Shown piece after piece: positions 1 through 64,000 of a stretch of 64,000 bases of DNA (position 1 is the stretch's first letter; each line of letters begins with the position of its first letter). This DNA comes from an uncultured Pseudomonadales bacterium (GTDB taxonomy: Bacteria > Patescibacteriota > Microgenomatia > UBA1400 > UBA12108). The DNA is taken from the NCBI GenBank assembly GCA_964527065.1, contig CAZGNX010000001.1, positions 45 to 64,044 of the forward strand, given 5' to 3'. The notes under the pieces are model-generated. The model did no database searches and was not told where the DNA came from. It saw nothing but the letters and a program-made list of their open reading frames with translations. A program made the position numbers and the translations under genes.

Positions 1-72
1 ACTTATACAAATGTTTGCTATTATGAAGAATGCGTATTATACTCGAGTCGAGATTAGGCTAGAATCCGGCGG

Positions 73-573
73 ATGAGTGAGAAGAATTTTGCAACCAGTG
101 GAGAAGCAAAGGTTTTTATTGAGGAGCTTGAGTGGGTAATGCTTGAGGCACTAGGAAATAGGGGAAGTAATTACTTACCCAAGTATCTGTCTTTTGAGGC
201 AATGATCCACTCTTTAACCTTAATGATTGACGAGGCTGTAAGAACGATATCTCCGGAGGAAGTTAGACCATTACGCTCAAGTGCTGTGGTAATTGACATG
301 GGTCTTGAATCTTGGCGAACTAGTTTGTGGGGGCCACTAAACATGGAACCTGAGAAAAATATGCATGAGCTTGAGAATGTGGCACGAATAGAATCAATAT
401 TAAAAGTTAGGGCTATACGAATACTGCTGGGGGAGAAGTTTGGGTTACGAGGATCTAGCGGTTTCGATGAGAGCTCTCAAGTATCCGCTCGCGCCCTGCC
501 CCGACTCCTCCCCCATTTTTTTGACGTATTGCTCCTGGGAGCTGGTGAGGAAGAGATTAAAGCGCCGGGATAG
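73..573 (+). CDS. hypothetical protein; the 3' end overlaps the opposite-strand ORF 445..1008
   Basis: 166-codon ORF with balanced, helical-looking composition. No recognisable motif. ~130 nt overlap with the convergent ORF leaves the true extent unclear. Confidence 0.35.
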   Translation: MSEKNFATSGEAKVFIEELEWVMLEALGNRGSNYLPKYLSFEAMIHSLTLMIDEAVRTISPEEVRPLRSSAVVIDMGLESWRTSLWGPLNMEPEKNMHELENVARIESILKVRAIRILLGEKFGLRGSSGFDESSQVSARALPRLLPHFFDVLLLGAGEEEIKAPG

Positions 574-1008
574 CAAGTCTTTTTTGGCCTGGGAGAGGAA
601 ATCCTCAATTATCACGTCGATTGAGGCGCGATTGTACTTGCCAGCGTGGAAATAGCGATTGTTAATTTTCTGACTAAAATCTTCGTGAATCGAGAGACAC
701 AGCACGTGCTTTTTGGCCTGCATGGCGAGGGTGGCCTCGTGACCGAGCTGAAAATCCTCGTGACTATTTTCGATAATGACAGCATCGGCCCACAAGATGC
801 CGCGACGGATGGCCTCGTAGTGCAGTAAGTCTGGTTGACTCTCTAGCTTGGCGCGGATGGTGGGAGGCAAGATGTCCTTATAGTTCCCCTTTTCGGTAGC
901 GACTACTTCTGAGTCTGGCTGCGCATCGATCGCCCTTCCTACCATGTCGTAGTATTTTTGATACTTTTGTTTGCCGTGATAGCTGGCGGTCCAGAAGATT
1001 TTGAGCAT
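445..1008 (-). CDS. hypothetical protein (possible nucleoside 2-deoxyribosyltransferase-like fold; tentative)
   Basis: 187-aa ORF with coherent globular composition ('ILWADAVIIENSHEDFQLGHEATLAMQAKKHVLCL'). No firm family assignment. Confidence 0.45.
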   Translation of the reverse strand: MLKIFWTASYHGKQKYQKYYDMVGRAIDAQPDSEVVATEKGNYKDILPPTIRAKLESQPDLLHYEAIRRGILWADAVIIENSHEDFQLGHEATLAMQAKKHVLCLSIHEDFSQKINNRYFHAGKYNRASIDVIIEDFLSQAKKDLLSRRFNLFLTSSQEQYVKKMGEESGQGASGYLRALIETARSS

Positions 1009-1104
1009 ATTATGTATATATGTATATCATACTATTGCCTATTTATCAATATAATTGTATGATTGTGGATAATTGTGTGTATAATTTGTGTAAAGGAGAG
1101 ACAA

Positions 1105-1556
1105 TGATTAAATCTATCGGAACACATATTAAGGCGAGGGATTATGCCAAAAGTCGGGCATTTTATGAGGGGTTTGGGTTCCCGGTCATCTTTGAGTACG
1201 GACCTAACAAAGAGGTCAAGGAAGACTATAGTGGGGTGACGTTTGCGGTGGGCAGTGCCAAGCTCGAGATCGCAGATGGACACAGGGCGGTAAAACGCGA
1301 GACTTTTCTGGAAGAAGTGAAGTCAAGCAAAATTTCTTTGATGGTCGAGGTGGAGTCGCTGTCGGAGATTATCGCTAGGGCCCAAAAGATGGGACTCTCC
1401 CCTACCACCCCCGTACGACACTACTACTGGGGTAAGTTAGAAGTCGTATACCGAGATCCAGACGGGGTGATTGTGGTTTTTACGCAAGCCTATAATGAGG
1501 ATGATGCTAAAAAGTTGGGGGCAGATGAGAAGTTTGGCAAGCCACCTAGCGCCTAA
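1105..1556 (+). CDS. VOC / glyoxalase-bleomycin resistance family protein
   Basis: 'MIKSIGTHIKARDYAKSRAFYEGFGF' N-terminus typical of the VOC fold. GGAGAG RBS 6 nt upstream of the ATG at 1105. AT-rich promoter-like tract 1010-1100. Confidence 0.65.
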
Positions 1557-1577
1557 ACCTTTTGTTATACTAATTCT

Positions 1578-1958
1578 GTGAAACAGAAAGTTTTAACTGA
1601 TAAAGCCCCCCAACCTGGTGCAATGCCATTTTCACAAGCAATTGTGGCAGACAAACTGGTGTTTACGGCGGGACAGATTTATCTCACGCCCGAGGGTAAG
1701 TTGCTTGAGGGTACGCTAGAGGAACAGATCCACCAGGTGATGAGAAATTTGCAGGCAATCCTAGAGGCGGCGGGGGTGACATTTGCCGAGGTGGTCAAGA
1801 CGACAATCTATGTGAGCGATATGAGTATTTACGGCAAAGTAAACGAAATTTATGGTAGCTATATGTCTGATCCCTACCCTGCGCGGGAGACGGTGTGCGT
1901 GAAAGAGCTCCCCCTGGGAGCAAAACTCGAGATTTCGATGGTAGCGGTCAAGAAGTAG
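1578..1958 (+). CDS. ridA: RidA/YjgF family reactive-intermediate deaminase
   Basis: 126 aa. 'PFSQAIVADKLVFTAGQI...TIYVSDMSIYGKVNEIY...PARETVCVKELPLGAKLEI' matches the YjgF/chorismate mutase-like family along its length. GTG start. Confidence 0.8.
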   Translation: MKQKVLTDKAPQPGAMPFSQAIVADKLVFTAGQIYLTPEGKLLEGTLEEQIHQVMRNLQAILEAAGVTFAEVVKTTIYVSDMSIYGKVNEIYGSYMSDPYPARETVCVKELPLGAKLEISMVAVKK

Positions 1959-1962
1959 CTGG

Positions 1963-2493
1963 TTAGATTAATTTGAGCAGCTTGGGAAATTGTTTGTAGC
2001 CGTCGGAGTCCATAAAGTGACCGCCTTGGCGGATAAAGACAAACTCGGCCTTGAGCCGACCGGCCATGTCTCCAGCAATCAACTTGGTCACATAGGGGTC
2101 GTTATCGGAATGGACGACAAAGCGCTTGGAGGTATTCTTGATTATTTTACTGTGGTTAAGAGGTGTAGGCCAAAATGATTCGATACCGGCGGTTAAATCG
2201 TTAAAGTCCCATCCGCCAACGAGAATCATGGTTTTGTAGGCGTGCCTCTCAGCAAGACGCATGGCTAGCTGGGTGCCCAAGCTGTGACCAATAATAACCG
2301 TGTCTTTGTCGATCTTTAGTAGTTTTTCGAGATATTTGAGCTGGGTGGGCATGTGTGGGGTTTTGCTGTACATGGTAGGGATGACGGGAAGGTAGACTTG
2401 GTAGCCCTTTTGCTTTAACTCTTTTTTGAGCCAGGGATACCAGTGGGAGGTGGTTTTTTGGGGCCACCCTTGGAGGATTAGGGCTTGTTTCAT
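1963..2493 (-). CDS. YdeN/RBBP9-family serine hydrolase (alpha/beta fold)
   Basis: 'MKQALILQGW' start, nucleophile elbow 'GHSLG', 'HSDNDPYV', C-terminal 'GGHF'. ~176 aa from the internal Met at 2493. The ORF extends upstream to 2598. Confidence 0.6.
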   Translation of the reverse strand: MKQALILQGWPQKTTSHWYPWLKKELKQKGYQVYLPVIPTMYSKTPHMPTQLKYLEKLLKIDKDTVIIGHSLGTQLAMRLAERHAYKTMILVGGWDFNDLTAGIESFWPTPLNHSKIIKNTSKRFVVHSDNDPYVTKLIAGDMAGRLKAEFVFIRQGGHFMDSDGYKQFPKLLKLI

Positions 2494-2574
2494 GGGGGTA
2501 TTATACCAACTGGGCGAGTTTGGCGCGGGAGAAGGCGAAGGCAACTTGACAAGCCATAGGTAACATGTTACTTT

Positions 2575-2835
2575 GTGCCTATGCAAACACTTACACATAG
2601 AACAAATGTATTATTTTCATCTGATGAATATAGGTTGTTATCCACGCTCGCGAGGCAGAATAAAAAAACATTAGGTGAGTTGATCCGCCACGCTGTCAAA
2701 AAAACCTATGCTGGTAATACGAGAGACTCATTTGAGGCATCGCTGGCGCGTATCCGTCAATTGACCAAGGGCGTCAAGATCAAGAAATCTGAGTATCGAT
2801 CTCTTGTGATTGAGGGTCGTAAGTATGAAGACTAG
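2575..2835 (+). CDS. ribbon-helix-helix antitoxin (VapB/CopG-like)
   Basis: 86 aa. N-terminal 'VLFSSDEYRLLSTLARQNKKTLGELIRHAV' RHH pattern. Overlaps the downstream PIN gene. Confidence 0.5.
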   Translation: MPMQTLTHRTNVLFSSDEYRLLSTLARQNKKTLGELIRHAVKKTYAGNTRDSFEASLARIRQLTKGVKIKKSEYRSLVIEGRKYED

Positions 2836-3181
2836 AGTTGTGGTAGATGCCTCTTACGTCCTGAGCTGGCTCATGCCAGACGAAAACCATCCCAAAACAA
2901 AGGTTGGACAGAAAATAGCCCCTACCCTACTACCGTACGAGGTAGTTAATGCACTAAAATCGGCAGTTGCTCAAAGAAGAATCACAGAGGAGCTGGCGCA
3001 GAGCTTGCTTGGCGAGTTTTTGGGTTGGCAGATTGATTACCAAGAGATTGATGCGGCAGGTGTGCTCCAGATTGCGGTTGCACATAAGTTGTCAAGCTAT
3101 GATGCGAGTTATGTGTATTTAGCAAGAAAGATGAAAAGTGCGCTACTAACCTGGGATAAGAAGCTCGAGAAGTTGGTTTGA
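2825..3181 (+). CDS. vapC: PIN-domain toxin (VapC-like)
   Basis: 'VVVDASYVLSWL' N-terminal acidic motif and 'SYDASYVYLA' C-terminal motif of PIN nucleases. Start codon overlaps the antitoxin gene. Confidence 0.6.
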   Translation: MKTRVVVDASYVLSWLMPDENHPKTKVGQKIAPTLLPYEVVNALKSAVAQRRITEELAQSLLGEFLGWQIDYQEIDAAGVLQIAVAHKLSSYDASYVYLARKMKSALLTWDKKLEKLV

Positions 3182-3225
3182 ACTAGCGTGGGGGTAGGCA
3201 CAGGTATCTGCGATATAATGGACTT

Positions 3226-4119
3226 ATGCAAGCGATAGATTTGAAACAGTTGGGCTATCAGATTAAGCAAGTATTTCTTGAGCAAGATACCTACGTCTTT
3301 GGCAAGCTGGTGACAGAGTTTGAGAAAGACGGCAAGTTTGGAGGGGATTTTGTCTACTTTGCCATGATTGATCCCTCAACAACACCCGCTACTTTTTATG
3401 AAGTTACCTCTCCATTTGATCTGGTTTCGGGCAAGGCGCCGCAGTTGGCTCTCGTGTTCCGCCACGGCAAGTGTGTTTTGAATACTGATTACACGGACTA
3501 TGCCGCGATGCGGACAGGAATAATGGACGGAGTGGTGATCGCACAAACCCAAATGGATAAAAAGGTGAGGGTGTTACTTTTTGGTTCCGGCAAGACGGCT
3601 AGCTGGTCAATACGCGGGCTGGCAGAGCTCACCCCGTGGATCAAACGAATAGACTACTATTCAAAAAGCGGCAAGAAGGCATCATTTGAAAGCCTGGGTA
3701 AAGAGGTGGGGATTGAGCTCGTATATACACAGGCTTGGCGTGAACAGTTGTCTAGCTACGATGTCATCATTTGTCACACTAACGCGAGCGAGCCAATTCT
3801 CACGGCAGCTGATATGGCAAGCGTGAAAAAGGGTGCTCAAATCCATAGTTTTATAGGGAGTACCGAGCACGGGGAGCTAGCGGATCAGTTTTATAGTGCG
3901 CAGGCTCAAATTGTCAGTGATTGGCCTAAGATCCTGGCAGACAACAAAATTATGCAGCGAGCAACAACTACGGGTGGGGTGGAGCCAGGGAAAATCGTTT
4001 ACCTCAAAGAGTTTTTTGGTAACAACTATCAATTCAAGGCCGGAGCCCCTTACACTATTTTTCAGTTTGGCGGGACGCCACTACAAAATCTGGCAGTTTT
4101 GCAGCTGTTGACCGGGTAG
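3226..4119 (+). CDS. hypothetical protein (possible Rossmann-fold, ornithine cyclodeaminase/mu-crystallin-like; tentative)
   Basis: 297 aa. 'VRVLLFGSGKTASWSIRGL' resembles a dinucleotide-binding loop. Otherwise no firm match. Confidence 0.45.
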   Translation: MQAIDLKQLGYQIKQVFLEQDTYVFGKLVTEFEKDGKFGGDFVYFAMIDPSTTPATFYEVTSPFDLVSGKAPQLALVFRHGKCVLNTDYTDYAAMRTGIMDGVVIAQTQMDKKVRVLLFGSGKTASWSIRGLAELTPWIKRIDYYSKSGKKASFESLGKEVGIELVYTQAWREQLSSYDVIICHTNASEPILTAADMASVKKGAQIHSFIGSTEHGELADQFYSAQAQIVSDWPKILADNKIMQRATTTGGVEPGKIVYLKEFFGNNYQFKAGAPYTIFQFGGTPLQNLAVLQLLTG

Positions 4120-4131
4120 TATACTCAACCA

Positions 4132-4611
4132 ATGAAAAAGACTGGTTCTTTCTGGCAGAGTCTTGAGATTTACACGTGGAAAGTAGTGGAGCGCAGTCCC
4201 CTCCCCTGGTCTTGGATAGGAATAGGAACAGTTGTTCTTATACTGTTGGCGTCTCTACTTAACAGGCAAAATAGTGTGGTTTCGGTGGGGAATATGCGGG
4301 AAGTGATTGTAAAAGCGGCGGAGCGAGGAGATTATGGACTGGCAAGAAAACTATTGGACCATTACACCAGTGAACCATTAGACCATTTAGTGCTGGGGGT
4401 GCAGAGCGAATTGGAGGACAAGGTTTACCCTGAGCGAGTGGTGGAGCGCAGGACACTCGAGCTGGAGACAAAACTAGGAGAGTATCCCGGGAACAGACAG
4501 ATTTACCTCATGCTGAGCGAGCTGTATCGACAATTGGAGAACCCAACTAAAGAAAGTGAATATCGTGAAAAGGCACGGGTTTTGGATCCGAACAATCTAG
4601 AATATCGGTGA
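4132..4611 (+). CDS. membrane-anchored hypothetical protein with helical repeat
   Basis: 159 aa. One TM segment ('IGIGTVVLILLASLL') followed by a charged helical region. Confidence 0.5.
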   Translation: MKKTGSFWQSLEIYTWKVVERSPLPWSWIGIGTVVLILLASLLNRQNSVVSVGNMREVIVKAAERGDYGLARKLLDHYTSEPLDHLVLGVQSELEDKVYPERVVERRTLELETKLGEYPGNRQIYLMLSELYRQLENPTKESEYREKARVLDPNNLEYR

Positions 4612-4620
4612 ATCACAAAA

Positions 4621-4671
4621 GTTCCGATCTCCTGCCTGCGCAGGCAGGCTCGCTCCGACAAGGATCGGAAC
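4621..4671. terminator. nested inverted repeat (bidirectional terminator candidate) between convergent genes
   Basis: GTTCCGATC(4621-4629)...GATCGGAAC(4663-4671) outer stem enclosing the perfect palindrome CCTGCCTGCGCAGGCAGG (4631-4648). Confidence 0.5.
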
Positions 4672-4684
4672 TAGGAACGGGAAA

Positions 4685-5386
4685 TTATTCTTTTTTAGCT
4701 TCTTTTTTCGGTGCCTCAGTAGGCTCGGCAGGTTTGGCACCCTCCCCTTCTGGTTTGGCATCACCCTCAACTGGTGCGGCACCTTCGGCGCCTCCGGCGG
4801 GCTCAGGGGCTACAACCACCTCTTCTTTGGCGGGCTCTTGGATGGTCGCGATCACCTCGTCGTCGCCCACGGTGAGGGTCACTTTGGTGCGATCAAGCTT
4901 GAGATCTCCCGCATGTATGGTGTTGCCTAGCTCTTTTAAGGCTGAAATATCTACTTCGATGAGGTCGGGAAGATCGGTGGGGAGTGCCTCTACGTCTAGA
5001 GCGTTCTTTTGCATAACCAAGACTAGCCCTGATTTGACGGCTTCGGACTCGCCCACAGCGCGTAATGGTACGGTCGCGGTGGTTTTTTGGGTCAAGTCGA
5101 CCTCGTGAAAATCGACGTGGAGCATAGCACCTGTCACTGGATCTTGGGCATAACCTGAAACCAGCACAGGATGCGGCTTGGTCTCACCCTTGATCATGAG
5201 CTCGATCAGTCCGGTTTCCCCTGCCAAGCGCATAGTGTCGAGGAGTTTGGCACTTGCAACTTCGATCGCAAGCGATTTGATTTTTTTGCCAAAAATATTG
5301 GCGGGGATGATGCCCCTTGCTCGGAGTTGTTTGGTCTTGCGACCCAGGAGGGTGCGGGGTGCAGCATCTAATGAGTAGGTAGTCAT
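4685..5386 (-). CDS. rplY: 50S ribosomal protein L25 / general stress protein Ctc
   Basis: 233 aa. N-terminal L25 beta-barrel region ('KTKQLRARGIIPANIFG', 'LHVDFHEV') plus an Ala/Glu/Pro/Lys-rich C-terminal tail typical of Ctc-form L25. Confidence 0.85.
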   Translation of the reverse strand: MTTYSLDAAPRTLLGRKTKQLRARGIIPANIFGKKIKSLAIEVASAKLLDTMRLAGETGLIELMIKGETKPHPVLVSGYAQDPVTGAMLHVDFHEVDLTQKTTATVPLRAVGESEAVKSGLVLVMQKNALDVEALPTDLPDLIEVDISALKELGNTIHAGDLKLDRTKVTLTVGDDEVIATIQEPAKEEVVVAPEPAGGAEGAAPVEGDAKPEGEGAKPAEPTEAPKKEAKKE

Positions 5387-5439
5387 AGAGGGATTATACC
5401 ACCCTTCGCCCTGTCGGGCTACGCAGTGGCGCAGCCATA

Positions 5440-8187
5440 TTATTGAGAGAATTTGACGGTGAGGCGACGATCCTTGTCGTTGGCCATATTAAATTTGAGC
5501 TGTTGAGTGGTGAGCTCGGCCAGGGGAGAAACAATCTCTGGTTTGAGGTAGAGAGGGTGGTTGAGATAGACAGTAAGTGGGTCAGTTGCGAAAGTTCCTG
5601 GTTGTTTTTGCCAGTACCAAGAATAGACAAACTCCCCTGACTCGGCTATTTGGGGTGTGGTATAGGTGACCTCTACGAGAACACTACTGCTTACAGGCAC
5701 TGTCATTAGGTGGCTGAGTACGACATAGTTTTGTTGTGAGCTGAGGGTGATCTCGGGGTTGGTAAGTATACGACCATCGACTTTGATTTCGCTGACATTG
5801 GTGCCTTGTGGCAAGTAGAGACGCTGATAATTTTTGTATGCTCCAGCGGGCCATGCGCTTGAGGTGGATGTGTTGTTGTAGCGGAGGCGGAGCGTATGGT
5901 TGACCAAGAGGTCTTTGTCAAAAGTAATAACTTGTTCGATGTTCCTTGTTACAAAATAGTTGGCTTTGTTGACTCCAAAGTTATTATCGACAACCATGGC
6001 ATAATCTTTGTGACAATGGTCGAGGGCTGGACATGGGAGATCGACAAGCGCACCATCCCAACCAAGGACTTCAAAGGCGTGCGCAGAGACGGGATTGATG
6101 AGTGAAATCAGTGTGTCTTTGGCTTCGATTGACTGGGCAAGCGCCATCATGAGTTTGATGCCCTCCCCCGATGAGACATGTGGCAAGCGGGCAAAGAGCG
6201 CGCTTGCGACGGTGCTAAGAAACTCTTTTTTTTGGGTCGAACCAGGGAAAAAATTGACTTCGGCGTGGAATTGAGCGCGCTCGTAGAGATTGCTTTCGCT
6301 AATTGTTTCTTCGTAATCAGGGATCTCCAGTGGTCCGGTGGCTTTGAGGATAGCCTTCAGGCTATTGACATTGACGGCTATGGTGCCGTCTAGTGTTTGT
6401 CCCAGTGATTTTTGGATAAACCATTCTGCTCGCCTGGCACTCGTGGGAAAATCTGGATCAAAGTTGCTGTCGCGTAGGTACCAATTGGCTTCTCCCAAAA
6501 TATCGCGGATGGGAGGAGGTGGTTCGACATGCCCCTTAAGTTGGCCATCGGCTTCGTAGACGTCAAAGATGGGCATATCGTAGAGTTTGCCGTTTTCAAA
6601 ACTCAAGAGCGCGAAGGAGCCGATAAACCCCCCCGTCGATCTAAGCTCCATATTGTTCTGAAACAAAACCACATATTTGCGCCGGCCGCCGAGGGCTATC
6701 ACGTCGGGAGCGCTCGCCAACAAAGCTTTGGCAGTCACCACTGAGCGTTTGAGATCGGCGAGCTTGGCTCTTCCTGCTTGGTAGTCCAGATCATAGCGCG
6801 TGGCAAGGACGTGGGGAGTTTGGGTGGGTAGGAGTCCTTCTAAAAGTGAGAGTTGGCTGTAGAGCTCCTCGGTAGCGAGCCGGCTTTGACTAAGCAATTG
6901 CACTGGATCGGCCTCACCACTTCCAAAAACGTAGTGCGCCAACTCTTTGGTTGAATTCTCTAGTGTTTGGGTGGTAGAGAGCGCGCGTAAGGCCTGCTCA
7001 TAGGCATCAAGGAGGAGGCTGATTTCTGACACAGGGCGTTGAGGCTTAATTCCTGGTAGTGAGCCGATTAGTGCCCAGTTGGCTCTGACGTAAGTGAGTG
7101 CAAAACTATTGAGCCCAGTAACGTGAGGAACCTCATTGTTGCTGAACTCCCGCAGGATGTAGCGGAGTGTCAACCCTGTTATGGTGGCAAAACAGGCTAG
7201 GGATCCTAGGTAAAGTGCGAAGGCGATTACCATCCCTCGACCAATAATCCATAACAAACGAGGGGGACTAGATTTGGGTGCTGGACGTTTGGGCCAGAGA
7301 AGCCTGGGCTTTGGCTTGGGGGTGGATAGGGGGACAAAGACAGGCGCCCTAGATTTGAGTGGGGCTAATTTGGGATTAGTCTCAGTTGCACTTGGTGGCG
7401 GTACGGGGACAGTAGGAGGAGTGGGTGGTTTGGCGTGTGTCTTGAAATATTTTTTGAGTAAGTCTTGGGGAAAATCATCTGGATGGTGGGACACTTTGTC
7501 GGGACTGGGTCTTGTGCTTGGTCTTTGTAGACGATAATCTTCTTGTTTGACGTTCTCAAACACGAGTTGAATTTTGAAGAGTAGACTCGTGCGGACAAGA
7601 TAAGCGAGATTGAGTAAAGAGGCAGAGGCACCTAGTATGGCACGGGACTCCCCCATTCGTTTTGAAGGCTCTAAGATGGCGGCGACTATTTGTCCCGCAA
7701 GCTCTCTGACCCCCAAGATGCTAACTTCTTGCAACCCATCCTCAGGGATGATTAAGGGCTTGCCACGATTGATGTCGTCTAACCATGATTGTAATTGTGG
7801 TGAGCACAGCTCCCTCTCTCCAACATAATCAGGGTAAAGTAGGTGCTTGGTAACAGGGGCCAGGTCTTGCGGCGGATGGTTGTATTGAGCGTGAGTAAGA
7901 GTGAATAGTTGAGAAGCGCCTGATTGGATGAGGGGAAGTAATGCCGCGATTAACTCTCTCCCCTCCCCCGCAAGCCAAGTAGGAGTCAGCGTGTCTGACA
8001 AGAGGATGACGTAGTCTGGATCGTGCGTCTTGCTCATGGCCTCAAGATCAAAAATACTCTCGAGCTGTTGCGCGTATACCCCCTTTGATTTGAGACTCAT
8101 AACCAAGGCCTGGGTAAGTTCGGTAGTTGCGCCTAAAACCACGGCGGCTTGTTCACGTGTTTCGACGGTAAAGCGTTGGGCAGTCAT
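5440..8187 (-). CDS. DUF4012-domain envelope protein: N-terminal cytoplasmic Rossmann-like region, Pro-rich linker, one TM helix, extracytoplasmic DUF4012
   Basis: 915 aa. 'LFQNNMELRSTGGFIGSFALL' motif characteristic of DUF4012. Pro/Lys-rich linker 'PPTPPTVPVPPPS...KPKPRLLWPKRPAPK'. TM 'MVIAFALYLGSLACFATITGL'. Confidence 0.55.
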   Translation of the reverse strand: MTAQRFTVETREQAAVVLGATTELTQALVMSLKSKGVYAQQLESIFDLEAMSKTHDPDYVILLSDTLTPTWLAGEGRELIAALLPLIQSGASQLFTLTHAQYNHPPQDLAPVTKHLLYPDYVGERELCSPQLQSWLDDINRGKPLIIPEDGLQEVSILGVRELAGQIVAAILEPSKRMGESRAILGASASLLNLAYLVRTSLLFKIQLVFENVKQEDYRLQRPSTRPSPDKVSHHPDDFPQDLLKKYFKTHAKPPTPPTVPVPPPSATETNPKLAPLKSRAPVFVPLSTPKPKPRLLWPKRPAPKSSPPRLLWIIGRGMVIAFALYLGSLACFATITGLTLRYILREFSNNEVPHVTGLNSFALTYVRANWALIGSLPGIKPQRPVSEISLLLDAYEQALRALSTTQTLENSTKELAHYVFGSGEADPVQLLSQSRLATEELYSQLSLLEGLLPTQTPHVLATRYDLDYQAGRAKLADLKRSVVTAKALLASAPDVIALGGRRKYVVLFQNNMELRSTGGFIGSFALLSFENGKLYDMPIFDVYEADGQLKGHVEPPPPIRDILGEANWYLRDSNFDPDFPTSARRAEWFIQKSLGQTLDGTIAVNVNSLKAILKATGPLEIPDYEETISESNLYERAQFHAEVNFFPGSTQKKEFLSTVASALFARLPHVSSGEGIKLMMALAQSIEAKDTLISLINPVSAHAFEVLGWDGALVDLPCPALDHCHKDYAMVVDNNFGVNKANYFVTRNIEQVITFDKDLLVNHTLRLRYNNTSTSSAWPAGAYKNYQRLYLPQGTNVSEIKVDGRILTNPEITLSSQQNYVVLSHLMTVPVSSSVLVEVTYTTPQIAESGEFVYSWYWQKQPGTFATDPLTVYLNHPLYLKPEIVSPLAELTTQQLKFNMANDKDRRLTVKFSQ

Positions 8188-8480
8188 TCTTTAATCCTAA
8201 CACGAGAGTTGTGCCTAGGTTTTTATATCTTTTTTTGTCTTATATAGTTACTGTTTTTACAATTCCTTTTTGTTTGTACGTTTTTTTGCGTCTTTTTTAT
8301 CTTGTCTTTTTTATATATTATTTCACCTGTTTCGTGTTCGTACTTTTTTTGCACGTTTTTTACCTGTCTTATTATCTCCTCGTACCTACAAAATTTCTCT
8401 CCACTATTTTGAGTCCTATAACTTATGATAATCAGACAACTCAGAGAGTCGGTAAATCAGAAGATTAGAGAATCGGAGAA
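8188..8480. repeat. ~290-bp strongly strand-biased pyrimidine-rich (T/C on +) low-complexity spacer with degenerate direct repeats
   Basis: e.g. 'cgtttttttgcgtcttttttatcttgtcttttttatat' and 'cgtactttttttgcacgttttttacctgtc'. Lies between rnhA and the DUF4012 gene, both on the minus strand, so it is a purine-rich leader on their mRNA strand. Confidence 0.5.
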
Positions 8481-8481
8481 G

Positions 8482-8889
8482 TTAGACTTGATGTGCATCG
8501 AGGGTCTGGTTGACGAGTTCATCTGCCTGGGCATTTTGGGCGCGGGGAACGTAAGAAATAGAATATTTTGGTAGTCGAGCAAGGAAAACCATTGCTTCCC
8601 GGTAACGAGGGATTATATCTGGATGTTTGACTTTGAACTCCCCTTTTATCTGGTTTACGATCAGCAATGAGTCCATCTGGATTGTCAGTTCTGCGAGGGG
8701 GTGGTGGTCGACAACCCACCTAACTCCCGCGATGAGACCAGCATATTCTGCTTGGTTGTTAGTAGTGACACCAAGATAATTACCGCATTTATCCAGAATG
8801 ATTCCCGCAGAGTCTTGGATGACAAAGCCGTAGGCGGCGGGGCCGGGATTGCCACGCGAGCCGCCGTCGCAATTGAGTAACAGTTTCAT
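8482..8889 (-). CDS. rnhA: ribonuclease HI
   Basis: 135 aa. 'CDGGSRGNPGPAAYGFV' (first Asp of the DEDD catalytic set) and 'NNQAEYAGLIAG' (catalytic Glu) of RNase H type 1. Confidence 0.8.
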   Translation of the reverse strand: MKLLLNCDGGSRGNPGPAAYGFVIQDSAGIILDKCGNYLGVTTNNQAEYAGLIAGVRWVVDHHPLAELTIQMDSLLIVNQIKGEFKVKHPDIIPRYREAMVFLARLPKYSISYVPRAQNAQADELVNQTLDAHQV

Positions 8890-8907
8890 AGATTTATGAT
8901 TCTCGAT

Positions 8908-10116
8908 TTAAGATTTATGAGTCGAATTGAATGAATAATACAGGAGGCCGGTGAGAATGAATAGTTCGGTGAGCCCTGTGTTGAGCGCGGCCACGGGAGC
9001 GCCAAAGCGGGGGATAAGGATTAAATTGAGGAAACCATTTAGAATAGCGGCTACGAAGTAAACTTGCAAAACCACCTTCTCTCGTTGTGCACTAATTAAA
9101 CCCCACATCAGGGGGGCGGTCATAAAAAAGACAGGGAGCGAAAGGGAGAGGAGTCGAAGAGAAGTAACTGACAGAGAGAGTCCTGGGCGGATAGACAAGA
9201 TCCAGGGTGCGGCCAGGTAGGTGAGGAGCGCAAAGGCGAGGCCAAATACAGCCAGACTAGTAAGTGATTGTTTGATGAGGCGGCTGGCTGTGGCAAGGTT
9301 GGCCTTGACTAGTTGTGGATACATTGCGTTCATAACAAAAACGGGTAAAACTAGGAGCACGTCAAAGATGCGATAGGCAAAACCATATTCTCCTACTTCT
9401 GCCGAGGAGCGAAACACGCCCAGGATAATTGTGTCCAATTTGCTGGCTATTACGCTCGCAAGCAAAATCCCCCCCAGCGTGAGGGAGTCTTTGAGCAGCC
9501 CTAGGATGCGCGCAAGGGAAAAGGTGAGGGTGACCAACCTTTTGGCAAACGCGACCGAGAGAAGGGAGCTAGTTGCATAACCGAGCGTGTAGGCGAGGAG
9601 GTAATGGAGGAGGGAGGGGGCTACGTAGGTGTAATAAGTCGTCAAACCCGCAACAATGAGGGCACCTGTGATGGTGGCAACAGTTGTAAACCAATAGTTC
9701 TGTCGATACTGAAAGTAGGCATTCATCGAAGTGCAGACGCCCTGGAAGAATATGGCCAAACTACCGACCCAAAAAACAGACTTGATCTCTGTGGAGTAAC
9801 CTCCGGGCAATACAAGAACAAAGGCGTTGAGTATGAGTATTGTCACGAGCGAAAGCGTGAGTCTAGTGTTGATAATGTCGGTGAGGATGGGGCGGGGGGA
9901 GGGGTTGCTGGCGAAAAGACGGACACCTGTGGCGTTGAGGCCAAAGTCGATAACTGTGAAACCAACGGCAACTAGTACGAGTGACTTGGTTAAATCTCCG
10001 TAGGCAGAGGGACCTGCTAAGCGGATGATAAAAAGCGTGGTAATAAAAGAGAGTCCTGCCCCCACAAATTTGGCAACTAGTTGGGCGAGGGTGTTACTTG
10101 CGATTATTTTGAACAT
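8908..10116 (-). CDS. polysaccharide/oligosaccharide flippase (Wzx/MOP superfamily)
   Basis: 402 aa, ~12 predicted TM helices. N-terminal 'ASNTLAQLVAKFVGAGLSFITTLFIIRLAGPSAYGD' typical of Wzx/MurJ-like flippases. Confidence 0.65.
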   Translation of the reverse strand: MFKIIASNTLAQLVAKFVGAGLSFITTLFIIRLAGPSAYGDLTKSLVLVAVGFTVIDFGLNATGVRLFASNPSPRPILTDIINTRLTLSLVTILILNAFVLVLPGGYSTEIKSVFWVGSLAIFFQGVCTSMNAYFQYRQNYWFTTVATITGALIVAGLTTYYTYVAPSLLHYLLAYTLGYATSSLLSVAFAKRLVTLTFSLARILGLLKDSLTLGGILLASVIASKLDTIILGVFRSSAEVGEYGFAYRIFDVLLVLPVFVMNAMYPQLVKANLATASRLIKQSLTSLAVFGLAFALLTYLAAPWILSIRPGLSLSVTSLRLLSLSLPVFFMTAPLMWGLISAQREKVVLQVYFVAAILNGFLNLILIPRFGAPVAALNTGLTELFILTGLLYYSFNSTHKS

Positions 10117-10200
10117 GAGAGTAGTTTAGCACTGGGGTGGGTACCCAAAGGGTCTGACCTTCCCGCCGTTGAGTCTGCGGGTTGGGCACTTCCTTTAAGG

Positions 10201-11451
10201 TCAGACCCTCTGATGGCGCGTTTTTTGCTCACTTGGTCGTTGCAGTCTGACCAGCCTTAGATACAGTAAAATTACAAACAATCCTTGAGGTGAGGTAAGG
10301 AAGTAGTGGTCTAGGAGGAGGAGGGGAATAAGAGGAATTAGAAAGTAGAAATTAGGAATTAGGTGGCGCAAGGTATATATAATCGCTAGCGCGCCGAGCA
10401 CGCCGAACCAGCTCAAGAAGAGAGTGAAGCTATTATGGTCTGGCTGGAGAAGGCGCGTGTTGGGTGCGACGGCTGGGTAGGTAGAAATACTAGCTTGGGC
10501 ACCCGTGCCAAATATGGGAAGTGACCGCATAACGGACAGCGAGACTCTCTGCAAAGTGCGGCGCTCAGAGAAGGATAGATCGGAGCGAGAGGGTGAGAGT
10601 AAAGTAGGAAATAGGAAATAGGAAATAGGAATAACTAGGAGGACAAAATACATAATTTTAGATTTTGGCGTTTTAATAAGATAGAAGGGGATCACGATAC
10701 CAAAGAGAGCAAGCGCGGCGGCGCGAGACTGGGTGAGGAGAACGCCAGCGACAGTTGCACTCGTTGAAATAATCAATAACCAATTACCAATAAGCAATTT
10801 TTTTGTTGGGGCTATTTTGATAAGTATAAGAAGTGAGACAACAAGCCAGCCTGCGAGAGTGTTGGGGTGAGAAAAGGTACCGTAAGCGCGGAGTACGACA
10901 GAGTCCATAAACGTGCCTAGGGCGACGGCAGGTTGACCCACAGCTATGGTTCGCTCGCCCAAGTAGTACAACAGTCTGTCGACGGAATGCCCGAGTGTAA
11001 CTTGGGTCGTGGCGAGGACGAGTTGGAATATCATGGAGGCGCCAAGAGGAATTAGGAAGTAGGAACTAGTAAAGAGGCGCAAGGAGAGGGTGTTAACAAA
11101 TAGCGTATAGAGTAAAAGGTGGAGTGACCAGGAGAGGGTGGAGAGAGCATTACTCGTGAACAGCAAGTTCACGAGTAAAACAATCAATAACCAATCATCA
11201 ATAATCAATTGTTGAACATTTTTATTGATAAAAAAATACACTAGAATTAACAAATCTAGAAAATATAGAGTGGGAGAGAGATAGTCGACGCGGATGCCGT
11301 ATACGAGACTAGTTTGGGGCCAGAAGTGTAGACCCAGCTGGGTCGCAGAAAAGAAAATAATCAGGCCGAGGAGGATGTTAGACAGTTTTGGTGGCGATAA
11401 ATAGCCGCCTGTCTTGTCCGTAGCCTTCGGAATAACTCGTGAATTCTGCAT
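10201..11451 (-). CDS. O-antigen ligase-like (Wzy_C family) polytopic membrane protein; start uncertain
   Basis: Polytopic membrane protein carrying 'LLTQSRAAALALFG' (the S-R-G/A...L motif region of the O-antigen ligase family). The upstream ORF extension overlaps jag, so the true start may be non-ATG. Contains an in-frame heptanucleotide repeat. Confidence 0.5.
   Translation of the reverse strand: MQNSRVIPKATDKTGGYLSPPKLSNILLGLIIFFSATQLGLHFWPQTSLVYGIRVDYLSPTLYFLDLLILVYFFINKNVQQLIIDDWLLIVLLVNLLFTSNALSTLSWSLHLLLYTLFVNTLSLRLFTSSYFLIPLGASMIFQLVLATTQVTLGHSVDRLLYYLGERTIAVGQPAVALGTFMDSVVLRAYGTFSHPNTLAGWLVVSLLILIKIAPTKKLLIGNWLLIISTSATVAGVLLTQSRAAALALFGIVIPFYLIKTPKSKIMYFVLLVIPISYFLFPTLLSPSRSDLSFSERRTLQRVSLSVMRSLPIFGTGAQASISTYPAVAPNTRLLQPDHNSFTLFLSWFGVLGALAIIYTLRHLIPNFYFLIPLIPLLLLDHYFLTSPQGLFVILLYLRLVRLQRPSEQKTRHQRV
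10607..10634. repeat. (GGAAATA)3 + GGAATAA heptanucleotide tandem repeat inside coding sequence
   Basis: Read directly from sequence. Encodes 'ISYFLFP' on the minus strand. The same repeat recurs at 31712-31746. Confidence 0.9.
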
Positions 11452-11830
11452 CGTCCTGGAGCATGACGTGAATCTGCCTTCGTTCAGTGGCTGAGAGGGG
11501 AGGGAGGGCACAGGGTAGGCCTGATATGCGCGCTTGTTCTTTGGCGTTTTTCATCATGGAGGCTAGAGTTTCGAGGCGGCGAGTGCGGTAGCCGGCAACG
11601 TCGAGCAAGACGTGGCGGTGTACGTCGCCGTGGTTGAGCATGAGCGAGATAATGAGCTGGAGCGAGTCAAGGGTTTGGGCAAAGCGACCGATTAAACGGC
11701 CGGCCTCGGTTTCTTCCATTTCGATCGTTACTTTGATGACATCCTCTTCTTCGACTACGCTGATTTGGGCGGCACTGATGTCAAAATAGGCTAGTAGTTG
11801 TTCAATTTTAGCTAAATCACTTGATTGCAT
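11378..11830 (-). CDS. jag: Jag/KhpB-like RNA-binding protein (KH + R3H domains)
   Basis: 150 aa. Sits immediately downstream of yidC in the conserved rnpA-yidC-jag arrangement. C-terminal 'SYSEGYGQDRRLFIA' resembles the R3H motif. Confidence 0.75.
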   Translation of the reverse strand: MQSSDLAKIEQLLAYFDISAAQISVVEEEDVIKVTIEMEETEAGRLIGRFAQTLDSLQLIISLMLNHGDVHRHVLLDVAGYRTRRLETLASMMKNAKEQARISGLPCALPPLSATERRQIHVMLQDDAEFTSYSEGYGQDRRLFIATKTV

Positions 11831-11839
11831 AAGGCCCCT

Positions 11840-12583
11840 TTATTTAAATAATTTAAACTTTCTGGCATATAGTGGGATGGCGCCTGGGCCAGAGACGAGG
11901 AGCTGTTGAATGAGAGAAAAGGCTGTGGTGATGACCCAATAGAGAGCGAGCCCTGAGGGGAACTGGAGTGAAAAAATCACCGTCATAATGGGCATCATAT
12001 AGACCATTTGTTGTTGCATAGAGGTAGCCATTTCGGCAATGTCTTGTTTGTCGTCTTTGGTGCCCTCGCGCCCAGCTGGCTCGTTCTCTACGGCAGGAAG
12101 AAGCGTGAGAGACATAACAAACTGGAGTATTCCAGCCAGGACCGGGAGAATATAGGTTTTGTCCTTGACTTTGAGGTCCCAGAGCAAAAAGTTTGTGATT
12201 ACTTCGCCCATACCATTGCCGCCGAGGGTGTTCATAAACACTTGATAGAGAGCGATGAGCACAATAAATTGAGCAATAAAGGGGAGACACCCGGCGGCAG
12301 GATTGACCCCGTGAGTTTTGTAGAACTCTAATTGTTTCTGCTGGAAGAGCTTGGCGTCATGTCCGTGCTTGCGCTTGAGAGCATCGAGCTCGGGTTTAAG
12401 TAAAGTCATCTTTTTGGCAGACTTGAGTTGCGGAAGCGTAAAGGGGATAAGCACGACGCGGACGAGCAGAGTGAGCACAATGATGGCTAGCCCTAAATTG
12501 TTGCCCAAGACACCATAAAGCCAGAGGAGAGTGTTAAGAATGGGTTGGTAAATGAATTGGTGATACATGCTGTTAATAATCAA
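11840..12583 (-). CDS. yidC: membrane protein insertase YidC (short form)
   Basis: 247 aa. 'LAIIVLTLLVRVVLIPFTLPQLKSAKKM...LKPEL' and 'GCLPFIAQFIVLIALYQ' conserved YidC/Oxa1 core. Confidence 0.9.
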   Translation of the reverse strand: MIINSMYHQFIYQPILNTLLWLYGVLGNNLGLAIIVLTLLVRVVLIPFTLPQLKSAKKMTLLKPELDALKRKHGHDAKLFQQKQLEFYKTHGVNPAAGCLPFIAQFIVLIALYQVFMNTLGGNGMGEVITNFLLWDLKVKDKTYILPVLAGILQFVMSLTLLPAVENEPAGREGTKDDKQDIAEMATSMQQQMVYMMPIMTVIFSLQFPSGLALYWVITTAFSLIQQLLVSGPGAIPLYARKFKLFK

Positions 12584-12607
12584 TAATCAAATAACAATAA
12601 TCAAACA

Positions 12608-12820
12608 TTATGGCACGGGGTCAAATCCGCCTGCAGACCATGGATGACATTTTAACAGTCTTTGTGCAGATAACCAAGCGCCAAAGATAAGGCCGTGTTT
12701 GTGGAGAGCCTCACGGGCATAGCGCGAGCAGGTGGGAGAGTAGCGGCAGCGGCCATGGGAGAGACCAAGATTGATGGCTATGGCTTTACTAATTTTCAAA
12801 ATCCATTTTACAATTTTCAT
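12608..12820 (-). CDS. yidD: membrane protein insertion efficiency factor YidD
   Basis: 70 aa. '[17 protein letters not shown]' conserved YidD core. Position between rnpA and yidC. Confidence 0.85.
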
Positions 12821-12827
12821 TTAATCT

Positions 12828-13154
12828 TCAATTGCCAAATTTCAAATTGCCCAATTCGGAAATGATTAATTGTTTGGTGGCGAGAGATTTTTTGAGCAGG
12901 AGCGGTTTGTAGATGATTACTACGTCGAGTTTTTTGTCTATTATTTGTGGCCAGAGGGTATCATAGGTCAGGCGCTTGAGCCAATTGCGTGAAGAGGCTA
13001 ACTTGGAAAGTTTTTTGGGGACGACGACCGCGAGGCGGGAAGGGGAGTGGGGCGCAAATAATGTGCGGAAATGAGGGGCGGCTGTTTGTTTGGCGCTTGT
13101 GCGGAAGCGCAGTAGCTCAGTGCGGAGGGGGAATTTACTTGATTTGGGGATCAT
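12828..13154 (-). CDS. rnpA: ribonuclease P protein component
   Basis: 108 aa, basic. 'RLKRLTYDTLWPQI' region. Synteny rpmH-rnpA-yidD-yidC. Confidence 0.8.
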   Translation of the reverse strand: MIPKSSKFPLRTELLRFRTSAKQTAAPHFRTLFAPHSPSRLAVVVPKKLSKLASSRNWLKRLTYDTLWPQIIDKKLDVVIIYKPLLLKKSLATKQLIISELGNLKFGN

Positions 13155-13192
13155 AAGACAATATTAAACCAATGCACCATTAAACCATTTGG

Positions 13193-13327
13193 TTAAACGG
13201 TGAGCTTGGCGCGGCCCGTGGCGCGGCGGCGGGAGATGACCAGGCGGCCTTTGTGGGTGGACATCCGCTTCATAAAACCGTGGACGTTGCGACGCTTGAT
13301 TTTTTTGGGCTGATATGTGCGTTTCAT
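13193..13327 (-). CDS. rpmH: 50S ribosomal protein L34
   Basis: Not in the ORF track (44 aa). Hand translation gives [44 protein letters not shown], canonical L34. Confidence 0.85.
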
Positions 13328-13457
13328 AAAGTAATTTACAAATTGTAATTTACAATTTACAAGTAAAGTGTATTTTAGCAGGGGAGAGGGGATTTGTCAC
13401 GGTGGGAGGTAGTTTGGATATATTGTGGTGTGTGGAAAAGTTGTGGATAATAAAGAT
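13328..13457. promoter_or_regulatory. rpmH/dnaA divergent promoter region with AT-rich direct repeats and a DnaA box (oriC part I candidate)
   Basis: 'aatttaca' x3 AT-rich repeats at 13330-13362. TGTGGATAA (complement of TTATCCACA) at 13441-13449, just upstream of the likely dnaA start at 13458. Confidence 0.5.
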
Positions 13458-14804
13458 ATGGATATCCTATCAGTATGGAAGGCGGTTTTAAGTGAGCTTG
13501 AACTCTCTATATCGCCCGTCTATTTCCCCACTTGGATTAAACCACTTTCGCTTGCATCGATTGAGCAACTCAGCGAGGAGACAATCCTGGTCACAATAAT
13601 GTGTCCGTCGGGCTATCACCAGTCAATGGTGTCCCAGCGATATCGCGGGCAAATTCAGAGGAGTTTAGAGCGAATTTGTGGGGGAGGGGTAGAGCTTGCA
13701 TTTGTAGTTGGTCGAGACGATCCTGGTCCCAGATCCTTGCCGAGTGCGCCTTTGTTTGCTGAACCCCTGGCGAAGGAAGTGGGTGCGGGGTCACATAATC
13801 TCAACCCCCGCATGACTTTTGAGGCTTATGTCGTTGGGGGGTCAAATAACTTTGCCTATGCGGCCGCGCAGGGAGCGGCCAAGAGCCCAGGTACAAGACA
13901 TAACCCGCTCTTTATCTATGGTGGGGTGGGGCTTGGGAAAACACACCTAATGCAGGCAGTGGGGCATGCGATCTACCACGACCACCCTGACTGGAACATT
14001 ATGTACATCTCGGCAGAGACGTTTGGCAGTGATTTGATTGCGAGCTTACAGAACAAAAAAACTCCAGCCTTTAAGAAAAAATACCGCGCGCCCAATGTTT
14101 TGCTTGTTGACGATATTCAGTTTATTGCCGGCAAAGAGTATATTCAAGAAGAATTTTTTCACACTTTTAATCAACTCTATATGTCTCAGCGCCAGGTGAT
14201 TTTGACCTCTGACCGGCCTCCGCAGGAGATTGTCAAGCTCGAGGAGAGGCTTTCGTCCCGCTTTATGGGAGGACTAATGGTAGACGTCCAGTCCCCCGAC
14301 TTTGAAACCAGGGTGGCGATCCTTACTCAAAAAAGCGAGACGCTAAAGATTTCTATTCCGAAGGAGGCGATTGCCTTGATTGCAGAGCGCACAACAACCA
14401 ATATCCGCGAACTGGAGGGCGCCCTCCAGGGAATTTATGCAAAGGCCTTGCCCGGCGGGGGAGAGATTACGAGCGACCTAGTGCGAGAGTATTTTGGTGC
14501 AGAGCGGGAGAGGCGAACCCAGCGGATTCGCCCCCAAAGCGTGATTGCCAAAACTGCCCAGTACTTTTCTTTTAAACCCTCCGAGCTCTTGGGGAGTAGC
14601 CGCAAGGCCCCTCTGATCGCTGCGCGACACGCGGCCATGTATGTCCTCTATAGCGACCTACGCTTGCCTTATGAGCAGGTAGGGAGGCTAATGGGGGGGA
14701 GAGACCACACCACAGCGATCCACGCGGTCGAGAAAATCACCCAACAACTCAAAACTGACCCCGCGATGGCAAAAATTATTGCCGACATCAAACATGGATT
14801 ATAA
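13458..14804 (+). CDS. dnaA: chromosomal replication initiator DnaA
   Basis: Walker A 'GGVGLGKTHL', Walker B 'LLVDDIQFIAGKE', sensor/box VII region, C-terminal DNA-binding 'AARHAAMYVLYSDL...IGRLMGGRDHTTAIHA'. N-terminus 'MDILSVWKAVL' is typical. The ORF extends to 13425. Confidence 0.95.
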   Translation: MDILSVWKAVLSELELSISPVYFPTWIKPLSLASIEQLSEETILVTIMCPSGYHQSMVSQRYRGQIQRSLERICGGGVELAFVVGRDDPGPRSLPSAPLFAEPLAKEVGAGSHNLNPRMTFEAYVVGGSNNFAYAAAQGAAKSPGTRHNPLFIYGGVGLGKTHLMQAVGHAIYHDHPDWNIMYISAETFGSDLIASLQNKKTPAFKKKYRAPNVLLVDDIQFIAGKEYIQEEFFHTFNQLYMSQRQVILTSDRPPQEIVKLEERLSSRFMGGLMVDVQSPDFETRVAILTQKSETLKISIPKEAIALIAERTTTNIRELEGALQGIYAKALPGGGEITSDLVREYFGAERERRTQRIRPQSVIAKTAQYFSFKPSELLGSSRKAPLIAARHAAMYVLYSDLRLPYEQVGRLMGGRDHTTAIHAVEKITQQLKTDPAMAKIIADIKHGL

Positions 14805-14965
14805 CTATGGGGAAAACTATGGTAAAAAATAGTTATCCACAACACTTAGGAGTTTTCCACATTGTTGTCCACTGGATTTTCCCCGAACCCTGCAGAGAAT
14901 TGTTCGACAATCCACCGGCTCTACTACTAATACCATTTAACTTAAGATATATTTAGTATTAGCTT
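14805..14965. promoter_or_regulatory. oriC candidate: DnaA-box cluster plus AT-rich unwinding element in the dnaA-dnaN intergenic region
   Basis: Perfect TTATCCACA at 14833-14841. Near-boxes TTTTCCACA (14855-14863) and TTGTCCACT (14867-14875). AT-rich 'taataccatttaacttaagatatatttagtattagctt' at 14925-14965. Confidence 0.55.
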
Positions 14966-16063
14966 ATGAAGATAGAAGTACTCCAGGAACAAATGATGTC
15001 GGGCATGACGACCGTGGCGCGGGCTGTGGCTAACCGCGCTCAACTGCCAGCACTTAGCCATATCCTGATTGAAGCAAAAAGGGAGGGGTTGATACTCTCC
15101 GCGACTGACCTGGAGGTGGGAATGCGCGTGAAGGTGGCGGCAAAGGTTGTAGTCGAAGGGAGGGTGGCTGTACCCGCCAAAATGCTCCTAGAGTTTTTGG
15201 GCTCGTTGAACCCGGGGCGCGTGGAGATTGTAACTCAAGGAGACTCCTTGTTGGTTTCTGCCCCTGGGTATAGCGCCAAGTTTCAGACCATAAGCCCCGA
15301 AGAGTTCCCTGCATTGCCTGAGATAGTGGGTGACACAGAGACGTGCGTACTCGAAGGGAAAGCCTTGGCAGAGGGGGTTGAGCGCGTAGCTTTTGCAAGT
15401 GCGCGCGATACACTGAGGCCCGTACTAACTGGCGTATTATGGGAAGTCTCCAAGAAAAAGGTGCGCTTGGTAGCGACCGACGGGTTTCGCTTGGCAATTG
15501 AGGAGATTGTAGCCGAAAACAAGGGAGAGGTCGGGGCCTTTTTAATTCCCTCCAGGGCCTTGGTGGAGGTTGTGAGATTGCCCACCGAAGGGAAGATCAG
15601 GGTGGGCAAGTTGAGTGCGACTAACCAGCTCTTTTTTGAGGTGGGGGACGTTCAGCTGATGTCGCAGTTATTGGATGGCAACTTCCCCGACTACCAAAAA
15701 ATCATACCCAAAGAATTTAGTACAGAGATTAAAGTAAATAGAGAGGAGCTAACGCAAGCAATTAAGGCAATGTACATTTTCGCCCGAGAGAACTCGAACA
15801 TGGTGCGCTTCCAGATTGAGAGAAACAAATTGGTACTTCTTGCCAGCTCGAGTGAGCGTGGTGAGTCGAGGGCGGAACTCCCCATAACTCTCTCTGGAGA
15901 GCCCCTTGAGATCATCTTTAATGCGCGATATGTGCTTGACTATCTATCAATTGTCGAAGGCGAGCAGGTTGAGATAGCGATGGGAGGGAAGCTCGCGCCG
16001 GGATTGTTTTGTCAATCTAATCGCGAAGGTGGGCAATACATTGTAATGCCGATTAACGCCTAA
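14966..16063 (+). CDS. dnaN: DNA polymerase III beta sliding clamp
   Basis: 365 aa. Three-domain clamp architecture. 'LLDGNFPDYQKIIPKE' conserved motif. Follows dnaA. Confidence 0.95.
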   Translation: MKIEVLQEQMMSGMTTVARAVANRAQLPALSHILIEAKREGLILSATDLEVGMRVKVAAKVVVEGRVAVPAKMLLEFLGSLNPGRVEIVTQGDSLLVSAPGYSAKFQTISPEEFPALPEIVGDTETCVLEGKALAEGVERVAFASARDTLRPVLTGVLWEVSKKKVRLVATDGFRLAIEEIVAENKGEVGAFLIPSRALVEVVRLPTEGKIRVGKLSATNQLFFEVGDVQLMSQLLDGNFPDYQKIIPKEFSTEIKVNREELTQAIKAMYIFARENSNMVRFQIERNKLVLLASSSERGESRAELPITLSGEPLEIIFNARYVLDYLSIVEGEQVEIAMGGKLAPGLFCQSNREGGQYIVMPINA

Positions 16064-17982
16064 TTTTTTTCTTTTGGAGCGGCAGGTAAACTTTGAGCAT
16101 TTAGAGGAGGAGGGGGTTGCTGAGCGTCAGCAGGAGGAGTAAGGGGCGACCTGGGAACACTATTTAACTTGGCAGTTAATGCATTTTGTTTGTCGAGCAA
16201 CTCTTGTGGGTTGGTGGTGATGAGCGCGTGTTCTTCGGGCGAGGCGACCACTTTCATGGCGACGTGGTTCTGACCGGCAAAGAAGAGGGCCTCTCCCACG
16301 TCGGCCGTGAGAAGGAGATGTCGCTCTCCTTGAGAGAGGAAAAAGGTGGTTGCCAGCTTTTCGATGGCGCTACTGCTCTGTTTCATGAGGACCTGAATAC
16401 TGGAGTTGCTGACTATGGCTTTGCCATGGTCGCTCTTGAGGAAGTCTTCAACATCCTGAGTAATGGTGGTTAAACCAAGGAAATATTTGCGGGCGCGTTT
16501 GGCGATGCCATAGAGAAAGGTGGCGGAGTCCTCTGATTTCATGAGGTACCAAGCCTCATCCACCACCAGGAGTCGGCGCTTTAGATCCCGCTTGACCTTG
16601 GTCCAGATGTAGTCGAGGATGATAAAAATGGCGGTGGGGCGGAGCTCATCCTGGAGATTTTTGATCCCAAAAACTGTGAGCTGGGTACCAAAATTGACGT
16701 TGGATTTTTGGGAGAAGATGCCCTGAAACGAACCCTTGACGTATTTCTCTAGGCGATCAGCGAGCCCGCGGGCCACGGCCTCTTCCATGCCGTTGAGAAC
16801 CTTGTAGAGATCTTCCATGAGCGGTGGCTCGAGGGTGTGGGTTGAGGGATCGCGAGTAATCCCCTTCATTTGATAAGTCATCACAAGGGCGCGGTCGAGG
16901 AGCGCTTCTTCTTGGGGCGTCATATCGCCCATCATAATTTTGAGAAGTGAGTGAAGGCTAATAATCTTCATGGCGAGCTCATTTTCGTCGGGCTCTTTCA
17001 TTTGGGGGAGTTCGAAGGGGTTGATGCGGTTGGGGGAGCTAAAGGAGAAGTCAATGTAAGTTCCCTTGATGGCGGAGGAGAGCTTGCGGTACTCGTCCTC
17101 GGGGTCGATGACGATAACCTCCGTGTCAAAGAGGAGCGAGCGCAAGATCTCGAGCTTGACCATGTAGGACTTGCCTGAGCCTGACTTGGCAAACACAACC
17201 ATGTTGGCATTTTCGAGGGTAAAGCGATCAAATACCACAAGACTATCATTGTGTTCGTTGATGCCATACATGAGGCCTTCATTTTGGGTGAGTTCACTAC
17301 TAGTAAAGGGGAAGGTGGTGGCGAGGGAGGTGGTGTCCATGTTGCGGTTCATTTTGAGCTTGTCGAGGCCGGTGGGGAGCGTGGTCTTAAAGCCATCCTC
17401 GATCTGGAGACTCGCGGTTTTGGCGACGATTAAGAGAGCGCCGAGCGCGGACTTGACGTGGTTGGTGACGCGGTCCAAGATATCTTTTTTGTCGTCGCGG
17501 ATCGTGATGTAGAGCCCAAACTGGAAAAAGCGCTCCGATCCTTTGGCCAGTTGTTCTTGGAGTGAGCGGGCGTCTTCGAGTTTGACTTGCGTATCAATAT
17601 TGATAATGCGACCCCGCTGAATGTCTCCTTGGAGCTCGGCCTCCATCTCGGCGATTTTGCGCCGCAAGTCTTCGATAACGCCCTTGCCGTCGACGGGGTA
17701 GATAAACATGGAGATCGAGAGGGAGTGGGGGAAGTTGATGAGCGGGGAGAGCCAGTTGGCGTTCACAAATCTGGGGTAGCCTGCGACGAAGAGAGTGCGG
17801 TAGTAGGTGTCGTTGATTTTGAGATCTGAGAAATCGACCTCGATGGCTTCGGGGGCGATGATATCTTTGACGTTGGTGGTGCCTTGGGACAAGATGGTGA
17901 CGGCGGGAGAGACCTGGGGGCCAGCATCTTTGTCACTCCCCTTTTTGGCACCAAAAAATGACGGCAGGTTCAGTTTGGGCAT
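16060..17982 (-). CDS. virB4: VirB4/TraE/PrgJ-family type IV secretion ATPase
   Basis: 640 aa. Walker A 'VVFAKSGSGKSY', 'NPFE', Walker B 'RLLVVDEAWYLM', C-terminal Pro-rich tail. The stop overlaps the dnaN stop. Confidence 0.85.
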   Translation of the reverse strand: MPKLNLPSFFGAKKGSDKDAGPQVSPAVTILSQGTTNVKDIIAPEAIEVDFSDLKINDTYYRTLFVAGYPRFVNANWLSPLINFPHSLSISMFIYPVDGKGVIEDLRRKIAEMEAELQGDIQRGRIINIDTQVKLEDARSLQEQLAKGSERFFQFGLYITIRDDKKDILDRVTNHVKSALGALLIVAKTASLQIEDGFKTTLPTGLDKLKMNRNMDTTSLATTFPFTSSELTQNEGLMYGINEHNDSLVVFDRFTLENANMVVFAKSGSGKSYMVKLEILRSLLFDTEVIVIDPEDEYRKLSSAIKGTYIDFSFSSPNRINPFELPQMKEPDENELAMKIISLHSLLKIMMGDMTPQEEALLDRALVMTYQMKGITRDPSTHTLEPPLMEDLYKVLNGMEEAVARGLADRLEKYVKGSFQGIFSQKSNVNFGTQLTVFGIKNLQDELRPTAIFIILDYIWTKVKRDLKRRLLVVDEAWYLMKSEDSATFLYGIAKRARKYFLGLTTITQDVEDFLKSDHGKAIVSNSSIQVLMKQSSSAIEKLATTFFLSQGERHLLLTADVGEALFFAGQNHVAMKVVASPEEHALITTNPQELLDKQNALTAKLNSVPRSPLTPPADAQQPPPPLNAQSLPAAPKEKN

Positions 17983-18134
17983 AATAGTCTCAGTATATCA
18001 GCTAGCTGGCAAGTCGGTAACTCAGTGAAATCGGTAGATTATTATTCAGTAAGCCAGCAGATCAGTGTTTCTGTTTTGCTGATGCACGGGGTGGCTGATT
18101 TGCCGAAAAACCGAATAACTGGTTTCACAGCTCA

Positions 18135-18776
18135 TTACTTTGCGGCGACGTTGGGGGCGACGATAGCCTGCTCGTAATCTGAGGCAGTGGTGAATTTTTG
18201 ACCCTTGACCGTGGAGTTGTAAAAACTGTGGAAGAGCTTCATCAAGCTCTGGGAGTTGATTTGTTGGGCGGTTAACCCAATGCGGGTGAGTTGTTTGATG
18301 AGATGATCGCGTTTGGGTTCAAGGTCGGTTTTGGCTTTGAGGATTAAGTCCTCGGTGATTTCGACTTTGCCGGAGAGGGTGACGAGTTGATAGGAGACGA
18401 CAATATAGAATTTTTTATCGAGCACGTTTTGTTCGGTGATTGTCGTTTCAATAAAACTGCGATATTGTTTCATGCGCTCCTTAAGGACTTCGTCTTTGAG
18501 TTTTTTCTCCTGGAGAGAAAGGAGTTCGATATAGGCGCTGATGTCTTTTTTCTCTGATTTGATCACGATTTGGATAGGGAAGGAGAGCGAATTGAGTAGG
18601 CCCGCGTAGGCATAGATGGTCGCGTCCTGCTCTTCTTCGGATAGGAGGCCAAAGTTGATGGCAGAGGTTTGGATGACCAGGCTACAAATGCCGTTTTTGA
18701 GAATGACCAAGTCGTCTTGAACAGTTTCGATGTCGAGATGATCTTGGGTGGTGGCGACAATGACTGATTCGGGCAT
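18135..18776 (-). CDS. hypothetical T4SS-associated protein
   Basis: 213 aa, no TM segment or signature recognised. Its position immediately upstream of virB4 in the same operon supports the call. Confidence 0.5.
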   Translation of the reverse strand: MPESVIVATTQDHLDIETVQDDLVILKNGICSLVIQTSAINFGLLSEEEQDATIYAYAGLLNSLSFPIQIVIKSEKKDISAYIELLSLQEKKLKDEVLKERMKQYRSFIETTITEQNVLDKKFYIVVSYQLVTLSGKVEITEDLILKAKTDLEPKRDHLIKQLTRIGLTAQQINSQSLMKLFHSFYNSTVKGQKFTTASDYEQAIVAPNVAAK

Positions 18777-18944
18777 GAAGCTAGTATAGCGGTTGTTCTC
18801 GCAATCTGCACGACCCCAAACGCAAAAGCGGTCTATCTGCGTCTGCTGACGCAGCGACCTAGAACTCGGCCTAACACGGCCTGCGTAGTTTTTGCAACTT
18901 GTGGCGCGCAGATCACTCGAACAATCTCTTATTAAGAAGGAGAT

Positions 18945-19946
18945 TCAACTACTTGCCCTGAGCTCAATTGGAGATAGGATGGTATTGTTAACGGCGAGCT
19001 GTTGAGGCGGGAAACTGAACCCATCTTTGTCGACCTCGATGACATAGGTCCCAGGACCAAGGGGGGTGGAGGTGTAGAACTGGCCGAGCGAGTTAGTCTT
19101 CATGGCCCTTTGGGGAATGCCGTCGCCGCTGACAATTTGGACGATTGCGTCTGGCACCAATTTGTCTCCTGCATCCACAACCACTCCGGTCACGAGGTTG
19201 GCAACCTTGGGGGAGGCGGGGAGGGTGATGTGTTTGGCAGAGCTAATCGGCACCGTCGCCGCTGATCTGGGGGCAGTGGGCTTGGAAGCGAAGACTATGT
19301 TTTCGGTGGTAGGGGGCGCAGAGACAGTGGTTGGGTTGGGCGCGGACTTGGGTATAGAGATCGGGACAGTTTTTGGAGTTTGGACGATCCGGTTGACCAC
19401 GGCTGACTGTGGGTTGAGTTTGCGGACAACAATTGAGGGCTTGACGACATCAACTGTTTTGGGGGGAGCTGGGGCGGTAGGGGTGACAGGAAGGGAGGTA
19501 AAGAGCGAGTCGAGAGAGGTAATCTTTGTTGATTCTTCAGCGCTCAAGTCTGAGATAGGCGTGCCTACCACTTGAGAGCTGGGAGCTTTGATGGTTTTGG
19601 TAATGGTGGTGACTAGGTCGGGGGGGTGGGCAGTGAAGAGAAACAAACTAGGGATTTTGTTGGTTTTTTGCCAGGTGAAGCGAGTGGGAGCATAAATTGC
19701 TTTGATAAAGTTGACAATCCACTGGTCAAGTGGGCGGTCTTCGATGGGGAAGAAGGCGAGGCCCACCCCCAAGAGGAGCGAGAGAATGACAAGTGGCCAC
19801 TTGAAGATGAAGATAAGGTTGCTGGCAAAGAAGAGGTAGGCAAGCACCATGCCCAGGGCCAGCTCCAAAAATTGCTTGAGCGTCATGTCTCCCACCAGGC
19901 GGAACTGGTACTGGGTCACGTTTTGGGGGATGGGGTGCTGCTGCAT
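18945..19946 (-). CDS. PrgI-like (VirB3-analogue) membrane protein with Pro/Thr-rich linker and C-terminal CarboxypepD_reg-like beta-sandwich
   Basis: 333 aa. TM 'FKWPLVILSLLLGVGLAFFP' + 'IEDRPLDQWIVNFIKAIYAPTRFTW' resembles the PrgI family. C-terminal 'VVDAGDKLVPDAIVQIV...GQFYTSTPLGPGTYVIEVDKDGFSF'. Confidence 0.45.
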   Translation of the reverse strand: MQQHPIPQNVTQYQFRLVGDMTLKQFLELALGMVLAYLFFASNLIFIFKWPLVILSLLLGVGLAFFPIEDRPLDQWIVNFIKAIYAPTRFTWQKTNKIPSLFLFTAHPPDLVTTITKTIKAPSSQVVGTPISDLSAEESTKITSLDSLFTSLPVTPTAPAPPKTVDVVKPSIVVRKLNPQSAVVNRIVQTPKTVPISIPKSAPNPTTVSAPPTTENIVFASKPTAPRSAATVPISSAKHITLPASPKVANLVTGVVVDAGDKLVPDAIVQIVSGDGIPQRAMKTNSLGQFYTSTPLGPGTYVIEVDKDGFSFPPQQLAVNNTILSPIELRASS

Positions 19947-19991
19947 ACAGTTTGAGTATACGGTATGCGGTAGAGAGTATGAAGTATGGGA

Positions 19992-20618
19992 TCAAGGAGA
20001 TGGAGACGGACTGGCAATAACATACCTGTGGGCTTCGGCGTCACCGCCCATGCTCTTTACCCACTCCTTGATTTCGTCAATGGCTTCTTGCGAAGTTATA
20101 TTGAGATTTTTGAGGGTGATCTCTAGTGTCATGGGGGAGGAGTAGACCACGCGGTAGAGTGGGGTGGTGTAGGGGGTGGATTGGGCAAGAGGATAGTCGC
20201 GCGCTAGCTCATCCTTCATGTTTTTGATGAGCAGCGGGTCGGTTTGAGAAGCTTGGGTGGTGAAGGAGTAGTCAGGAAGCTTTTGGTCTTTCCACTTGAT
20301 TTGCAGGAGATATTTTGTTTGTGGTTGAAGAAGAAGAGCAGGCTGTGCTCGTAGGCTTGTGGGGCTGCTTTGACTAAGCGTCCAGGAGATGCTTGGAACA
20401 GAGGCGAGTGTAAAATCAGCCGCAAAAACCTCTTCATCAAAAGTCAATAATGGTTTGATCTCGAGGCTTACGGCAAGGGCATTATGTGTGGGATTAGCTG
20501 CTACAATTTGGGGAGGGCTCGCCATCGACTTGTTCAAAAACACAAAAATAGCCAAAACGACCCCTAGGCCAACAGCCATGATTACATATAAGAGCCTTGA
20601 TCGTAAAAAGCGCTGCAT
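19992..20618 (-). CDS. membrane-anchored hypothetical protein (T4SS locus)
   Basis: ~208 aa. N-terminal TM 'LLYVIMAVGLGVVLAIFVFL', then a Ser/Thr-rich extracytoplasmic region. Translationally coupled to the upstream 945-aa gene. Confidence 0.5.
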   Translation of the reverse strand: MQRFLRSRLLYVIMAVGLGVVLAIFVFLNKSMASPPQIVAANPTHNALAVSLEIKPLLTFDEEVFAADFTLASVPSISWTLSQSSPTSLRAQPALLLQPQTKYLLQIKWKDQKLPDYSFTTQASQTDPLLIKNMKDELARDYPLAQSTPYTTPLYRVVYSSPMTLEITLKNLNITSQEAIDEIKEWVKSMGGDAEAHRYVIASPSPSP

Positions 20619-23455
20619 CATATTCTTCTTAGGTGTCCTGCCACACCAGTTTTAGGGAGACAATTATTGGCGCTAACACAACCATTGCACACTTGGTTGG
20701 CGTCTACCAGACAGACTAAGGCTCCCGCATCTTGCGACATTATACCAATATGGCCCGGGGCGCCGTCGCTACAAGTGCCTGAAGAATTAAAGACAATGGG
20801 GTCTCCGGGCCTGGCCCCACTGAGACCAGACACAAACTGGTATCCTGCGGCACCGCTTGTGTAGTTGCATGCATTTTTCCCTTCGAGACTCCCCCCAGCG
20901 CAGGCGATAGAAGCTTGGACAAAACCAACACATTGGAGATAGGTATAGGAGGTGGCAGAACGCTCGATGATTGCGGCAACTTCTGGTGCGACGGCCTTAG
21001 CGAGGAGGCAACCGATTCCTGTGGTTTGGATTCTTGCGCCTGTTACTGCGGGTCCGTAGCAGGCAGTAAGATAGTCGACGAGACAATTAGCACAACTCAA
21101 GACAGAGTTCCCTGGTGATTGTTCCACGGGGGCGGTCGTCTCTGCGCTTGCTTCGTCATCGTTACAAAAGATGGCGGCGAATAGTTCTGGTCCTGAATCG
21201 ATGTGAGAAGTTATGTTGAATACCTGGAAGAGTAGAAACACCCCTGCAATTAGGGCGCCAACGGCGATGAGAGCAGGGAGAAAAACAGTGGAGAAGAGGG
21301 TTGTTACTAATGTCCCAATAGCACCGATTAAGGCCGAGCCTGTGGCAATTACCCAGGCAACTACGGCGGCGGGAATTGCGACAACTGCGGAGGAAGCAAT
21401 GGATAAGATGGCTGGTAGGCGGCGGATGATCTTGTCTCGGAAGCCGTTTTGGTTGGTGATGAATTCCCAAATGCCCTTGAGACCTGCCCCAATCGCCATA
21501 AGCCCAGCTTGGATCAAAATAGTGGTTCCACCGGAAAGAGTTCCTGCCAGGAAAGACGCTACAACTTTGCCGATTGCGCCATTACTCAGCTTGGTGGCAA
21601 TCCCTGGTGCTATTTTTGTAAACCCACTCCATAACTTGGAGGCTACGGCGGCTTTGACAGCGGTAATGTCCTTTTTATTGAGTATCGTGCGCGCGCTCCA
21701 ATCTAAGATGTTTCCCCACTTTTTTTCGACAAAGTTAAAACTGGCATGACTCCAACTGCCGCCGGCCTGTACGAACCCTTTGGAAAAATCTGAGATGTGG
21801 GTAAAGATGCCGGCATACCACTTGCCGCTTGTACTGGCCTTGGTGGCGACCCCCGTAGACCAGTTAAGGATTTTGTCGGCGATCCAGAGCTGTCCAAGCG
21901 TTGTTTTGTCGGAGATAAGCCTGGCGGGGTTGAGCAGAGGAATCTTTTCTTCGAGCTGTTCCCACTTTTCTGCTAAGTAGTTGAAGGGAGAATGGATAAA
22001 ATCATCGACAGCCCAGATAGTTTTGCCGATTTTTTGAGAGAAACGATCGATGGGAGCTTTGGTGGCGGCATACGTCCCCCTGGCCCGACCAATCTTGTCC
22101 CGCACAGAGAAGAGCACGTCATGATCCAAGGCATATTTGTAGCGCTCGTATTCCGAGCGATATTTAAAGTGATGAACAATCTCAATAATGGCTTCAAAAT
22201 TGGCGTCTTTGCCTTCTTTTGCAAGCTCGGCTTGTAAGAATGCTGTGAGATCTTTGGTTTTATACTTCTCCTCTAGCATGAGACCACTACGGTCTAGGTC
22301 TTTACGCGACCGCCAAGGAGTGTCAAGGGAGACCCCAATGTCTCTGGTTAAACTAAGTGTATGGAGGAGGCGCGGATCACTTTCGAGTACGTTGCCACCT
22401 AAGATTTTGGCCACTTCGTTTTGACGCACTTCTTCGATCAGGGGAGCGAGTGAGGAGAGCTGGTCGAAGGCGGTATCAGGGAAACCGGCCGACTTGAGTG
22501 ACTCCCGGATAAGGACTTCGCCGGAGACAAATCCTGAGGTGGTGGTTGCGATGATGTTTTTACGAAGTGATTCAACGAGCTTGTCCTTGTTTAGATCATG
22601 ACCGGCGACAAGATCAACTAGAGTGGGGATGTCGGCAATGGTTGTTAGCTGGGGGAGGGAGGATAAGCGGGACATATCATCACGGAAGGCTTTTTGTCCT
22701 TCGGGACTACCCCCATACTCCTTTTGAATGACCGCCTCAATGGCGCTCGTGAGTTCGGGTAGCTCTTGATCGGCCTTGGCAGAGTAAGCAAGGTGGCTAG
22801 CATTGTTCAAGGCACCATCACCGGATCTCAGCTGGATTAACTGGGTAATCTCCTCGGCGATAGCGATGGTGCTCTTGCCTGGCGCCGGGCGCAGATTGGC
22901 GGCATCGGCTGCAAGGAGTGCTGAGAGCACCGAAAAAGTGTAGGGGTCTCCTGCAAAGCGCTTTAAGTACTGAGTTTGCTGGATGGCGGTCGTGAGTTTG
23001 CCGAGGATTTTGTCGTTGATTAACTTATATTGCAGATTACGGAGTTCGTTGGCTTTTTTATATGTCTGTCCTTCAGCTGTCTCAGGGCGTAAGTTCTTGA
23101 GAGGGGTGTCTTTGGCTGAGTCAAGAATGGAGCGGAAGTTAGCGGCGGCTTCGCGTGACTTGCCTTGTACGTTGATCTCGAGATAGTTAAGCAGTCGCGA
23201 TGCCCTGATTTTACGCGAGCCCCGGTCGCCCATTGGTAGACTAACCTCGTTGTCCCTTGCCCAAGCCGTAATCTCTTGCCAGGCTTCTTCGGGGGAGAGT
23301 TTGAGTTTTGTTTTATCTGGTAAGTCGAGTTCTAAGGGACGGTTGCTGAGGATGAGCTTGAGGTAGTAGGTGAGGAGCTGGTGGTTACTATTTAAGTCTC
23401 GAGCCAAGAGATCTTGGAGATAGCGACGTTGAACTTGTGAGATTGTACTGGCCAT
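20618..23455 (-). CDS. T4SS-associated membrane protein with C-terminal CHAP-domain peptidoglycan hydrolase (VirB1 functional analogue)
   Basis: 945 aa. ~640-aa N-terminal helical domain, then a TM cluster ('LPAILSIASSAVVAIPAAVVAWVIATGSALIGAIG...'). C-terminal 'YTYLQCVGFV' (catalytic Cys) and 'GAPGHIGIM' (His) of CHAP. Confidence 0.65.
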   Translation of the reverse strand: MASTISQVQRRYLQDLLARDLNSNHQLLTYYLKLILSNRPLELDLPDKTKLKLSPEEAWQEITAWARDNEVSLPMGDRGSRKIRASRLLNYLEINVQGKSREAAANFRSILDSAKDTPLKNLRPETAEGQTYKKANELRNLQYKLINDKILGKLTTAIQQTQYLKRFAGDPYTFSVLSALLAADAANLRPAPGKSTIAIAEEITQLIQLRSGDGALNNASHLAYSAKADQELPELTSAIEAVIQKEYGGSPEGQKAFRDDMSRLSSLPQLTTIADIPTLVDLVAGHDLNKDKLVESLRKNIIATTTSGFVSGEVLIRESLKSAGFPDTAFDQLSSLAPLIEEVRQNEVAKILGGNVLESDPRLLHTLSLTRDIGVSLDTPWRSRKDLDRSGLMLEEKYKTKDLTAFLQAELAKEGKDANFEAIIEIVHHFKYRSEYERYKYALDHDVLFSVRDKIGRARGTYAATKAPIDRFSQKIGKTIWAVDDFIHSPFNYLAEKWEQLEEKIPLLNPARLISDKTTLGQLWIADKILNWSTGVATKASTSGKWYAGIFTHISDFSKGFVQAGGSWSHASFNFVEKKWGNILDWSARTILNKKDITAVKAAVASKLWSGFTKIAPGIATKLSNGAIGKVVASFLAGTLSGGTTILIQAGLMAIGAGLKGIWEFITNQNGFRDKIIRRLPAILSIASSAVVAIPAAVVAWVIATGSALIGAIGTLVTTLFSTVFLPALIAVGALIAGVFLLFQVFNITSHIDSGPELFAAIFCNDDEASAETTAPVEQSPGNSVLSCANCLVDYLTACYGPAVTGARIQTTGIGCLLAKAVAPEVAAIIERSATSYTYLQCVGFVQASIACAGGSLEGKNACNYTSGAAGYQFVSGLSGARPGDPIVFNSSGTCSDGAPGHIGIMSQDAGALVCLVDANQVCNGCVSANNCLPKTGVAGHLRRI

Positions 23456-23498
23456 GGGGTTATTCTAGCATTGTGCTTGCCTCTGGTGTGATAGAATT

Positions 23499-26400
23499 AT
23501 GCCTATGGGTGAACATCTACAAGTTGGTATATCAGACAAACTGCGCGCTCTGGTTGAGAAAGCGAGAGGTGAGAAAAAACCCAGAGACAACGAAGATGCG
23601 CCGATTGGAGAAAAGAAGAAAAACATCCTCGAGTGGGCATTGACAGCGGCGGCAACGAGAATCGTGTTGGCTCGTGATGTAGGAGAACTTTCTGTTCAAT
23701 TGAAGGATATACAGAGTAGTTTGGCAGGTGGAAAAGATACTGCCGAAGTGGATAGGTTGCGAGCCGCCGTCATGGACAAGATGGATGAGCTCGTTCATGG
23801 GGAGGACTTGATTGAGGCGAACACCGCGATGAAGGGGTATATTTATAGCGGCAAAGTTGGGGATGCGGTTGCGCTATTGGAAAAAATGGCTAAACAGGAT
23901 AGGTATAAACTAACCACTGCTCAGCACAAAGAGGTTGACGAGTTGTTGGGGTCAGTGAAAGATCTCGATACTGAGAAGAGCGCGAATGATGCTGTAATAG
24001 AAGCCAAGATTAAGCAAGTTGAACAAAAGGGTGGCGCACTCAGCAAGACAGTGGACAAAGAACTGACATCTATCAGAGACAGCAGCAACGAGATAGAGAC
24101 GAGCGTGTCGGCAAAGAATTTGGAAAATGAAAAATTAAAACTAATCCCGAAGAAGCTAACTAAGAAGAAGATAGAGATCAAGCAGGCAGAGGTGGTAGAA
24201 ATAGCTCAACAAGCCGACAAAGTGGCCGACAAACACGACAAGGCCACGAAACATGATAATAGATTTATCAAAAAACTATTAGAAGGTGGAAATGATGGGT
24301 TTGGGGTAGTGGATGCAAGCGGGAATCTGGTTATTGAAATCGATAAATTGAGCCATCCTAAGGCAGAATATTTGTATGGTCGTGTGAGTACGGCTTTAGG
24401 GAGATATCAGAGCAAGCTAGGAAGTCCCGATAACGCTGAACTGAAGGCCTATCTAGAAGAAGTGGAGTTTGAATTGCGGGGGCGGCTCCATGACTTAGAG
24501 GACATAGATCGGGAGAAGTGGAGAGTAGAAGGTAAGACAGAGGATGAAATGAAGTGGGAAAAATTGCCAGCCATAGAAAAATCAAGGATTATAGAAAACT
24601 TTGACTTCATTGACAAGAATATGTCGGCAGAGCAGATGTTGCAACATGCAATGCGAGAGCGTCAGAATCAGGGTATTAGCATGAAGCGTAGTGAGGTGGC
24701 TTTACAAAATCTATTACGCGAGCACCCAGAAATCCGGGCAAAGTTTAATGAGAAGGGAGAGTGGGTGGGGACGGCGGAAGAGTTTTTTGAACTTTGCCGA
24801 CTCGAAATTTACAAAATTAGAGATAGTGTCCCTGAGGAGCGCTTGGGCAATTTGGTGTTTGAGGAAACGGCTGATATATATCTTGCCCTGATGGGAATTA
24901 GTACCAAGAATAACCCCGAGCTAAAAAACATGAAGGATGCGGTAACCAAGACTCTTTATCTGGAGTTTGTGGTTAAGTCTCTATGGAAAGCTGGGGGTAA
25001 CCATGAGGCCTGGCAGAGAGCGGCAGCACTCATTTTGAGAGAAGGGGCAGACACCAACTTTTTCTTGACAATGAAGGTCAGGGAAAAATTGCGCGGGAAG
25101 GATAAAAGGGGGAACGATATTCCTCCACTGCCAGGATTTAATATCGATGACATGATGACGCTTGGTGAGCTGAGGGCACCCAATGGTCAATCATGGCTGG
25201 CCTATATTTCTACTAACAATATTCAGCTGAATGAATCTAGATTACAGGAGATGGGTAATGCCCTAGCAAAACTTACCCTTGAAAAGGCAAAATTGCGCAA
25301 GAACAAGGACAGAAAGATGGAGATCTCTAGCGCTGACTACTCTACGTACCTGGCGATGTTAACTAATAAGGAAATCAAGTTTGACAAGGAACAGCTTGAT
25401 TGGGTGCGTAACTATATGCAGTATATCCATGTTGCCACCCTCAACGTCGGAGAGAAACTATGGCTGATGGATGGGACAGTCCCTGGTAGAAAAGGATTTG
25501 ATTACGCTAGTCTCCCAGGGGGCCAGTTTGCACAAAAGTCGGGGTTGTGGCCTATCTTATATTTTGCTAAATACAACGTGACGAAATATGGCTTTGAAGG
25601 GCTTGGTAAGTTGTTTATCCCTAACCCAGGCCTGTTGTCGTACGCAAGAGGAGAAACTTTAAGACACTTTATGTCGGCGAATGGGAGTGAGGACTGGTTA
25701 AGAGATCCAGAGGGGGATTTGTATAAACCGGGAGGAGGAGCGAGAGACTTTTTCTTTGAAGGGAAGACAAAGACCGATCAGGAAATGAAGGTGTTTACTG
25801 ACTTTTGGGAAGAGATATGGCTTGATTCGCGTACAGGAACTTCTTTTAAATCTAAAGGGATGCGCTCACTCCAGAATTCAAGAGATGTAGGGATGGAGCT
25901 GATTAAACTGAACAAACACAAAGATTTTATCGATGACATGAAGTTTGATCAATTAGAGAGACTCGTTGGTCACGAAATACCGGGTGCTACTAACGAGGAA
26001 AAACTTACTTGGGTAGTTGGAAACTTGGATTACGACATGATGGAGATGAGCACGATGCCATCTAAGCGGGAGGGAGACTGGGTAAATAAGTATTCTAAGA
26101 TTTATGTAGAAACGGTGAAGGCATTCCAAGACTTTTTGGATGCACCCACTTTGACTAACAAAATGAAGATCATTACATCAGTTGCACAATACAATAGTGA
26201 AGCTGTGTCCAACCTCTCGAAACAGTTGAATGATTTTATTGAGAATAAAAGTAAGTATAAAATCGGTCTTTTGAAGAGAAAGAATCCTAAAACTGGCCAA
26301 ATTGAGCTGGGGAACCCACTAAATCCTTTTCATTGGATCGGGCCAAAAACAGTGAGTGACGACCAGAAGGATCTCGTGCGATCGGCGGATGGGGACAATA

Positions 26401-26798
26401 TGGAGATGCCTGTCATGGGGAAAAGCGCCACAGATGGATGGTACCTAGGGAGAGGACTGAAATTCTCATTGGAAGAGGCCAAAGAGGGTAGGCGTAATCC
26501 CATGGTGATGAAGAAGATTGAGATCCAAAATGAGATTGCTTGGGGGATAGTGTCTCCGCAGGAAGGCGGCCAGAAAATGCGAGACTGGCAGAAAATGATA
26601 TATTTTGGCGATCAAATAGTCCTAGGAAAACTAAAACTGAGGCCTGGGATGATCCCCTTTTTGACCCCGTACTTTTTACTGCGAGGCTACTGGGTAGACA
26701 GGATGGGTTTTGATTGGGAGGACTTTAAGATGATTATGGCCAAGCAAAATGAAGAGACGTGGGAAAAGCTGAAGAAGTTACTGGGGATTGAAATATAG
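23499..26798 (+). CDS. large orphan protein (1099 aa), Lys/Glu-rich helical N-terminus, no recognisable domain
   Basis: Long uninterrupted ORF with protein-like composition. No TM, signal peptide, Walker or HUH motifs found. Embedded between the two T4SS operons. Confidence 0.7.
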   Translation: MPMGEHLQVGISDKLRALVEKARGEKKPRDNEDAPIGEKKKNILEWALTAAATRIVLARDVGELSVQLKDIQSSLAGGKDTAEVDRLRAAVMDKMDELVHGEDLIEANTAMKGYIYSGKVGDAVALLEKMAKQDRYKLTTAQHKEVDELLGSVKDLDTEKSANDAVIEAKIKQVEQKGGALSKTVDKELTSIRDSSNEIETSVSAKNLENEKLKLIPKKLTKKKIEIKQAEVVEIAQQADKVADKHDKATKHDNRFIKKLLEGGNDGFGVVDASGNLVIEIDKLSHPKAEYLYGRVSTALGRYQSKLGSPDNAELKAYLEEVEFELRGRLHDLEDIDREKWRVEGKTEDEMKWEKLPAIEKSRIIENFDFIDKNMSAEQMLQHAMRERQNQGISMKRSEVALQNLLREHPEIRAKFNEKGEWVGTAEEFFELCRLEIYKIRDSVPEERLGNLVFEETADIYLALMGISTKNNPELKNMKDAVTKTLYLEFVVKSLWKAGGNHEAWQRAAALILREGADTNFFLTMKVREKLRGKDKRGNDIPPLPGFNIDDMMTLGELRAPNGQSWLAYISTNNIQLNESRLQEMGNALAKLTLEKAKLRKNKDRKMEISSADYSTYLAMLTNKEIKFDKEQLDWVRNYMQYIHVATLNVGEKLWLMDGTVPGRKGFDYASLPGGQFAQKSGLWPILYFAKYNVTKYGFEGLGKLFIPNPGLLSYARGETLRHFMSANGSEDWLRDPEGDLYKPGGGARDFFFEGKTKTDQEMKVFTDFWEEIWLDSRTGTSFKSKGMRSLQNSRDVGMELIKLNKHKDFIDDMKFDQLERLVGHEIPGATNEEKLTWVVGNLDYDMMEMSTMPSKREGDWVNKYSKIYVETVKAFQDFLDAPTLTNKMKIITSVAQYNSEAVSNLSKQLNDFIENKSKYKIGLLKRKNPKTGQIELGNPLNPFHWIGPKTVSDDQKDLVRSADGDNMEMPVMGKSATDGWYLGRGLKFSLEEAKEGRRNPMVMKKIEIQNEIAWGIVSPQEGGQKMRDWQKMIYFGDQIVLGKLKLRPGMIPFLTPYFLLRGYWVDRMGFDWEDFKMIMAKQNEETWEKLKKLLGIEI

Positions 26799-26801
26799 TG
26801 C

Positions 26802-28376
26802 TTAGGCTGATTTTTTTGGTTTGCCACTGCCTTCTTCTTCGTATTTCTTCATAGCATCGACGTTGGCACGAGCTTGGAATTCTGCCATTGAGCGTTGCTC
26901 GCGGAGCGAACGAGCTTGCTTGCCCCAGCCCACAGGATAGCCCACACCGGTTGAAACAACCCCACCAAAGGCTTTGAGAGCCTCGGCACCATAGGGAGAT
27001 TCTTTGACTTGTAGCCATTCCTGAGCCATCTTGGCAGCTGAAGGGGTCATGAGGAAAACAAAAAACCCGATCAAGGCCAGGATATCCAGACTTTGGACAT
27101 CAGCGTTGGGACCTAAGGCATCGGTCAAGGTGAAGGGGGGGACCCAGACTTCTGTACGTCCAGCAATATCTCTCACCCCAAAAGGATTCTGTTGGCCGAT
27201 TGTGGAGGGACCGCCGTCGCCTGGCCACAGGTCATTGGCGACAATGGCGCTCGTGGGATTGCCAATCAAGATGGCAGAGAAAATAAACATACTCGCCACA
27301 ACGGGGAAGGGAATGAGGTAGCTAGCTGTGGTTTTGATCCAGGTAGAGAAGGCCTTACTCCCGGGCATGGCGTTCATCAAGATTTGAAGTGGGGCGGTGA
27401 TGGTTTGGACGATGAGCATGACGTAGGATTTAATGAGAGCAACCATTAATTTAAGCATAGCTATGATAAAACTAACCACCACAAACAAATAAAGGGGCGA
27501 AACCATTCCGAGAGTTAAAAACTGCGTGGCAGTGTCGAGAAAGTTGACGAGACCACCAACAATGCCAATACCACCAGTACCAAGGCTACCCAGTACTCCC
27601 TGAAGAGACCCAGTAACGGCTAGGATAATGCTGTTGCGGCCAGCAAAGACCACATTCCAGGCAGAATGAGTCATCAACCTTTCGATGGAGGCGCTTGCAT
27701 CAATGATCCCTACTGAGGCAATGAGATACACGACAAAGTAGATGAGAAAATACATGAGGTCGATCATAAAACCGACGATAGCGTAGGAGAAGGTGATGAG
27801 CAAGAGTGTCACGAGGAGGTTGGGGATGGCACTCTGAATGGTAATCACTGTCTGGGCATTCACCTTAGTGCGGAGCATAATCATGACGCCCACAACCACG
27901 AACATGATGATGTAGAGTGAGTAGGCGACATTGCGGAAGACTTTCCAGAATTCGAGAAATGGTTGCATTGCTGTGTAGCCCGTGCCTTGGGCGTAGGCCC
28001 GACTGACAGAGGGAATGCCAATGTTGTCAAGCAGATCGGCAACATATTCTCGGCTGGAGATTTGGTTGTTATAGATCATGGCGACAACCTTGCCTTGTGT
28101 GCCCAAAACACCGGGGCTGTAAATATAGCCGAGACCATCAGCCGAAGGGAGCTTGCCACCCAAAAAAGCAAATTGATTTTGTGGTACTGAGCTCAGGCGA
28201 TCTTTGATACAGGGATCTTCTGGGGTATTGGCAACGTTAAAGCTGGTGATAGTTAGGTTGCTGTTGATAGCGCAGATAAAGCCATTCAGTAGTCCAGGAG
28301 TGGCCTCTACGGCAGAGGCAGGGGTGGGACTGGTGAGGAAGAGAAACATAAGAAAGACGAGCAAGAGCTTTTTCAT
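26802..28376 (-). CDS. VirB6/TrbL-like polytopic membrane protein
   Basis: 524 aa. Signal peptide 'MKKLLLVFLMFLFLTSPTPASA', ≥6 TM helices, hydrophilic C-terminus. Placement within a T4SS-like operon. Confidence 0.5.
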   Translation of the reverse strand: MKKLLLVFLMFLFLTSPTPASAVEATPGLLNGFICAINSNLTITSFNVANTPEDPCIKDRLSSVPQNQFAFLGGKLPSADGLGYIYSPGVLGTQGKVVAMIYNNQISSREYVADLLDNIGIPSVSRAYAQGTGYTAMQPFLEFWKVFRNVAYSLYIIMFVVVGVMIMLRTKVNAQTVITIQSAIPNLLVTLLLITFSYAIVGFMIDLMYFLIYFVVYLIASVGIIDASASIERLMTHSAWNVVFAGRNSIILAVTGSLQGVLGSLGTGGIGIVGGLVNFLDTATQFLTLGMVSPLYLFVVVSFIIAMLKLMVALIKSYVMLIVQTITAPLQILMNAMPGSKAFSTWIKTTASYLIPFPVVASMFIFSAILIGNPTSAIVANDLWPGDGGPSTIGQQNPFGVRDIAGRTEVWVPPFTLTDALGPNADVQSLDILALIGFFVFLMTPSAAKMAQEWLQVKESPYGAEALKAFGGVVSTGVGYPVGWGKQARSLREQRSMAEFQARANVDAMKKYEEEGSGKPKKSA

Positions 28377-28399
28377 AGTTCACCTGATTTTATCATATA

Positions 28400-28909
28400 T
28401 TAGGGCTTGAGCTTGAGAGCGGTAATCCAGGCTTGGGTAGTATGTCTCACATATTCTTTGTCGCCGTAGATGAAAATGAGTTTTTTGGGATCAATATTTT
28501 GACCTTCAAGCATCTCCATAGCCTTGAGATAACTTTCTTTGAACGCTGTGACGTTGGGGTTCTTTTTTTCGTCTGCATCCGCGTTGAGATATGAGAGGCC
28601 GTAGATCTCGAGACGTACAATCTCGGCTTCGTCGTCGTCAAGGCGATAGAGGTTGATAGAAGTGGTGATGCCCACGGAGGTCTCGAAGGACTCGAGGTAG
28701 AGTGGGAGCTTGTTTTCAATCGAAGCAACATACACCATAGTGTCGCGGCGTTTTTCGGCTGAGAGATCGGCGAGTTCGATGCGGCTGGGTCCAGTTGGGA
28801 CGGGTAGTTCTGCAGGGTTGCTGACATTTTTACTTGGCGAGAGAAGTAGTACTAGGACGAGGAGAGAGATCGAGATAGCGGCGGCGATAAGGAAGAATTT
28901 GTTGTTCAT
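28400..28909 (-). CDS. membrane-anchored hypothetical protein
   Basis: 169 aa. N-terminal TM 'FFLIAAAISISLLVLVLLL'. Translationally coupled (3-nt gap) to the upstream 879-aa gene. Confidence 0.5.
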   Translation of the reverse strand: MNNKFFLIAAAISISLLVLVLLLSPSKNVSNPAELPVPTGPSRIELADLSAEKRRDTMVYVASIENKLPLYLESFETSVGITTSINLYRLDDDEAEIVRLEIYGLSYLNADADEKKNPNVTAFKESYLKAMEMLEGQNIDPKKLIFIYGDKEYVRHTTQAWITALKLKP

Positions 28910-28911
28910 AC

Positions 28912-31551
28912 CTAGAACCCTGGTAGCTTGATAATATCACCCGCGACAATACGCAAAATCGAGACCGAGAAAATAAGGAAGAGGAGTCCGGTGACGGCGG
29001 CACCAAAGAGTTCTTTGCCTTTTTTGAGTTTCTCGTCATTGTCTCTGGCGGTCATGATTTGGAAGATGGCGATAAACATCACCACGATAGCGATACCGCC
29101 GGCTAGGCCGACCAAGAAAGCAAAAAGCGCGGTGCCAAAGGCCTCTCTCGTGTAGGGGATACAACCCAGGGCGGTGGAGAGTGATTGCGGGCCACAACTC
29201 GTGGGGAAGAAGCCGAAGGTGCCAGGCTCGTTGTCTGGTGTTGTGGGGGGGATTAGTGGGGCGGGAGGGGGAGAGGGGAGCTCGGTATTTTCATAACCAC
29301 CCTTGGTCATGTTGTTATACACGCTGAGAGCAACAGTAAACGAACCAGGTCTTTCAAAGATTTGAGGGGCGCAGGCGGTGCGGTCGGCACAGTAGAGGAG
29401 ATACATCGAATCGTGTTTGCCATCGAGGAAGCTGGTCGGGTAGGGATCGTCCTCGCCTTCAAAAGCGCGGGGACAGCCGCCATAGGGGATGGGATAAGGA
29501 TAACCGAGTTGACAGTTACTGTTGCCACCACCGTTGTAGCGGGAGAGAGCGGTGATGGCAGTCTGCGCATCCCCAATTGCCCCGCCCACCTTGCCTTTGA
29601 GATGTTCACCCGCATAGACGGCAGTCTCAAGGAGGGAGCGGAAGATCTTACCGCCCGCATCGGGCTCGGGAGTGCCGAGAGCCCGCCCAGAAACGAGTGA
29701 GCCATTGGGGTTATTGGCCGCCTCGACAAAGTGGATACCCGCCAAGATTTCACACGGTACGCCGGTCTCCTTTTCGGCGGCGGCATAGGTGTTCATTAGT
29801 TCGGCGCTCAAATTGGGTTGGATAAACGTCGAGAAGTAGCTCTCGCCCTTGGCGCTCGCGCTCTGATAATTACTACTGCCAAGCAGTTCACCAAACAGCC
29901 GTCCGTCACATTTACCTTCTGGTACCACCTGGGCGGTATCGCAGCCATTGCGGGTACCCAGAGCGTACGCCTCAACGCTAGTCTCAAGCTGAGCGGAAAA
30001 CATGTTGTCAGCACAGGTGTAGTAGCCATAATGACGCCTACCATCGGCGGGACCTGAGTATTTGCCTGCTTTGAGAAGATCAAGGTTGTCGTCTACGACA
30101 TTGCTGAGTTTAACATTAAACTCTTTGACTGATTCTAGCTCGGCCAAGGTATCGCGAGTGTCGTAGGTGTATTGCTTAATCTCTGCGATACTTTGACCCA
30201 TTGCGTCTGGAATTGTCAAGAGGTGATAAACGACAGGTTCAACGTCGTCAATCTGAGCGCCCCAAATGAGATTGATGAGAGCTTGTAGAAGGTTGCCGGT
30301 GGGGAATGCCGCGGCCTTTTCTTTTTGTACCTCTGGTTGGAGGCGGTAGCCAGGGCAGTTTTTATCTCCTCCGAGAAAAGATGGTGTTTCCAAATAGTCG
30401 TAGATTTGGTAAAAGGCGCCGTAGGAACCAAAGTGATATTTGAAACAGGGATTGCTCGCCATAAGCTCTGGAATGAGGCGTGCCTTAATCTTTTTGGCGG
30501 TGGCGTTTGGCGCCGCAGAGCCAGCAAAGCGAATTAGCTGGTTGGACGAGGCAAGGTCGCGAATTATTTTGCTTGCCTCATCTAGTGGATAGGTGAGAAG
30601 TAGATCGTCAAGGGCGGCGCCAAAGGCTTGGGAGATAGAGATGTCGCCGTAGAGCGCGTTGGAGTTGCCCTCCAACGCAAGGCTGCTAAAGGGGCAGTTT
30701 TCTCCGGGGCAACAGCGATCCCAGACGCAGATACTGGCGTGGACATACCCCTGGCGAAACGAGGGGCTATACATCGGGACTTGGGAGAGGTCCCTAAACC
30801 ACTCAGGTGGGGTAGTTTGTGAAGCTGCCTCTTCTATAGCGTCACAGGCTCGTTTACGGGAGCTTGAGGCATCGGAGACGGCATCGAGATTGCCGGCGTT
30901 TAAGAAAAAATCGTCCGTTGCTTCCACTATCACCTGTCCAGCCCCTGCCAATCCTCCAGGTATTTCGTCGCGGATCTCGAGTAAGGTTTTGCCGTTCTGG
31001 GTTGTGTAGCCCCAGTCGACCCAGCCAAGTGGCCACTGCCCAGTCTCAGCTAGAGTGTTCTTGGTTTGCTTGGCACGAATCACGACCATGAGCTGTTTGG
31101 TCATGATCTCGCACTGAGTAAGCCCGAGGAAGTGGGTACCCCAAGTGATCGCGTTATCTGTACCCATGTTGCCATACAAGAGGGCTTCGTTTTGGATTTT
31201 GGGGAAAACGAGGCGAGTGAGTGGACGAGCGCCCGTCTCAGCTCCCGTTTCTTGATTCAGTGTCCGATTCTCAGCGGAAAAGTCCGTAGCTTTGATATCG
31301 GAGCCAACGCGGGGTTTTTTCTTGTACTCACATTCGCCCACGCTAACCCCACTCTTGGTAGGATCTTTGATGGCGGTACAACTACCATTGCCTGAAGAGA
31401 CTGTACTATGATAATCACCTCTGCCATTGGCCACCTTGCGCTCACAGAGATCAACCTCTCCACCATCACAGCCGTCAATGAGCTCGCCTGATTGATTATC
31501 GCGCTCACAATAGTCATCTCTACGATCAGCACCTTCGTACTCACAGACCAT
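28912..31551 (-). CDS. giant secreted fusion protein: Cys-rich region + SLT-like lytic transglycosylase motif + C-terminal VirB2/TrbC-like pilin module. Preceded in frame by a signal-peptide ORF cut off by TAG
   Basis: 879 aa from the Met at 31551. 'ILAGIHFVEAANNPNGSLVSGRALG' resembles the SLT catalytic 'ESSFNPNA...GA.GLMQ'. The last ~80 aa ('LGCIP...GLAGGIAIVVMF...KKGKELFGAAVTGLLFLIFSVSILRIVAGDIIKLPGF') are nearly identical to ORF 38811..39248. Confidence 0.7.
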   Translation of the reverse strand: MVCEYEGADRRDDYCERDNQSGELIDGCDGGEVDLCERKVANGRGDYHSTVSSGNGSCTAIKDPTKSGVSVGECEYKKKPRVGSDIKATDFSAENRTLNQETGAETGARPLTRLVFPKIQNEALLYGNMGTDNAITWGTHFLGLTQCEIMTKQLMVVIRAKQTKNTLAETGQWPLGWVDWGYTTQNGKTLLEIRDEIPGGLAGAGQVIVEATDDFFLNAGNLDAVSDASSSRKRACDAIEEAASQTTPPEWFRDLSQVPMYSPSFRQGYVHASICVWDRCCPGENCPFSSLALEGNSNALYGDISISQAFGAALDDLLLTYPLDEASKIIRDLASSNQLIRFAGSAAPNATAKKIKARLIPELMASNPCFKYHFGSYGAFYQIYDYLETPSFLGGDKNCPGYRLQPEVQKEKAAAFPTGNLLQALINLIWGAQIDDVEPVVYHLLTIPDAMGQSIAEIKQYTYDTRDTLAELESVKEFNVKLSNVVDDNLDLLKAGKYSGPADGRRHYGYYTCADNMFSAQLETSVEAYALGTRNGCDTAQVVPEGKCDGRLFGELLGSSNYQSASAKGESYFSTFIQPNLSAELMNTYAAAEKETGVPCEILAGIHFVEAANNPNGSLVSGRALGTPEPDAGGKIFRSLLETAVYAGEHLKGKVGGAIGDAQTAITALSRYNGGGNSNCQLGYPYPIPYGGCPRAFEGEDDPYPTSFLDGKHDSMYLLYCADRTACAPQIFERPGSFTVALSVYNNMTKGGYENTELPSPPPAPLIPPTTPDNEPGTFGFFPTSCGPQSLSTALGCIPYTREAFGTALFAFLVGLAGGIAIVVMFIAIFQIMTARDNDEKLKKGKELFGAAVTGLLFLIFSVSILRIVAGDIIKLPGF

Positions 31552-31644
31552 TAGTGGTTGATAGTCACGAGTGAGATCGCGGTTTTCGTAGACTTTGAAA
31601 TATGGTGCTCGTATGAAACGAAAGAGACTGAATAGCTCAAACTA

Positions 31645-31773
31645 CTCCTCGCGCTCGGGGTTGCCTTCAATAGAGAAGGGGGGGAAGGGGTCGATGGCCA
31701 GGGAAAGAGGAGGAAATAGGAAATAGGAAATAGGAAATAGGAATAATACGAAAAAACGCAAGAGCTTTTTCAT
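31645..31773 (-). CDS. signal-peptide mini-ORF (43 aa) in frame with the 879-aa gene but separated by TAG (31642-31644). Possible pseudogene 5' part or readthrough site
   Basis: Hand translation: MKKLLRFFVLFLFPISYFLFPPLSLAIDPFPPFSIEGNPEREE*. 'LA|IDP' matches the cleavage context of the 145-aa paralogue ('AALAIDP'). Frame stays open from 31641 to the Met at 31551. Confidence 0.5.
31712..31746. repeat. (GGAAATA)4 + GGAATAA heptanucleotide tandem repeat within the signal-peptide ORF
   Basis: Read directly. Same unit as 10607-10634. Encodes 'FPISYFLFP'. Confidence 0.9.
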
Positions 31774-31775
31774 AG

Positions 31776-32072
31776 CTAGTTAAAGCCAAATCTAAACTCA
31801 GTGACACTGGCTCCTGTTGTATTTTGGATGAATAAGAGGATGAGCCAGGAGAGAATTGAGAGCGCGATACCCACCACTGCGAGAGTAATTGTCTGCTTGC
31901 CTCCGGCCATACCCTTGGGATCACCACCTGAGGTAAGAATCTTGAAACCGCCAATGAGGAGCATGATAAAGGCAACTATGCCAATGAGGGGGATCATGGC
32001 CTCAAGGATGTTGCCGAAGTAGTCGGAGAGACAAGATAGTTCGGCGGCGGAAGCGGTATCGTTGCATGGCAT
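31776..32072 (-). CDS. VirB2/TrbC-like pilin family small membrane protein (paralogue 1)
   Basis: 98 aa. Two hydrophobic helices flanking 'LTSGGDPKGMAGG'. Same architecture as its neighbours. Confidence 0.5.
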   Translation of the reverse strand: MPCNDTASAAELSCLSDYFGNILEAMIPLIGIVAFIMLLIGGFKILTSGGDPKGMAGGKQTITLAVVGIALSILSWLILLFIQNTTGASVTEFRFGFN

Positions 32073-32280
32073 ATGGGATGATTATAGCAAAGAGCAAGGG
32101 TCGGATGATCACATTAATTTTATCTCACTGACTAAAATTGATCTCAAATACGATTGCTCGCAGGCTTCTCGTCTGCACCTGTTCGACTAGACGGCATACT
32201 CGCATTTTCAGGCGAATTTTCGCTCAATTTCTTAACGTATGTTCGTAAAATTAACGATGATCATCCTCACGCTAGGAGTC

Positions 32281-32631
32281 TTAGTAGGCTTTGGGTGGGG
32301 TGATGTTGTCGTTCAATATGCTGATACCGAAGAAGTATTGAATGACAAGCATGATGGCCCAGGCGCTCGCCACAACCGCCAAGCCAACGAGAGCGGCAGT
32401 GATACGATCACGAGCTTCCTGCGTTTTGCCTTTGTCACCGCCGGAGGTGATCCATTGGATGCCACCCCAAATAAGATACATGAAGACGAGCAGGGCAGAT
32501 ATAAGTAGAGCACCCTGGACAGCCCCTTTGATGAGCGTGCCAATGTTGGTGATGGCGACGTTTTCGGGTTTGCCAATTGAGAGTTCTGGAGCGCCTGGGG
32601 CTTGAGCGTAAACTTTGATTGAATCAAACAT
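32281..32631 (-). CDS. VirB2/TrbC-like pilin family small protein (paralogue 2)
   Basis: 116 aa. 'GGIQWITSGGDKGKTQEARDRI' loop between two hydrophobic helices. Confidence 0.55.
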   Translation of the reverse strand: MFDSIKVYAQAPGAPELSIGKPENVAITNIGTLIKGAVQGALLISALLVFMYLIWGGIQWITSGGDKGKTQEARDRITAALVGLAVVASAWAIMLVIQYFFGISILNDNITPPKAY

Positions 32632-32680
32632 ATCTTTCTCCTTATTTGTACTATCTAGTTATAGTGTAGTCAATTATTGA

Positions 32681-33049
32681 TTATTGTGCAATACCTATTC
32701 CAAAGAAATAATCTAGCAGGAGATAGACTGCCCAAGCAGAGGCGACAATGGCGAGTCCAATGATGCCGTTGGTGATTTTGGCGCGCGCTTCGTCCAGTTT
32801 GCCCTTGTCACCACCGGAACTAATCCACTGCAGACCTCCATAGATAAGATAGAGGAGCGTGGCAAGGCCAGCCACAAGAATAATGGCAGAGATGGTTTTG
32901 CTGACGAATGAGCCAAGATCGGTGTTGATGGCGACGCGTGATTCGACCTGATCACCTATACTGACGTTGAATGAGCCGGCTTGGGCATGAGCTGAGCTAG
33001 GAAAGAGGAAAGAGGAAAGAGGAAATAGATACAGTAAAATTTTTTTCAT
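32681..33049 (-). CDS. VirB2/TrbC-like pilin family small protein (paralogue 3)
   Basis: 122 aa. Signal peptide 'MKKILLYLFPLSSFLFPSSAHA'. 'GGLQWISSGGDKGKLDEARAKI'. Confidence 0.55.
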   Translation of the reverse strand: MKKILLYLFPLSSFLFPSSAHAQAGSFNVSIGDQVESRVAINTDLGSFVSKTISAIILVAGLATLLYLIYGGLQWISSGGDKGKLDEARAKITNGIIGLAIVASAWAVYLLLDYFFGIGIAQ

Positions 33050-33053
33050 ATGC

Positions 33054-33443
33054 TCAGCCGGCAGTGGGCCAGATTATATTGAGTATATTCATCCCGATGG
33101 CCATCTCAATAAACTTGATAATGACATAAGAGGCAGCGAGGAGGGCGAGTCCCACGAGACCTTGGGTGATTTTGCCCCTAGCTTCGTCGATCTTGCCTTT
33201 GTCACCCCCGGCCGTGATCCACTGTAAGCCGCCGTGCAAAAAGTAGAGGATAAACGCGAGCCCACCTACAAGAATGATGGTCTGCCAAAGAGTAGCGATC
33301 GTGATAGCAAATTGTTGTGGGGAAGCATCGGGTGAGTCACCTCCTGGTACGGCGGTGTTGGTGATGGCGGCATGCGCCAGAGACGCTCTTGTATAAAGTA
33401 TGGAGTATAGGGTATATAGTATCGGGACTATTTTGTTTGTCAT
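33054..33443 (-). CDS. VirB2/TrbC-like pilin family small protein (paralogue 4)
   Basis: 129 aa. 'GGLQWITAGGDKGKIDEARGKI'. N-terminus 'ILYTLYSILYT' is encoded by a degenerate AGTATRG heptamer repeat (33395-33425). Confidence 0.55.
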   Translation of the reverse strand: MTNKIVPILYTLYSILYTRASLAHAAITNTAVPGGDSPDASPQQFAITIATLWQTIILVGGLAFILYFLHGGLQWITAGGDKGKIDEARGKITQGLVGLALLAASYVIIKFIEMAIGMNILNIIWPTAG

Positions 33444-33445
33444 TT

Positions 33446-33805
33446 TTAGTTCACTGTAAGGCCGTTAATAAGTGCGCCAGGGTTGAGGATGTCGAGCCCC
33501 AGTGCTTTGCCCACAATCCAGACGATAGCATAAGAAACAGTGACTACAATGATGCCTGTTGCGCCTCCTGTCATCATGCTTTTGGCTTTGTCGATCTTGC
33601 CTTTGTCACCACCGGCCGTGATCCAATTGAGGCCACCCAGGAGGAAATAGAGGGCGAAGGCTATGCCAGCCACGAGAGTGAGGATTACAAGAATATTGCT
33701 GATGAGTTTTTCCACGGCACTTGTTGACCCCTCGATGCCTGTCCCTGGTTGGTAGCCACCGGGAGTGGTGATGTTGCCAAATTGGAGCGCGAGGTATTTG
33801 TTCAT
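33446..33805 (-). CDS. VirB2/TrbC-like pilin family small protein (paralogue 5)
   Basis: 119 aa. 'GGLNWITAGGDKGKIDKAKSMM'. Confidence 0.55.
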   Translation of the reverse strand: MNKYLALQFGNITTPGGYQPGTGIEGSTSAVEKLISNILVILTLVAGIAFALYFLLGGLNWITAGGDKGKIDKAKSMMTGGATGIIVVTVSYAIVWIVGKALGLDILNPGALINGLTVN

Positions 33806-33809
33806 ATGT

Positions 33810-34148
33810 TTAGTTGGGTGATCCTGGTCCGACTATATTGGGGGAGAGAATTGCGGTCGCAGAACCAAAGAGGAGGAAAGAGACTATGCCAGTGACGGCA
33901 GCCGCGGCTACCATGATGGCGAGGCCGATGAGGGACATGTTGATTGAGTAGAGCGCTGACTCGATCTTTTTAGTATCTCCGGCGGCGCTAATATAACTAA
34001 AACCAGCTATCATGAGGTTGAAGAAAGCGAATAGTCCGGCGGCGGCAAAAATAATCGTAATAACATTGGTTATAAAAGTAGGGAGGCCAGACTCAACGGA
34101 ACCGTAGGCGGTGATGGGGGAATCGATACTACCAAATGTGCTTGGCAT
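33810..34148 (-). CDS. VirB2/TrbC-like pilin family small protein (paralogue 6, divergent)
   Basis: 112 aa. 'SYISAAGDTKKIESAL' between two hydrophobic helices. Confidence 0.5.
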   Translation of the reverse strand: MPSTFGSIDSPITAYGSVESGLPTFITNVITIIFAAAGLFAFFNLMIAGFSYISAAGDTKKIESALYSINMSLIGLAIMVAAAAVTGIVSFLLFGSATAILSPNIVGPGSPN

Positions 34149-34152
34149 AAGT

Positions 34153-34473
34153 TTATATATTACTGTTTAGTATTGATAGTCCTGTCACCACTTGGATTAG
34201 TTGGATAATCCAGTAAGAGGCGAAGAGGACTAACAGCCCCATTATAGCAGAGGTGATAGTTTTGGTACCGTCTTTGATTTTGTCAGTGTTGCCGGCATTG
34301 CTGATGATGGTAAAGCCGCCAAAGAGGATCATAAAGAAGATGACAATACCTCCGGCGATATAGACATTGGGGAGAATGTTGTTGATAAGGGAGCTCGTGT
34401 CTGGATACTGGGAACTGGCGGGGGTACCCTGGAATTTGAGTTTTTCACCAATATTGACGGTAGAAACTGGCAT
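34153..34473 (-). CDS. VirB2/TrbC-like pilin family small protein (paralogue 7, divergent)
   Basis: 106 aa. 'GGFTIISNAGNTDKIKDGTK' between two hydrophobic helices. Confidence 0.5.
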   Translation of the reverse strand: MPVSTVNIGEKLKFQGTPASSQYPDTSSLINNILPNVYIAGGIVIFFMILFGGFTIISNAGNTDKIKDGTKTITSAIMGLLVLFASYWIIQLIQVVTGLSILNSNI

Positions 34474-34510
34474 GTCTCAAGTATAGCGTATCCAGTATAA
34501 TGTATATAGT
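34474..34510. promoter_or_regulatory. 37-nt divergent promoter region between the pilin array and the ECF sigma operon; GTATA-type heptamer periodicity
   Basis: 'gtctcaagtatagcgtatccagtataatgtatatagt'. Contains a TATAAT-like hexamer and AGTATAG / CGTATCC / AGTATAA / TGTATAT / AGTATGG 7-mers. Confidence 0.4.
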
Positions 34511-35047
34511 ATGGAGGAATTGGTTGAGAAAGTCTTGAATGGTCAGAAGGGGGCGGCGACGCGGTTTTACCACACCCTTTCGCCTAGCGTAAAGCGATAT
34601 TTGGCAGGCAAACTACCTGGGCATGAGGAGGTGGAGGAGCTAACCCAAGAAGTGTTTTTGTCGGCACTTGACTCGCTATCACTCTACCGTGGTGAGTCCA
34701 GTCTCAAGACCTGGATACTCTCGATTGCCCGCCACGAAGTGGCGGACTATTACCGCAAGCGTTATGTACGTGCCGTCATTGAGCAGACCTCCCCATTATT
34801 TGATGCGATCGTGGCAGATATCCATACCCCAGAATTTGAGATGAAGAAGAGCAAGCTTAGAGCCCGGTTTATGCGGGCATATCATGGTCTGAGTGAGCAA
34901 TACCGAGATGTTTTGAGTTTTCGCTTTGAGCTAGGGATGAGCGTCAAAGAGATTGCAGAGAGAATGGAAATGAGCGTCAAGGCGACAGAGTCACTGCTCT
35001 TTAGAGCACGAACAGCATTTAGAGTGGCTTATGAAACCAGAGAATAG
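34511..35047 (+). CDS. ECF-type RNA polymerase sigma-70 family factor
   Basis: 178 aa. Region 2 ('EELTQEVFLSALDSLSLYRGESSLKTWILSIARHEVADYYR') and region 4 HTH ('MSVKEIAERMEMSVKATESLLFRAR'). Confidence 0.85.
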   Translation: MEELVEKVLNGQKGAATRFYHTLSPSVKRYLAGKLPGHEEVEELTQEVFLSALDSLSLYRGESSLKTWILSIARHEVADYYRKRYVRAVIEQTSPLFDAIVADIHTPEFEMKKSKLRARFMRAYHGLSEQYRDVLSFRFELGMSVKEIAERMEMSVKATESLLFRARTAFRVAYETRE

Positions 35048-35267
35048 ATTTATCGCTGAGTTGGAACAAAAAGCCAAAGAACAGCAAAAATTGGTGGATA
35101 CTCAGATCATTCCTGGTTGGGCACGCGGCTTAGGTAATTGGCTGGCGGTGAACCCTTGGCGACTGGTAATACCAGTCGCCGGTATTGTGTATGGAGTATT
35201 GCGTATAGTGTACGGGGAACAATTTAGAGAATTAATATTAGGACTGTTTGGGGGATTTGCCAGATGA
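35031..35267 (+). CDS. putative anti-sigma factor (single-pass membrane protein)
   Basis: 78 aa. Overlaps the sigma gene end. Cytoplasmic helical N-terminus then TM 'LVIPVAGIVYGVLRIV'. Confidence 0.4.
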   Translation: MKPENRFIAELEQKAKEQQKLVDTQIIPGWARGLGNWLAVNPWRLVIPVAGIVYGVLRIVYGEQFRELILGLFGGFAR

Positions 35268-35569
35268 AAACACTTGTTTTGTGGATGAGCTATGTGTGGA
35301 GCGTGACACTGGCCGGACTCGCGATCCATCCTTACCAGTCGGTGAGGAGGATGGTGTTGGATAAGCCAGTATTGCTGCCAGTTACGCTTTCGCCAGTTCT
35401 GGGTCTTGTGGGACTATTTGTGGTTGGGAGGGTGTTTAGCTATGCATTTACCCTTGGCCCCATAGGACGTGAGCTCGCGGCCCTCGTGCTGGGGAGTACA
35501 CTGATTGGGCTCTTGTTGTGGCAAGGACTTCTCATTGCACTGGTTCTACGGTTTTGGCGCGCCCGGTGA
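35264..35569 (+). CDS. small polytopic membrane protein (sigma operon)
   Basis: 101 aa, three hydrophobic helices. ATGA overlap with the upstream gene. Confidence 0.45.
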   Translation: MKTLVLWMSYVWSVTLAGLAIHPYQSVRRMVLDKPVLLPVTLSPVLGLVGLFVVGRVFSYAFTLGPIGRELAALVLGSTLIGLLLWQGLLIALVLRFWRAR

Positions 35570-35760
35570 ATGATTAGCTGGACTTTGGCGACAATAGGGT
35601 GTGGAGCGAGAGGGTTACAGCGTACCCAAGATTTGGCGTTGGCATCAGAAATTGTGGGAGCTGAATAGAGCGACTCTGCAACATCAGATGGAGGAGGACA
35701 AGAAAGATTTGGAGAGGACAAGCGCGAATGATTTAGGGATAAAAGACGACTGTATTGTTT

Positions 35761-36309
35761 ATGCAAAACAGGCAAGTGGTCCTCGTGGATGAGCAAGATC
35801 TGGAGATAGGGACGGCTGATATATACGAGGCACACCAGGGCAAAGGTCTTAAACACAGGGCATTGTCAGTGATTTTGTATCGGAAGAAAAATGGCAAGAT
35901 AGAATTACTACACCAAAAGCGGGCAGAGGCGAAGCCAGTGTTTAAAATGCTCTGGAGCAATACGTGTTGCACCAACATGCGGCCAGGTGATGAATATTTG
36001 CCGCGTGCAGCCAGTCGGCTCGAAGAGGAGATGGGAATCAAAATTGGTCGAGAGCAGTTAAGAATTTTGTATGCGTTTAGCTATGAAGCGCCTGATCCTG
36101 CACAACCAGGTTGGTGCGAGAATGAACTAGATACAGTCATTGTGGGCGAGTGGGATGGAGAAGTGAAGATAAACCCAGAAGAAGCGGCCGATTATAAGTG
36201 GATAGAGCGGGACGACTTGAAGCGGGATGCCGAGCAACATCCAGAGATTTATTCACCCTGGCACAAGATCATTGTTAATGATCCACGATTTGGGGAGGGG
36301 CTGGGGTGA
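35761..36309 (+). CDS. idi: isopentenyl-diphosphate delta-isomerase, type 1 (Nudix fold)
   Basis: 'VVLVDEQDLEIGTADIYEAH...LKHRALSVILY' and the conserved 'WSNTCC' cysteine motif of IDI-1. Confidence 0.8.
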   Translation: MQNRQVVLVDEQDLEIGTADIYEAHQGKGLKHRALSVILYRKKNGKIELLHQKRAEAKPVFKMLWSNTCCTNMRPGDEYLPRAASRLEEEMGIKIGREQLRILYAFSYEAPDPAQPGWCENELDTVIVGEWDGEVKINPEEAADYKWIERDDLKRDAEQHPEIYSPWHKIIVNDPRFGEGLG

Positions 36310-36806
36310 GTGAAAAATGGGGCGTGGGAGGGATTGGGGTGACTATTGCAGGGGAAATTCTGTTATTCCCCCCAAATCCTGAGAATGCAGGGAAGTTAGA
36401 AAAAATTGAAGGCAATAAATCTGTATACGAGGATATAGAATATCTTTGGGAATCTTTTGGGGGGGCGGTTGATGCGGGAGATTGGGTAGGACTTAACTCT
36501 GTATTACAGTTTGCATTGATACGTGAATCCCTGGAAGAAAGAGGGGTCGATCTATCTCCAGACCAGTTAACACAGATGACTGAGGGATTCGTGGTTGAGC
36601 AACATAGAGAAAACAGAGATGTAAGTTTTTTAGTTGCCTGCTTTATAATCAGGTTAAACCAGGATCAAGAGCACTTCCTACGAGACAAGGGAGCTACTGT
36701 CTTAACAGAGTTTAAGGATTTGAGACCAAGAGATAGAGAAATGGTCAGAATGTATAAAGAAACTATCGGAATTCCAGTCGAGATACAACAAATGGTGTAC
36801 GCATGA
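36306..36806 (+). CDS. hypothetical protein with degenerate Nudix box (operon with idi and IPK)
   Basis: 166 aa. 'GGAVDAGDWVGLNSVLQFALIRESLEERGV' retains the R-E-x2-E-E-x-G-u part of the Nudix signature. Confidence 0.4.
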   Translation: MSEKWGVGGIGVTIAGEILLFPPNPENAGKLEKIEGNKSVYEDIEYLWESFGGAVDAGDWVGLNSVLQFALIRESLEERGVDLSPDQLTQMTEGFVVEQHRENRDVSFLVACFIIRLNQDQEHFLRDKGATVLTEFKDLRPRDREMVRMYKETIGIPVEIQQMVYA

Positions 36807-37597
36807 AAAAACTCATCTTACTTAAAATTGGCGGGGGGGTAATCACTGACAAGAATGTGCAGTATGGGTTGCGGGATGATATCTTATCTAGATTGGCAAG
36901 TGAGATTAGTGAAGGATGGAGGGAGTTGAAAAACACAAAAATAATTATTGGGAATGGGGCGGGGTCATTTGCACATTTTTCGGCCCATAAATATCGAACT
37001 ATCGAAGGATTTGTGGATGAAAATAGTCGAGTAGGTCTTGGGTGGGTGAGATATGATGCGGTTAAGTTAAATCAAATAGTGCTGGAGCAATTATTGTTGA
37101 GAGGAATACCAACTTTCTCTTTTTCTCCTTCATCGATGATGAGTGTTAAAAATGGTAAAACAAAAAAAGTCTTCATGGAATCAATGGTTGATGCTATGGA
37201 GCTAGATATGGTGCCTCTGGTTTATGGAGATCCCGTCATAGATGAGTCCAAGGGCTGTGATATTTACTCGACAGAGAAAGTATTTGATGAGTTGGCAGCC
37301 TACTTTGCCAAAAAGTATGAGGTAAGAGTAATTCATATAAGCTCAGAGGAAGGTGTCTACAAAAAAGGACAGGCAAGTGTATTTAATGTAATCACGAGAG
37401 ATAATTTTGCGGAAGTAAAGAATCATTTGGGTGGGTCAAACGGCGTAGATGTCTCGGGGGGGATGTTGCACAAGGTGGAGGAATGTCTTGGTCTAGCTAA
37501 GCTAGGGATCACAAGCCAGATAATTAGCGGGATGGTCCCTGGACGAGTTTCTGATGCTATGCTTGGTAAGAAAATTATTGGGACAACTATATGCTAG
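36803..37597 (+). CDS. ipk: isopentenyl phosphate kinase (amino-acid kinase fold; archaeal-type mevalonate pathway)
   Basis: 264 aa. 'ILLKIGGGVITDK' N-terminal kinase motif, 'IIGNGAGSFAH', 'VSGGM'. Confidence 0.7.
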   Translation: MKKLILLKIGGGVITDKNVQYGLRDDILSRLASEISEGWRELKNTKIIIGNGAGSFAHFSAHKYRTIEGFVDENSRVGLGWVRYDAVKLNQIVLEQLLLRGIPTFSFSPSSMMSVKNGKTKKVFMESMVDAMELDMVPLVYGDPVIDESKGCDIYSTEKVFDELAAYFAKKYEVRVIHISSEEGVYKKGQASVFNVITRDNFAEVKNHLGGSNGVDVSGGMLHKVEECLGLAKLGITSQIISGMVPGRVSDAMLGKKIIGTTIC

Positions 37598-38346
37598 ACA
37601 AGAATCGAGTACCCAGCCACGTAGGCATCATAATGGACGGGAACCGGCGGTGGGCCAAGAAGCAGGGGCTCGCGGCGGTGGCGGGACACGCGTATGCGGT
37701 CGATAACGTGGTAGAACAATTGATAGAGCACGCGGGGGAATTGGGCATCAAATATTTAACACTCTGGGCTTTTAGTACCGAGAACTGGGGGAGAGAAAAG
37801 GGGGAGGTTACTGCGCTTATGAACTTGTTCCGAAAGGCACTCGTGACCAAAGTTCAGAAATTTATTGAGAGAGGGGCAAGGCTCCAGATGATCGGAGACG
37901 TAACAAGTTTTGCGCCAGATATCCAGGAAGGGATGAAAAATGCCATGAAGGAGAGCGAGAAAAATGACAAAATTACCGTAACTTTCGCGCTCAACTATGG
38001 CGGGAGAGATGAGATCGTTAGAGCAGTGAATAGGATGGTGAGGAACCATGAGGAGACACCTTCCGCCTCTGGCGTCCCGACTCGAGATTCTCTCGCGTCT
38101 CCTGTTAAGGAGTCTCCTCTAATCACAGAATCCGAACTAGAGGGGTACTTAGATTCGGCGGGGACGCCTGATCCGGATTTCATCATACGGACAGGAGGAG
38201 AGAAGCGGACGAGTGGGTTCTTGATGTGGAGTGCTGCTTATGCAGAGTGGTACTTTACCGAGACCTTGTTCCCTGATTTTGGGCCAGCGCAGTTTGATGA
38301 GGCGATAGAGGAGTATCTGCGGAGGCAGAGACGGTTTGGGAAATAA
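37591..38346 (+). CDS. uppS: undecaprenyl-diphosphate synthase (cis-prenyltransferase)
   Basis: 'HVGIIMDGNRRWAKK', 'LTLWAFSTENWGR', 'RTGGEKRTSGFLMWSAAYAEWYF'. Carries a ~50-aa insertion (Ser/Pro-rich) before the final motif. Confidence 0.9.
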   Translation: MLDKNRVPSHVGIIMDGNRRWAKKQGLAAVAGHAYAVDNVVEQLIEHAGELGIKYLTLWAFSTENWGREKGEVTALMNLFRKALVTKVQKFIERGARLQMIGDVTSFAPDIQEGMKNAMKESEKNDKITVTFALNYGGRDEIVRAVNRMVRNHEETPSASGVPTRDSLASPVKESPLITESELEGYLDSAGTPDPDFIIRTGGEKRTSGFLMWSAAYAEWYFTETLFPDFGPAQFDEAIEEYLRRQRRFGK

Positions 38347-38493
38347 TTGAGGAGGATCGGCCAGACATATTTTGCTTTTGTGAAGCTCACTTCAGGAAAA
38401 ATTTTCTCGTGATGGTGTTCTCGTCATTTTTCTTGAAAGGTTCGACCCTACAATGCGCAAAATAGTCCCGTCCTGCACCTCGTTATTTGCATT

Positions 38494-38808
38494 CTATGAG
38501 ATGATGTTGACTTTGAAGATGACCTGGAGGATTTGAGCGATCCAGTAGGCGAGGAAGATGACAAAGAAGCCGGTGAGGGCGCCGGTCACCATTTTTTTAC
38601 CTTTTTCTTGTGACTCTTTGTCGGCGGCACCGGCGAGCATGGTAAAGCCTCCAAAGACTAGCATTCCAAGTAAGATTAGTCCTGCGATCGTCAGTAGATA
38701 AGGAAGAAAGCCACCAATGATGCCACCAAGGCTATCGGTGTCTGCAAGACTGCCACTGCCCAAGCCGATTGCTTTATTGAGAGATGTATAGTCGATGAAT
38801 TCTGGCAT
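38494..38808 (-). CDS. VirB2/TrbC-like pilin family small protein (second locus)
   Basis: 104 aa. 'GGFTMLAGAADKESQEKGKKMV' between hydrophobic helices 'LLTIAGLILLGMLVF' and 'GALTGFFVIFLAYWIAQIL'. Confidence 0.5.
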   Translation of the reverse strand: MPEFIDYTSLNKAIGLGSGSLADTDSLGGIIGGFLPYLLTIAGLILLGMLVFGGFTMLAGAADKESQEKGKKMVTGALTGFFVIFLAYWIAQILQVIFKVNIIS

Positions 38809-38810
38809 AT

Positions 38811-39248
38811 TTAATTAATGAACCCTGGTAGTTTGATGATATCACCTGCAACTATTCGTAGAATAGACACGGAGAAGATAATAAACAAAAGTCCGGTGAT
38901 CGCTCCAGTAAATAATTCTTTGCCCTTTTTAACTTGTTCGGCATTATTGCCACCAGTCATAATCTGGATAGTTGCAATGAGCATAATGATGATGGAGATA
39001 CCTCCCGCTAAACCTGTAAGAAAGGTGAGGAGGGCGGAGGAAAATCCGGCAGTAGAGGTGGGGATACAGCCAAGACCCGTGTTGATCTGTGGGTTTGTGG
39101 CGGAGCTACCGGGGCACCCACTAGTGGGGTCGATGGCGAGGGCCGCAGGGGCGAGTATAAAGTATAGAGTATAGAGTATGGAGTATAGAGCTGGGCGAGC
39201 GTGTGTTAGGATATGGGTATGGTTTCTCTCTGGAAAAAGCTTGTTCAT
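38811..39248 (-). CDS. free-standing pilin module paralogous to the C-terminus of the 879-aa protein
   Basis: 145 aa. 'GLGCIPTSTAGFSSALLTFLTGLAGGISIIIMLIATIQIMTGGNNAEQVKKGKELFTGAITGLLFIIFSVSILRIVAGDIIKLPGFIN'. Signal-peptide codons lie on an (AGTATAG)5-type heptamer repeat (39153-39189). Confidence 0.6.
   Translation of the reverse strand: MNKLFPERNHTHILTHARPALYSILYTLYFILAPAALAIDPTSGCPGSSATNPQINTGLGCIPTSTAGFSSALLTFLTGLAGGISIIIMLIATIQIMTGGNNAEQVKKGKELFTGAITGLLFIIFSVSILRIVAGDIIKLPGFIN
39153..39189. repeat. AGTATAA/AGTATAG/AGTATAG/AGTATGG/AGTATAG heptanucleotide tandem repeat in a signal-peptide coding region
   Basis: Read directly. Encodes 'LYSILYTLYFIL' on the minus strand. Confidence 0.85.
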
Positions 39249-40922
39249 ATAGTCACCGCAGTCGTTCTGATACTAGGCATGATTCTATCATACGAAGCGG
39301 TAGTGAAGGCGGAATCGCTAGAAGAAATTGAGAAACAAATGGCTGACTTGCAGCAGCAAATGGAGCAGTCGGTCAAGGCCACAACGCCGCTCGAGTCAGA
39401 AGTGGCCAAGCTTAACAAACAAATTGGCGGGATACAGGCACAAATCAAGGAATCAGGAATTAGAATAGAGGAACTAGAGGTAAGTGTCGCGGAGCGAGAT
39501 AAGGCGATAGCCTCGCAGTATATTGTGCTGTCGGCAAAAGTCCGGGACTTGTACAAAAAGACCAGCTTATTTTCTCCCTTGCTCGTATTTGTGTCCTCGC
39601 GCTCGGCAGGAGAGCTAACACGAGGGCTAGCCTATAAGTCGGCAACGGCAGATGAAGACAAAAATCTGATTGTGACTATCACAAGAGACATACTCCAGCT
39701 GGAGGATGACAAACAGAAGATTGAGGCAGATCGTATACGGCTCGCAGGACTCCAAAAGAAACTTGATAGCCAAAAAGCTTTCTTTGACCGTGAGATTGCT
39801 GGGGCAAAGAAATATCAGGCAGAATTATCGGGCAAAATTGCTGCTCTCTCGGCTAAACAGCAGGCAATCTTGTCGGAGAAATCAGGGACGTTCCAGACTA
39901 CTGTAGGAGATGTGCCGCTAGCGGATGACTCCGCGAGCCGCCCTGACTATAATCCAGGTTTTTCGCCGGCTTTTGCCGCGTTCTCATTTGGGGCACCTCA
40001 CTTTAAAGGCATGAGCCAATACGGAGCGTTTGGGCGTGCAAAACAAGGGCAAAGTTTTGAGCAAATTCTCAAAGCCTATTACGGAGGAGGGATCGAGATT
40101 AAAGATCATAACCCCGAAGCGCAGATTGTGGTAGAGGGTTATGGTACTTACTCACTCGAAGAATATGCCAAGCGCATCTATGAAATGCCAGGGTCATGGG
40201 GAGACGAGGGCGGTATGGAAGCACTTAAAGCCCAGGCAATAGCGGCGCGGAGTTATGCACTGGCGCGGGGAGGATCTATTTGTGCGACTGAGGCCTGCCA
40301 AGTGTTTAAACCAGCTCCAAAAGGGGGGAGGTGGGAACAGGCAGTGAATGAGACTCGCGGAAAAGTGGTTTATGCGGGAGGTGGGCCTTTTTCGACCTGG
40401 TATGCTTCGACTTCGGGAGGGTATCAAGAATCGTACACTAGCAATGGACATAACACCCCCGGATTTTGGGATACCCCTTCGGGCCAAGGTGGATGGACTG
40501 GGCAGGCGTATGAAAAAGTGGCGGGGAGTCCGTGGTTCTACAAAGCATGGTACAAAACCAGATCAGGAGACGCCTGCGGACGTAGTCATCCATGGCTCAA
40601 CTCAGAAGAAATGGCCGATATTCTGAATGCATGGGTAGTTTTGTTTCAAGGTGGGGGAGACTCGGGACGGGTGACACCAGAATCATCTTGCTGGGGGGGC
40701 AATCCATATAGCAAGGCCGATCTCCAGGGGATTGGCGGATTCACCAGTGTTTCTGGGGTGAGCGTGACATATGGGAATAACGGAGTCACAGCCAATGTGA
40801 CGTTTGAGACGAATAAATGGAGTACGACAATCTCGGGGGTTGATTTTAAAAAAGCGTTTAATCTGAGAAGTCCAGGGAGGATATCGCTTAAATCTGGTCT
40901 TTTCAATATTGAAAAGAAATAA
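39213..40922 (+). CDS. SpoIID/LytB-domain protein with N-terminal TM and coiled coil
   Basis: 569 aa. 'GMEALKAQAIAARSYALARGG' matches the conserved SpoIID/LytB core. Coiled-coil-like residues 30-220. Confidence 0.65.
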   Translation: MGMVSLWKKLVHIVTAVVLILGMILSYEAVVKAESLEEIEKQMADLQQQMEQSVKATTPLESEVAKLNKQIGGIQAQIKESGIRIEELEVSVAERDKAIASQYIVLSAKVRDLYKKTSLFSPLLVFVSSRSAGELTRGLAYKSATADEDKNLIVTITRDILQLEDDKQKIEADRIRLAGLQKKLDSQKAFFDREIAGAKKYQAELSGKIAALSAKQQAILSEKSGTFQTTVGDVPLADDSASRPDYNPGFSPAFAAFSFGAPHFKGMSQYGAFGRAKQGQSFEQILKAYYGGGIEIKDHNPEAQIVVEGYGTYSLEEYAKRIYEMPGSWGDEGGMEALKAQAIAARSYALARGGSICATEACQVFKPAPKGGRWEQAVNETRGKVVYAGGGPFSTWYASTSGGYQESYTSNGHNTPGFWDTPSGQGGWTGQAYEKVAGSPWFYKAWYKTRSGDACGRSHPWLNSEEMADILNAWVVLFQGGGDSGRVTPESSCWGGNPYSKADLQGIGGFTSVSGVSVTYGNNGVTANVTFETNKWSTTISGVDFKKAFNLRSPGRISLKSGLFNIEKK

Positions 40923-40988
40923 TCAATAATCAAATTCCAATCATCAAACAAATTCTAAGATTTAATGACCTAATTAGGTGATTAGATA

Positions 40989-41705
40989 TTGTTTGGAGCT
41001 TGGTTATTGATGATTGGTGATTATGTTAAAATTCAGATTATGGCGGACATTTATGTGGGGAAGGCGAGCGCACACAAACAAGCGGAAGTGATGAAAGAGC
41101 GCCTTTCGGTGACACAACTCAAGACATTGCTCAAGAAAACCGGTTCGGGGGGCTTGTTTACTTGCTATGCGACATTTCCCCCCAGCACAACATTTGAATC
41201 TCAGGAGGAGGGTGAGGAGGTTGTGTTATTTTTGCGCCAACATCTAATTGTGAATGTGCCGTGGATACTCCTTACTGTTTTTTTGTTGACCCTCCCGTCA
41301 ATTTTTACTTTTTTCCCGCCGTTTATTGCACTCCCTACCAGTTTTCAGTTTCTGCTTATACTTATGTGGTATTTGTTTGTGAGTGGATATGCCCTCGCCA
41401 AGCTGATGGGGTGGTTTTTTAATATATACATACTGACAGATGAGCGGATTGTCGACATTGACTTTGTAAATGTTTTGTTTCGTAAAGTTTCAACGGCTAA
41501 GATAGACGAAATCCAAGATGTGAACGTGGAGGCAAGTGGAGCGTTTCAGACATTCTTTAATTACGGAGGCGTCTTTATACAAACGGCGGCAACGGTTCCA
41601 GAATTTGATTTTGTAAATGTACCTCACCCCGACAAGGTGGCAGAGATTATTCACCAAATGATTGATATGGAAGAACAGGAAAAAATTGAGGGAAGGGTGA
41701 AATGA
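40989..41705 (+). CDS. membrane protein with bacterial PH (bPH_2/YdbT-like) domain
   Basis: 238 aa. Two TM helices, then 'YILTDERIVDIDFVNVLFRKVSTAKIDEIQDV' bPH_2-like. Confidence 0.45.
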   Translation: MFGAWLLMIGDYVKIQIMADIYVGKASAHKQAEVMKERLSVTQLKTLLKKTGSGGLFTCYATFPPSTTFESQEEGEEVVLFLRQHLIVNVPWILLTVFLLTLPSIFTFFPPFIALPTSFQFLLILMWYLFVSGYALAKLMGWFFNIYILTDERIVDIDFVNVLFRKVSTAKIDEIQDVNVEASGAFQTFFNYGGVFIQTAATVPEFDFVNVPHPDKVAEIIHQMIDMEEQEKIEGRVK

Positions 41706-41929
41706 ACTTACTCACTCTGCTTGAATCCATTACTTTTTTGTTAATTATTAAATTGCTAGTCGTGGTTTTGCTTGTAGTCTATACAATTTTTGCGTTTTTG
41801 ATGATGAAACAGATTAGTGCTATGACGCGGGCGGTGAGCATGAAAGATGATTTTGTCATCCGCATGCTCGGGGGGTTGCACTTTGCCTTCGCAGTTCTCA
41901 CATTATTGTTAGCCATAATGATGTTGTGA
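41702..41929 (+). CDS. small two-helix membrane protein
   Basis: 75 aa hydrophobic. ATGA-coupled to both neighbouring genes. Confidence 0.4.
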   Translation: MNLLTLLESITFLLIIKLLVVVLLVVYTIFAFLMMKQISAMTRAVSMKDDFVIRMLGGLHFAFAVLTLLLAIMML

Positions 41930-41930
41930 T

Positions 41931-43658
41931 ATGGTGCAACTCTCGTGCGTAAAAATAGTGGGATCTTCATCAAATACAACGTGGTTTCAGGCACAATCTT
42001 TCACGTGGGTTGGTAGAGAAATAATAGTAGTTTTGCAGCTTTCAATGGACGATCCAGCCTCAATGCTTGATTTGGCAACAATAGGAGCTGAGATGTTGAG
42101 GGAAATTGAGAGCAAGGGTGAGAGAATTTTGAACAGCAATCAGCTAGTAGAATTGATAGTATCTTTGATACAAAGTGTTGGCGAAGGACTCAAGATAAAG
42201 ATTATCACTGGACTATGGCAGGGAGAGACCCTTTTCCTGTATGGAACAGGTGATGTAGAGGCGTTTTTGGCCAGAGAGGGGAAATTGGCACGACTGTGCG
42301 AGTCTTGGGGTGCGGGTAGTAGTGTTGAAGGTCAACTGCAGGCGAAAGACATTGTTGTCCTTTCAACGAGCGAGTTTGTGGCGGGTGTAGGCTTAGCTAA
42401 AATAAAGGAAATTTTGCTCAGTGACGAAGAGCCAGCTGAGCTATTGACTCCCTTGGTCCATACACAAACAGACTCAAGTGGTGTGGCGGCGTTAATAGCG
42501 ACGGTCAATCCAGAGAAAGAATCACATCTTTGGATCCCAATGAAAATAGTCACGAGTGTGCCACGTAAGCTGAACTTGTGGATAGGAGCTCTCATTCTTG
42601 TATTACTTATAGTAATGATTGGAGTGGGTATGGTGAGGCGGGTCAAGCTCGTGGCGGAACGTAACATAGTAGAACTCCAATCCAGTGTGGCGAACAAGGT
42701 TGCAGAGGTGGCCGCGGTGGGTGATTTGAACCCGGAGCGTGCTCGTCAACTACTGACACAAAGTACACAAGAAGTGAATACTTATTTAGCGACCGAACCC
42801 AAGAAAGAATACAAGTTGCAAGCTGAGAGGTTGTTGCGCACAATCGCTGAGGCAGAAGAGAGGGTATTTAATAAAAGTGAAATTACGTTGACTACCGTGA
42901 CGGAACTATCTGTTTTGTCAGCTGGGCTCAATGCTGAGAGCATGAAGGGGGATGGGAAAGGAAACGTGCTTTTACTAGATACTCAAAATAAGGAAGTTGT
43001 GTCAATGCACTTAGCGGATAGATCAAGGCGAGTCATAGAGACAACAAATGAAAACATCGTCGACATTGCTGTGAATGAAACCAAACAATTCGGAGTAGAA
43101 ATCGGTGGTGTGTTTGAGTATTTTTGGGACAAAAAACCGGCAGTCAAGGTCATTGAAGCTGATGAGTTTTGGAAGGAGCCGACTCAAATCGATGTATTTG
43201 CAGGAAATATCTATGTGTTTGATAAAGCGCAGAGTGAGATCTGGAAATACCCTACTCTGGGGGCGACATTTGGGGGGAGGCGGCGATGGCTTGCCGCGGG
43301 GATTACCCCTGACCTCTCCAAAGTGGTGGATATGAAGGTGGTGGGAGATATCTGGCTACTAACCTCAACCGGTAAACTGGAGCGCTATAGACAAGGGGCG
43401 CCGGTGGCTTTTCTTATGGAAGGATTCCCTTCTCAGGGAGAAGGGAAGTTGCTGAAGGGACCTACTGCCCTGTGGGTTACTGATAGCTTGGTCTATGTAC
43501 TAGAGAGTGGAGCGGGGCGGGTAGTGGTGTTTAATGTGGACGGTCAGTATGAGGCGCAGTACGCCAACTCGGAGTTTGCGAGGGCGAGCGATCTCGTAAT
43601 TATAGATGATAAGGGGTATGTGCTTGTGGATAATGCGGTAAAGGAATTCGGACTTTGA
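41931..43658 (+). CDS. hypothetical protein with central TM helix and C-terminal beta-propeller-like repeats; start uncertain
   Basis: 575 aa. TM 'LWIGALILVLLIVMIGVGMV'. C-terminal repeated 'GNIYVFD', 'LWVTDSLVYVLESGAGRVVVFN', 'LVIIDDKGYVLVDN' strands. Confidence 0.5.
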   Translation: MVQLSCVKIVGSSSNTTWFQAQSFTWVGREIIVVLQLSMDDPASMLDLATIGAEMLREIESKGERILNSNQLVELIVSLIQSVGEGLKIKIITGLWQGETLFLYGTGDVEAFLAREGKLARLCESWGAGSSVEGQLQAKDIVVLSTSEFVAGVGLAKIKEILLSDEEPAELLTPLVHTQTDSSGVAALIATVNPEKESHLWIPMKIVTSVPRKLNLWIGALILVLLIVMIGVGMVRRVKLVAERNIVELQSSVANKVAEVAAVGDLNPERARQLLTQSTQEVNTYLATEPKKEYKLQAERLLRTIAEAEERVFNKSEITLTTVTELSVLSAGLNAESMKGDGKGNVLLLDTQNKEVVSMHLADRSRRVIETTNENIVDIAVNETKQFGVEIGGVFEYFWDKKPAVKVIEADEFWKEPTQIDVFAGNIYVFDKAQSEIWKYPTLGATFGGRRRWLAAGITPDLSKVVDMKVVGDIWLLTSTGKLERYRQGAPVAFLMEGFPSQGEGKLLKGPTALWVTDSLVYVLESGAGRVVVFNVDGQYEAQYANSEFARASDLVIIDDKGYVLVDNAVKEFGL

Positions 43659-43851
43659 TGTTTGAGAATCTTGTCTACCGTTTTTTTGTAAAACACGGAA
43701 TAATCGCCGGCGGCGATTTTCCTCTCGTGCAGTCAGGCGACCCTTCGCTACGCTCAGGGGCCATGCTCGCCTGAGCTTTGCACAATGGTTTTCAAAAAAA
43801 GATAGTCAAGATTCTCTTATTTATCAGATCCTTATTACCCTAGGGTAGAAT

Positions 43852-44295
43852 ATGGGTATGATAGTTAATAAACTGGCCAAGAGAGAGTATCAGATATCCG
43901 ACACGTGGGTGGCGGGGGTGATGCTCACAGGTGCTGAGGTCAAGACTCTGCGGGGCGGGCGGGGGAGTCTGCGGGATGCCTACGCCAAGCTGATTGGGGG
44001 CGAGTTGTTCCTGGTTGGGGCTGATATTCCGCAATACAGCCATTTTGCGGGGCAAGAATATGACTCTAAGCGGTCGCGTAAACTCCTCCTTAAATCAAGT
44101 GAACTTATTAAGATCCAGCAGAAAGTTGAAGGGAAGAATCTAACTCTTGTGCCGCTGCGGTTATTCTTTAAGGGGAGATGGGCTAAGTGTGAGATAGGAA
44201 TAGGTAAGGGGAAGAAAGAGTGGGAGAAGCGGGAGGATATCAAGCGGCGGGACGTGAACCGAGAGTTGGCCAAGGCCATTAGAAAAAAAGTTTAG
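43852..44295 (+). CDS. smpB: SsrA-binding protein
   Basis: 147 aa. 'YQISDTWVAGVMLTGAEVKTLRGG', 'LVPLRLFFKGRWAKCEIGIGKGKK', basic C-terminal tail. Confidence 0.9.
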   Translation: MGMIVNKLAKREYQISDTWVAGVMLTGAEVKTLRGGRGSLRDAYAKLIGGELFLVGADIPQYSHFAGQEYDSKRSRKLLLKSSELIKIQQKVEGKNLTLVPLRLFFKGRWAKCEIGIGKGKKEWEKREDIKRRDVNRELAKAIRKKV

Positions 44296-44298
44296 TGT

Positions 44299-44744
44299 GG
44301 AGACGGAGGGCAATGAGCCCTCGTCCGCGTACCGCTACTAACATCATCTACATACTTAGATAATTTTGGCCCACCTTCGCCGAGGCTTCGGCGGGTAAAA
44401 TTTTAACCTCTTTTATCTTTGGTAATTATCTAACCATCAGACCTAGGAGGGTAGTCTATGATATGGCTCTGAGCGACAACCCCAGAGTTACGTCTCGTGT
44501 GTGTTTCCACCTACGTCTTCCCCACGAGCAAGTGGGACGTAAATGTCCTGTTAGGCTCTATAACCCGCAAAGGTGTAGTTACCGATCAAGGAAGCAAACG
44601 CAGCATCAGCTTTCGCCAATACTTTGTTTACTGTCTGTGCAATTTTATTGACAGATTTTTTTTGACGCTGTTTGACAACTTCTCTCGTCAAAGTTGGTAT
44701 GCAGATGTTAATGAGCTGGTACACGTCAAAGCAAGACGTCCCCA
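44299..44744 (-). ncRNA. ssrA: tmRNA (ssrA) candidate, convergent with smpB; boundaries approximate
   Basis: 3' end reads GGAC-GAGGG-CUCAUUG-CCCUC-CGUCUCC-A (tmRNA-style GGAC + T-arm + 7-nt acceptor strand + discriminator A), ending 3 nt after the smpB stop. 5' GGGGACG at 44744 pairs with it perfectly and is followed by ...GCUUUGAC... (cf. GGAUUCGAC). Possible tag ORF ending ...FAGYRA-UAA at 44551, followed by hairpins. Confidence 0.4.
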
Positions 44745-44969
44745 ATAGATCAAAATATATCACAGAATCAGGCTAAATGCAAGATTGAAACAACAATCTT
44801 GCCGTAATCGCACAGAAAAACAGCGTCGATTGGCCAGCGCCAATCGCGCTTCTAACTCGATTTGGCGACTCCGCATCTGGCGGGACCGACTCGCCATGAT
44901 CTCGTAATGTTTTCTTACGCGAACATCGGCAAATTTGTTTGCCATTTTTTATTGTGGTACTTTTGTGAT

Positions 44970-45647
44970 ATGAGCATTATTGACCTCATTTTTCCAAGGA
45001 TTTGTGTGGGGTGTGGGAGAGAGGGGCAGTATATTTGTTCTGAATGCCAGAAGAAGTTGGTAGCTGTTGAGCAAATATGCCCGATGTGTTGTAAGCCGAG
45101 TTTAGACGGGTGGACGCACACGCGCTGCAAGTCACGATACGGGATGGATCGATTACTTGTGGGGCTTTCGTACCGTGGCATGGTGCAGGATTGCCTGAAA
45201 AGGGTCAAGTACAAGAGCGCATGGGAAATAATCGAGTTTCTATTTTCACTTTGCATCTTTGATTTGAAGGGGGAGATTGTCACCGCAGTACCTATGTTTG
45301 CACAAAAGGCGCGGGAGCGAGGATTTGACCAGGCAGAAATACTTGGGAAATTGGTCGCCAAAATTCACCGTGGGCGATTTTTAACTATGCTAGAGCGTGT
45401 GCGAAAAACAAAACCGATGTTTGGACTCACCCGACAAGCACGATCTGAAAATATTAAGGACGCTTTTCGAATAATCAATAACCATATTCCAATAAACAAA
45501 CAAATTCAAAATTCCAATGCCCAAATACCTAAACAAGTAATTCTGGTGGATGATGTGTGGACCACGGGAGCGACCATGCGGGAGTGCGCACAAGTATTGA
45601 AGAGAGCGGGGGCTAGAGAGGTGTGGGGAGTGACCCTCTCAAGGTAG
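44970..45647 (+). CDS. comFC: ComF family protein (ComFC: double zinc ribbon + phosphoribosyltransferase domain)
   Basis: 'CVGCGREGQYICSECQKKL...CPMCCKPS...HTRC' zinc ribbons and PRTase loop 'VILVDDVWTTGATMRE'. The ORF extends upstream to 44862. Confidence 0.7.
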   Translation: MSIIDLIFPRICVGCGREGQYICSECQKKLVAVEQICPMCCKPSLDGWTHTRCKSRYGMDRLLVGLSYRGMVQDCLKRVKYKSAWEIIEFLFSLCIFDLKGEIVTAVPMFAQKARERGFDQAEILGKLVAKIHRGRFLTMLERVRKTKPMFGLTRQARSENIKDAFRIINNHIPINKQIQNSNAQIPKQVILVDDVWTTGATMRECAQVLKRAGAREVWGVTLSR

Positions 45648-45656
45648 TACAATAGG

Positions 45657-47144
45657 GTGATGAAGATTTTGTTTGTGACGGCGGAGGCGGGGCCATTTGT
45701 GTCCGTGGGGGGGCTCTCCCAAGTGTCATATTTTTTGCCCAATGCACTACTGCAAGCTGGGGATGATGTGCGGATTTTTACTCCCAAGTTTGGGGCGATG
45801 GATCAGTCGCGCAAAAAATGGAAACTCGAGATGGAAGTCGAGGGACTCAGAGTGCCACTCTCTGACAAACCAGACAAAGATGATCTAATTTGTAACATCA
45901 AATCATTTGAGCCCAAAGGGAGGGTAAAGACTTTTTTCTTGGAGAACCGTGAGTATTATGAACTGCGGGCCAATGTGTTTGGGTACAAGGACGACCACGT
46001 GCGGTTTATGCTTATGTGCAAAGGGTGCCTGGAATGGCTCCTGCTGCAGAAAGAAAAGGGCGAGTGGTTCCCCGAAGTGATCCACTGCAACGATTGGCAT
46101 AGTGCGTATTTGATTGAGCTTGCGCGTAGATCAACACGATATAGGAGTGCGCTCGCTGAGGTCAAGATAGTGCTAACTGTACATAACTTTGTCTTTCAAG
46201 GGAACTTTGACTATAAATATTGCAGTATCGAGGACCGCGATGACGGGAAAAGCCCACTTGGATCGATTTTGGACGAGAGGCTCCATATGCAGAATGCTCT
46301 TCTGCGAGGAATACTAAACGCAGACGCCATCACAACCGTTTCACCTACTCATGCCAGAGAAGTGGTGACAGAAGAATACGGAGAAGGACTACAAAAAGTG
46401 CTTACCAAGAGACAGAGTGTGTTGAGTGGCATACTAAATGGTCTAGATGTATTGTCATTTAACCCTGCTAAGGACAAAACTCTTAAGGCACGCTTTAGTC
46501 AGGACAGATTTGTGGAAGAGCGCGCTATTAACAAGCGAGAGCTCCAAAAATTATTTAGTTTGCCTTTTAAACAAGGGAGCTTTTTGCTAGCTTTTAGCGG
46601 ACGGCTGACAGAGCAAAAGGGGCTTACCATGCTCATTAAAGCTTTGCCTCATTTACTTGTGGAGTATTCTGATATCCAGGTGATTTTTATGGGGGGCGGA
46701 GACGATAGCTACCGCCGAGCTCTGACTTTGTTGCAATCCAAATATCCTGAGCGGGTGGGCTTGCATTTAGTGTCCAACTTCTCTCTTCCTAGAAAAATCT
46801 TTGCGGGGGCGGATGCTCTTCTTATGCCCAGTATTTTTGAACCAGGTGGGATTGTGGCGCTTGAGGCTCTGCGCTACGGGGCAGTCCCTATTGTACGACG
46901 GACAGGGGGGTTGAGTGATATTGTTGTTGATTTTGATCCTGTCACTGCTACTGGCAATGGGTTCTCGTTCCATGACCGTGATGCTTGGGCACTCTACGGG
47001 GCCGTGATTGAGGCCAAAACAACCTTTAAGAACAAATCCTTGTGGAACAAGCTCGTGGAGAACTGTTTGGTCTGTGACTTTTCTTGGGAAGCGAGTGCCA
47101 AAAAGTACCACAAATGGTATAGCCAAGTGAGGATCGTATCATGA
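45657..47144 (+). CDS. glgA: glycogen synthase (GT5)
   Basis: 'KILFVTAEAGPFVSVGGLSQV' N-terminal ADP-glucose-binding motif. C-terminal 'PSIFEPGGIVALEALRYGAVPIVRRTGGL'. Confidence 0.85.
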   Translation: MMKILFVTAEAGPFVSVGGLSQVSYFLPNALLQAGDDVRIFTPKFGAMDQSRKKWKLEMEVEGLRVPLSDKPDKDDLICNIKSFEPKGRVKTFFLENREYYELRANVFGYKDDHVRFMLMCKGCLEWLLLQKEKGEWFPEVIHCNDWHSAYLIELARRSTRYRSALAEVKIVLTVHNFVFQGNFDYKYCSIEDRDDGKSPLGSILDERLHMQNALLRGILNADAITTVSPTHAREVVTEEYGEGLQKVLTKRQSVLSGILNGLDVLSFNPAKDKTLKARFSQDRFVEERAINKRELQKLFSLPFKQGSFLLAFSGRLTEQKGLTMLIKALPHLLVEYSDIQVIFMGGGDDSYRRALTLLQSKYPERVGLHLVSNFSLPRKIFAGADALLMPSIFEPGGIVALEALRYGAVPIVRRTGGLSDIVVDFDPVTATGNGFSFHDRDAWALYGAVIEAKTTFKNKSLWNKLVENCLVCDFSWEASAKKYHKWYSQVRIVS

Positions 47145-48760
47145 GTCGTCCGATTGCGTATTTTTCGGCTGAGTATGCATTGTCTGATGATCTACAGATT
47201 TATGCGGGAGGGCTCGGGATCCTTGCCGGTGACTATGTGAGGGAGGCGGGAGACCAAGCGATCCCACTTGTGGCAGTGGGGATGTATTATGCAGAAGGTT
47301 TCACCCATACTGAACTCTCGCCCGAGGGCAAGGTCGTCAATCTACACGAAGGTAAAACACCGCAAGAAGTAGGTCTTAAGTTAGCACAGGACTCAAAAGG
47401 TAAACCACTTATTGTGACACTACCTATTGGTGAAGATAATGTGGGGGTACGTGCGTGGATTTGGGAGTACAAAACGGTCAAAGTGTATCTGCTGGATACC
47501 AAGGTTGAGGGTAATAGTGAGCAAGATGAGCACATTACCGATACGCTCTATACAACTGATAAGGAAACGCGACTTAAACAAGAGATGGTGCTTGGAATTG
47601 GAGGCTTGCGAATGTTATTTGCGGCGGGTTATCACCCAGGTTTCTACCACTTGAACGAGGGACATTCGGCATTTTTAATTTACGAACTCATCCACCATGA
47701 GATGGTGGCGCATAAACTTGATTTTGAGGGAGCAAAAGAAAGGGCTAAAAACCGTGTGTTGTTTACAAATCATACGCTTGTGGCGGCGGGCAACGATGTT
47801 TTTAGTAACGACTTGGTTGCGCTCCTTTTGACCAAATATAGTGAAGAGATTGCCGTTCCTGTTAAACAACTTGTAGATCTAGGGCTTGTACAACAGTCCT
47901 CGACCTTCTCCATGACTATGCTTGCCTTGAGGGCCGGCGGCATAATAAATGCAGTATCAAAGCTGCATGCTAAAAAAGCTAAAGAAATTTGGGCAGATCA
48001 CCCGATGGTGGCTATTACCAACGGTATCCATCTGCCGACTTGGGACAAAATAGGGGAGGGGGAGATCTGGAGTCAACATCGTGAGAACAAGCGCAAATTG
48101 CTCTTTCGGATTGCACAGATGACTGGGGTGGTGTGGGAAGAGAACGCCATTCTTTTGGGTTGGGGGAGACGAATTGTGCGCTACAAACGCCCGCTCGCCC
48201 TTGTTGAGCGACTCAAACAATTTGGGGAGATGGCGAGGAATAGTGAGCGGCCGGTACGGATAGTCTATAGCGGGATTGCCCACCCGGCCGATGAAGACGG
48301 GCACAAGCTCCTAGAGGAGTTGCAATATCGGCTTAATTCAGATCTCAAAGGAGTGGCGGTATATTTGCCGCACTATAACATGGAGTTGTCGGGACTAATG
48401 GTTGCTGGATGTGACGTATGGATCAATACACCCGTAGTAGGATTTGAGGCATGCGGGACGAGTGGGATGAAGGCGGCACTCAATGGCGTATTACCGCTCT
48501 CGACTCGGGACGGATGGGTGGATGAGATAGAACTACTAGGGGTGGGGTGGGGACTAAATGATAGTGATCTCACAGAACATATACTGGAAACACTCAAATC
48601 ACAAGTCTTACCACTTTACTATGCGCGCAATGACCTAGGTATCCCTGCGGATTGGGTCACTATGATGCAAAACGCGAGGCAATTGATCCAGCGTGAGTAC
48701 GGGATGGGTCGGGCTATGCGACAATACCTAGATTTGATTGGACCGATTGAAACAGAGTAA
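47141..48760 (+). CDS. glgP: alpha-glucan (glycogen) phosphorylase, short GT35 type
   Basis: 'IAYFSAEYALSDDLQIYAGGLGILAGD' start typical of GT35 phosphorylases. PLP-lysine region 'GFEACGTSGMKAALNG'. Confidence 0.85.
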   Translation: MSRPIAYFSAEYALSDDLQIYAGGLGILAGDYVREAGDQAIPLVAVGMYYAEGFTHTELSPEGKVVNLHEGKTPQEVGLKLAQDSKGKPLIVTLPIGEDNVGVRAWIWEYKTVKVYLLDTKVEGNSEQDEHITDTLYTTDKETRLKQEMVLGIGGLRMLFAAGYHPGFYHLNEGHSAFLIYELIHHEMVAHKLDFEGAKERAKNRVLFTNHTLVAAGNDVFSNDLVALLLTKYSEEIAVPVKQLVDLGLVQQSSTFSMTMLALRAGGIINAVSKLHAKKAKEIWADHPMVAITNGIHLPTWDKIGEGEIWSQHRENKRKLLFRIAQMTGVVWEENAILLGWGRRIVRYKRPLALVERLKQFGEMARNSERPVRIVYSGIAHPADEDGHKLLEELQYRLNSDLKGVAVYLPHYNMELSGLMVAGCDVWINTPVVGFEACGTSGMKAALNGVLPLSTRDGWVDEIELLGVGWGLNDSDLTEHILETLKSQVLPLYYARNDLGIPADWVTMMQNARQLIQREYGMGRAMRQYLDLIGPIETE

Positions 48761-48762
48761 GA

Positions 48763-49389
48763 CTACTCTTCGGCTGGGACCATGTTCCCATATTGTTCTT
48801 GGAGCTTTTTGTAGTCGATCTGACCACCTTCAGGAGTAGTTAGCTGTTGCATCATTTGAGTGGGGTCGGTGAAGGTGACGTCTGAGGGAGGAGTAAAAAC
48901 AGAGTCTCCTACACTGCTGGTATTGCAGTTGATGGTGTAGCCTTGGCTTTTGAAAGATTCATAGTCTGCCTCACCCTCGAATTTGGGGGCAGCTGCCTGA
49001 TATTCTTTGGCTTTGTCCACCGCGGCTTGGGAATCTTCTTCGGAGGGGATAGACATTTTGACACCTTGTTTCTGAGTGTCGCTCCAAGTATAGAGATAAC
49101 TACCATCGTTGATCATGTGGGACAGCGTAGTTTTACCTTCGATGGTGGTCGAGATATCAGCTGCCATCATTTTACCTTTGATGTGATATTCCATGGAATC
49201 TGCCCCTTTGGTGAGGGTACAGGTGGTGGGGCGACCAGAGTTTATTGCCTCGGCAAATTGCATAGCTTCGCTTTGGGCTGAGCTCGCACTTTGCTTACCT
49301 ATCATGGAGGAGGGTTTCATTTTGAGGTAGTAACCGACGCCAGCCAGGAACAAGAGGACAATAACAATGGGGACGATTTTTTTGTTCAT
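48763..49389 (-). CDS. secreted/membrane-anchored hypothetical protein
   Basis: 208 aa. N-terminal 'KKIVPIVIVLLFLAGVGYY' anchor. Confidence 0.5.
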   Translation of the reverse strand: MNKKIVPIVIVLLFLAGVGYYLKMKPSSMIGKQSASSAQSEAMQFAEAINSGRPTTCTLTKGADSMEYHIKGKMMAADISTTIEGKTTLSHMINDGSYLYTWSDTQKQGVKMSIPSEEDSQAAVDKAKEYQAAAPKFEGEADYESFKSQGYTINCNTSSVGDSVFTPPSDVTFTDPTQMMQQLTTPEGGQIDYKKLQEQYGNMVPAEE

Positions 49390-49411
49390 AGAACTATCTC
49401 CGTACTAGCTA

Positions 49412-50014
49412 TTATTTAGATAATAACATTTTTTCTACAACTGGTCGCACTGCGTCAAAAATCTTCTGGTGGCCCAGGGTGTTTGGATGTACACCGTCGT
49501 CTATATCTTCTAAAGTGAGATAGGATGACAAGTCTATATAAGCAAGATGGTGCTTAAGAGAGTGTCTTTTGATTGCGAGATCATATTGGTGAGTTTGACT
49601 GGCGACAAAAGTGTTTTCGTTGTCAAAGGGGTGGGTCACTCGCTCGTCAATAGGCGTGAGACCGACAAATATTATTTGGTTGGTATATACCCTAGCTTGC
49701 TGAGTGAGTTGGGTGAGATTAGCCTGAAAGGCTTTGATTGGGACTAGCTGTTGACCACCAACATTCCAAAAACAGGAATCGTTAATGCCAAGGGCAAATA
49801 TGACAATTTCTGGTTCACGGGCTTTAAATTCGAGTTTGAACCGGGGGAGCAGACTAGATGTTGTTTCACCGTTGATGCCGAGATTATAAACAGATTTATC
49901 GTTGAGTCTATCCCACTCCCGTTCGACATAGTTGCGTAACAAGGTAACCCACCCGCCATTAACTGGATCGTAGGCTCCCCAGGCTATACTGTCGCCAAAT
50001 ACACACACGCTCAT
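49412..50014 (-). CDS. SGNH/GDSL-family hydrolase
   Basis: Block I 'VCVFGDSIAWG', block III 'GINDS', block V 'DGVHPN'. Confidence 0.75.
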   Translation of the reverse strand: MSVCVFGDSIAWGAYDPVNGGWVTLLRNYVEREWDRLNDKSVYNLGINGETTSSLLPRFKLEFKAREPEIVIFALGINDSCFWNVGGQQLVPIKAFQANLTQLTQQARVYTNQIIFVGLTPIDERVTHPFDNENTFVASQTHQYDLAIKRHSLKHHLAYIDLSSYLTLEDIDDGVHPNTLGHQKIFDAVRPVVEKMLLSK

Positions 50015-50018
50015 GAGT

Positions 50019-50609
50019 TTATTTTAGCAAAGTCTGGACAACAGACTTGACCGTATCGAATATTTTCTTATGGCCATCGGTATTGGGGTGGAGGCCGTCT
50101 TCAGCAATGTCACCCGACAGTAGTAGACTATTAATGCTGATGAATGTCGCCTGGTGAGATGTACAAAATGTCTTCAGGGACTCATTGAACTGTTTGGCGC
50201 TCGCATTGGTGTAGTATTTCTCTTTGTCCCATGGGATGGGGGTGGTTTTACTTTCTATAACCGAAGTGGGGCCGATAAATATAATATGTTTCGTGAATTC
50301 TTGACCAATACTCAACAACTTAGTTAAGTTATCTTGGAATTTTTGGGGCGAGACACGGGGTCTTTGCTCAGGATCAATAAGGGCTGAATCATTGAGTCCG
50401 ATGGAGAAGATGATTACATCAGGTTTCCTCATTTTGGCCTCTGATTTTGCGCGGCTCACCATCTCGTTGGTGGTGTCACCAGATATACCGAGGTTATATG
50501 TATAGATACGCTGTGGAGCGAGTTGATTGCGGAGTAGAGTGACCCAACCGCCGTTTACGCTATCGTCTTCTCCCCAGGTAGCGCTACCGCCAAAGACGCA
50601 GATGTTCAT
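50019..50609 (-). CDS. SGNH/GDSL-family hydrolase (tandem paralogue)
   Basis: 'ICVFGGSATWG', 'GLNDS', 'DGLHPN'. Shares 'NGGWVTLLRN' with the neighbouring gene. Confidence 0.75.
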   Translation of the reverse strand: MNICVFGGSATWGEDDSVNGGWVTLLRNQLAPQRIYTYNLGISGDTTNEMVSRAKSEAKMRKPDVIIFSIGLNDSALIDPEQRPRVSPQKFQDNLTKLLSIGQEFTKHIIFIGPTSVIESKTTPIPWDKEKYYTNASAKQFNESLKTFCTSHQATFISINSLLLSGDIAEDGLHPNTDGHKKIFDTVKSVVQTLLK

Positions 50610-50872
50610 AGGTTATTGATCCACCACTTTTTGATGAAGGGGAGTGAGAGGGTAGAGAGGAGGAAACCGAGCGTGGGGACGAGAGCATTGATGAATGGTT
50701 TTTCGACTTTGATGGTGAAGAAGAAGATGAAAATAGTCAGGTAGGTGAGTACGGCAACAGTACATTTACGTGCAAGGCTAGTTTCCCAGGCTTTGTCTTG
50801 TTCCACCCGCCGGTTGCGGAGCTTAATAGCTTCAAGTTCGTTTTGGAGACGAGACAAGGTTGGCTTTGTCAT
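50606..50872 (-). CDS. small membrane protein
   Basis: 88 aa. Charged N-terminus then two hydrophobic helices. ATGA-coupled to the downstream SGNH gene. Confidence 0.45.
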   Translation of the reverse strand: MTKPTLSRLQNELEAIKLRNRRVEQDKAWETSLARKCTVAVLTYLTIFIFFFTIKVEKPFINALVPTLGFLLSTLSLPFIKKWWINNL

Positions 50873-50904
50873 ACTGGGCGGAGATGCTTTTACGCTATTA
50901 GAAC

Positions 50905-51651
50905 CTACTGGGAGGCAGAAATAGTCAAGGTGTCTAGCATTTGGTCATAGATATCTTCAAATTGTTCTTTGGTTAGAGTAAATACTAGAACTTTCTCTGA
51001 CATTTGGATTAGAGTGGTTTTGTAAAATTGTCCTTCAAGCATTCCGGGTCCAAATTTTCCGTTGAGTTGATAGGCTTTATGATTGCCAACAGCGATTTGT
51101 TTTTCTTGGATATTTTCACCATACACACTTTCCTTATATCTAGATAAGGCTTCTTCTACTGTAGTTTCTGTAAAGTGATAGGTATTATCTCTGGTATCCA
51201 TATATTCATTGAAGGCCAGACTGATGGTAGGCAAAAACTCTGTACCTTCTGGAATTACGAAATTGTGATCATCAAAAGCAGTATTAAACGACCAATCAGA
51301 TAGCGTTTGGTTGTACCAATTATGTGGGTATTTGATTGATACGCCATATTTATCGTTATTATATTTCTGCCAGTTGGCGGTTGAATTAGTGACAGGAGAT
51401 GGTTGAGTAGCTCTTGTGCTTTGTGTGGGAGTAGGGGAGGGTTGGCTAGTTAGCTGTTGTTTGAGCGATTGGGTTTGGATGTAGAAATATACGAATCCAG
51501 ACAAAGAGATGAGAGAGACTAGGACAAGAAGGATGACTGGGAGCTTGGAAGTATTTGGTTGTGGAGTCATCGTTGGAGTTGGGGGGACAGCTGATTGAAG
51601 AGGTGTTGGAGGGAGAGAAGTTGGTTGCTCGACTGGTTGATTTGGCTCCAT
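50905..51651 (-). CDS. membrane-anchored hypothetical protein with Pro/Thr/Gln-rich linker
   Basis: 248 aa. TM 'LPVILLVLVSLISLSGFVYFYI'. Globular C-terminal domain. Confidence 0.5.
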   Translation of the reverse strand: MEPNQPVEQPTSLPPTPLQSAVPPTPTMTPQPNTSKLPVILLVLVSLISLSGFVYFYIQTQSLKQQLTSQPSPTPTQSTRATQPSPVTNSTANWQKYNNDKYGVSIKYPHNWYNQTLSDWSFNTAFDDHNFVIPEGTEFLPTISLAFNEYMDTRDNTYHFTETTVEEALSRYKESVYGENIQEKQIAVGNHKAYQLNGKFGPGMLEGQFYKTTLIQMSEKVLVFTLTKEQFEDIYDQMLDTLTISASQ

Positions 51652-51736
51652 ATGGAGGTACTATCTCAAACTAGGTGAAATATATCAAGAGGATTTATAA
51701 CGGATTTATAAATTACTCTGGGGATTTTATAAACTG

Positions 51737-51820
51737 CGGAGGAGGTGGGATTCGAACCCACGAGACTCTTACGAGTCGAAGGTTAGCAACCTTCTCGAAT
51801 GGCCACTATCGGACTCCTCC
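51737..51820 (-). tRNA. tRNA-Ser (anticodon GCU), class II long variable arm
   Basis: Hand-folded: acceptor GGAGGAG/CUCCUCC, anticodon stem GAAGG/CCUUC, loop UUGCUAA, variable arm GACUCGUAAGAGUCUC, T-arm GUGGG-UUCGAAU-CCCAC, discriminator G. Confidence 0.85.
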
Positions 51821-51860
51821 AGTAGCAAGGATTATATCAGGGAAAAATAAATAAGAGGGG

Positions 51861-51948
51861 CGGAAGGGGAGGGATTCGAACCCTCGGTAGGCTATTAACC
51901 CACAGATGTTTAGTAGACATCGGCACTCGACCACTATGCGACCCTTCC
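51861..51948 (-). tRNA. class II tRNA (Ser-like, discriminator G) with anticodon loop CUACUAA, i.e. canonical anticodon ACU
   Basis: Hand-folded: acceptor GGAAGGG/CCCUUCC, D-stem GCAU/GUGC, anticodon stem GAUGU/ACAUC, loop C-U-A-C-U-A-A, long variable arm, T-arm GAGGG-UUCGAAU-CCCUC. Confidence 0.65.
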
Positions 51949-51959
51949 AGGTTTGAAAA

Positions 51960-52586
51960 TTATATCAGGCTGTGAGTGATCTGCTTTGATACCTGATCAT
52001 AGCAACCCATTATACGGATTAACAAACTGTAATCATGATATCTAAGGCCACACGTGCCATTGTATATTTTTCGATATCTCCCACCCTTTTTTATGGTTAT
52101 GTGGGGCTTAATAAATTGTTTTTCAGGAATATGTAATAGTTTTGACCAGTAGCCAATGGAGCTTTTTACATCATGAGTTGTATGTAATTGGAGAAATACT
52201 CTAAATTTACCTTCGTCAATTTCTCCTTTAAAGGCAAGTCTAAAGAGTTTAATAAACGTTGTTTGCATTCTTTCATCACTACTAACGAATTCTAGTGTGT
52301 TACTTCCGGGGTATTTGGCTCCTTCGCACCAATAGAATATCGATAGCAAGGTTTTGGCAGTATTCTGATCTAAACTATTTACTCGAAGCTTATCTAAGCT
52401 GTATAAATGGTTTCTTTTTCTCTCAAAGTGGTTTGTAGGTTCTTTCTGGTTATATATGCCAGGGGATTCTCGACACCAACGACTTATGTTGCTAGTGCTT
52501 TGACCTAGTTCTTTGGCGATTTCAAATTTTCTCTTTCCTGATTGATATAGGCCTTGTGCTTGTTCAACAATAGTTCGATTTCTCAT
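51960..52586 (-). CDS. HTH + LAGLIDADG-like homing-endonuclease-like protein (putative), AT-rich gene abutting the tRNA pair
   Basis: 208 aa. N-terminal HTH 'KFEIAKELGQSTSNISRW'. 'LLSIFYWCEGAKY' resembles a single LAGLIDADG motif. Visibly more AT-rich than its neighbours. 12 nt from the tRNA. Confidence 0.4.
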   Translation of the reverse strand: MRNRTIVEQAQGLYQSGKRKFEIAKELGQSTSNISRWCRESPGIYNQKEPTNHFERKRNHLYSLDKLRVNSLDQNTAKTLLSIFYWCEGAKYPGSNTLEFVSSDERMQTTFIKLFRLAFKGEIDEGKFRVFLQLHTTHDVKSSIGYWSKLLHIPEKQFIKPHITIKKGGRYRKIYNGTCGLRYHDYSLLIRIMGCYDQVSKQITHSLI

Positions 52587-52647
52587 ATCTCTATGCTAAT
52601 AAAACCCGAATAATATGTCAAGCAGGAAGGAAAAAGGACGAGATGGG

Positions 52648-52947
52648 CTATTTACGTGGAGGTTCGGCCAGCTGGCGGATGATGGACTCGAGGAGGACAC
52701 CAACAAAAGCATAGGTGATGAGGGCAAAGAGGGTGGAGATCTCAAGCACTAGACTGGTCGAGAGTGATGAGGTGGGGAACATACCCTCAAAGGGGGCAAG
52801 AAGTGGGTTTGTTGTCTCGTAGACCCACTGCACAAATGGCGCTTGGGTGGAGGCTCCAAAGAGTTTGAGAAGTATGCGGAGCGAGAGTAGGAATTCGATG
52901 ATACCAAGGACTGTATCGCTCAAGGTAAGGATATAGCGCTTGAACAT
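52648..52947 (-). CDS. YggT family membrane protein
   Basis: ~100 aa from the internal Met. 'LSDTVLGIIEFLLSLRILLKLF...NPLLAPFEGMFP' YGGT pattern. The upstream ORF extension overlaps the divergent FkbM gene. Confidence 0.6.
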   Translation of the reverse strand: MFKRYILTLSDTVLGIIEFLLSLRILLKLFGASTQAPFVQWVYETTNPLLAPFEGMFPTSSLSTSLVLEISTLFALITYAFVGVLLESIIRQLAEPPRK

Positions 52948-52965
52948 GGCTCTATAATAGCAGAG

Positions 52966-53670
52966 ATGGTCAAGTTGCAAAGCTCTAAGCTTGGTAAGTA
53001 CACCATGTGGTACGAGAACAGCGAGGAGTTCCATATACTCAAACGCGAAGTTTTTGGGCGCAATGATTACTATGTTCAGCTTGAGGGAGAGCACCCAGTG
53101 ATAGTGGATGCGGGGGCGTATATTGGAGACACAACTCTCTACTTTAAACTGCTGTACCCTAGTGCGCGGGTAATAGCGCTCGAGCCCTATCCCCACAGTT
53201 TTGAGTTGCTTAAGCGCAACGTAGAGGAGAATCAATTGACAGGAGTGGATCTGGTACAGGCGGCGCTCGCGCCCAAATCGGGTGAGGTGACACTACATGC
53301 GGACAACTCGGGACACGACTGGTTCACCACAGTCAGCGCTAGCCTAAGCGGGTGGGATAAGCGGCAGACAACAACACCTTTACAGGTGAGGGGAGTGACA
53401 TTGACAGAAGTGGTGCAAGGCGAGATAGACCTGTTAAAGATGGATATTGAGGGGATGGAGGGGACAATCCTCAAGTCGCTTAAAAGCGAATTCCCCCGCA
53501 TCAAAAATATCGTGATGGAACTACACCCCGTAGGAGGGAGGCTGCCCCAGGAGATACTGACACTGCTTACACAATCAGGGTACAGCGTCGAGGTGCGGGT
53601 AGAGGGACAGGTGGTAGAACACCCTGAACAGGTCAGGGAATTGGCGATCCTGACGGCGACGCGCCAATAA
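52966..53670 (+). CDS. FkbM-family SAM-dependent methyltransferase
   Basis: 'VIVDAGAYIGDTTLYF' SAM-binding motif, 'LLKMDIEGMEGTIL' FkbM signature. Confidence 0.8.
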   Translation: MVKLQSSKLGKYTMWYENSEEFHILKREVFGRNDYYVQLEGEHPVIVDAGAYIGDTTLYFKLLYPSARVIALEPYPHSFELLKRNVEENQLTGVDLVQAALAPKSGEVTLHADNSGHDWFTTVSASLSGWDKRQTTTPLQVRGVTLTEVVQGEIDLLKMDIEGMEGTILKSLKSEFPRIKNIVMELHPVGGRLPQEILTLLTQSGYSVEVRVEGQVVEHPEQVRELAILTATRQ

Positions 53671-54011
53671 TGTTGATGGTACACTATAGTTACGATATGA
53701 AGTGGCAGATGACGTTTAATCGGGTATCAACGAGCGGGGATACAAAAGAAAAGGTAATCAAAAAATTCGCAGGTCTTGAGACGTATTTGGGTCGCATGAA
53801 AACCAAGTTAGAGCGAGGATTTGTCACTCTTTCCCGCGGAGAGCGCTGGGGATATAGAGTTAAGACAATGTTCCGCCTGCCAGGTCGTGAAATTGTCGCG
53901 GAGGGGAAGAGTAAGACACTTCTCTCGGCTATTGATGAAGCGTATGGCAAGGCTGCCTCGGAAGTGAAAAAATATTTGGAGCGGCTACGGGATAAGCGTA
54001 GGCGTGGTTAG
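53670..54011 (+). CDS. hpf: ribosome hibernation promoting factor (HPF/RaiA family)
   Basis: 113 aa. 'GREIVAEGKSKTLLSAIDEAYGKAASEVKKYLERLRDKRR' matches the HPF beta-alpha-beta-beta-beta-alpha C-terminal consensus. Confidence 0.7.
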   Translation: MLMVHYSYDMKWQMTFNRVSTSGDTKEKVIKKFAGLETYLGRMKTKLERGFVTLSRGERWGYRVKTMFRLPGREIVAEGKSKTLLSAIDEAYGKAASEVKKYLERLRDKRRRG

Positions 54012-54297
54012 GGGAATTATGTCGCTACAACAGCTTTATAGTTGGGCAAAAAAAATTCACAAAATCGTGATGTGGGGCGTCGTGGCTCTAGGGTTGTGGA
54101 TGATGATCTCAGGATACCTCATGCACCACGAACTAGAGGGAGATCTGACACTCGCCGTTGATATGGACTTCGTCAGGTACTGGCACAATGGCATCTCCCA
54201 ATATTTCTTGGTGACGCTCCTCCTACAAATGATCACGGGGCTGACGATGTGGGTAGTGCCAAAAATGCTGAGTAGAAGTAGTTCTAATAGAGTCTGA
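54004..54297 (+). CDS. small membrane protein
   Basis: 97 aa, three hydrophobic helices. Confidence 0.4.
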   Translation: MVRGIMSLQQLYSWAKKIHKIVMWGVVALGLWMMISGYLMHHELEGDLTLAVDMDFVRYWHNGISQYFLVTLLLQMITGLTMWVVPKMLSRSSSNRV

Positions 54298-54313
54298 CTG
54301 ATACAATCCTGAT

Positions 54314-54922
54314 ATGAGATTGGTTGTTTTTGACGTGGAGACCAAGAAAGCATTTGATGAGGTGGGTGGATACTATCCAGCAAAGCTTGGAGTGTCGGTA
54401 TCGGGTGTGTGGTGGGGAGAGTATGACCCCACTTCGCCTGTGGCTTCGCTCGGAACAGGAGGGGAGCTCAGGGCATTCCGTGAAGAAGAGTTTGGCGAAA
54501 TGTTTAAGATTTTTGAGAGAGCAGACAGAATTGTTGGGTTTAATAGTATAGATTTTGATTTGCCAGCGCTCTCACCCTACTATGTGGGAGACCTCTTCAC
54601 GCTACCCAATTTTGATATTTTGCAAAAAGTCGAAGAACGAGTTGGCTATAGGGTCAAACTGGATGCACTGGTCAAAGAAACCCTTGGGCTACAAAAGGGA
54701 GGGAGCGGACTCGATGCCCTCACCTACTACCACGAGGGTAACTGGGACAAGTTGATCAATTATTGCTTGCAGGATGTCATGGTTACGCGTGACTTATATC
54801 TCCAAGGAGTCAGGACAGGAGAGCTCCAGTTTAAGAATAAATGGAATGAGCGAATCAACGTCCTCGTTGATTTTGGATACCAAGCTAAACAAGACACAAG
54901 TGTGCAAGTGACCCTGTTTTAG
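54314..54922 (+). CDS. DEDDy-type 3'-5' exonuclease (RNase D/YprB-like)
   Basis: Exo I 'LVVFDVET', Exo II 'VGFNSIDFDLPAL', Exo III 'YCLQDVMVTRDLY'. Confidence 0.55.
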   Translation: MRLVVFDVETKKAFDEVGGYYPAKLGVSVSGVWWGEYDPTSPVASLGTGGELRAFREEEFGEMFKIFERADRIVGFNSIDFDLPALSPYYVGDLFTLPNFDILQKVEERVGYRVKLDALVKETLGLQKGGSGLDALTYYHEGNWDKLINYCLQDVMVTRDLYLQGVRTGELQFKNKWNERINVLVDFGYQAKQDTSVQVTLF

Positions 54923-54957
54923 TGCTAGAATAGCCAGACTAATTGCTCTGGAGATAT

Positions 54958-55617
54958 ATGGCCTTGCTCAGTATCAAACAATTGAATGTCTGGGTAGGGG
55001 GTAAGCAGGTGCTGAGAGATTTTGACCTCCTGGTAGACAAGGGCGAGGTGCATGCTCTCATGGGTAGTAATGGAAGCGGAAAAAGCAGTTTGGCGAACGC
55101 CTTGATGGGCAATCCAAACTATGGAGTAGAGGGAGGTGTGATTACCTTCGCCGGGGAAGATCTACTGGGAATGACGAGCAATGAGCGTGCGCGGGCAGGG
55201 CTGTATGTAGCTTGGCAAACCCCGGTTATCATACCGGGCGTGTCAGTATTCAGTTTGTGCAAAGCAAGCTATGAGGCGCAGGGGAAGACGATCGGGAAAC
55301 TCACGCAGTTTAAGCAGACTCTAGAAAAGTTGGCAGTACGAGTAGGGCTGACTAAGGAATATGTAGGGAGGGGAGTCAACGAAGGATTCTCTGGTGGTGA
55401 GCGAAAGCGACTCGAACTGTTGCAGCTACTTCTCCTTGCGCCCAAACTTGCCATACTCGATGAGATAGACTCGGGACTTGACGCTCGTGGTGTGAAGATC
55501 CTGACTCAGATTGTGCAGGAGATGAGAGAACAAGGTACGAGTTTCCTCCTCATAACCCACAACAAACGATTACTCGAGTCAGTATTGGTTACAAAAGTAT
55601 GGAAGATTACCAACTAG
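54958..55617 (+). CDS. sufC: Fe-S cluster assembly ATPase SufC
   Basis: Walker A 'GSNGSGKSSL', ABC signature 'FSGGERKR', Walker B 'LAILDEIDSGLD'. Overlaps the sufB start. Confidence 0.85.
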   Translation: MALLSIKQLNVWVGGKQVLRDFDLLVDKGEVHALMGSNGSGKSSLANALMGNPNYGVEGGVITFAGEDLLGMTSNERARAGLYVAWQTPVIIPGVSVFSLCKASYEAQGKTIGKLTQFKQTLEKLAVRVGLTKEYVGRGVNEGFSGGERKRLELLQLLLLAPKLAILDEIDSGLDARGVKILTQIVQEMREQGTSFLLITHNKRLLESVLVTKVWKITN

Positions 55618-58094
55618 GCTTTAGCAGTGAGACAGGGGGCTACGCGTACAAAGCGAAGAAGGGCTTGTCGGAGAGCGTGGTGCGTGAGATCTCGGGACAA
55701 AAACACGAACCAGCATGGATGCTTGATTTACGCCTCGCGGCACTGAATCAATACGAGAGTATGCCGATCCCGCAGTGGGGTGCAGATCTGAGCGCTATCA
55801 ACTGGGACGATATCCACTACTACCTACGCCCAGTTGAAAAAGCGTATAAGAGTTGGGACGAAGTACCTGACTCGGTGCGACAAGTGTTTGATGCGATCGG
55901 AGTGCCTGAGGCTGAGAAGACCATGCTCGCGGGAGTGGGTGGGCAGTATGACAGCGAAGTGATCTACCATTCATTGCAAAAAGTATTGGCCAAGCGGGGG
56001 GTCGTGTTTCTCTCGATGGATGAAGGACTCAAACAATATCCCGAGATTGTTAAAAAATACTTTGGCACTGTCGTGCCATACGGTGACAATAAGCTCGCTG
56101 CGCTCAACGCGGCCGTATGGAGTGGGGGGAGCTTTGTGTATCTCCCAAAAGGAGTGGCGGTGGATCTGCCGCTACAAGCCTATTTCCGTATCAACGCAGA
56201 GAACGCGGGACAGTTTGAGCGAACGTTGATCATCGCGGAAGAGGGATCATCTGCTCACTATGTGGAGGGTTGCAGCGCTCCCGCCTTTACGAGCGCCTCA
56301 CTGCATGCGGCAGTTGTCGAAGTGATAGTGCACGACCGCGCCAAAGTGCGCTACACCACAGTGCAAAACTGGTATAAGACTGTCTACAACCTGGTGACTA
56401 AAAGAGCAAAAGTTGCGAAAGAGGCTAGAATGGAATGGGTGGACTGTAATCTAGGGTGTTTAACTGGCGATACTCAACTGCTCTCTCCATCTGACGGAGT
56501 AGTTAGGATGGACGAAATCAAGATGGGACAGACTGTTTTTGCATACGATTTCGACATATCTCAATTTGTAGAGCGTAAGGTTACTGGCTGGCAAAAAACT
56601 GGACATAGGAAGGTGTGGGGGGTGTTGTTAGAGGGTAGGCGGCTTCGGGCGACAGATAATCATCCATTTCTGGTTTTGGAGAGACAAGATAGGTTAGGAA
56701 GTAAAAGCAATGCCGGTGTTCGTTCTTTTGCCATGCAATGGAAACCACTGCGAGACTTATCTCGAGGAGATATGGTGGCGTATGTAGGAGGATTACCTGA
56801 TCTTGGTAAAACAAGAAAGTTAGAGTTTGAGTTTGTTAGTCGTGGCAGTGGTGGATATGTGAAATACCGTCCTCATTTGCCAAAAAAGACTAACGAAGAG
56901 TTGTTGTGGTTGCTCGGTGCGTATTTGGGCGATGGATATATGGAACGAGATTCCAAGACTAAAAGATTGCGAAGAGTTTACTTTGCTGTGCCTCCCAAAG
57001 ATAAAGCGCGTCAAAGATTAATTGATACACTTAACAAGTTATTTGGGGACGTGGTGACCACTAAGGGTATATGCGTGACGATTAACTCGACGGCGATAGC
57101 ACAGTTTTTTGAGTATCTGGGAATGAAGGGAAATGCTCATACAAAGCGCGTGCCTTCGTGGGTATTTACCTTGCCGTTTCAAGAACGGTTGGCCTTGCTT
57201 GAAGGATGCTTGGATACAGATGGCAACGTGCGGCGACTGACCCACCAAATAACCTTTACAAGCGCAGGGAAAGACTTGATGCTTGATCTACAGCAGTTGG
57301 CTATAAGTTGTGGACTCAAGATATACAAAATTCGCAAGCAGACCTTAGTTAGAACTCTGCCGCTTGGTAAAGAGCAAAAAGAATATACTTCGTATCAATT
57401 TTGCCTCTCAAACAGTGATTTAGGAGCCCTCAGGAGTCATCGAGTCAATAGTACAAGCAGATTGGTTTTTGCTCGCGTAACCAGTGTTGAAGTGATTGGA
57501 GAAGAGGATGTATACGACATTGAGGTAGAAGGGTCGCATAATTTTGTAGCTAACGGGATAGTCGTTCATAACAGCAAGGTCACCATGAAGTATCCCTCAT
57601 GCTTACTAGAAGGTGATAGAGCACATGGGGAGATGCTCTCGATTGCGGTGGCAGGAGTGGGCCAGCATCAAGATGCAGGTGCCAAGATGATCCATATGGC
57701 GCCCAACACCACGAGCAAAATCACCAGTAAGTCGATTAGTCGGGGCGGGGGGCGCAGTAGTTATCGGGGGCAAGTGAAGATCATTCCCACAGCCACAGGG
57801 TCGAGGAGCAAGGTGGTATGTGACGCGCTCATAATGGACGCGCAGAGCCGCTCCGATACCTATCCGACCAACCAGATTATGACAGGGGAGGCAACGCTCG
57901 AGCATGAGGCATATGTGTCACGGATCGGGGAGGAGCAGATACTCTACCTCATGTCGCGGGGACTAAGCGCCAAGGAAGCGGAGGGGATGATTATTCGTGG
58001 GTTTATAGAGCCAGTGATACAGGAGCTGCCGATGGAGTATGCGGTGGAGCTTAATCGTCTCGTGAAACTTGAAATGACAGGATCTGTAGGATGA
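55599..58094 (+). CDS. sufB: Fe-S cluster assembly protein SufB interrupted by an intein with LAGLIDADG homing endonuclease
   Basis: N-extein ends '...EWVDCNLG'. Intein starts 'CLTGDTQLL' and ends 'VVHN'. C-extein begins 'SKVT...' and carries SufB C-terminal motifs ('MSRGLSAKEAEGMIIRGF'). Exteins total ~459 aa. Confidence 0.9.
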   Translation: MEDYQLGFSSETGGYAYKAKKGLSESVVREISGQKHEPAWMLDLRLAALNQYESMPIPQWGADLSAINWDDIHYYLRPVEKAYKSWDEVPDSVRQVFDAIGVPEAEKTMLAGVGGQYDSEVIYHSLQKVLAKRGVVFLSMDEGLKQYPEIVKKYFGTVVPYGDNKLAALNAAVWSGGSFVYLPKGVAVDLPLQAYFRINAENAGQFERTLIIAEEGSSAHYVEGCSAPAFTSASLHAAVVEVIVHDRAKVRYTTVQNWYKTVYNLVTKRAKVAKEARMEWVDCNLGCLTGDTQLLSPSDGVVRMDEIKMGQTVFAYDFDISQFVERKVTGWQKTGHRKVWGVLLEGRRLRATDNHPFLVLERQDRLGSKSNAGVRSFAMQWKPLRDLSRGDMVAYVGGLPDLGKTRKLEFEFVSRGSGGYVKYRPHLPKKTNEELLWLLGAYLGDGYMERDSKTKRLRRVYFAVPPKDKARQRLIDTLNKLFGDVVTTKGICVTINSTAIAQFFEYLGMKGNAHTKRVPSWVFTLPFQERLALLEGCLDTDGNVRRLTHQITFTSAGKDLMLDLQQLAISCGLKIYKIRKQTLVRTLPLGKEQKEYTSYQFCLSNSDLGALRSHRVNSTSRLVFARVTSVEVIGEEDVYDIEVEGSHNFVANGIVVHNSKVTMKYPSCLLEGDRAHGEMLSIAVAGVGQHQDAGAKMIHMAPNTTSKITSKSISRGGGRSSYRGQVKIIPTATGSRSKVVCDALIMDAQSRSDTYPTNQIMTGEATLEHEAYVSRIGEEQILYLMSRGLSAKEAEGMIIRGFIEPVIQELPMEYAVELNRLVKLEMTGSVG
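56457..57572 (+). mobile_element. SufB intein (372 aa) with Hint block A/B and G residues plus LAGLIDADG motifs
   Basis: Cys1 (TGT at 56457-56459), 'ATDNHPFLV' block B (Thr-x-x-His), LAGLIDADG-1 'LLGAYLGDGYM', LAGLIDADG-2 'LLEGCLDTDGNV', terminal 'HN' + Ser(+1). In frame. Confidence 0.8.
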
Positions 58095-58266
58095 AAATAA
58101 TAATGTTGGAGACCCTCCTTAGCTCTATCGAGCTTCGGCGGGGCAAGGTGGTGGGGAGTGTAGGATGATATGCAAATAATCAATAATCAAATTCCAAACA
58201 TCAAACAAATCCAAAATTCTAATTGCCAAAAGTTTAATTATTTTGTTATTAATTATTGTTTGAATA

Positions 58267-58758
58267 TTGGTTATTGTTGATTGGATGTTTATGAAACGAG
58301 AAGTAGTCAAAATAAGTAATCCAGGTGTATATAACTTTGTTGTGAATTTTGACAGAGTAGGTCAGGAGATAGAGTGGGTGGGGATAGTTGATGGGAGAGA
58401 ACCAGGTGAGTATGAGCTACGAGTGACAGCTGACCACAGCGCAGTAGGCACCAGCGGGCGGATCACTGTGCGGGGTGTGGCGGGGCCAGGATCGGTCGTG
58501 AAAGTGTATGGCATGATTAAGATCTACAATGTGGCACAGAGGACCGACGACTTCCTCGAACTGCGCGTGCTGACGCTTGATAAAACCGCGCGGGCGGTGG
58601 CAGAGCCCATGCTTGAAATTGAAGCCAATGATGTGAAAGCGTCGCACGCGGCCAGTGTGGGAATGGTAGATAAAGAACAGGTACTCTATCTAATGAGTAG
58701 AGGATTGAGTGAGGGCAAGGCCCAGGATGAAATAGTACGGGGATGGTTGAGCGTATAA
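58267..58758 (+). CDS. sufD: minimal SufD-like protein (SufBD C-terminal domain only)
   Basis: 163 aa (start may be Met at 58285/58291). C-terminal 'VDKEQVLYLMSRGLSEGKAQDEIVRGW' parallels the SufB C-terminus. Confidence 0.55.
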   Translation: MVIVDWMFMKREVVKISNPGVYNFVVNFDRVGQEIEWVGIVDGREPGEYELRVTADHSAVGTSGRITVRGVAGPGSVVKVYGMIKIYNVAQRTDDFLELRVLTLDKTARAVAEPMLEIEANDVKASHAASVGMVDKEQVLYLMSRGLSEGKAQDEIVRGWLSV

Positions 58759-59993
58759 TCACTACTATGATTGATCCAAAGGTAGTTAAGAAAGATTTTC
58801 CAATTCTTTCGCGCGAAATAAATGGTAAGCCACTGGCGTATCTCGATAGTGGAGCGACGAGTCAGAAGCCGAGACAAGTATTGGATGCTGAGCGAAGTTA
58901 CTACGAACAGCACAACGCTAATGTACATCGCGGAGCTCATACGCTTGGAGATGAATCGACTAAGGTGTATGAAGAAGCACGGCACAAAGTGGCACATTTT
59001 ATCGGTGCTCCACGAGTAGAAGATGTTATATTTGTCCGTAATACCACGGAAGCAATTAATCTGGTTGCGTGTGCATGGGGAGTGGATAACATCAAAAAAG
59101 GTGATGTGGTGATATCAACTCTCATGGAGCACCATGCCAACATGGTGCCGTGGCAAGAAGTAGTGCGAGGGCTTGGGGCACGACTTGAACTGATAGGATT
59201 GACTGAGGACGGACAGCTCGATATGGGTGACTACAAGGCAAAGCTCAAACTAAAACCGAAGATGGTGGCGTTTACCCATGTGTCAAATGCGCTGGGCACC
59301 ATTAACCCAGTGGTGGTAATGACAAAATTAGCACACAGAGTAGGGGCACTAGTCCTGATTGACGGAGCTCAGGCGGTGCCGCATATGCGGGTGGATATCA
59401 AGGCAATTGGGTGTGACTTTTATGCATTCTCTGGTCATAAAATGCTTGGTCCAATGGGGATCGGGGTCTTGTGGGGGAGAAAAGAGCTACTTGAGAAGAT
59501 GTCTCCATTCCTTACGGGAGGTGGGATGATCAGCGAGGTCTACACTGACCACGCCACGTGGGCGGAGCTGCCTGACAAGTTTGAAGCTGGGACACCAAAC
59601 GTAGCAGGGGCGGTAGGACTGGCGGCTGCGATAGACTACCTCGAAAAACTGGGATTAGAAAATGTGAGGGAGCATGACAAAATGATTGTCAAATATGCAC
59701 TGCAGGAACTTTGCAAGGTACGGAACCTTGTAATACTTGGACCTACGGATTCGAGCGTGAGATCGGGATCTGTGAGCTTCACCTACACTGGCGTACATGC
59801 GCATGATGTGGCGACCATCCTGGACTCGGAGGGGGTGGCAATCCGGTCCGGCCACCACTGCACGATGCCACTCCACAACCACATGCATGTGATGGCCTCG
59901 ATCCGCGCAAGTTTTAATGTGTATAGCACCAAGGAGGATATAGATCAGCTGGTAAGGGCACTCGCAAAAGTTAAAGCAGTTTTCAAGAAATAG
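58743..59993 (+). CDS. sufS: cysteine desulfurase SufS (class V aminotransferase)
   Basis: 'NANVHRGAHTLG', PLP-lysine 'FSGHKMLGPMGIGVLWG', active-site Cys 'RSGHHCTMP'. Confidence 0.9.
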   Translation: MVERIITTMIDPKVVKKDFPILSREINGKPLAYLDSGATSQKPRQVLDAERSYYEQHNANVHRGAHTLGDESTKVYEEARHKVAHFIGAPRVEDVIFVRNTTEAINLVACAWGVDNIKKGDVVISTLMEHHANMVPWQEVVRGLGARLELIGLTEDGQLDMGDYKAKLKLKPKMVAFTHVSNALGTINPVVVMTKLAHRVGALVLIDGAQAVPHMRVDIKAIGCDFYAFSGHKMLGPMGIGVLWGRKELLEKMSPFLTGGGMISEVYTDHATWAELPDKFEAGTPNVAGAVGLAAAIDYLEKLGLENVREHDKMIVKYALQELCKVRNLVILGPTDSSVRSGSVSFTYTGVHAHDVATILDSEGVAIRSGHHCTMPLHNHMHVMASIRASFNVYSTKEDIDQLVRALAKVKAVFKK

Positions 59994-59994
59994 T

Positions 59995-60372
59995 ATGGAT
60001 TTGTACAAAGAAGAAGTGATGGATCACTATAATAACCCGAGGAACCGGGGGAAGCTCTCGGGTGATGATGTGGTGACAGGCAAGGAAAATAACGCTAGTT
60101 GTGGGGATATGGTCGAGTTCTATCTCAAGATCAAAGAGGGGAGGATAGTTGAAGTGAAGTGGGAGGGGGCAGGATGTGCCATTACGACAGCGAGTGCGAG
60201 CAAGCTGAGTGAGTATCTGCATGGTCGATCCCTCAAGGAGTTGCAGAAAATGGATGAGAAGGGGTTGGCGAGAGAGGGAGTGGGATTTGAGGTGAATGCA
60301 GGGAGAAGCAAGTGTTTAATGTTGCCAGTTACAGCAGTGGAGAAGCTTTTGACCCACACGCCAAAAATTTGA
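59995..60372 (+). CDS. sufU: SufU/IscU-like Fe-S scaffold / sulfur acceptor
   Basis: 'MDHYNNPRNRG', 'NASCGDMVEF', 'GAGCAI' conserved Cys motifs. Confidence 0.85.
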   Translation: MDLYKEEVMDHYNNPRNRGKLSGDDVVTGKENNASCGDMVEFYLKIKEGRIVEVKWEGAGCAITTASASKLSEYLHGRSLKELQKMDEKGLAREGVGFEVNAGRSKCLMLPVTAVEKLLTHTPKI

Positions 60373-60409
60373 CTTGGCGCTTTGTAGGCTTATTCAGCCA
60401 TATCGCCAT

Positions 60410-61477
60410 TCAGATTTTGACGAGGGGCGACAAAGTTGTATCAGGTTTGTCGAAATTGAGGTTAGGCAGGCGGTCTAGTTTGGCTGAGTTGGCAAAATCT
60501 TGGCGAAGATATTGATAGTAGGCGCTGATGCCGATCATGGCGGCGTTATCGGTGATGAGTTTCTGGGAGTAGGGGATGTGAACAGGGAGACCATATTCTG
60601 CCGCGACGGATCTGGTCAGGGTACGAAGTGCGACATTGGAGACGACTCCACCCCCGAGGAGAATCATGCGCGGTGAGTAGAGATCGATGGCGCGGCGGAA
60701 CCGTTTCATCAGATGCTTAAACACAGCCTTTTGAAAACTGGCGGCAAAGTCGGCGATAAACTCATGGGTTAGCTCGGGTTTTTCTGTTTCGAGAAAATAG
60801 CGGGCTTTGGTTTTTAAACCGGAAAAAGAGAAATTGAGATCTTTGCGCATCGTCATGGGCTCGGGGAGGTGGTACTTGGGGGTGCCCGCCTTGGCCATTT
60901 CTGCCAAGATGGGACCGCCAGGGTAGCCAAGCAGCAACATGCGGGCGACTTTGTCGTAGGCCTCCCCGGCCGCATCGTCGAGTGTCTCACCCAAAAGTTC
61001 ATAGTCACCGATGCCTCGCATAAGCACGAGCTGCGTGTGGCCGCCGGAGATGAGGAAGCCGAGCGCGGGGTATTGTGGATTTTTGAGCCCGCGCGTACCC
61101 GTTTTGGCTTGGGCAAAACTAGACAGCAGATGCCCCTCCATGTGGTTGACGGCGATTATGGGAAGGTTATAGCTTTTGGCTAATAGCTTGCAGTAAGCAA
61201 TACCTTGTTCGAGTGAAGGGGCGAGGCCGGGACCTACGGTGACGGCAATGGTGTCCAGATTGGGCGAGCCAGCTTGACGGAGGGCACGGTCGACAACTCT
61301 AGGTAACCATTCTTGGTGCAGCCGCTTGGCAATGTCTGGTACGGTTCCCCCCCAGTCTGCGTGGTAGGACGCTTGGGAGGAGACGATGTTGCTGATGACG
61401 CGCAGCCCGCGCGTGACTGCAGCGCAAGTGTCGTCGAGGCTGGTTTCGATTGCGAGGATGGTTGGGTCGCTTGGCAT
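60410..61477 (-). CDS. tsaD: tRNA N6-adenosine threonylcarbamoyltransferase TsaD (Kae1/Gcp family)
   Basis: ~355 aa from the internal Met ('MPSDPTILAIETSLDDTCAAV'). 'HMEGHLL' metal-binding, 'SGGVVSN'. The ORF extends 50 codons further upstream. Confidence 0.85.
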   Translation of the reverse strand: MPSDPTILAIETSLDDTCAAVTRGLRVISNIVSSQASYHADWGGTVPDIAKRLHQEWLPRVVDRALRQAGSPNLDTIAVTVGPGLAPSLEQGIAYCKLLAKSYNLPIIAVNHMEGHLLSSFAQAKTGTRGLKNPQYPALGFLISGGHTQLVLMRGIGDYELLGETLDDAAGEAYDKVARMLLLGYPGGPILAEMAKAGTPKYHLPEPMTMRKDLNFSFSGLKTKARYFLETEKPELTHEFIADFAASFQKAVFKHLMKRFRRAIDLYSPRMILLGGGVVSNVALRTLTRSVAAEYGLPVHIPYSQKLITDNAAMIGISAYYQYLRQDFANSAKLDRLPNLNFDKPDTTLSPLVKI

Positions 61478-61509
61478 GTCTGGTATTATACCTGTAGAAG
61501 GGAAAATGT

Positions 61510-61875
61510 ATGACTGACTGTATCTTTTGTAAGATAATCGCGGGGGAGCTACCAAGCTACAAGATCTATGAGGACGAGAAATATCTCGCATTCTTGGATA
61601 TCTTTCCTTCTGCCGAAGCCCATACACTGGTGATACCTAAACAACATACGGAGTGGGTTTGGGATCATGATGATGTTGAGGGGTATTTTGCACTGGTGGC
61701 AAAGATAGCGCGGCACTACAGAGAATTGAGTGGCGAGGTGGTGCGCTCAAACATTGATGGATGGCAGGTGCCACATGCACACATTCACCTCAAAATAGGG
61801 AAGGTTAGTGATCCTAACCCAAAGCAGGGTGATCCGGTTAGACTTCAAGCTACTTGTGAAAAATACCGACTTTAG
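61510..61875 (+). CDS. HIT (histidine triad) family protein
   Basis: 'CIFCKIIAGELPSYKIYEDEKYLAFLDIFP' and triad 'HAHIHL'. Confidence 0.8.
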   Translation: MTDCIFCKIIAGELPSYKIYEDEKYLAFLDIFPSAEAHTLVIPKQHTEWVWDHDDVEGYFALVAKIARHYRELSGEVVRSNIDGWQVPHAHIHLKIGKVSDPNPKQGDPVRLQATCEKYRL

Positions 61876-62957
61876 GTCCACTCGGGTATGGAAAGTGAGT
61901 ATTGAATAGTCCTGGTATTTTCGTCTAATTCTTTGATATCGATCAATAAAACTGGATAGTCAATTTTGTATTGATCGAGATAGCTTTTGGCTTTGCCGGC
62001 CCATTCGATTGTGACGATATTTCCCGGTCTAAGCAGCTTGGAGAAGTGTAGCGTGGACTCCAGCTCCGAAATGTCGGCAAGCCGCCAAGTATCGAGATGA
62101 TAGAAAACGCCGGAATATTTGGGTAAGGGAAAAGGATATTCTCTGAGGAGAGTATAGGTGGGTGAGGTGATAGTGTTGGTGATACCAAGTGCTTGAGCGA
62201 TGCCTTTACTAACTACTGTTTTGCCGGCGCCGAGCTCACCCTGAAGAGCAATGATGAGCGGATAGCGGTGGAGGAGATTGAGGTGACGGCTCACTAAGCT
62301 TTTGGCAAACTCCTGGGTTGCAGCGGGTGAGGTGGAGGTAAAGGTGGGAGCAGAAGAGGGAAGAACGAGCTCGCCCTGGCGCAAGATCACTGGATCGTTG
62401 AGGGTCGTGTCGACGACGGTACTGGTCGGGCGCTCCAGGAGCTTGCCAGCATCGAGAAAAAGGGCGACCATGTGTTGTTTGCTCTTGCTTGTATATTTTT
62501 GCCAGTCGGTGAGGCTATATGGCTCTTTTTTACCACTGGTATTGGCGCTTGTAGCCGTGATAGGTTTTCCATACACTTGGATAAGCTCAAGTGCAAAGTC
62601 ATGCTTAGGAATACGGACACCGAGCGTGCCGGTTGTGGATTCCAGACGCTGATCTACGGCGTGTTTTGACTCTGAAATGACCGTGATGGGGCCAGGGAGG
62701 AAGTGAGTGTAGAGATTGTCTGCTATCTCATTGATCAATACATATCGTTGTGCCATTGCACGGTCTGCGACCGCAATCGACACTTGGCGGTGGCGGTCAC
62801 CTTTGTAGGCGAGGAGATTGGAGACGGCATTGTTATGAGTGGCATCCACGGCAATACCGTAGCAAGTTTCGGTAGGGTAGATCACTAGCTCGCCACGAGA
62901 CAATGCCAAACATGCAGAATCGATGGCGGAGGGATTGTCAGTTTGGATAATTTGCAT
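61872..62957 (-). CDS. fused TsaC/Sua5 (YrdC domain) - TsaE (P-loop) t6A biosynthesis protein
   Basis: N-terminus: YrdC motifs 'YPTETCYGI', 'LPGPITVI', 'GVRIPKH', 'TSANTSG'. C-terminus: TsaE 'ALQGELGAGKTVVSKGIAQALGI', 'TSPTYTLLREY', 'YHLDTWRL', 'IEWA'. Confidence 0.75.
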   Translation of the reverse strand: MQIIQTDNPSAIDSACLALSRGELVIYPTETCYGIAVDATHNNAVSNLLAYKGDRHRQVSIAVADRAMAQRYVLINEIADNLYTHFLPGPITVISESKHAVDQRLESTTGTLGVRIPKHDFALELIQVYGKPITATSANTSGKKEPYSLTDWQKYTSKSKQHMVALFLDAGKLLERPTSTVVDTTLNDPVILRQGELVLPSSAPTFTSTSPAATQEFAKSLVSRHLNLLHRYPLIIALQGELGAGKTVVSKGIAQALGITNTITSPTYTLLREYPFPLPKYSGVFYHLDTWRLADISELESTLHFSKLLRPGNIVTIEWAGKAKSYLDQYKIDYPVLLIDIKELDENTRTIQYSLSIPEWT

Positions 62958-63022
62958 GAGGTGGATTATACAAGGTAGGATGAAAGCATATGCACAAAAT
63001 TGTTTTCCCTCATCTCAGCAGT

Positions 63023-64000
63023 ATGTGGCTACGGGTAGGGCCATTCCTCGTTGTCATGTTTTTTATCCTGCTCTCCGACGCCATTCTCTCTGATTTTGTC
63101 CCTGGCTATATCCAGGAGATTGTAGGATCTCCCCTTGGCATGGGACTCGTAATGGCGACTTCCTCGGTTGTTGGATTGCTGGTGGATCTGGTCTTTCCAC
63201 AACTTTTGAGAAGTACTAGTGTAAGCAAATTGGCACTTATGGCGATGTTTTTTGCGAGCTTATTCCTCATAACACTCTTGGTCTCAACCTGGATACCCTA
63301 TGTGTGGCTGTTGGTTATTGGGATGGCAGCGTGGGGAATCTACTACGAACTTGATGCGTTTATGACCAGACAGTTTGTGACCGATGTGGCTCCCTCACAT
63401 AGTCGAAGCTCGGTGTGGGGAGTGGTGGGGACCTTCCGCAATCTCGCCTATTTCTTGGGTCCTCTTCTTGGTGCCCAGATTATATGGAGTGGAAATCGGG
63501 GAGTTGTGATAGTGGCGGGTGTCGTTTTGATTGTGGCTTATGTGTTCTTTTTGTGGATGAGACTTGCGCAGTTGGAGAGCGATGATGATACTCCACACGG
63601 AGTGCATCTCTTAGCCGAAATTCAGCACTGGGTTAGCCTCGAACAACATGTTTGGCCAGTCCTCATTATGAGTTTTATGGCTGGGCTCATTGATGCTAGT
63701 TTTTGGACCACCGGAACAGTGGTCACAGATGTACTAGCTGAGACACACCCTGCTGGAGGGTGGTTTTTGTCACTGTATATGCTACCCTCACTCTTTATCG
63801 GATTTATTATCGCCAAGTGGGGTGTTTATCAGGGAAAGAAGCGGTGGGCAGAAGTGTTTTTGGCACTAGGTGGGTTAGTACTCATGGGGGTTAACTTAGT
63901 AGACTCTCTGTGGTGGGTACTCAGCGTGGTTTTGTTATCAAGCGCCCTCTTTGGTATGTCGTGGCCACTGGTCGATGCCGTCTACTCCGACTTTATGGCG
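63023..64000 (+). CDS. MFS-type transporter (partial, runs off the window end)
   Basis: Hand-translated from the ATG at 63023: polytopic 'MWLRVGPFLVVMFFILLSDAIL...'. No stop before 64000. Absent from the ORF track because it is incomplete. Confidence 0.55.
   Translation, partial: MWLRVGPFLVVMFFILLSDAILSDFVPGYIQEIVGSPLGMGLVMATSSVVGLLVDLVFPQLLRSTSVSKLALMAMFFASLFLITLLVSTWIPYVWLLVIGMAAWGIYYELDAFMTRQFVTDVAPSHSRSSVWGVVGTFRNLAYFLGPLLGAQIIWSGNRGVVIVAGVVLIVAYVFFLWMRLAQLESDDDTPHGVHLLAEIQHWVSLEQHVWPVLIMSFMAGLIDASFWTTGTVVTDVLAETHPAGGWFLSLYMLPSLFIGFIIAKWGVYQGKKRWAEVFLALGGLVLMGVNLVDSLWWVLSVVLLSSALFGMSWPLVDAVYSDFMA

Follow-up and report, generated by a model that had tools for sequence, protein, structure and literature searches.

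Tandem arrays of heptanucleotide units occur within and between genes of the DNA stretch analysed here (64,000 nucleotides, hereafter the window), and they are probably dispersed heptanucleotide microsatellites which are kept in frame by selection and supply low-constraint membrane segments, not frameshift switches. Translated 7-nt repeats inside genes are common both in this bacterium of the candidate phyla (Microgenomates) and in its relatives.

In the window, 13 period-7 arrays were found by TRF against 1.13 expected from third-order Markov shuffles (~11-fold) and four period-14 arrays against 0.13, and a strict detector covering periods 4-15 gave near-perfect arrays at period 7 only (4 versus 0). 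The 14-mers GGAAATAGGAAATA, AGTATAGAGTATAG and AATAATCAATAATC have 13, 7 and 12 matches where ~0.5, ~0.3 and ~0.5 are expected, respectively. No single array is long, and degenerate ones occur (33391, 34472), but the probability of a chance or compositional artefact, or of an assembly error, is virtually nil, because the shuffle controls rule out chance and independent assemblies made by different pipelines recover the same arrays; this reading is already refuted. All the heptanucleotide arrays reported in an earlier note on this DNA exist where they had been placed, but their true extent had been understated, since four arrays in the Wzy_C gene (10333, 10768, 11047 and 11182), one at 32999 and the intergenic ones at 12575 and 13333 had been overlooked. 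The intergenic arrays are as follows:

12575-12605, unstranded: (AATAATC)x4.3, directly upstream of yidC, family shared with Wzy linkers 1 and 3
13333-13362, unstranded: (AATTTAC)x4.3
34474-34510, unstranded: spacer of 37 nt separating the divergent genes for the 106-aa pilin and the ECF sigma factor, with five degenerate NGTATNN units

Degenerate copies had been noted before in this pilin/sigma promoter spacer, and the five units (in order, AGTATAG CGTATCC AGTATAA TGTATAT AGTATGG) in fact fill its 37 nt. All nine coding arrays of the window lie within hydrophobic stretches (mean Kyte-Doolittle +0.7 to +1.8). The units GGAAATA, AGTATAG and AATAATC yield stop codons in the purine-rich orientation, and peptides such as YFLFPIS and LYSILYT come from the other orientation. 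In addition, AATTCCT and GATTATT, of which a perfect unit would hold a stop, are found only as degenerate, stop-free arrays.

One gene encodes a polytopic membrane protein and carries five arrays:

10201-11511, minus strand: Wzy_C (O-antigen-ligase family) membrane protein gene (Pfam PF04932, 42.9 bits versus a cut-off of 31.7)
11182-11209, minus strand: linker 1 array, AATAATC/TTGATTA family, 4 units, 80% matches; QLIIDDWLLI, aa 101-110
11047-11069, minus strand: linker 2 array, AGGAACT type, 3.3 units; TSSYFLIP, aa 148-155
10768-10798, minus strand: linker 3 array, AATAACC/AATAATC family, 4.4 units; KLLIGNWLLII, aa 238-248
10605-10634, minus strand: linker 4 array, (GGAAATA)x3 + GGAATAA, 100% matches; IPISYFLFP, aa 294-303
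10333-10363, minus strand: linker 5 array, AGGAATT type, 4.4 units, 83% matches; HLIPNFYFLIP, aa 383-393

The gene has 329 homologues, and its true start is likely the ATG at ~11451, where the orthologues begin (MQNSRV...). The earlier note had recorded one array in this gene, (GGAAATA)x3 + GGAATAA at 10607-10634 encoding IPISYFLFP; array and peptide are there, but they form an internal variable linker (residues 294-303) and not a signal peptide, and all five arrays are internal linkers. The linker 4 array is lineage-specific, and that of linker 3 is an insertion common to only some orthologues. Across the relatives, the Wzy_C gene is a specific hotspot, since it makes up 6.8% of the DNA and holds 60 of the 156 arrays (P ~1e-29), and 57 of the 58 arrays of the orthologues fall in the same five variable, low-conservation linkers. 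Array density in the orthologues is 0.57/kb versus 0.06/kb in other proteins with at least six TM segments, and tolerance alone does not explain this ~10-fold richness over other polytopic membrane proteins.

The second group of coding arrays is found in genes of the T4SS_pilin type:

31642-31773, minus strand: 43-codon ORF (signal peptide + 14 aa) ending at a TAG stop (31642-31644), in frame with the 879-aa ORF
31711-31746, minus strand: perfect array (GGAAATA)x4 + GGAATAA, hydrophobic core FLFPISYFLFP of the pre-sequence MKKLLRFFVLFLFPISYFLFPPLSLA/IDP
28912-31551, minus strand: 879-aa ORF, body of a large secreted protein (953 aa when intact)
32999-33027, minus strand: perfect (AGGAAAG)x3.9 array, hydrophobic core FPLSSFLFP of a 122-aa T4SS_pilin paralogue (gene 32681-33049)
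33391-33426, minus strand: degenerate AGTATAG-family array, 4.6 units, 76% matches, core ILYTLYSILYT of a 129-aa paralogue (gene 33054-33443)
39153-39190, minus strand: AGTATAG-family array, 5.4 units, 87% matches, core LYSILYTLYFIL of a 145-aa pilin-like protein (gene 38811-39248)

The AGTATAG-family arrays with LYSILYTLYFIL and with ILYTLYSILYT had already been described and were recovered here. What had been called pilins belong to PF18895 T4SS_pilin (TrbC/VirB2-type) and are not type IV pilins. The array and FPISYFLFP of the supposed giant pilin fusion are present, and the C-terminal 104 residues of the 879-aa ORF share 60% identity with the 145-aa pilin-like protein, but the gene is split by the TAG in the window; in L001, the only assembly of the species that is clearly independent, this codon is TAT (Tyr) and the gene is intact. 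All four T4SS_pilin-type genes of the window that bear a signal peptide, as assigned by eye from the n-h-c layout and with a putative function, have an array as its hydrophobic core, and arrays are absent from the paralogues that lack a signal peptide. The view that arrays build the N-termini of exported proteins thus holds for these four proteins and generalises to relatives. Among 120 pilin orthologues, runs of identical residues occur at lag 7 only (10 proteins; lags 3-12 examined). The array-built pre-sequences would function as signal peptides, judging from their layout.

The earlier note had seen in the arrays the architecture of contingency loci. On this reading, slipped-strand mispairing by one unit more or less would shift the frame and give high-frequency on/off switching of the pilin-like proteins and the Wzy enzyme. 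In its favour, a 7-nt unit does not divide by three, the arrays stand in the 5' coding part of genes for surface or envelope products, as is typical of phase-variable genes, both hotspots are families of envelope genes, and unit homogenisation implies slippage or conversion over evolutionary time. There is also a formal likeness to neuO of Escherichia coli K1, which has (AAGACTC)n in its 5' coding region with 3-53 units and is OFF in 65.6% of genomes (PMC13001214), and to the hmw1A/2A promoter repeats of Haemophilus influenzae (13-38 units, PMC2651432), as in both a heptanucleotide repeat stands at or upstream of the 5' end of a gene for a surface or surface-modifying protein, and that of neuO is likewise translated in all three phases. 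However, those tracts are long and strain-variable, whereas the present ones have 3.9-5.4 units, are invariant in the available assemblies and are never out of frame. In L001, 7 SNPs and 0 indels were found over 7,098 bp and the unit number is identical; among consensus assemblies, it is also identical across 24 contigs with P0130 and in three samples for L119-121. The frame is intact at all 58 arrays of the 80 Wzy orthologues, two apparent exceptions being N-runs, and such an outcome would have a chance of ~1e-6 if 20% of alleles were OFF. No out-of-frame pre-sequence was seen among ~40 pilins, and the short pre-sequence forms conceal no out-of-frame array upstream, having no room for one. 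Moreover, the length of the ILYTLYSILYT array is constant among orthologues 76-83% identical, in which changes are point substitutions, and the single broken gene results from the TAT-to-TAG nonsense substitution, not from slippage. As far as consensus assemblies go, repeat number is therefore invariant and the frame always kept, the pattern that the earlier note had named as contrary to its own claim; nothing in the data supports the arrays as on/off switches, and that they are contingency loci is very unlikely. Three candidate OFF (truncated) alleles proved to be in frame and were gene-calling artefacts.

A sample of 1.39 Mb taken from 80 related Microgenomates/Patescibacteria genomes has 259 period-7 arrays against 49.6 expected (5-fold), while periods 8 and 10 are only 2.6x and 1.1x over expectation. 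The coding arrays of these loci do not exceed background in hydrophobicity (mean KD 0.05 versus 0.03), so hydrophobicity is a trait of the unit families of the window and not a general rule; 7.5% lie within the first 40 residues. According to a survey as summarised in PMC4679880, heptanucleotides are the most abundant class of long SSR in prokaryotes, with polymerase-related slippage as their proposed origin, and units of a multiple of three are likeliest in coding regions. As in that summary, period 7 dominates here among periods that are not multiples of three, but most of the 7-nt arrays found here are themselves coding. Dispersed heptamers are also known from Beggiatoaceae and cyanobacteria, including TAACTGA sets of 2-6 copies, (TTTTGAA)3-4 and GAC(C/T)AAT x8 of Nostoc PCC 7120 and the STRR fingerprinting sequences (PMC4679880; bioRxiv 10.1101/2022.06.06.494920; PMC5088731). 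Both groups have a 7-nt unit in short sets of ~2-8 copies at many genomic sites, the favoured units are specific to a genome or lineage, and stops occur in one orientation while the other is translatable, as in TAACTGA, which has stops forward and is translatable in reverse (PMC4679880). In contrast to the present arrays, of which 106 of 166 lie inside ORFs, those heptamers are mostly intergenic and close to start codons, as in 22 of the 24 Microcystis sets mapped, and here the arrays are concentrated in one enzyme family and in pilin pre-sequences, with many different units and in a different phylum (CPR).

Two further readings concern the origin and the action of the arrays. The window contains longer elements of the AATAATC family:

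40918-41026, unstranded: intergenic inverted-repeat element of ~110 nt, arms of AATAATC-like units, predicted hairpin -32.7 kcal/mol, z = -4.5
58175-58286, unstranded: second ~110-nt inverted-repeat copy, z = -1.7
45469-45525, plus strand: left arm of the element as an in-frame insert in a ComF-family gene, translated as IINNHIPINKQIQNSNAQIPKQ

The arrays might be traces or fragments of a small element that is mobile or actively copied (MITE-like or RPE-like) and inserts as a block at preferred sites, also in frame inside genes. Pieces of 36 nt of this element occur in Wzy linkers 1 and 3, the arrays at 10605 and 31711 (ending at 10634 and 31746) share the degenerate end unit GGAATAA, the orthologue P0106 is identical to P0109 except that its linker 1 holds a second copy of the linker 3 element, and inserted peptides recur among orthologues, in a linker that varies from one to the next. 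In-frame insertion has a precedent in the Rickettsia palindromic elements (RPEs), ~150 bp, which encode a conserved peptide (PMC10969869); like these and intragenic MITEs, the present repeats are short repeated DNA in frame in unrelated genes and add peptide at tolerant sites, and the ~110-nt copies, one arm translated in a ComF-family gene, extend the likeness. Most arrays, however, consist of nothing but tandem heptamers over 27-38 nt, with very diverse units and without recognised element ends or flanks, and transposase, terminal repeats and target-site duplications were not identified, so that this origin is unlikely; since it concerns origin and not function, it overlaps with the microsatellite explanation and is not exclusive of it. 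The arrays could also act as nucleic acid, either as sites for a heptamer-binding protein or RNA or as G-poor, unstructured mRNA tuning translation or membrane targeting, with the peptide as a tolerated by-product. Coding-strand G in the arrays is 7% versus 19% predicted from stop-codon avoidance, which therefore does not explain it. Furthermore, unit families are genome-specific, the same families stand in intergenic positions near gene starts (12575, upstream of yidC, and the spacer 34474-34510), in Nostoc and Beggiatoaceae a regulatory role has been proposed for heptamers dispersed close to start codons, and CspB reportedly binds at one protein per heptamer. Nevertheless, a heptamer-binding factor is hypothetical only, units differ widely among genomes, an Rfam search gave no match, and the Wzy arrays lie at five protein-defined linkers, as much as 1.1 kb away from the start codon, which argues for constraint at the protein level; action as nucleic acid is accordingly given little probability.

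In the microsatellite explanation, the arrays would be dispersed repeats of 3-6 units, perhaps generated by slippage, which in the Microgenomates lineage lie mainly within genes and are translated. As at least three 7-nt units are read in all three phases, the peptide has a 7-residue period, and selection acting as a filter would retain only arrays with a stop-free orientation, a frame-keeping net length and a sequence-tolerant position. One such position is the T4SS_pilin-type pre-sequence, where a pyrimidine-rich, G-poor array forms the hydrophobic core between the MKK n-region and the AxA cleavage motif, and another the five short linkers between conserved blocks of the Wzy_C-family enzyme. 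Each genome possesses a few unit families common to several genes; units are homogenised, presumably through slippage or conversion, and whole array segments are replaced among close relatives. Indeed, units are very diverse across genomes, and identical-unit pairs are 10 times commoner within a genome (9.1%) than between genomes (0.9%), the families being genome-specific and common to different genes of one genome. L087 has (TATTTCC)x4 where the orthologous L084 has TATCTCC-type units, with flanks and length unchanged; such unit-wide substitutions, together with the perfect arrays and the common end unit, point to active copying or homogenisation. Segment replacement is seen between L119-121 and L128, whose mature domains have 91.6% nucleotide identity, all but two of the 26 differences (24) being at third positions, and whose hydrophobic cores are different arrays despite these near-identical domains. 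Homogenisation and replacement would create, remove and rewrite signal peptides next to a nearly frozen mature protein, and the arrays may thus be raw material for low-constraint membrane segments. The paralogue neighbouring the L119-121/L128 gene has a signal peptide in one genome and none in the other.

All the heptanucleotide arrays reported in the earlier note were found in the window at the coordinates it had given, and several others had been overlooked there. They lie as follows, all the genes named being on the minus strand.

10333, 10768, 11047 and 11182: four further arrays in the Wzy gene (Wzy_C, O-antigen-ligase family; 10201-11511), overlooked
10607-10634: (GGAAATA)x3 + GGAATAA, Wzy gene
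12575 and 13333: intergenic arrays, overlooked
31712-31746: (GGAAATA)x4 + GGAATAA, pre-sequence of the large protein
32999-33025: perfect (AGGAAAG)x3.9 array, within 32681-33049 (122-aa pilin-type protein), overlooked
33391-33426: degenerate AGTATAG-family copy, 129-aa paralogue (33054-33443)
34474-34510: five NGTATNN units, filling the 37-nt divergent promoter spacer
39153-39190: AGTATAG-family array, 145-aa protein (38811-39248)

Tandem Repeats Finder gave 13 arrays of period 7 and four of period 14 in the window, against 1.13 and 0.13, respectively, expected from third-order Markov shuffles, and a strict detector scanning periods 4-15 found near-perfect arrays at period 7 only. Two-unit 14-mers of three unit families have 13, 7 and 12 matches, with about 0.5 expected. 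Nine of the 13 period-7 arrays are coding, all nine in minus-strand genes, and the encoded stretches have a mean Kyte-Doolittle hydropathy of +0.7 to +1.8. The purine-rich strand of GGAAATA, AGTATAG and AATAATC holds stop codons, so only a single orientation is able to code; the complement reads YFLFPIS or LYSILYT. Replication-strand bias was rejected as the cause of this orientation because, with respect to GC skew, the Wzy genes of relatives occur in both orientations. In the window itself the GC skew is strongly positive in every 2-kb bin (+0.09 to +0.31, mean about +0.19), whatever the direction of the genes. Furthermore, G makes up 7% of the coding strand of the arrays and 20% of that of their host genes; avoidance of stop codons was discarded as an explanation, since it predicts 19% G. 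A second and weaker repeat class has a period of 8, with five arrays in the window against 1.7 expected, both coding and intergenic, including those at 4353-4387 (ATTAGACC), 12830-12856 (AATTGCCA) and 13163-13189 (ATTAAACC).

The Wzy protein has its homologues in metagenome bins of the Microgenomates group (CPR/Patescibacteria), the nearest beyond the window's own NCBI copy being 63% identical. A sample of 80 loci with the Wzy orthologue as anchor, taken from species-representative genomes and 1.39 Mb in total, has 7 as its commonest tandem-repeat period; at scores of at least 40, period 7 accounts for 120 arrays, period 8 for 32 and period 6 for eight. The period-7 excess is a feature of the lineage and not peculiar to the window locus.

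Tandem-repeat periods in the 80 related loci, observed over expected
Period 7: 5.2x (259 against 49.6)
Period 14: 4.7x
Period 8: 2.6x
Period 11: 1.7x
Period 13: 1.4x
Period 10: 1.1x

Of 166 arrays in these loci, 106 are entirely contained in ORFs, and the longest array in the 1.39 Mb has 7.6 units. Coding arrays across the related loci are no more hydrophobic than the background and only 7.5% of them fall in the first 40 residues, so a link with signal peptides is confined to the pilin family.

One kind of host is the Wzy gene. Its product matches PF04932 with 42.9 bits (cut-off 31.7) and no NCBIfam model; PF04932 is also carried by nearly all the listed homologues. Wzy orthologues constitute 6.8% of the sampled DNA and yet account for 60 of the 156 arrays of period 7 (binomial P about 1e-29), with at least one array in 36 of the 80. 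The idea that any polytopic membrane protein tolerates arrays was rejected on the densities given below.

Arrays per kb by protein class
Wzy_C orthologues: 0.57
Other proteins with at least six transmembrane (TM) segments: 0.06
Proteins with two to five TM segments: 0.02
Proteins without a TM segment: 0.03

Moreover, 57 of 58 arrays map to five regions of the window protein (residues about 90-109, 130-159, 230-249, 270-299 and 380-399), which are poorly conserved linkers separating conserved blocks and coincide with the window's own five array sites. The Wzy arrays do not lie in a signal peptide; they fill these linkers, and their units vary between genomes and are often non-hydrophobic (e.g., KLQTSNFKLQT, NLRFTIYDLRFTI). 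The AlphaFold model of the protein has a mean pLDDT of 53.8 and is usable for rough helix ends only. Gaps of 7 aa between close Wzy pairs were considered as three-unit changes, and proved to be N-terminal replacements or element copies. That one enzyme family is a hotspot of about 10-fold, at five fixed linker sites and across dozens of species, poses a specific puzzle that can be tested.

Longer inserted peptides also recur at differing linkers across the aligned Wzy orthologues, at times twice in one protein: FEN[LW]RI[WY]DLR, RSDLLRKSW..AKMFSRTSKT.SETRSD, RLFDRRPEQSSSRDAEGG and QFRSLRDSRRAIGT. They are found in the homologues P0005, P0008, P0012-P0016, P0033, P0047, P0060 and P0082 and in the locus L016 (640-720), and one of them borders an assembly gap. 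They look like repeat DNA landed in frame.

The second group of hosts comprises small paralogues of PF18895 (T4SS_pilin) type clustered beside an ECF sigma factor gene; they are putative TrbC/VirB2-type pilins and not type IV pilins. Against the Pfam gathering score of 26.6 bits, the 98-aa and 122-aa paralogues score 33.5 and 28.7 bits, while the 129-aa, 145-aa and 879-aa proteins fall below it with 24.1, 22.5 and 18.0 bits; of the orthologues of the 129-aa protein, many have a precomputed PF18895 match. The 145-aa protein shares 60% identity with the C-terminal 104 residues of the large protein. Here the placing of 7-nt units in 5' coding regions and a promoter, as the earlier note had it, is borne out: four pilin-type genes carry them within codons 6-32, and the divergent promoter spacer contains them too. 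The four proteins have a signal-peptide-like N-terminus with a basic n-region, a hydrophobic core and AxA, and in all four the array is the core, with a mean hydropathy of 1.2-1.8 in the h-region. The n-h-c layout (h-region of 10-15 residues, small-x-small c-region) was judged by inspection only, and on that footing the four pre-sequences would fit cleavable Sec-type signal peptides. Arrays are absent from the six paralogues that lack an N-terminus of this kind.

Array-built pre-sequences in the window, with the residue that follows
122-aa protein: MKKILLYLFPLSSFLFPSSAHA, then Q
129-aa protein: MTNKIVPILYTLYSILYTRASLAHA, then A
145-aa protein: ...ARPALYSILYTLYFILAPAALA, then I
Large protein: MKKLLRFFVLFLFPISYFLFPPLSLA, then I

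The array near 31711 had been placed in a giant pilin fusion, which is interrupted in the window. The array sits in a 43-codon ORF (ATG at 31773) closed by a TAG at 31642-31644, in frame with the 879-aa ORF (28912-31551). In the independent assembly L001 this codon is TAT (Tyr) and the ORF is uninterrupted, so the gene is broken in the window by a nonsense substitution and not by slippage. Either a genuine loss-of-function polymorphism or a mistake in the assembly could account for the TAG allele. A second SNP (E to D) lies 6 nt from it (window 31642-31648, minus strand; L001 844-850), and the two are among just seven SNPs between window and L001 in 7.1 kb.

The 120 orthologues (67-100% identical) that were compared with the 129-aa paralogue show hardly any variation in the mature N-terminus, AITNTAVPGG, and their pre-sequences vary from 5 to 45 residues. 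Runs of at least four identical residues occur in 10 of these proteins, and of the lags from 3 to 12 only lag 7 gives them. Besides pre-sequences of FLFPISYFLFP type and of LYSILYTLYFIL type there are natural 8-aa forms. P0125, P0126 and P0163, which are 74-86% identical to the window protein, have FLFPISYFLFP at the position of its ILYTLYSILYT; the window's own FLFPISYFLFP derives from the unit family present in the Wzy and large-protein genes. DNA from 49 metagenome loci confirmed real pilin arrays, namely (TATTTCC)x4 in L087, (TATTTCC)x3 in L119-121 and TATCTCC-type units in L084. The L087 and L084 orthologues have equal flanks and an equal length of 23 codons, and every unit differs by one recurrent T-to-C change; since the units have been homogenised, slippage or conversion must occur on an evolutionary time scale. 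The ATTTCCT and CTTTCCT arrays of the window differ in like manner. Whole cores are also replaced: L119-121 and L128 share 91.6% nucleotide identity in the mature domain (of 26 differences, 24 fall on third codon positions) and an identical first 15 nt, yet their hydrophobic cores derive from unrelated arrays; for the neighbouring paralogue, L128 has a signal peptide of array type where L120 lacks one. Likewise, the Wzy homologues P0106 and P0109 are the same except for a second copy of the linker-3 segment in linker 1 of P0106. Arrays with identical units make up 9.1% of pairs within a genome and 0.9% between genomes, and the window arrays at 10605 and 31711 are 97% identical over 33 nt with a common degenerate end unit.

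The earlier note saw in the heptamers the architecture of contingency loci; on that reading slippage of unit number would shift the frame and so switch pilin-type and Wzy genes on and off. Part of that architecture is present, that is, a unit which is not a multiple of three, in 5' coding regions and a promoter; a long homogeneous tract is absent, the window arrays having 3.9-5.4 units. Known heptanucleotide switches are long and variable: the neuO tract ranges from 3 to 53 units among 64 genomes and is OFF in 65.6% of these (PMC13001214), and the hmw promoter repeats have 13-38 units (PMC2651432). Across consensus assemblies no difference in unit number was seen. L001, the only clearly independent assembly of the species, has seven SNPs and no indel relative to the window in 7,098 bp covering four arrays; L002 and L083 were not counted as independent because they come from one run and both are identical to the window, whose own source sample they may represent, and look-ups found no second assembly on record over the Wzy gene. 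In 24 contigs drawn from many sequencing runs, the array-bearing pre-sequence of the pilin homologue P0130 does not vary, the L119-121 arrays are identical across three samples, and the ILYT array keeps its length among orthologues of 76-83% identity, changing by substitution. Out-of-frame alleles number 0 of 58 Wzy arrays and 0 of about 40 pilin pre-sequences. Apparent exceptions were discarded: two Wzy orthologues that looked multi-frame in tblastn (L016, L018) contain N-runs, short pilin pre-sequences start directly after the upstream paralogue with no room for a hidden array, and the seemingly truncated P0198, P0153 and P0144 have a complete in-frame signal peptide for which the caller took an internal start. 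With short tracts of constant unit number that are always in frame in consensus assemblies, phase variation by these arrays is very improbable, which is a caution against over-calling it in uncultured episymbionts where repeat architecture is the sole evidence.

The best-supported account, which we hold to be probable, is that the arrays are dispersed heptanucleotide microsatellites lying, in this lineage, mostly in frame inside genes. Selection would retain arrays whose orientation avoids stop codons, whose length preserves the frame and whose site is tolerant; a pyrimidine-rich array at a pilin N-terminus would supply a usable hydrophobic core, and in Wzy_C the arrays would come to occupy five linkers. 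Heptamer repeat families as such are already known. A survey summarised in PMC4679880 ranks heptanucleotides first in abundance among the long SSR classes of prokaryotes, and short dispersed sets of them are known from Beggiatoaceae and cyanobacteria (PMC4679880; bioRxiv 10.1101/2022.06.06.494920). These STRR/TAACTGA-like repeats resemble the present ones in forming short 7-nt sets at many sites (13 in 64 kb of the window, 259 in 1.39 Mb of relatives) and in genome-specific favoured unit families; they differ in being mainly intergenic near start codons, while here the arrays are mainly inside ORFs. Literature searches found no report of heptanucleotide repeats in CPR or Microgenomates, nor of such arrays as signal-peptide cores or concentrated at fixed linkers of one enzyme family. 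If the microsatellite account holds, this is a concrete and widespread natural case of functional protein segments born directly from microsatellite DNA, namely signal-peptide cores and linkers between transmembrane blocks; signal peptides gained, lost and rewritten while mature proteins stay almost identical would bear on the origin of secretion signals.

The 10-fold Wzy_C hotspot, the depletion of G and the spread of one unit family among genes of a genome go beyond what the microsatellite account explains; they would suit a role of the arrays at the nucleic-acid level, which we regard as unlikely, and the same three observations would suit an origin by an element-like copying process, to which we give an equally low probability. 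Copying is further favoured by the AATAATC family, which forms two inverted-repeat elements with one arm translated in a ComF-family gene; Rickettsia palindromic elements are a precedent for in-frame insertion (PMC10969869). A more elaborate combination seems quite improbable: active lineage-specific copying would write one genome-specific 7-nt family into T4SS-pilin pre-sequences and the five Wzy_C linkers, diversifying the cell surface without frameshifts, and the matching 7-residue-periodic segments or RNA motifs would be a co-varying recognition or co-regulation code from enzyme to pilin substrates, a notion drawn from the swapping of the unit family as a set between close relatives.

The inverted-repeat elements, of about 110 nt and made of AATAATC-like units, lie between tandem plus-strand genes at 40918-41026 and 58175-58286. 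The hairpin at 40915-41026 has z = -4.5, and a left arm alone at 45469-45525 is in frame in the ComF-family gene just before the PRTase motif, reading IINNHIPINKQIQNSNAQIPKQ. An Rfam search at the arrays and these elements gave no family match.

Start codons were called too far downstream in the three array-bearing pre-sequences checked, all in related loci (L133, 659-700; L134, 502-540; L135, 668-700), and the NCBI Wzy product P0001 (346 aa; window 10201-11511) starts after the conserved TQLGLHFWP...YGIRVDYL block. With starts misplaced in this way, N-termini in these genomes are systematically under-annotated, which matters for annotating candidate-phyla genomes.

Two RNA genes may be added. 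A tmRNA of 449 nt (44295-44743, minus strand; Rfam, 68 bits) is absent from the ARAGORN output, and the mechanical ORF at 44497-44748 overlapping it is probably spurious. A class-II tRNA-Ser with anticodon ACT was called by ARAGORN and by manual reading of the anticodon loop (CTACTAA) at 51858-51949 on the minus strand; in bacteria A34 is unusual except in tRNA-Arg(ACG). It lies 37 nt from tRNA-Ser(GCT).

Follow-up and report, generated by a model that had tools for sequence, protein, structure and literature searches.

A probable core chromosomal type IV secretion system beside dnaN in a Microgenomates-type member of Patescibacteria

The genes at positions 16060-34473 of the window (the whole 64,000-nucleotide stretch of DNA analysed), located on the minus strand except for one plus-strand gene, very probably form a core, vertically inherited chromosomal type IV secretion system (T4SS) of Microgenomates-type Patescibacteria, derived from MPF-FATA (monoderm) conjugation systems and having an epibiotic role rather than one in plasmid transfer. 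The component set includes a split VirB4, a PrgI/VirB3 protein, a 945-aa CHAP-type protein, a VirB6 candidate, seven pilins and an eighth pilin module. The initial annotation had recognised here a reduced set of the VirB4/VirB6/VirB2 type reported in small-genome episymbionts, which agrees with the tests and with PMC12102498 and PMC10633639, and its gene placement and coordinates across the locus were confirmed. A related ECF sigma factor (34511-35047) and two pilins (38494-39248) lie outside its coordinates. The genes and sites are as follows.

13425-14804, plus: dnaA (Pfam Bac_DnaA, 3e-64)
13431-13450 and 14833-14861: DnaA-box pairs (TTATCCACA scan, four boxes in all)
14966-16063, plus: dnaN (Pfam DNA_pol3_beta, 4e-33)
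16060-17982, minus: VirB4 ATPase, 640 aa (NF045971 conju_CD1110, PF19044)
18135-18776, minus: TrsD-like protein, 213 aa (matches to the N-terminal part of VirB4 models)
18945-19946, minus: PrgI/VirB3-like membrane protein, 333 aa (PF12666)
19992-20621, minus: bitopic 209-aa protein with an Ig-like (Big_5) ectodomain (PF13205)
20618-23455, minus: 945-aa membrane protein (PF05257, CHAP, below the gathering score)
23499-26798, plus: slot gene, 1099 aa, no known domain
26802-28376, minus: VirB6 candidate, 524 aa (topology, position, weak fold match)
28400-28909, minus: bitopic 169-aa protein, one N-terminal TM helix
28912-31773, minus: pilin-fusion gene, 953 codons by frame reading (called 879-aa ORF, 28912-31551)
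31776-32072, minus: pilin 1 (pilins 1-7, PF18895 array)
32281-32631, minus: pilin 2, 116 aa
32681-33049, minus: pilin 3
33054-33443, minus: pilin 4
33446-33805, minus: pilin 5
33810-34148, minus: pilin 6
34153-34473, minus: pilin 7
34511-35047, plus: ECF-type sigma factor (Sigma70_r2, 3e-13; r4_2, 2e-12)
38494-38808, minus: outlying pilin (PF18895; 1e-9 and 1e-4 for the pair)
38811-39248, minus: outlying pilin, 145 aa (PF18895)
39213-40922, plus: SpoIID-domain protein adjoining the outlying pilin pair

Profile searches upheld the earlier calls for VirB4, PrgI and five of the seven pilins above cutoff, but gave no match for VirB6 and left CHAP below its gathering score. VirB4 reaches 398.5 bits with NCBIfam NF045971 (cutoff 325) over model positions 180-734 of 752, matches the Pfam TraG P-loop family PF19044 (2e-28) and contains the Walker A (AKSGSGKS) and Walker B (LLVVDEAW) motifs. 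It shares 74-95% identity with over 100 clusters from the candidate phyla radiation (CPR), and its close relatives, named Collierbacteria, Woesebacteria or Microgenomates, are all CPR. The usual N-terminal domain is missing from this protein, and the TrsD-like protein covers positions 12-173 of the CD1110 VirB4 model (8e-8) and 108-290 of VirB4_plasma (7e-10) and also matches TrsD NF041427 (3e-5), all below the cutoffs. As judged from these sequence matches, the TrsD-like gene, present in 73 of the 80 related loci, is the VirB4 N-terminal domain in the form of a separate gene, and the motor is split. The PrgI-like protein (30.6 bits with PF12666, gathering score 27; CarboxypepD_reg, 1e-6) contains two TM helices, a linker rich in Pro, Thr and Ser, and a beta-sandwich domain at the C-terminus, and its gene was found in 67/80 related loci.

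No VirB8 homologue was identified. The 209-aa protein (PF13205, 24.3 bits against a gathering score of 23.6), which has a single N-terminal TM helix and orthologues of 31-47% identity in the related loci L083 and L084, is possibly a VirB8-type scaffold. Another candidate, of VirB8/PrgL type, is the 169-aa protein, whose orthologues in the same two loci are 44-58% identical and which showed no similarity to PrgL of pCF10. The 524-aa protein has a signal peptide and about 5-6 TM helices. Neither this protein nor any of 57 homologues gave an HMM match, and it showed no profile similarity to pCF10 PrgH. TrwI, the VirB6 of R388, was among the top matches of its model in two independent structure searches and was the best-aligned structural match, within background noise in both searches. 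The VirB6-like label given earlier is a prediction of a VirB6-type channel subunit, based on polytopic topology, position in the locus and a non-significant fold match.

In the 945-aa protein, a long N-terminal region precedes a cluster of TM helices at about 676-752, and the C-terminus carries a cysteine peptidase module of CHAP type (PF05257, E 3e-4, 21.5 bits, gathering score 26). The catalytic residues, Cys842 in LQCVGF and His902 in GHIG, align with those of the CHAP domain of pCF10 PrgK and are kept in the orthologues carrying the module (L005, L008, L009, L011 and L013). The CHAP hydrolase of the initial annotation retains its Cys/His motif but not a score above the Pfam threshold, and it is a candidate VirB1/PrgK-type cell-wall hydrolase. 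The L017 and L030 orthologues have SSGPHLHYEIR in place of the Cys/His motif, which we take to be of M23 type.

The "giant pilin fusion" reported earlier does contain a pilin module, but its 879 residues are encoded by the downstream portion of a gene of 953 codons, which specifies a secreted protein and is broken at codon 44 by an in-frame TAG (31642-31644). Homologues of 920-965 aa have REEYFD at this site, with a conserved Tyr. The layout comprises a signal peptide, an ectodomain that is rich in Cys and includes a lysozyme-like region, and, at the C-terminus, a two-helix pilin module of VirB2 type; PF18895 matches this module weakly (E 0.003), and 37 of 43 family members match this family. 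The motif GVPCExLAGIHFxEAxNxP is conserved. With the AF2 model (pLDDT 75), 16 of the best 17 Foldseek matches in PDB were lytic transglycosylases or g-type lysozyme, none of the lysozyme-type matches being significant (E 0.3-3.5, probability up to 0.84), and Pfam SLT did not match the lysozyme-like domain. The model suggests that the fusion protein may supply a lysozyme-like wall hydrolase.

The array of seven VirB2-like genes (31776-34473, minus strand) was confirmed with PF18895 (E 5e-9 to 4e-5; five above the gathering score and two just below). Each pilin has two TM helices and is 21-45% identical to its paralogues, and each has an orthologue in the same order in L083 and L084 with 62-90% identity. 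In these comparisons the seven pilins correspond one to one across genomes, a feature that is possibly new. The 116-aa pilin also has a weak match (1e-6) to NF045849, a mycoplasma-ICE pilin-like family. The ECF sigma gene, divergent from the first pilin gene at a distance of 37 nt, is a candidate regulator of the array; the divergent arrangement recurs in L083 and L084 with a gap of 36-37 nt and 56-63% identity. The outlying pilin pair is 4 kb from the array and is likewise found beside SpoIID in L083, and its 145-aa member shares 64% identity with the fusion's pilin module.

The 1099-aa gene, divergent from the hydrolase gene with a gap of 43 nt, encodes a soluble, Lys/Glu-rich protein with one Cys, which had no match in Pfam, NCBIfam, PHROG or PDB and just 16 representatives in a set of 1.84 billion proteins. 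It had been called an orphan, but L005-L013, L083 and L084 carry an opposite-strand gene of 981-1328 aa in the same slot. BLASTP similarity is absent in most pairs of these slot proteins, and hhalign ties the protein studied only to the L008/L013 type (97.9% probability). The position of the slot is conserved, whereas its sequence is hypervariable.

The 3' ends of dnaN and virB4 overlap by 4 nt, and rnpA, yidC and jag lie upstream of dnaA on the minus strand. The location "at the replication origin", as proposed earlier, is favoured by gene order and four DnaA boxes, but GC skew keeps its sign across dnaA, both in the window and in the closest relatives. The entire 18-kb gene order was found again in L083 and L084. 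The suggested synteny check showed dnaN/dnaA within 10 kb of virB4 in 68/80 species-level relatives and dnaN directly beside virB4 in 27/80.

It is very improbable that the locus is an integrated conjugative element or its remnant, a mobile MPF-FATA module inserted by chance beside dnaN, even though VirB4 scores above the NCBIfam threshold of the conjugative CD1110 family, one pilin resembles mycoplasma-ICE pilins, and PrgI, TrsD and CHAP are typical of Gram-positive conjugation systems. In agreement with the initial annotation, Pfam scans of ORFs across 64 kb revealed no relaxase, VirD4-type coupling protein or integrase, only housekeeping-type families or no match, though a coupling protein may lie elsewhere in the genome; excisionase and flanking tRNA were not found in the 64 kb. 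The base composition is like that of the flanks, dozens of species share the chromosomal position, and in relatives VirB4 is better conserved (86-93% identity) than DnaA (62-85%) and DnaN (45-66%). According to PMC12102498 (Quinonero-Coronel 2025), relaxase occurs near virB4 in 15 cases only. The conjugative element is therefore close to refuted, and the core, not conjugative, reading is supported.

A DNA-import machine, similar to archaeal Ced or Helicobacter ComB and drawing nucleotides from DNA of the host or the environment, is quite unlikely. Weak VirB4 matches to CedB (1e-13) and CedD, the lack of nucleotide synthesis in Patescibacteria (PMC12857230), the proximity of ABY1-class loci to comF, recG and radA (PMC12102498) and the absence of an export-side coupling protein nearby speak in its favour. 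However, the CedB match (50.6 bits, cutoff 700) reflects shared ATPase folds, competence genes are absent from the window save for a ComF-like 261-aa protein 10 kb away, and in Southlakia comEC deletion abolishes competence with viability unaffected, while the T4SS is essential (PMC12857230). Decay of the system in this genome, with a real nonsense codon and a pseudogene cluster forming, is unlikely. TAG, a normal stop that ends 16 of 56 genes here, replaces the conserved Tyr codon 44 and severs the signal peptide from the remaining protein, so one component may be defective in this assembly. But the 879 codons downstream remain intact and show 77% identity with the nearest homologue, all other locus genes are full length, and a single-base change from TAY to TAG is within the range of metagenome-assembly error or polymorphism.

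The core T4SS reading is in line with published data. PMC12102498 describes a VirB4 clade that is specific to Patescibacteria and falls within MPF-FATA, whose loci have TrsD, PrgI, pilin arrays and dnaA proximity but no relaxase. As here, its Microgenomatia systems combine VirB4, a TrsD-like gene apart from it, PrgI/VirB3 and a multi-gene PF18895 pilin array, next to dnaA, dnaN and rnpA and with no relaxase or coupling protein nearby. According to that survey, VirB6 is scarce in Microgenomatia and VirB1 is usually unlinked to virB4, whereas the present locus itself includes one polytopic VirB6 candidate along with two candidate hydrolases. The T4SS of Southlakia epibionticum ML1 (SEML1_0006-0019; PMC10633639) is also located beside dnaN at the chromosome start and also includes VirB4 with a small upstream partner, PrgI, a VirB6-like protein, tandem pilins (six), a lysozyme-like protein and a large protein (~1100 aa) with a terminal peptidoglycan peptidase module. 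In contrast to our locus, its pilins are divergent from the remaining cluster, VirB6 is extended to 1088 aa, the hydrolase module resembles M15/M23 rather than CHAP, the lysozyme domains belong to a separate protein of 643 aa rather than to a pilin fusion, there is an NTF2-like (VirB8-type) protein, and SEML1_0006-0013 contain no opposite-strand gene.

The MPF-FATA prototype, Prg/Pcf of Enterococcus faecalis pCF10, shares PrgI beside a CD1110-family VirB4 and a large wall hydrolase in the operon (PrgK, with lysozyme and CHAP domains), but has the coupling protein PcfC, relaxase PcfG, adhesins, a single 796-aa VirB4 and no pilins. MPF-T systems (R388 Trw, Agrobacterium VirB) have similar two-helix VirB2-type pilins and a lytic transglycosylase, VirB1, aiding assembly. 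Compared with them, outer-membrane components (VirB7/9/10), VirB11 and VirB5 are absent here, the pilin array has seven members and the lysozyme-like domain is joined to a pilin module.

VirB4 would drive the building of a heteromeric pilus in which seven specialised subunits are combined; on this pilus the fusion protein, held by its pilin module, would display an enzyme or adhesin domain. The cysteine peptidase of the 945-aa protein and the lysozyme-like activity of the fusion would correspond to the two activities combined by PrgK in enterococcal plasmids. The machine would touch the host cell envelope, breach it locally and then move macromolecules, most likely proteins outward, rather than relaxase-led DNA. 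The slot protein of ~1100 aa, soluble and hypervariable, could conceivably be a substrate.

Southlakia cannot grow epibiotically without its T4SS and pilin genes, a requirement that does not depend on ComEC (PMC10633639, Wang 2023; PMC12857230). The interpretation given in the initial annotation is right but not new, since the same conclusions were reached in PMC10633639 and PMC12102498, and the locus is a good example of a kind that ultra-small CPR bacteria carry beside dnaA/dnaN and that is known from papers of 2023-2025, rather than a discovery. The pilin fusion, hypervariable opposite-strand gene, one-to-one pilin orthology and divergent ECF sigma factor are without description in the available part of PMC12102498. 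In our opinion, the one-to-one pilin orthology, the lysozyme-like fold in the pilin fusion and the conserved divergent ECF sigma factor are possibly undescribed features of these systems.

The genes of the type IV secretion (T4SS) locus are located between dnaN and an ECF sigma factor gene, where the initial annotation had placed them (16060-34510).

16060-17982, minus strand: VirB4 ATPase, 640 aa
18135-18776, minus strand: TrsD-like protein, 213 aa
18945-19946, minus strand: PrgI
19992-20621, minus strand: bitopic protein, 209 aa
20618-23455, minus strand: hydrolase candidate, 945 aa
23499-26798, plus strand: slot gene, between the hydrolase and VirB6 candidate genes, 1099 aa
26802-28376, minus strand: VirB6 candidate, 524 aa
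28400-28909, minus strand: bitopic protein, 169 aa
28912-31773, minus strand: pilin-fusion gene, 953 codons
31776-34473, minus strand: seven tandem pilin genes
34511-35047, plus strand: ECF sigma factor

VirB4 gave 398.5 bits against NF045971, the NCBIfam model of the monoderm CD1110 family (cutoff 325), and 2e-28 against PF19044 in Pfam, and its Walker A and B motifs are legible directly in the sequence. With the HMM check run and the NCBIfam cutoff exceeded, the proposed VirB4 assignment is solid. The protein covers only positions 180-734 of the CD1110 model, and the N-terminal part lacking in it is provided by the product of the 213-aa gene upstream, which aligns to model positions 12-173; therefore, the motor is split across two genes. 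Matches of the 213-aa protein to VirB4 N-domain and TrsD models ranged from 7e-10 to 3e-5, all of them below cutoffs. A split VirB4 motor has already been reported for the same lineage (PMC12102498). The PrgI/VirB3-like assignment was also borne out, as PrgI exceeded the Pfam gathering score; it carries an extra C-terminal beta-sandwich domain. The virB4, TrsD-like and prgI genes occur together in 67-73 of the 80 species-level loci of related genomes. All 120 listed VirB4 relatives (74-100% identity) come from CPR-type metagenome bins, those named being Collierbacteria, Woesebacteria or Microgenomates, which would be consistent with a position of VirB4 inside a monophyletic Patescibacteria clade, as judged from an identity listing.

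The window is part of the chromosome of a bacterium with a small genome. The minus-strand genes rnpA, yidC and jag diverge from dnaA (13425-14804) and dnaN (14966-16063). The Pfam-matched genes downstream of the locus are housekeeping ones and include the ECF sigma factor, NUDIX, undecaprenyl-diphosphate synthase, smpB with tmRNA, glycogen genes, the SUF system and tsaD/tsaE. In related genomes, dnaN linkage was judged from 10-kb flanks. Among the 80 species-level loci, 68 have dnaN no more than 10 kb from virB4. The two genes converge as direct neighbours in 27 of these, with dnaA next downstream in 20, and they converge across a distance of 1.7-4.9 kb in another 16; where the flank is long enough, dnaN is missing from just two loci. 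The full order of sigma factor, seven pilins, fusion, a gene of about 180 aa, VirB6 candidate, slot gene, hydrolase and a gene of about 200 aa is found in two long contigs. No relaxase, VirD4/TcpA-type coupling protein, integrase or replication module was detected by Pfam among the scanned ORFs of the 64-kb window. Both this result and the synteny agree with the earlier view of a core rather than mobile system.

The window has several other features. The SufB protein (831 aa, 55599-58094) harbours an intein (Intein_splicing 2e-17) that includes a homing-endonuclease region of the LAGLIDADG type. A polysaccharide-synthesis neighbourhood located upstream of the origin genes includes a 915-aa DUF4012 protein (5440-8187, minus strand) and a 135-aa RNase H-like protein (RVT_3; 8482-8889, minus strand). 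Two adjacent tRNA-Ser genes are located at 51736-51949 (minus strand), and in the second of them ARAGORN places an anticodon, ACT, at position 36; this unusual anticodon is probably a mis-registered anticodon loop, and Rfam confirms the tRNA.

The location at the replication origin, as it was originally described, is supported by the dnaA/dnaN gene order and by DnaA-box pairs flanking dnaA, but not by a change in the sign of GC skew at dnaA. The skew (0.09-0.31) is strongly positive across 1-64000, on both sides of dnaA and whatever the gene strand, and it is one-signed in the closest relatives (L005-L013, numbered virB4-bearing loci) too. It is thus gene order, and not skew, that underlies the placement at the origin. 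In more distant Microgenomates (L017, L024, L027, L035 and L049), the sign changes near dnaA, and the skew-defined origin may lie apart from dnaA in the clade studied here.

The VirB2-like pilin array was confirmed. Each of the seven tandem genes has a PF18895 match and two transmembrane helices, five of them exceeding the gathering score (26.6 bits) and the other two reaching 24-25 bits. Every pilin has an orthologue at the same position in the related loci L083 and L084 (62-90% identity) that is closer to it than its paralogues within the array are (21-45%), which argues for seven old, specialised subunits. Antigenic variation or recent amplification of pilins, an idea put forward in PMC12102498, was set aside here because of these same-order orthologues. 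A 208-nt non-coding gap between the sixth and seventh pilin genes (32073-32280), in which no ORF was found, measures 66 nt in L083. The first pilin gene and the ECF sigma factor gene start divergently, only 37 nt apart (34474-34510), and two other genomes keep a spacing of 36-37 nt; therefore, both promoters must fall within neighbouring coding regions. A promoter and terminator scan gave counts no better than those in shuffled sequence.

A weak match to NF045849, the NCBIfam entry for Mycoplasma ICE pilin-like proteins, was obtained with the pilin at 32281-32631 (1e-6) and the C-terminus of P0122, a 954-aa homologue of the fusion. It hints that VirB2-like pilins may already have been present within monoderm MPF-FATA systems and is relevant to a question raised in the literature, namely whether the pilins of Patescibacteria were co-opted from diderm systems.

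The giant pilin fusion of the initial annotation was retained as to its pilin module, since PF18895 matches 37 of the 43 members of the fusion family, and was redefined as to its length. The called 879-aa ORF is devoid of a signal peptide, contains 24 cysteines and has a pilin hairpin at its C-terminus. In the same frame upstream, an ATG (31773-31771, three bases past the stop of the preceding pilin gene) is followed by a typical signal peptide, then by TAG at 31642-31644 (minus strand, codon 44) and then by the ORF, so that the TAG cuts the signal peptide off from the remaining 879 codons. The homologues are uninterrupted, 920-965 aa long, and have Tyr at the TAG codon (REEYFD versus REE*FE). 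Recoding of TAG was rejected, as this codon terminates 16 of the 56 genes in the window and is an ordinary stop. The upstream frame, the continuous homologues and the ordinary status of the stop therefore indicate a gene of 953 codons in which a single nonsense change is present. An assembly error or a recent nonsense allele could account for the TAG, and its readthrough is the least likely explanation.

An AlphaFold model of the fusion was built on P0122 (pLDDT 75). In a Foldseek search of the PDB with it, 16 of the 17 top matches were lytic transglycosylases or g-type lysozymes, none of them significant (best E 0.3, best probability 0.84); MltE, phiKZ gp144, MltF, SltB2 and cod lysozyme were among the matches. 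The conserved family motif GVPCE..HFxEAxNxP, which resembles the GH23 catalytic region, includes the conserved residues Glu675 and Glu684, and Pfam SLT matched no member of the family. The model is thus suggestive of a lysozyme-like domain in the fusion. A stand-alone pilin gene (38811-39248, 7 kb off) encodes a protein 64% identical to the pilin module of the fusion and 16-29% identical to the array pilins. At 38494-40922, a second, two-gene pilin cluster overlaps head to head with the gene of a 569-aa SpoIID-domain protein, an arrangement recurring in L083; SpoIID is a lytic-transglycosylase family. The second pilin cluster and the SpoIID-domain protein may serve the T4SS as an accessory module for wall remodelling.

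The 945-aa protein, initially named a CHAP hydrolase, scored 21.5 bits with PF05257 (CHAP), below the gathering score of 26. In an alignment with pCF10 PrgK, its Cys842 and His902 coincide with the Cys and His of the CHAP domain, and five orthologues keep both residues. An M23-type motif, according to a reading of the motif and not to an HMM match, is found at the same place in two orthologues that are more distant, and the Southlakia counterpart has an M15/M23-like module. What stays constant in these proteins is thus a peptidoglycan-hydrolase end that can be swapped.

The VirB6-like gene is the weakest assignment in the locus. The topology of its 524-aa product (a signal peptide and 5-6 transmembrane helices) and its conserved place in the operon fit the name, but neither this protein nor any of 57 homologues matched Pfam or NCBIfam models, even at E up to 1. 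A comparison with pCF10 PrgH by hhalign gave a probability of 0.1%, and nothing was found in a PDB profile search. The AlphaFold model (pLDDT 68) also speaks for the assignment, TrwI being among the top matches of two structure searches, both of whose results fell within a noisy helical background. This protein is a probable VirB6 equivalent rather than a demonstrated family member. By topology, the 169-aa and 209-aa bitopic proteins are VirB8/PrgL-type candidates; BLASTP of the 169-aa protein against pCF10 PrgL gave no match.

When the locus is compared with L083 and L084, its components form a steep divergence gradient.

Identity of the locus products to their counterparts in L083 and L084 (VirB4: to L009, on the same contig as L083)
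VirB4: 88%
Pilins: 62-90%
ECF sigma factor: 56-63%
169-aa protein: 44-58%
VirB6 candidate: 48%
Fusion: 43-47%
209-aa protein: 31-47%
Hydrolase: 26-30%
Slot gene: no similarity detected

The 1099-aa slot gene had been considered an orphan, a description that does not hold in the sense of a stray insertion: the slot is occupied in relatives and its sequence is hypervariable. Its product has neither a transmembrane segment nor a signal peptide. Searches with this protein and its positional counterparts in Pfam, NCBIfam, PHROGs and PDB (sequence and profile) gave no match, and its family comprises only 16 representatives among 1.84 billion proteins. In relatives with VirB4 86-93% identical, an opposite-strand gene occupies the corresponding slot, flanked by the hydrolase and VirB6 candidate genes, and its product (981-1328 aa) is likewise Lys/Glu-rich and Cys-poor. 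BLASTP among the slot proteins mostly revealed no similarity. Using hhalign, the slot family of the window was linked only to the L008/L013 type (97.9% probability), and all other pairs of slot groups scored like an aminoacyl-tRNA-synthetase control. A short C-terminal motif, DWE[DY]F..I.L.K..NEE, appears by eye to be common to this family and L005/L006. The evolution of this soluble protein, fast enough to leave no similarity between genomes in which VirB4 is about 90% identical, may be the pattern expected of a secreted effector or an arms-race host-specificity factor.

Much of this picture is known. In PMC12102498, VirB4 proteins specific to Patescibacteria form a clade within MPF-FATA, with TrsD and PrgI as partners and with relaxase absent; the arrays comprise 2-11 pilin genes, above all in Microgenomatia, and for the proximity to dnaA/dnaN a gene-dosage hypothesis is offered. 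Southlakia cannot grow epibiotically without its T4SS and pilin genes, a requirement that is independent of ComEC (PMC10633639; review PMC12857230). Every element of the initial interpretation, a reduced core T4SS of small-genome episymbionts rather than a conjugation module, is thus already contained in PMC12102498 and PMC10633639, and our results agree with it. As far as the accessible portions of these accounts go, the following may be new: the VirB6 and hydrolase candidates within a Microgenomates locus, the fusion with its lysozyme-like region and the stand-alone pilin paralogue, the slot gene with its hypervariable sequence, the one-to-one orthologues of all seven pilins and the conserved divergent ECF sigma factor.

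The split VirB4, PrgI and the VirB6 candidate would form a membrane translocon assembling a heteromeric pilus, and two wall hydrolases would open peptidoglycan, either that of the cell itself or that of the host. The role of such a machine would be host interaction and not relaxase-led DNA transfer. We infer that protein export, with the slot protein as candidate cargo, is more likely than DNA import. The Cys-rich lysozyme-like ectodomain, together with the pilin module, may represent a pilus-borne wall-degrading or adhesive enzyme. It is a bolder and, in our opinion, rather doubtful proposal that, in this Microgenomates clade, the two undescribed modules, the variable slot effector and the pilin-fused enzyme, constitute with the seven individually conserved pilins an enzyme-tipped heteromeric pilus delivering variable cargo to the host.

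To our knowledge, the Patescibacteria-type T4SS is the only one essential for the growth of its owner and the only monoderm T4SS with a pilin array. The present locus introduces no new principle; it is a clean example from Microgenomates, as a place can be given to each gene of the 18-kb block, and it provides testable leads on the gaps of the 2025 survey, namely VirB6/VirB1 equivalents in Microgenomatia, the purpose of the pilin paralogues and the cargo. Systems of this class are probably central to the exploitation of hosts by CPR bacteria.

Follow-up and report, generated by a model that had tools for sequence, protein, structure and literature searches.

Organization of the slot X locus

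The window, the whole 64,000-nucleotide stretch of DNA that was analysed, contained a long gene on the forward strand, here called slot X, flanked on both sides by genes of the reverse strand. The genes and the two predicted promoter elements were arranged as follows.

16060..20621 (-), remainder of the left operon: VirB4 (16060-17982), TrsD/TraC-like (18135-18776), PrgI/VirB3-like (18945-19946) and a membrane-anchored Big_5 protein (19992-20621)
20618..23455 (-), CHAP-domain gene, 945 aa, divergent neighbour of slot X; the N-terminal 670 aa lack Cys and a signal peptide, and TM segments and then a CHAP domain rich in Cys (VirB1-like hydrolase) follow
23462..23470 (-), back-to-back extended -10 box TGCTAGAAT, 6 nt ahead of the CHAP-gene ATG at 23455; predicted promoter of the CHAP..VirB4 operon
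23489..23497 (+), extended -10 box TGATAGAAT, 7 nt ahead of the ATG at 23505; predicted promoter, giving an mRNA with no leader or almost none
23505..26798 (+), slot X coding sequence, giant soluble protein, 1097 aa plus stop; an in-frame ATG further upstream at 23499 gives a 1099-aa ORF
26802..28376 (-), gene of a 524-aa polytopic membrane protein, convergent neighbour of slot X; signal peptide and about 7-9 TM-like windows
28400..34473 (-), remainder of the right operon: genes for a 169-aa protein with a single TM segment and for an 879-aa protein, rich in Cys, whose C-terminus is pilin-like, plus seven VirB2-like pilin genes in tandem (31776-34473)

In Pfam, VirB4 matched PF19044 at 2.3e-28 and PrgI matched PF12666 at 5.1e-7, and the match of the TrsD/TraC-like protein was weak; a TraC-like annotation was present in locus L005. 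The seven genes of the pilin array belonged to PF18895, and dnaA and dnaN (13425-16063) were located beside the cluster. No relaxase or T4CP domain was detected in any ORF of at least 400 aa in the 64-kb window. The name VirB6-like for the 524-aa protein refers to topology and position alone; Pfam did not confirm VirB6 homology. By its predicted gene content, the locus is a Patescibacteria-type (MPF-FATA-like) T4SS. Slot X was located between the CHAP gene and the polytopic membrane gene of this system, in agreement with the earlier note, which had placed it between two T4SS-like operons. Its orientation opposite to both neighbours and the 43-nt spacer to the divergent CHAP gene, also described there, were reproduced.

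The slot X ORF extended over 23499..26798 (+), with 1099 codons followed by TAG, and the chance of an open frame of this length is about 1e-23, as estimated from (61/64)^1099. The earlier description of a long, clean gene was upheld by this length and by purifying selection on the homologues. The accompanying size of 1099 aa is correct for the ORF from ATG 23499 and not for the protein. Translation almost certainly starts at the second ATG, 23505, because the homologues all begin with M[GK]EHL, the NCBI entry for the protein has 1097 aa, and the TGnTAnAAT box lies 7 nt ahead. Slot X is thus a real, selectively constrained gene for a soluble protein of ~125 kDa. The TGnTAnAAT element was kept 5-9 nt ahead of the slot X ATG in all 21 near-group loci and in 7 distant loci, and the gene is predicted to have its own leaderless extended -10 promoter, back to back with that of the machine operon.

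The stop codons of slot X and the convergent VirB6-like gene were separated by 3 nt, which therefore left no space for an immunity ORF. Across loci, most convergent spacers measured between -3 and about 40 nt; the gene junction had no terminator-like site, so that the transcripts would collide. Such an arrangement could suit a passenger or regulatory gene that takes no direct part in secretion, namely a locus regulator, an insulator between the operons, or a selfish or defence gene, and a weak, non-significant profile match to the N-domain of phage CI repressor (E 0.18) points in the same direction. A role of this kind is nevertheless very improbable. Insulation needs no constrained protein of 590–1320 aa (dN/dS about 0.1), no DNA-binding or defence domain was found, and the family never occurred outside the T4SS slot. 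An invertible cassette was also rejected: slot X has no meaningful flanking inverted repeats that would suggest an invertible or mobile cassette.

The slot X protein and its homologues

Related T4SS loci with at least 2 kb beyond the VirB6-like gene were surveyed. All 43 (37 distinct) contained a large convergent ORF after the VirB6-like gene on the opposite strand. The slot ORFs encoded 587–1322 aa and were practically devoid of TM segments; the rare hydrophobic windows that exceeded 1.6 were borderline or lay within spurious upstream extensions. Pfam gave no domain in the 18 slot ORFs tested. The slot proteins of 1093–1322 aa formed one very divergent superfamily, with hhalign values of 99.6% (E 7e-24, 586 columns) and 95.6% (E 1e-8) for two clusters and a third cluster that was borderline. 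The near-group proteins shared the motif [ST]KRxxDΦxxKY and a colinear C-terminal end. The superfamily is T4SS-specific, and its members always lay inverted in a single slot, flanked by the VirB6-like operon on one side and the (VirB1)-VirB3-TrsD-VirB4 operon on the other. The earlier note had tied the gene to the secretion system and had named absence from loci carrying the remaining genes as evidence against this tie. Slot X or a positional equivalent was found in the same inverted slot in 43/43 loci, with no absence, and the tie is strongly supported. The SEML1_0006-0019 cluster of S. epibionticum, the only Patescibacteria T4SS studied by experiment (PMC10633639), had no recognisable inverted equivalent.

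An exhaustive HMM search of 1.84 billion proteins returned 17 representatives (clusters) of the slot X family, while retrieval by position gave 37 distinct proteins; profile searches therefore badly under-count families of this kind. Repeat word-indexed searches with alignments A2 and A5 contributed almost nothing new. Every context examined was the T4SS slot, and a scan of genome representatives gave a single locus. The term orphan, used earlier, is correct in that no annotated family matched, and fails in that relatives were found in every related T4SS locus.

The protein was divided into two modules, with two conserved elements in the second.

23505..24764 (+), N-terminal module, about aa 1-420; variable, charged and all-helical
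24765..26795 (+), conserved C-terminal module, about aa 421-1099; alpha-rich with small beta hairpins, no known fold
26061..26099 (+), superfamily signature SKREGDWVNKYSK, aa 855-867 (1099-aa numbering); best-kept positions K864 and Y865
26661..26795 (+), conserved extreme C-terminus, PYFLLRGYWVD...DWEDF...NEETWEKLKKLLGIEI; possible signal for docking or translocation

Residues 1–420 were 36–37% charged and all-helical by prediction, in line with the Lys/Glu-rich helical N-terminus of the earlier note. The predicted lack of TM segments and of nucleotide-binding or relaxase motifs was also borne out: the best 19-mer Kyte-Doolittle mean was 1.05, below TM-like values, and neither a Walker A motif nor any Pfam or NCBIfam domain was found. 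No signal peptide or Sec signal was detected. With no TM anchor, Walker A motif or Pfam match, the protein does not resemble a Type IV coupling protein (VirD4/TcpA), and no MOB, primase or helicase domain of a relaxase or DNA-processing protein was found by Pfam and NCBIfam in the slot X protein and 15 homologues. The C-terminus was also inspected for a T4SS signal. The last 30 residues were predicted to be helical with a net charge of -2, and an unstructured positive tail was absent. The distant positional equivalents carried basic tails, with net charges of +2 to +8 over the last 30 residues.

No sequence match was obtained in Pfam, NCBIfam or PDB. Profile searches of PDB, run in turn with A2, A6 and the single sequence, gave helical or low-complexity matches only, none significant. 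Homology to a housekeeping family, named in the earlier note as a refutation, was thus not found in the family, PDB and profile searches. A first AF2 model, computed from 9 sequences, was of poor quality (pLDDT 58.8), which made a Foldseek comparison of that model with PDB meaningless. No significant similarity to phage tape-measure or minor tail proteins emerged: the top BFVD match had an E value of 7e-3 and TM values of 0.06–0.10; tblastn of the family against plasmids and phages was empty, and the genomic context comprised chromosomal housekeeping genes, not phage genes. Paralogy with the CHAP protein was rejected, as were internal repeats, of which self-hhalign gave none. The Cys content of the family was 0.18%, compared with 0.88% in cytoplasmic housekeeping proteins. 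Cys depletion was dropped as an export marker, because VirB4 and other T4SS parts were also Cys-poor and the Sec-exported domains of this organism were Cys-rich, which makes the marker non-discriminating.

Divergence and candidate roles in the secretion system

The slot X homologues were under purifying selection. The close-pair dN/dS was about 0.1, equal to that of the neighbours, and the close-pair rate equalled that of the VirB6-like gene; constant fast evolution in its simple form was therefore rejected. The C-terminal segments had dN/dS values mostly of about 0.035–0.07, some up to 0.12, and the protein showed a polarity, with a variable N-terminus and a conserved C-terminus. Over longer distances, a different pattern was observed. 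When the window was compared with loci L019, L033 and L035, VirB4 was 85–86% identical, TrsD 76–84% and the VirB6-like protein 45–52%, the CHAP protein was 34–37% identical (alignable in L019 and L033), and the slot X protein gave no BLAST match. Because the close-pair rate equals that of the VirB6-like gene, part of this long-range divergence may stem from recombination involving old allelic types. The T4SS locus is a recombination mosaic.

The slot X protein is a leading candidate for a cargo or dedicated partner of the T4SS, because it is always inverted amid the T4SS cluster, soluble and without known relatives. As to whether it is a substrate or a cytoplasmic scaffold, the evidence leans towards a substrate because of the extreme long-range divergence, the polarity of the two modules, the separate inverted unit and the conserved extreme C-terminus. 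A dedicated exported cargo is the preferred candidate role, at somewhat less than an even chance. The family was found only in the slot conserved in 43/43 loci, and the near-group proteins are homologous by hhalign, motif and colinear end. The lack of a Sec signal, synthesis in the cytoplasm and T4SS linkage are features of T4SS substrates, and the absence of TM segments, the separate inverted transcription unit and the basic tails of the distant equivalents also favour export. The long-range divergence resembles that of host-facing proteins rather than of the cytoplasmic core, and the polarity is that of T4SS substrates with C-terminal recognition domains. In PMC10633639, PMC12102498 and PMC12857230, T4SS genes are described as widespread in Patescibacteria, with no nearby relaxase or coupling protein, and, in the single species examined, as indispensable for epibiotic growth; their cargo is not known, and reviews list the function as open.

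Several observations weigh against export. The slot X tail is not basic, the 64-kb window has no T4CP gene, and neither a toxin-like domain nor an adjacent immunity gene of a polymorphic toxin was found. The tightly constrained C-terminal module of ~680 aa would suit an enzyme or structural subunit equally, and a single copy per locus, always in the same place, would fit a machine part equally well. The close-pair rate shared with the VirB6-like gene and the S. epibionticum cluster also count on this side.

Some of these properties would be expected of a cytoplasmic accessory subunit of the T4SS that is never exported, acting as a scaffold, an adaptor or substrate receptor, or a gate. It would bind VirB4/TrsD, the VirB6-like protein or, in the CHAP protein, the cytoplasmic N-domain. 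Such a subunit might partially stand in for the missing coupling protein, with no ATPase activity. The single copy and fixed position are like those of structural genes, the C-terminal 680 aa are strongly constrained, and the conserved extreme C-terminus could serve as a docking helix. The window lacks a T4CP gene, and few such genes are located near virB4 in Patescibacteria according to PMC12102498. In addition, the identities of slot X and CHAP proteins to those of the window ran in parallel (42/32% in L001, 58/50% in L003 and 24/27% in L006), and the CHAP protein offers an N-domain of 670 aa that has neither Cys nor a signal peptide. Linkage within such a recombination mosaic can, however, account for this co-variation. 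Slot X is beyond BLAST reach while its supposed partners VirB4 and TrsD are 76–94% identical, it has no NTPase motif, and it is kept as its own inverted unit outside both machine operons. A subunit of this type is the main alternative to a cargo, possible but on balance doubtful.

An exported element of the apparatus, secreted by the T4SS with no Sec signal and remaining attached as a cell-wall-spanning stalk, a pilus-tip protein or translocator, or a ruler-like protein, is unlikely. The present data would fit such an element and a soluble cargo alike, but the fold matches were generic and non-significant, and no repeats were present in the self-hhalign. The T4SS pilins and tip proteins described so far rely on Sec signals.

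For the exported cargo, the following route is proposed. The slot X protein would be made in the cytoplasm with no Sec signal, and would dock on the conserved cytoplasmic face (VirB4/TrsD/VirB6-like) through the C-terminal module and the extreme C-terminus. The T4SS would then export it as an effector or a translocated host-contact protein, and the helical, variable N-terminal module would make the contact with the host cell and vary along with host range. This fuller proposal, in which slot X is a protein cargo or translocated host-contact component, the C-module docks on a machine that lacks a coupling protein and the fast-diversifying N-module sets host specificity, is put forward tentatively.

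Comparison with known secretion systems

CagA of the Helicobacter pylori cag island is a giant, largely helical, Sec-less and lineage-restricted protein, which is strain-variable and encoded in its own transcription unit within a T4SS island. Slot X shares these traits with it, and each is a single protein of ~120–145 kDa. The likeness is one of logic, with no similarity to CagA in sequence or fold. In the X-Tfe (XVIPCD) substrates of Xanthomonas/Stenotrophomonas and the Bep (BID and basic tail) substrates of Bartonella, the N-terminal part varies and a conserved recognition part forms the extreme C-terminus; both are encoded near the T4SS, and slot X has this polarity and proximity in common with them. 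However, the conserved C-module of slot X is ~680 aa compared with about 120, and slot X has no adjacent immunity gene, basic tail or nearby VirD4. Neither an XVIPCD nor a BID domain was detected, because no Pfam or other family matched.

The DotM/DotN/IcmSW proteins of Dot/Icm and the CagF-type chaperones are soluble proteins of the cytoplasm, not ATPases, through which substrates dock on the machine. These coupling-complex adaptors are the model for an accessory subunit, but they are far smaller than slot X and work with a T4CP, and no homology to them was detected.

The machine parts of the window were the same as those of the Patescibacteria T4SS described in Quinonero-Coronel et al. 2025 (PMC12102498) and Wang et al. 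2023 (PMC10633639), comprising VirB4, the TrsD-like and PrgI/VirB3-like proteins, the VirB1-like hydrolase, the VirB2-like array and the dnaA/dnaN position, with no relaxase or T4CP. The sections consulted contain no account of the slot X family or of an inverted giant gene. The large S. epibionticum genes SEML1_0007, 0011 and 0013 are all on the machine strand and have membrane or peptidase features, unlike slot X.

The 89K system of Streptococcus suis is the T4SS of a monoderm, and its exported substrate is a protein, the SspA-1 protease, and not DNA (PMC12857230). SspA-1 is a recognisable subtilisin-like protease in a system with VirD4, whereas slot X has neither a recognisable domain nor VirD4. 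As a Sec-less, strongly diversifying giant, never missing from one subtype of T4SS locus and never seen elsewhere, slot X is a concrete first candidate for a cargo or a missing machine part. If it is a cargo, it would be the first cargo family for the essential Patescibacteria T4SS and would represent a class of T4SS substrate that is recognised without VirD4.

Locus, reading frame and promoter of the focal gene

The window was chromosomal, containing yidC, dnaA, dnaN, glycogen genes, suf genes, tsaD, tmRNA and tRNAs, and the focal gene was located between T4SS genes on the dnaN side and further T4SS genes on its far side.

13425-14804: dnaA
14966-16063: dnaN
Minus strand, adjoining dnaN: VirB4 (PF19044, 2.3e-28)
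Minus strand, dnaN side: TrsD/TraC-like protein, 213 aa
Minus strand, dnaN side: PrgI/VirB3-like protein (PF12666)
Minus strand, dnaN side, with the CHAP protein: Big_5 protein
20618..23455, minus strand: CHAP gene, 945 aa (weak PF05257 match, E 3.3e-4, under the gathering score)
23499..26798, plus strand: focal ORF, 1099 uninterrupted codons and TAG
26802..28376, minus strand: 524-aa polytopic gene, convergent with the focal gene, 3 nt between stop codons
Minus strand, far side, with the 524-aa protein: 169-aa single-TM protein
28912-31551, minus strand, far side: 879-aa Cys-rich protein with a pilin-like C-terminus (pilin-fusion protein)
Minus strand, far side: seven tandem VirB2-like pilin genes (PF18895)
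Plus strand, after the pilin genes: sigma-70-family gene

The 524-aa protein is called VirB6-like from its topology and position, with no Pfam support. No relaxase or coupling-protein domain was found in window ORFs of at least 400 aa. In the CHAP protein, a Cys-free, signal-less N-terminal part of 670 aa was followed by TM segments, and the C-terminal 275 aa contained 13 Cys; the pilin-fusion protein contained 24. The extracytoplasmic T4SS domains were Cys-rich, and VirB4, PrgI, the focal protein and the proteins of 169 aa and 209 aa were nearly Cys-free. Elsewhere in the window, the SufB gene (55599-58094, plus strand, 831 aa) was split by an intein bearing a LAGLIDADG homing-endonuclease domain (PF14890 at 1.7e-17, PF14528). 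Two adjacent tRNA-Ser genes (51736-51949, minus strand) were called by ARAGORN with anticodons GCT and the unusual ACT; only the second was supported by Rfam, and the ACT call is putative. A 575-aa ORF without a Pfam match (41931-43658, plus strand) was flanked by a bPH_2-domain gene on one side and the tmRNA gene on the other.

The earlier note had described a long, clean gene, on the strand opposite to both flanking operons and diverging from the CHAP gene, and this was borne out: the frame was uninterrupted, both neighbours were on the minus strand, and the CHAP ATG was 43 nt from the ORF. Its extent of 23499-26798 held for the ORF but not for the start codon. The real start is almost certainly the second in-frame ATG, at 23505, because all homologues begin with M[GK]EHL, the NCBI version of the protein has 1097 aa, and a conserved TGnTAnAAT box stops 7 nt short of this ATG. 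The first ATG (23499) falls within the promoter-to-start spacer. As had been proposed, the product was TM-free (best 19-residue Kyte-Doolittle mean, 1.05) and lacked nucleotide-binding and relaxase motifs: Walker A was absent, and Pfam, NCBIfam and PDB sequence searches returned no match. The charged helical N-terminus was also recovered, the first 420 aa being 36-37% KEDR and predicted all-helical. The protein contained one cysteine and no signal-peptide-like N-terminus.

The 43-nt spacer between the focal and CHAP genes contained two back-to-back extended -10 boxes.

23489-23497, plus strand: TGATAGAAT, 7 nt before the ATG at 23505
23462-23470, minus strand: TGCTAGAAT, 6 nt before the CHAP ATG

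This arrangement was kept in all eight loci first examined, and a TGnTAnAAT box stood 5-9 nt before an in-frame ATG in 21 of 21 loci of the near group (slot proteins of 1093-1322 aa) and in 7 distant ones. From this conserved arrangement, leaderless mRNAs are predicted, driven by a compact promoter that works in both directions. The window contained 18 TGNTANAAT sites, and in 8 cases an ORF of at least 50 aa had its ATG 6-8 nt downstream (start codons at 2493, 5386, 23455, 23505, 32072, 41040, 50014 and 54314), and the 37-nt spacer between the sigma-factor gene and the pilin operon (34474-34510) held two back-to-back -10-like boxes near both ATGs. Leaderless-type promoters thus look like a genome-wide habit rather than a speciality of the focal gene. 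No terminator-like site was found between the focal and VirB6-like genes. An invertible segment was considered and rejected, as no flanking inverted repeats suggest one. An antisense near-consensus sigma-70 site (24588-24616, minus strand; TTGTCA-17-TATAAT, 11/12 matches) overlapped the focal gene where it encodes the variable N-terminal part, about 1.1 kb upstream from the CHAP start; it may be due to chance, with 6 promoter-like sites found in the region and 6.7 expected.

Relatives and occupancy of the inverted slot

Nine full-length relatives with 47-58% identity came out of a word-indexed search through 5.8 billion proteins. When 1.84 billion cluster representatives were searched exhaustively with a profile, only 17 matched, the full-length ones all having 1094-1124 aa. 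No relative from either search carried a Pfam domain or name. Contexts were inspected for members down to 20-24% identity, on contigs L001-L007 and L066-L068. On all except L004, the gene was inverted, with a CHAP-like gene of about 900-1140 aa on one side (spacer 44-49 nt) and a VirB6-like gene on the other (stop-to-stop distance 3-25 nt); on L004 it was convergent with a VirB6-like homologue, and no CHAP-like gene was detected upstream. Contig L001 (CAYFZD010000021.1), which has a T4SS segment of the Patescibacteria type with CHAP-like, slot (42% identity), VirB6-like and pilin-fusion genes, was deposited under a MAG of 'uncultured Pseudomonadales bacterium', probably because the contig was mis-binned or the taxonomic label is wrong. 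Insertions were tolerated by the machine operon. In L002 (4557-6380), an AAA_14/DUF4143 ATPase gene and two small ORFs separated the PrgI-like gene from the Big_5-like one, and in L003 (1358-4830), a 505-aa ORF together with a GATase_6/7 (asparagine-synthase-like) gene separated VirB4 from TrsD; the inverted slot gene kept its place in both.

When metagenome contigs were scanned by alignment of the VirB6-like neighbour, 58 further loci were obtained. In 43 loci the sequence ran on for 2 kb or more beyond the VirB6-like gene, and a convergent opposite-strand ORF of 587-1322 aa came next to that gene in 43 of 43 (37 distinct proteins), so the absence from related loci for which the earlier note had suggested looking was not encountered. 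The stop-to-stop spacer was -3 to 194 nt, mostly below 40 nt. The ORFs were essentially TM-free, the few windows above 1.6 hydrophobicity being borderline or in spurious upstream extensions, and none of 18 scanned had a Pfam domain. Where the VirB6-like protein was 45-73% identical to that of the window, the slot ORF had 1093-1322 aa and was followed by a multi-TM CHAP-like gene; at only about 30% identity it had 587-916 aa, and in the distant loci inspected (L048, L054) the VirB3-TrsD-VirB4 genes came directly after it. Only three of the newly obtained loci reached E 1e-3 with the focal-family HMM, and an HMM survey alone would therefore wrongly suggest that the gene is missing from most loci.

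The near group was linked by BLAST single linkage and profile-profile comparison. The focal family matched cluster A1 (L011, L015, L020, L026, L029, L030) with an hhalign probability of 99.6% (E 7e-24), the alignment spanning 586 colinear columns within the C-terminal module, and cluster C (L016, L034, L013) with 95.6%, E 1e-8; cluster B (L017, L024, L031, L033, L035) was borderline, scoring 39% with the focal family and 69% with C. In the joint alignment, all four clusters shared a [ST]KRxxDΦxxKY motif, whose K864 and Y865 (1099-aa numbering) include a Tyr invariant in 20-24 sequences, and a colinear C-terminal end, PYxΦxRGΦΦVD ... DWxDF ... E(E/K)T...ΦK..Φ. Homology of the distant group to the near group was not detectable, and its proteins remain positional equivalents only. 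The C-terminal tail of the focal protein was not basic, whereas the distant equivalents had basic tails (+2 to +8). In several otherwise unrelated clusters, slot proteins ended in a Gly-rich stretch and, after it, basic residues or His (L011, L024, L026, L030, L046, L057: GGGGGGKPH, GGGHGGH, GSGGH, GAGGH, GGGGGRKKH, SGGKKH).

Sequence divergence and predicted structure

In close pairs, purifying selection acts on the focal gene about as strongly as on its neighbours: the Nei-Gojobori dN/dS was 0.075-0.11, compared with 0.05-0.095 (VirB6-like gene) and 0.04-0.10 (CHAP), values that are rough because dS was near saturation. The focal protein evolved at two speeds: residues 1-420 were 53-81% identical where residues 421-880 were 84-97% identical, and dN/dS was about 0.10-0.16 in the N-terminal part versus about 0.035-0.07 in most C-terminal segments. 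In a given locus pair (L066 versus L008, L067 versus L009/L002), adjacent genes differed widely in dS (0.12 to 1.5), and CHAP alleles, which can be swapped independently, differed by 45% where the slot gene differed by 22%. The locus is thus a mosaic, pieced together by recombination from old allelic types. When compared with L019, L033 and L035, VirB4 was 85-86%, TrsD 76-84%, PrgI 54% and VirB6-like 45-52% identical, while the focal protein gave no BLAST match. The pilin-fusion protein was 44% and CHAP 34-37% identical in L019 and L033, and CHAP had no match in L035. At long range, the core barely changes while the focal protein passes out of BLAST reach.

AlphaFold2 gave a poor model from 9 sequences (pLDDT 58.8); from 19, including members with 20% identity, pLDDT was 77.2 and pTM 0.57. 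In the latter, the N-terminal 420 aa formed long helices and bundles, and the C-terminal module was alpha-rich with small hairpins, with pLDDT 80-96 across much of residues 520-640 and 750-920.

Possible role and comparison with known systems

The focal gene is real, selectively constrained and specific to this T4SS type, and the same inverted slot is always occupied by a gene; a mere passenger or a regulatory gene is very improbable. The product is Sec-less and soluble, with a variable N-terminal part, a conserved C-terminal module and no known relatives, and the gene has a predicted promoter of its own. Tentatively, the protein is regarded as a dedicated exported cargo, an effector or translocated host-contact protein. 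In known T4SS substrates, the N-terminal part is variable and the C-terminal part conserved. Cargo is favoured because the slot protein matches this polarity and has a conserved extreme C-terminus, because its long-range divergence resembles that of host-facing parts rather than of the cytoplasmic core, because the gene stays a separate transcription unit, and because the distant equivalents carry basic tails. It is also favoured because the Patescibacteria T4SS is thought to move something other than DNA and, according to the published accounts, has no known cargo (PMC12102498, PMC10633639, PMC12857230). Export as a structural element seems improbable.

Against cargo stand the non-basic tail in the window, the very large constrained module, the lack of a nearby T4CP, and the single copy per locus in a fixed place, which is exactly the pattern of a machine subunit. 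Because of these points, the main rival is a cytoplasmic accessory subunit of the T4SS; it is considered rather unlikely, and exported cargo is preferred.

The window locus agrees in architecture with the Patescibacteria T4SS clade, which is MPF-FATA-like, near dnaA, with TrsD, PrgI and VirB2 arrays and no relaxase or T4CP nearby (PMC12102498). In the two papers on these loci, neighbouring genes were checked against known T4SS profiles and those outside them were left unannotated; in the sections consulted, neither paper describes the focal family or the inverted slot (PMC12102498, PMC10633639). In the experimentally studied S. epibionticum cluster, the slot gene has no recognisable inverted equivalent. 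The slot proteins of the near group are thus a new, undescribed superfamily on a known kind of machine and, with their function inferred, provide a concrete candidate for what the Patescibacteria T4SS transports.
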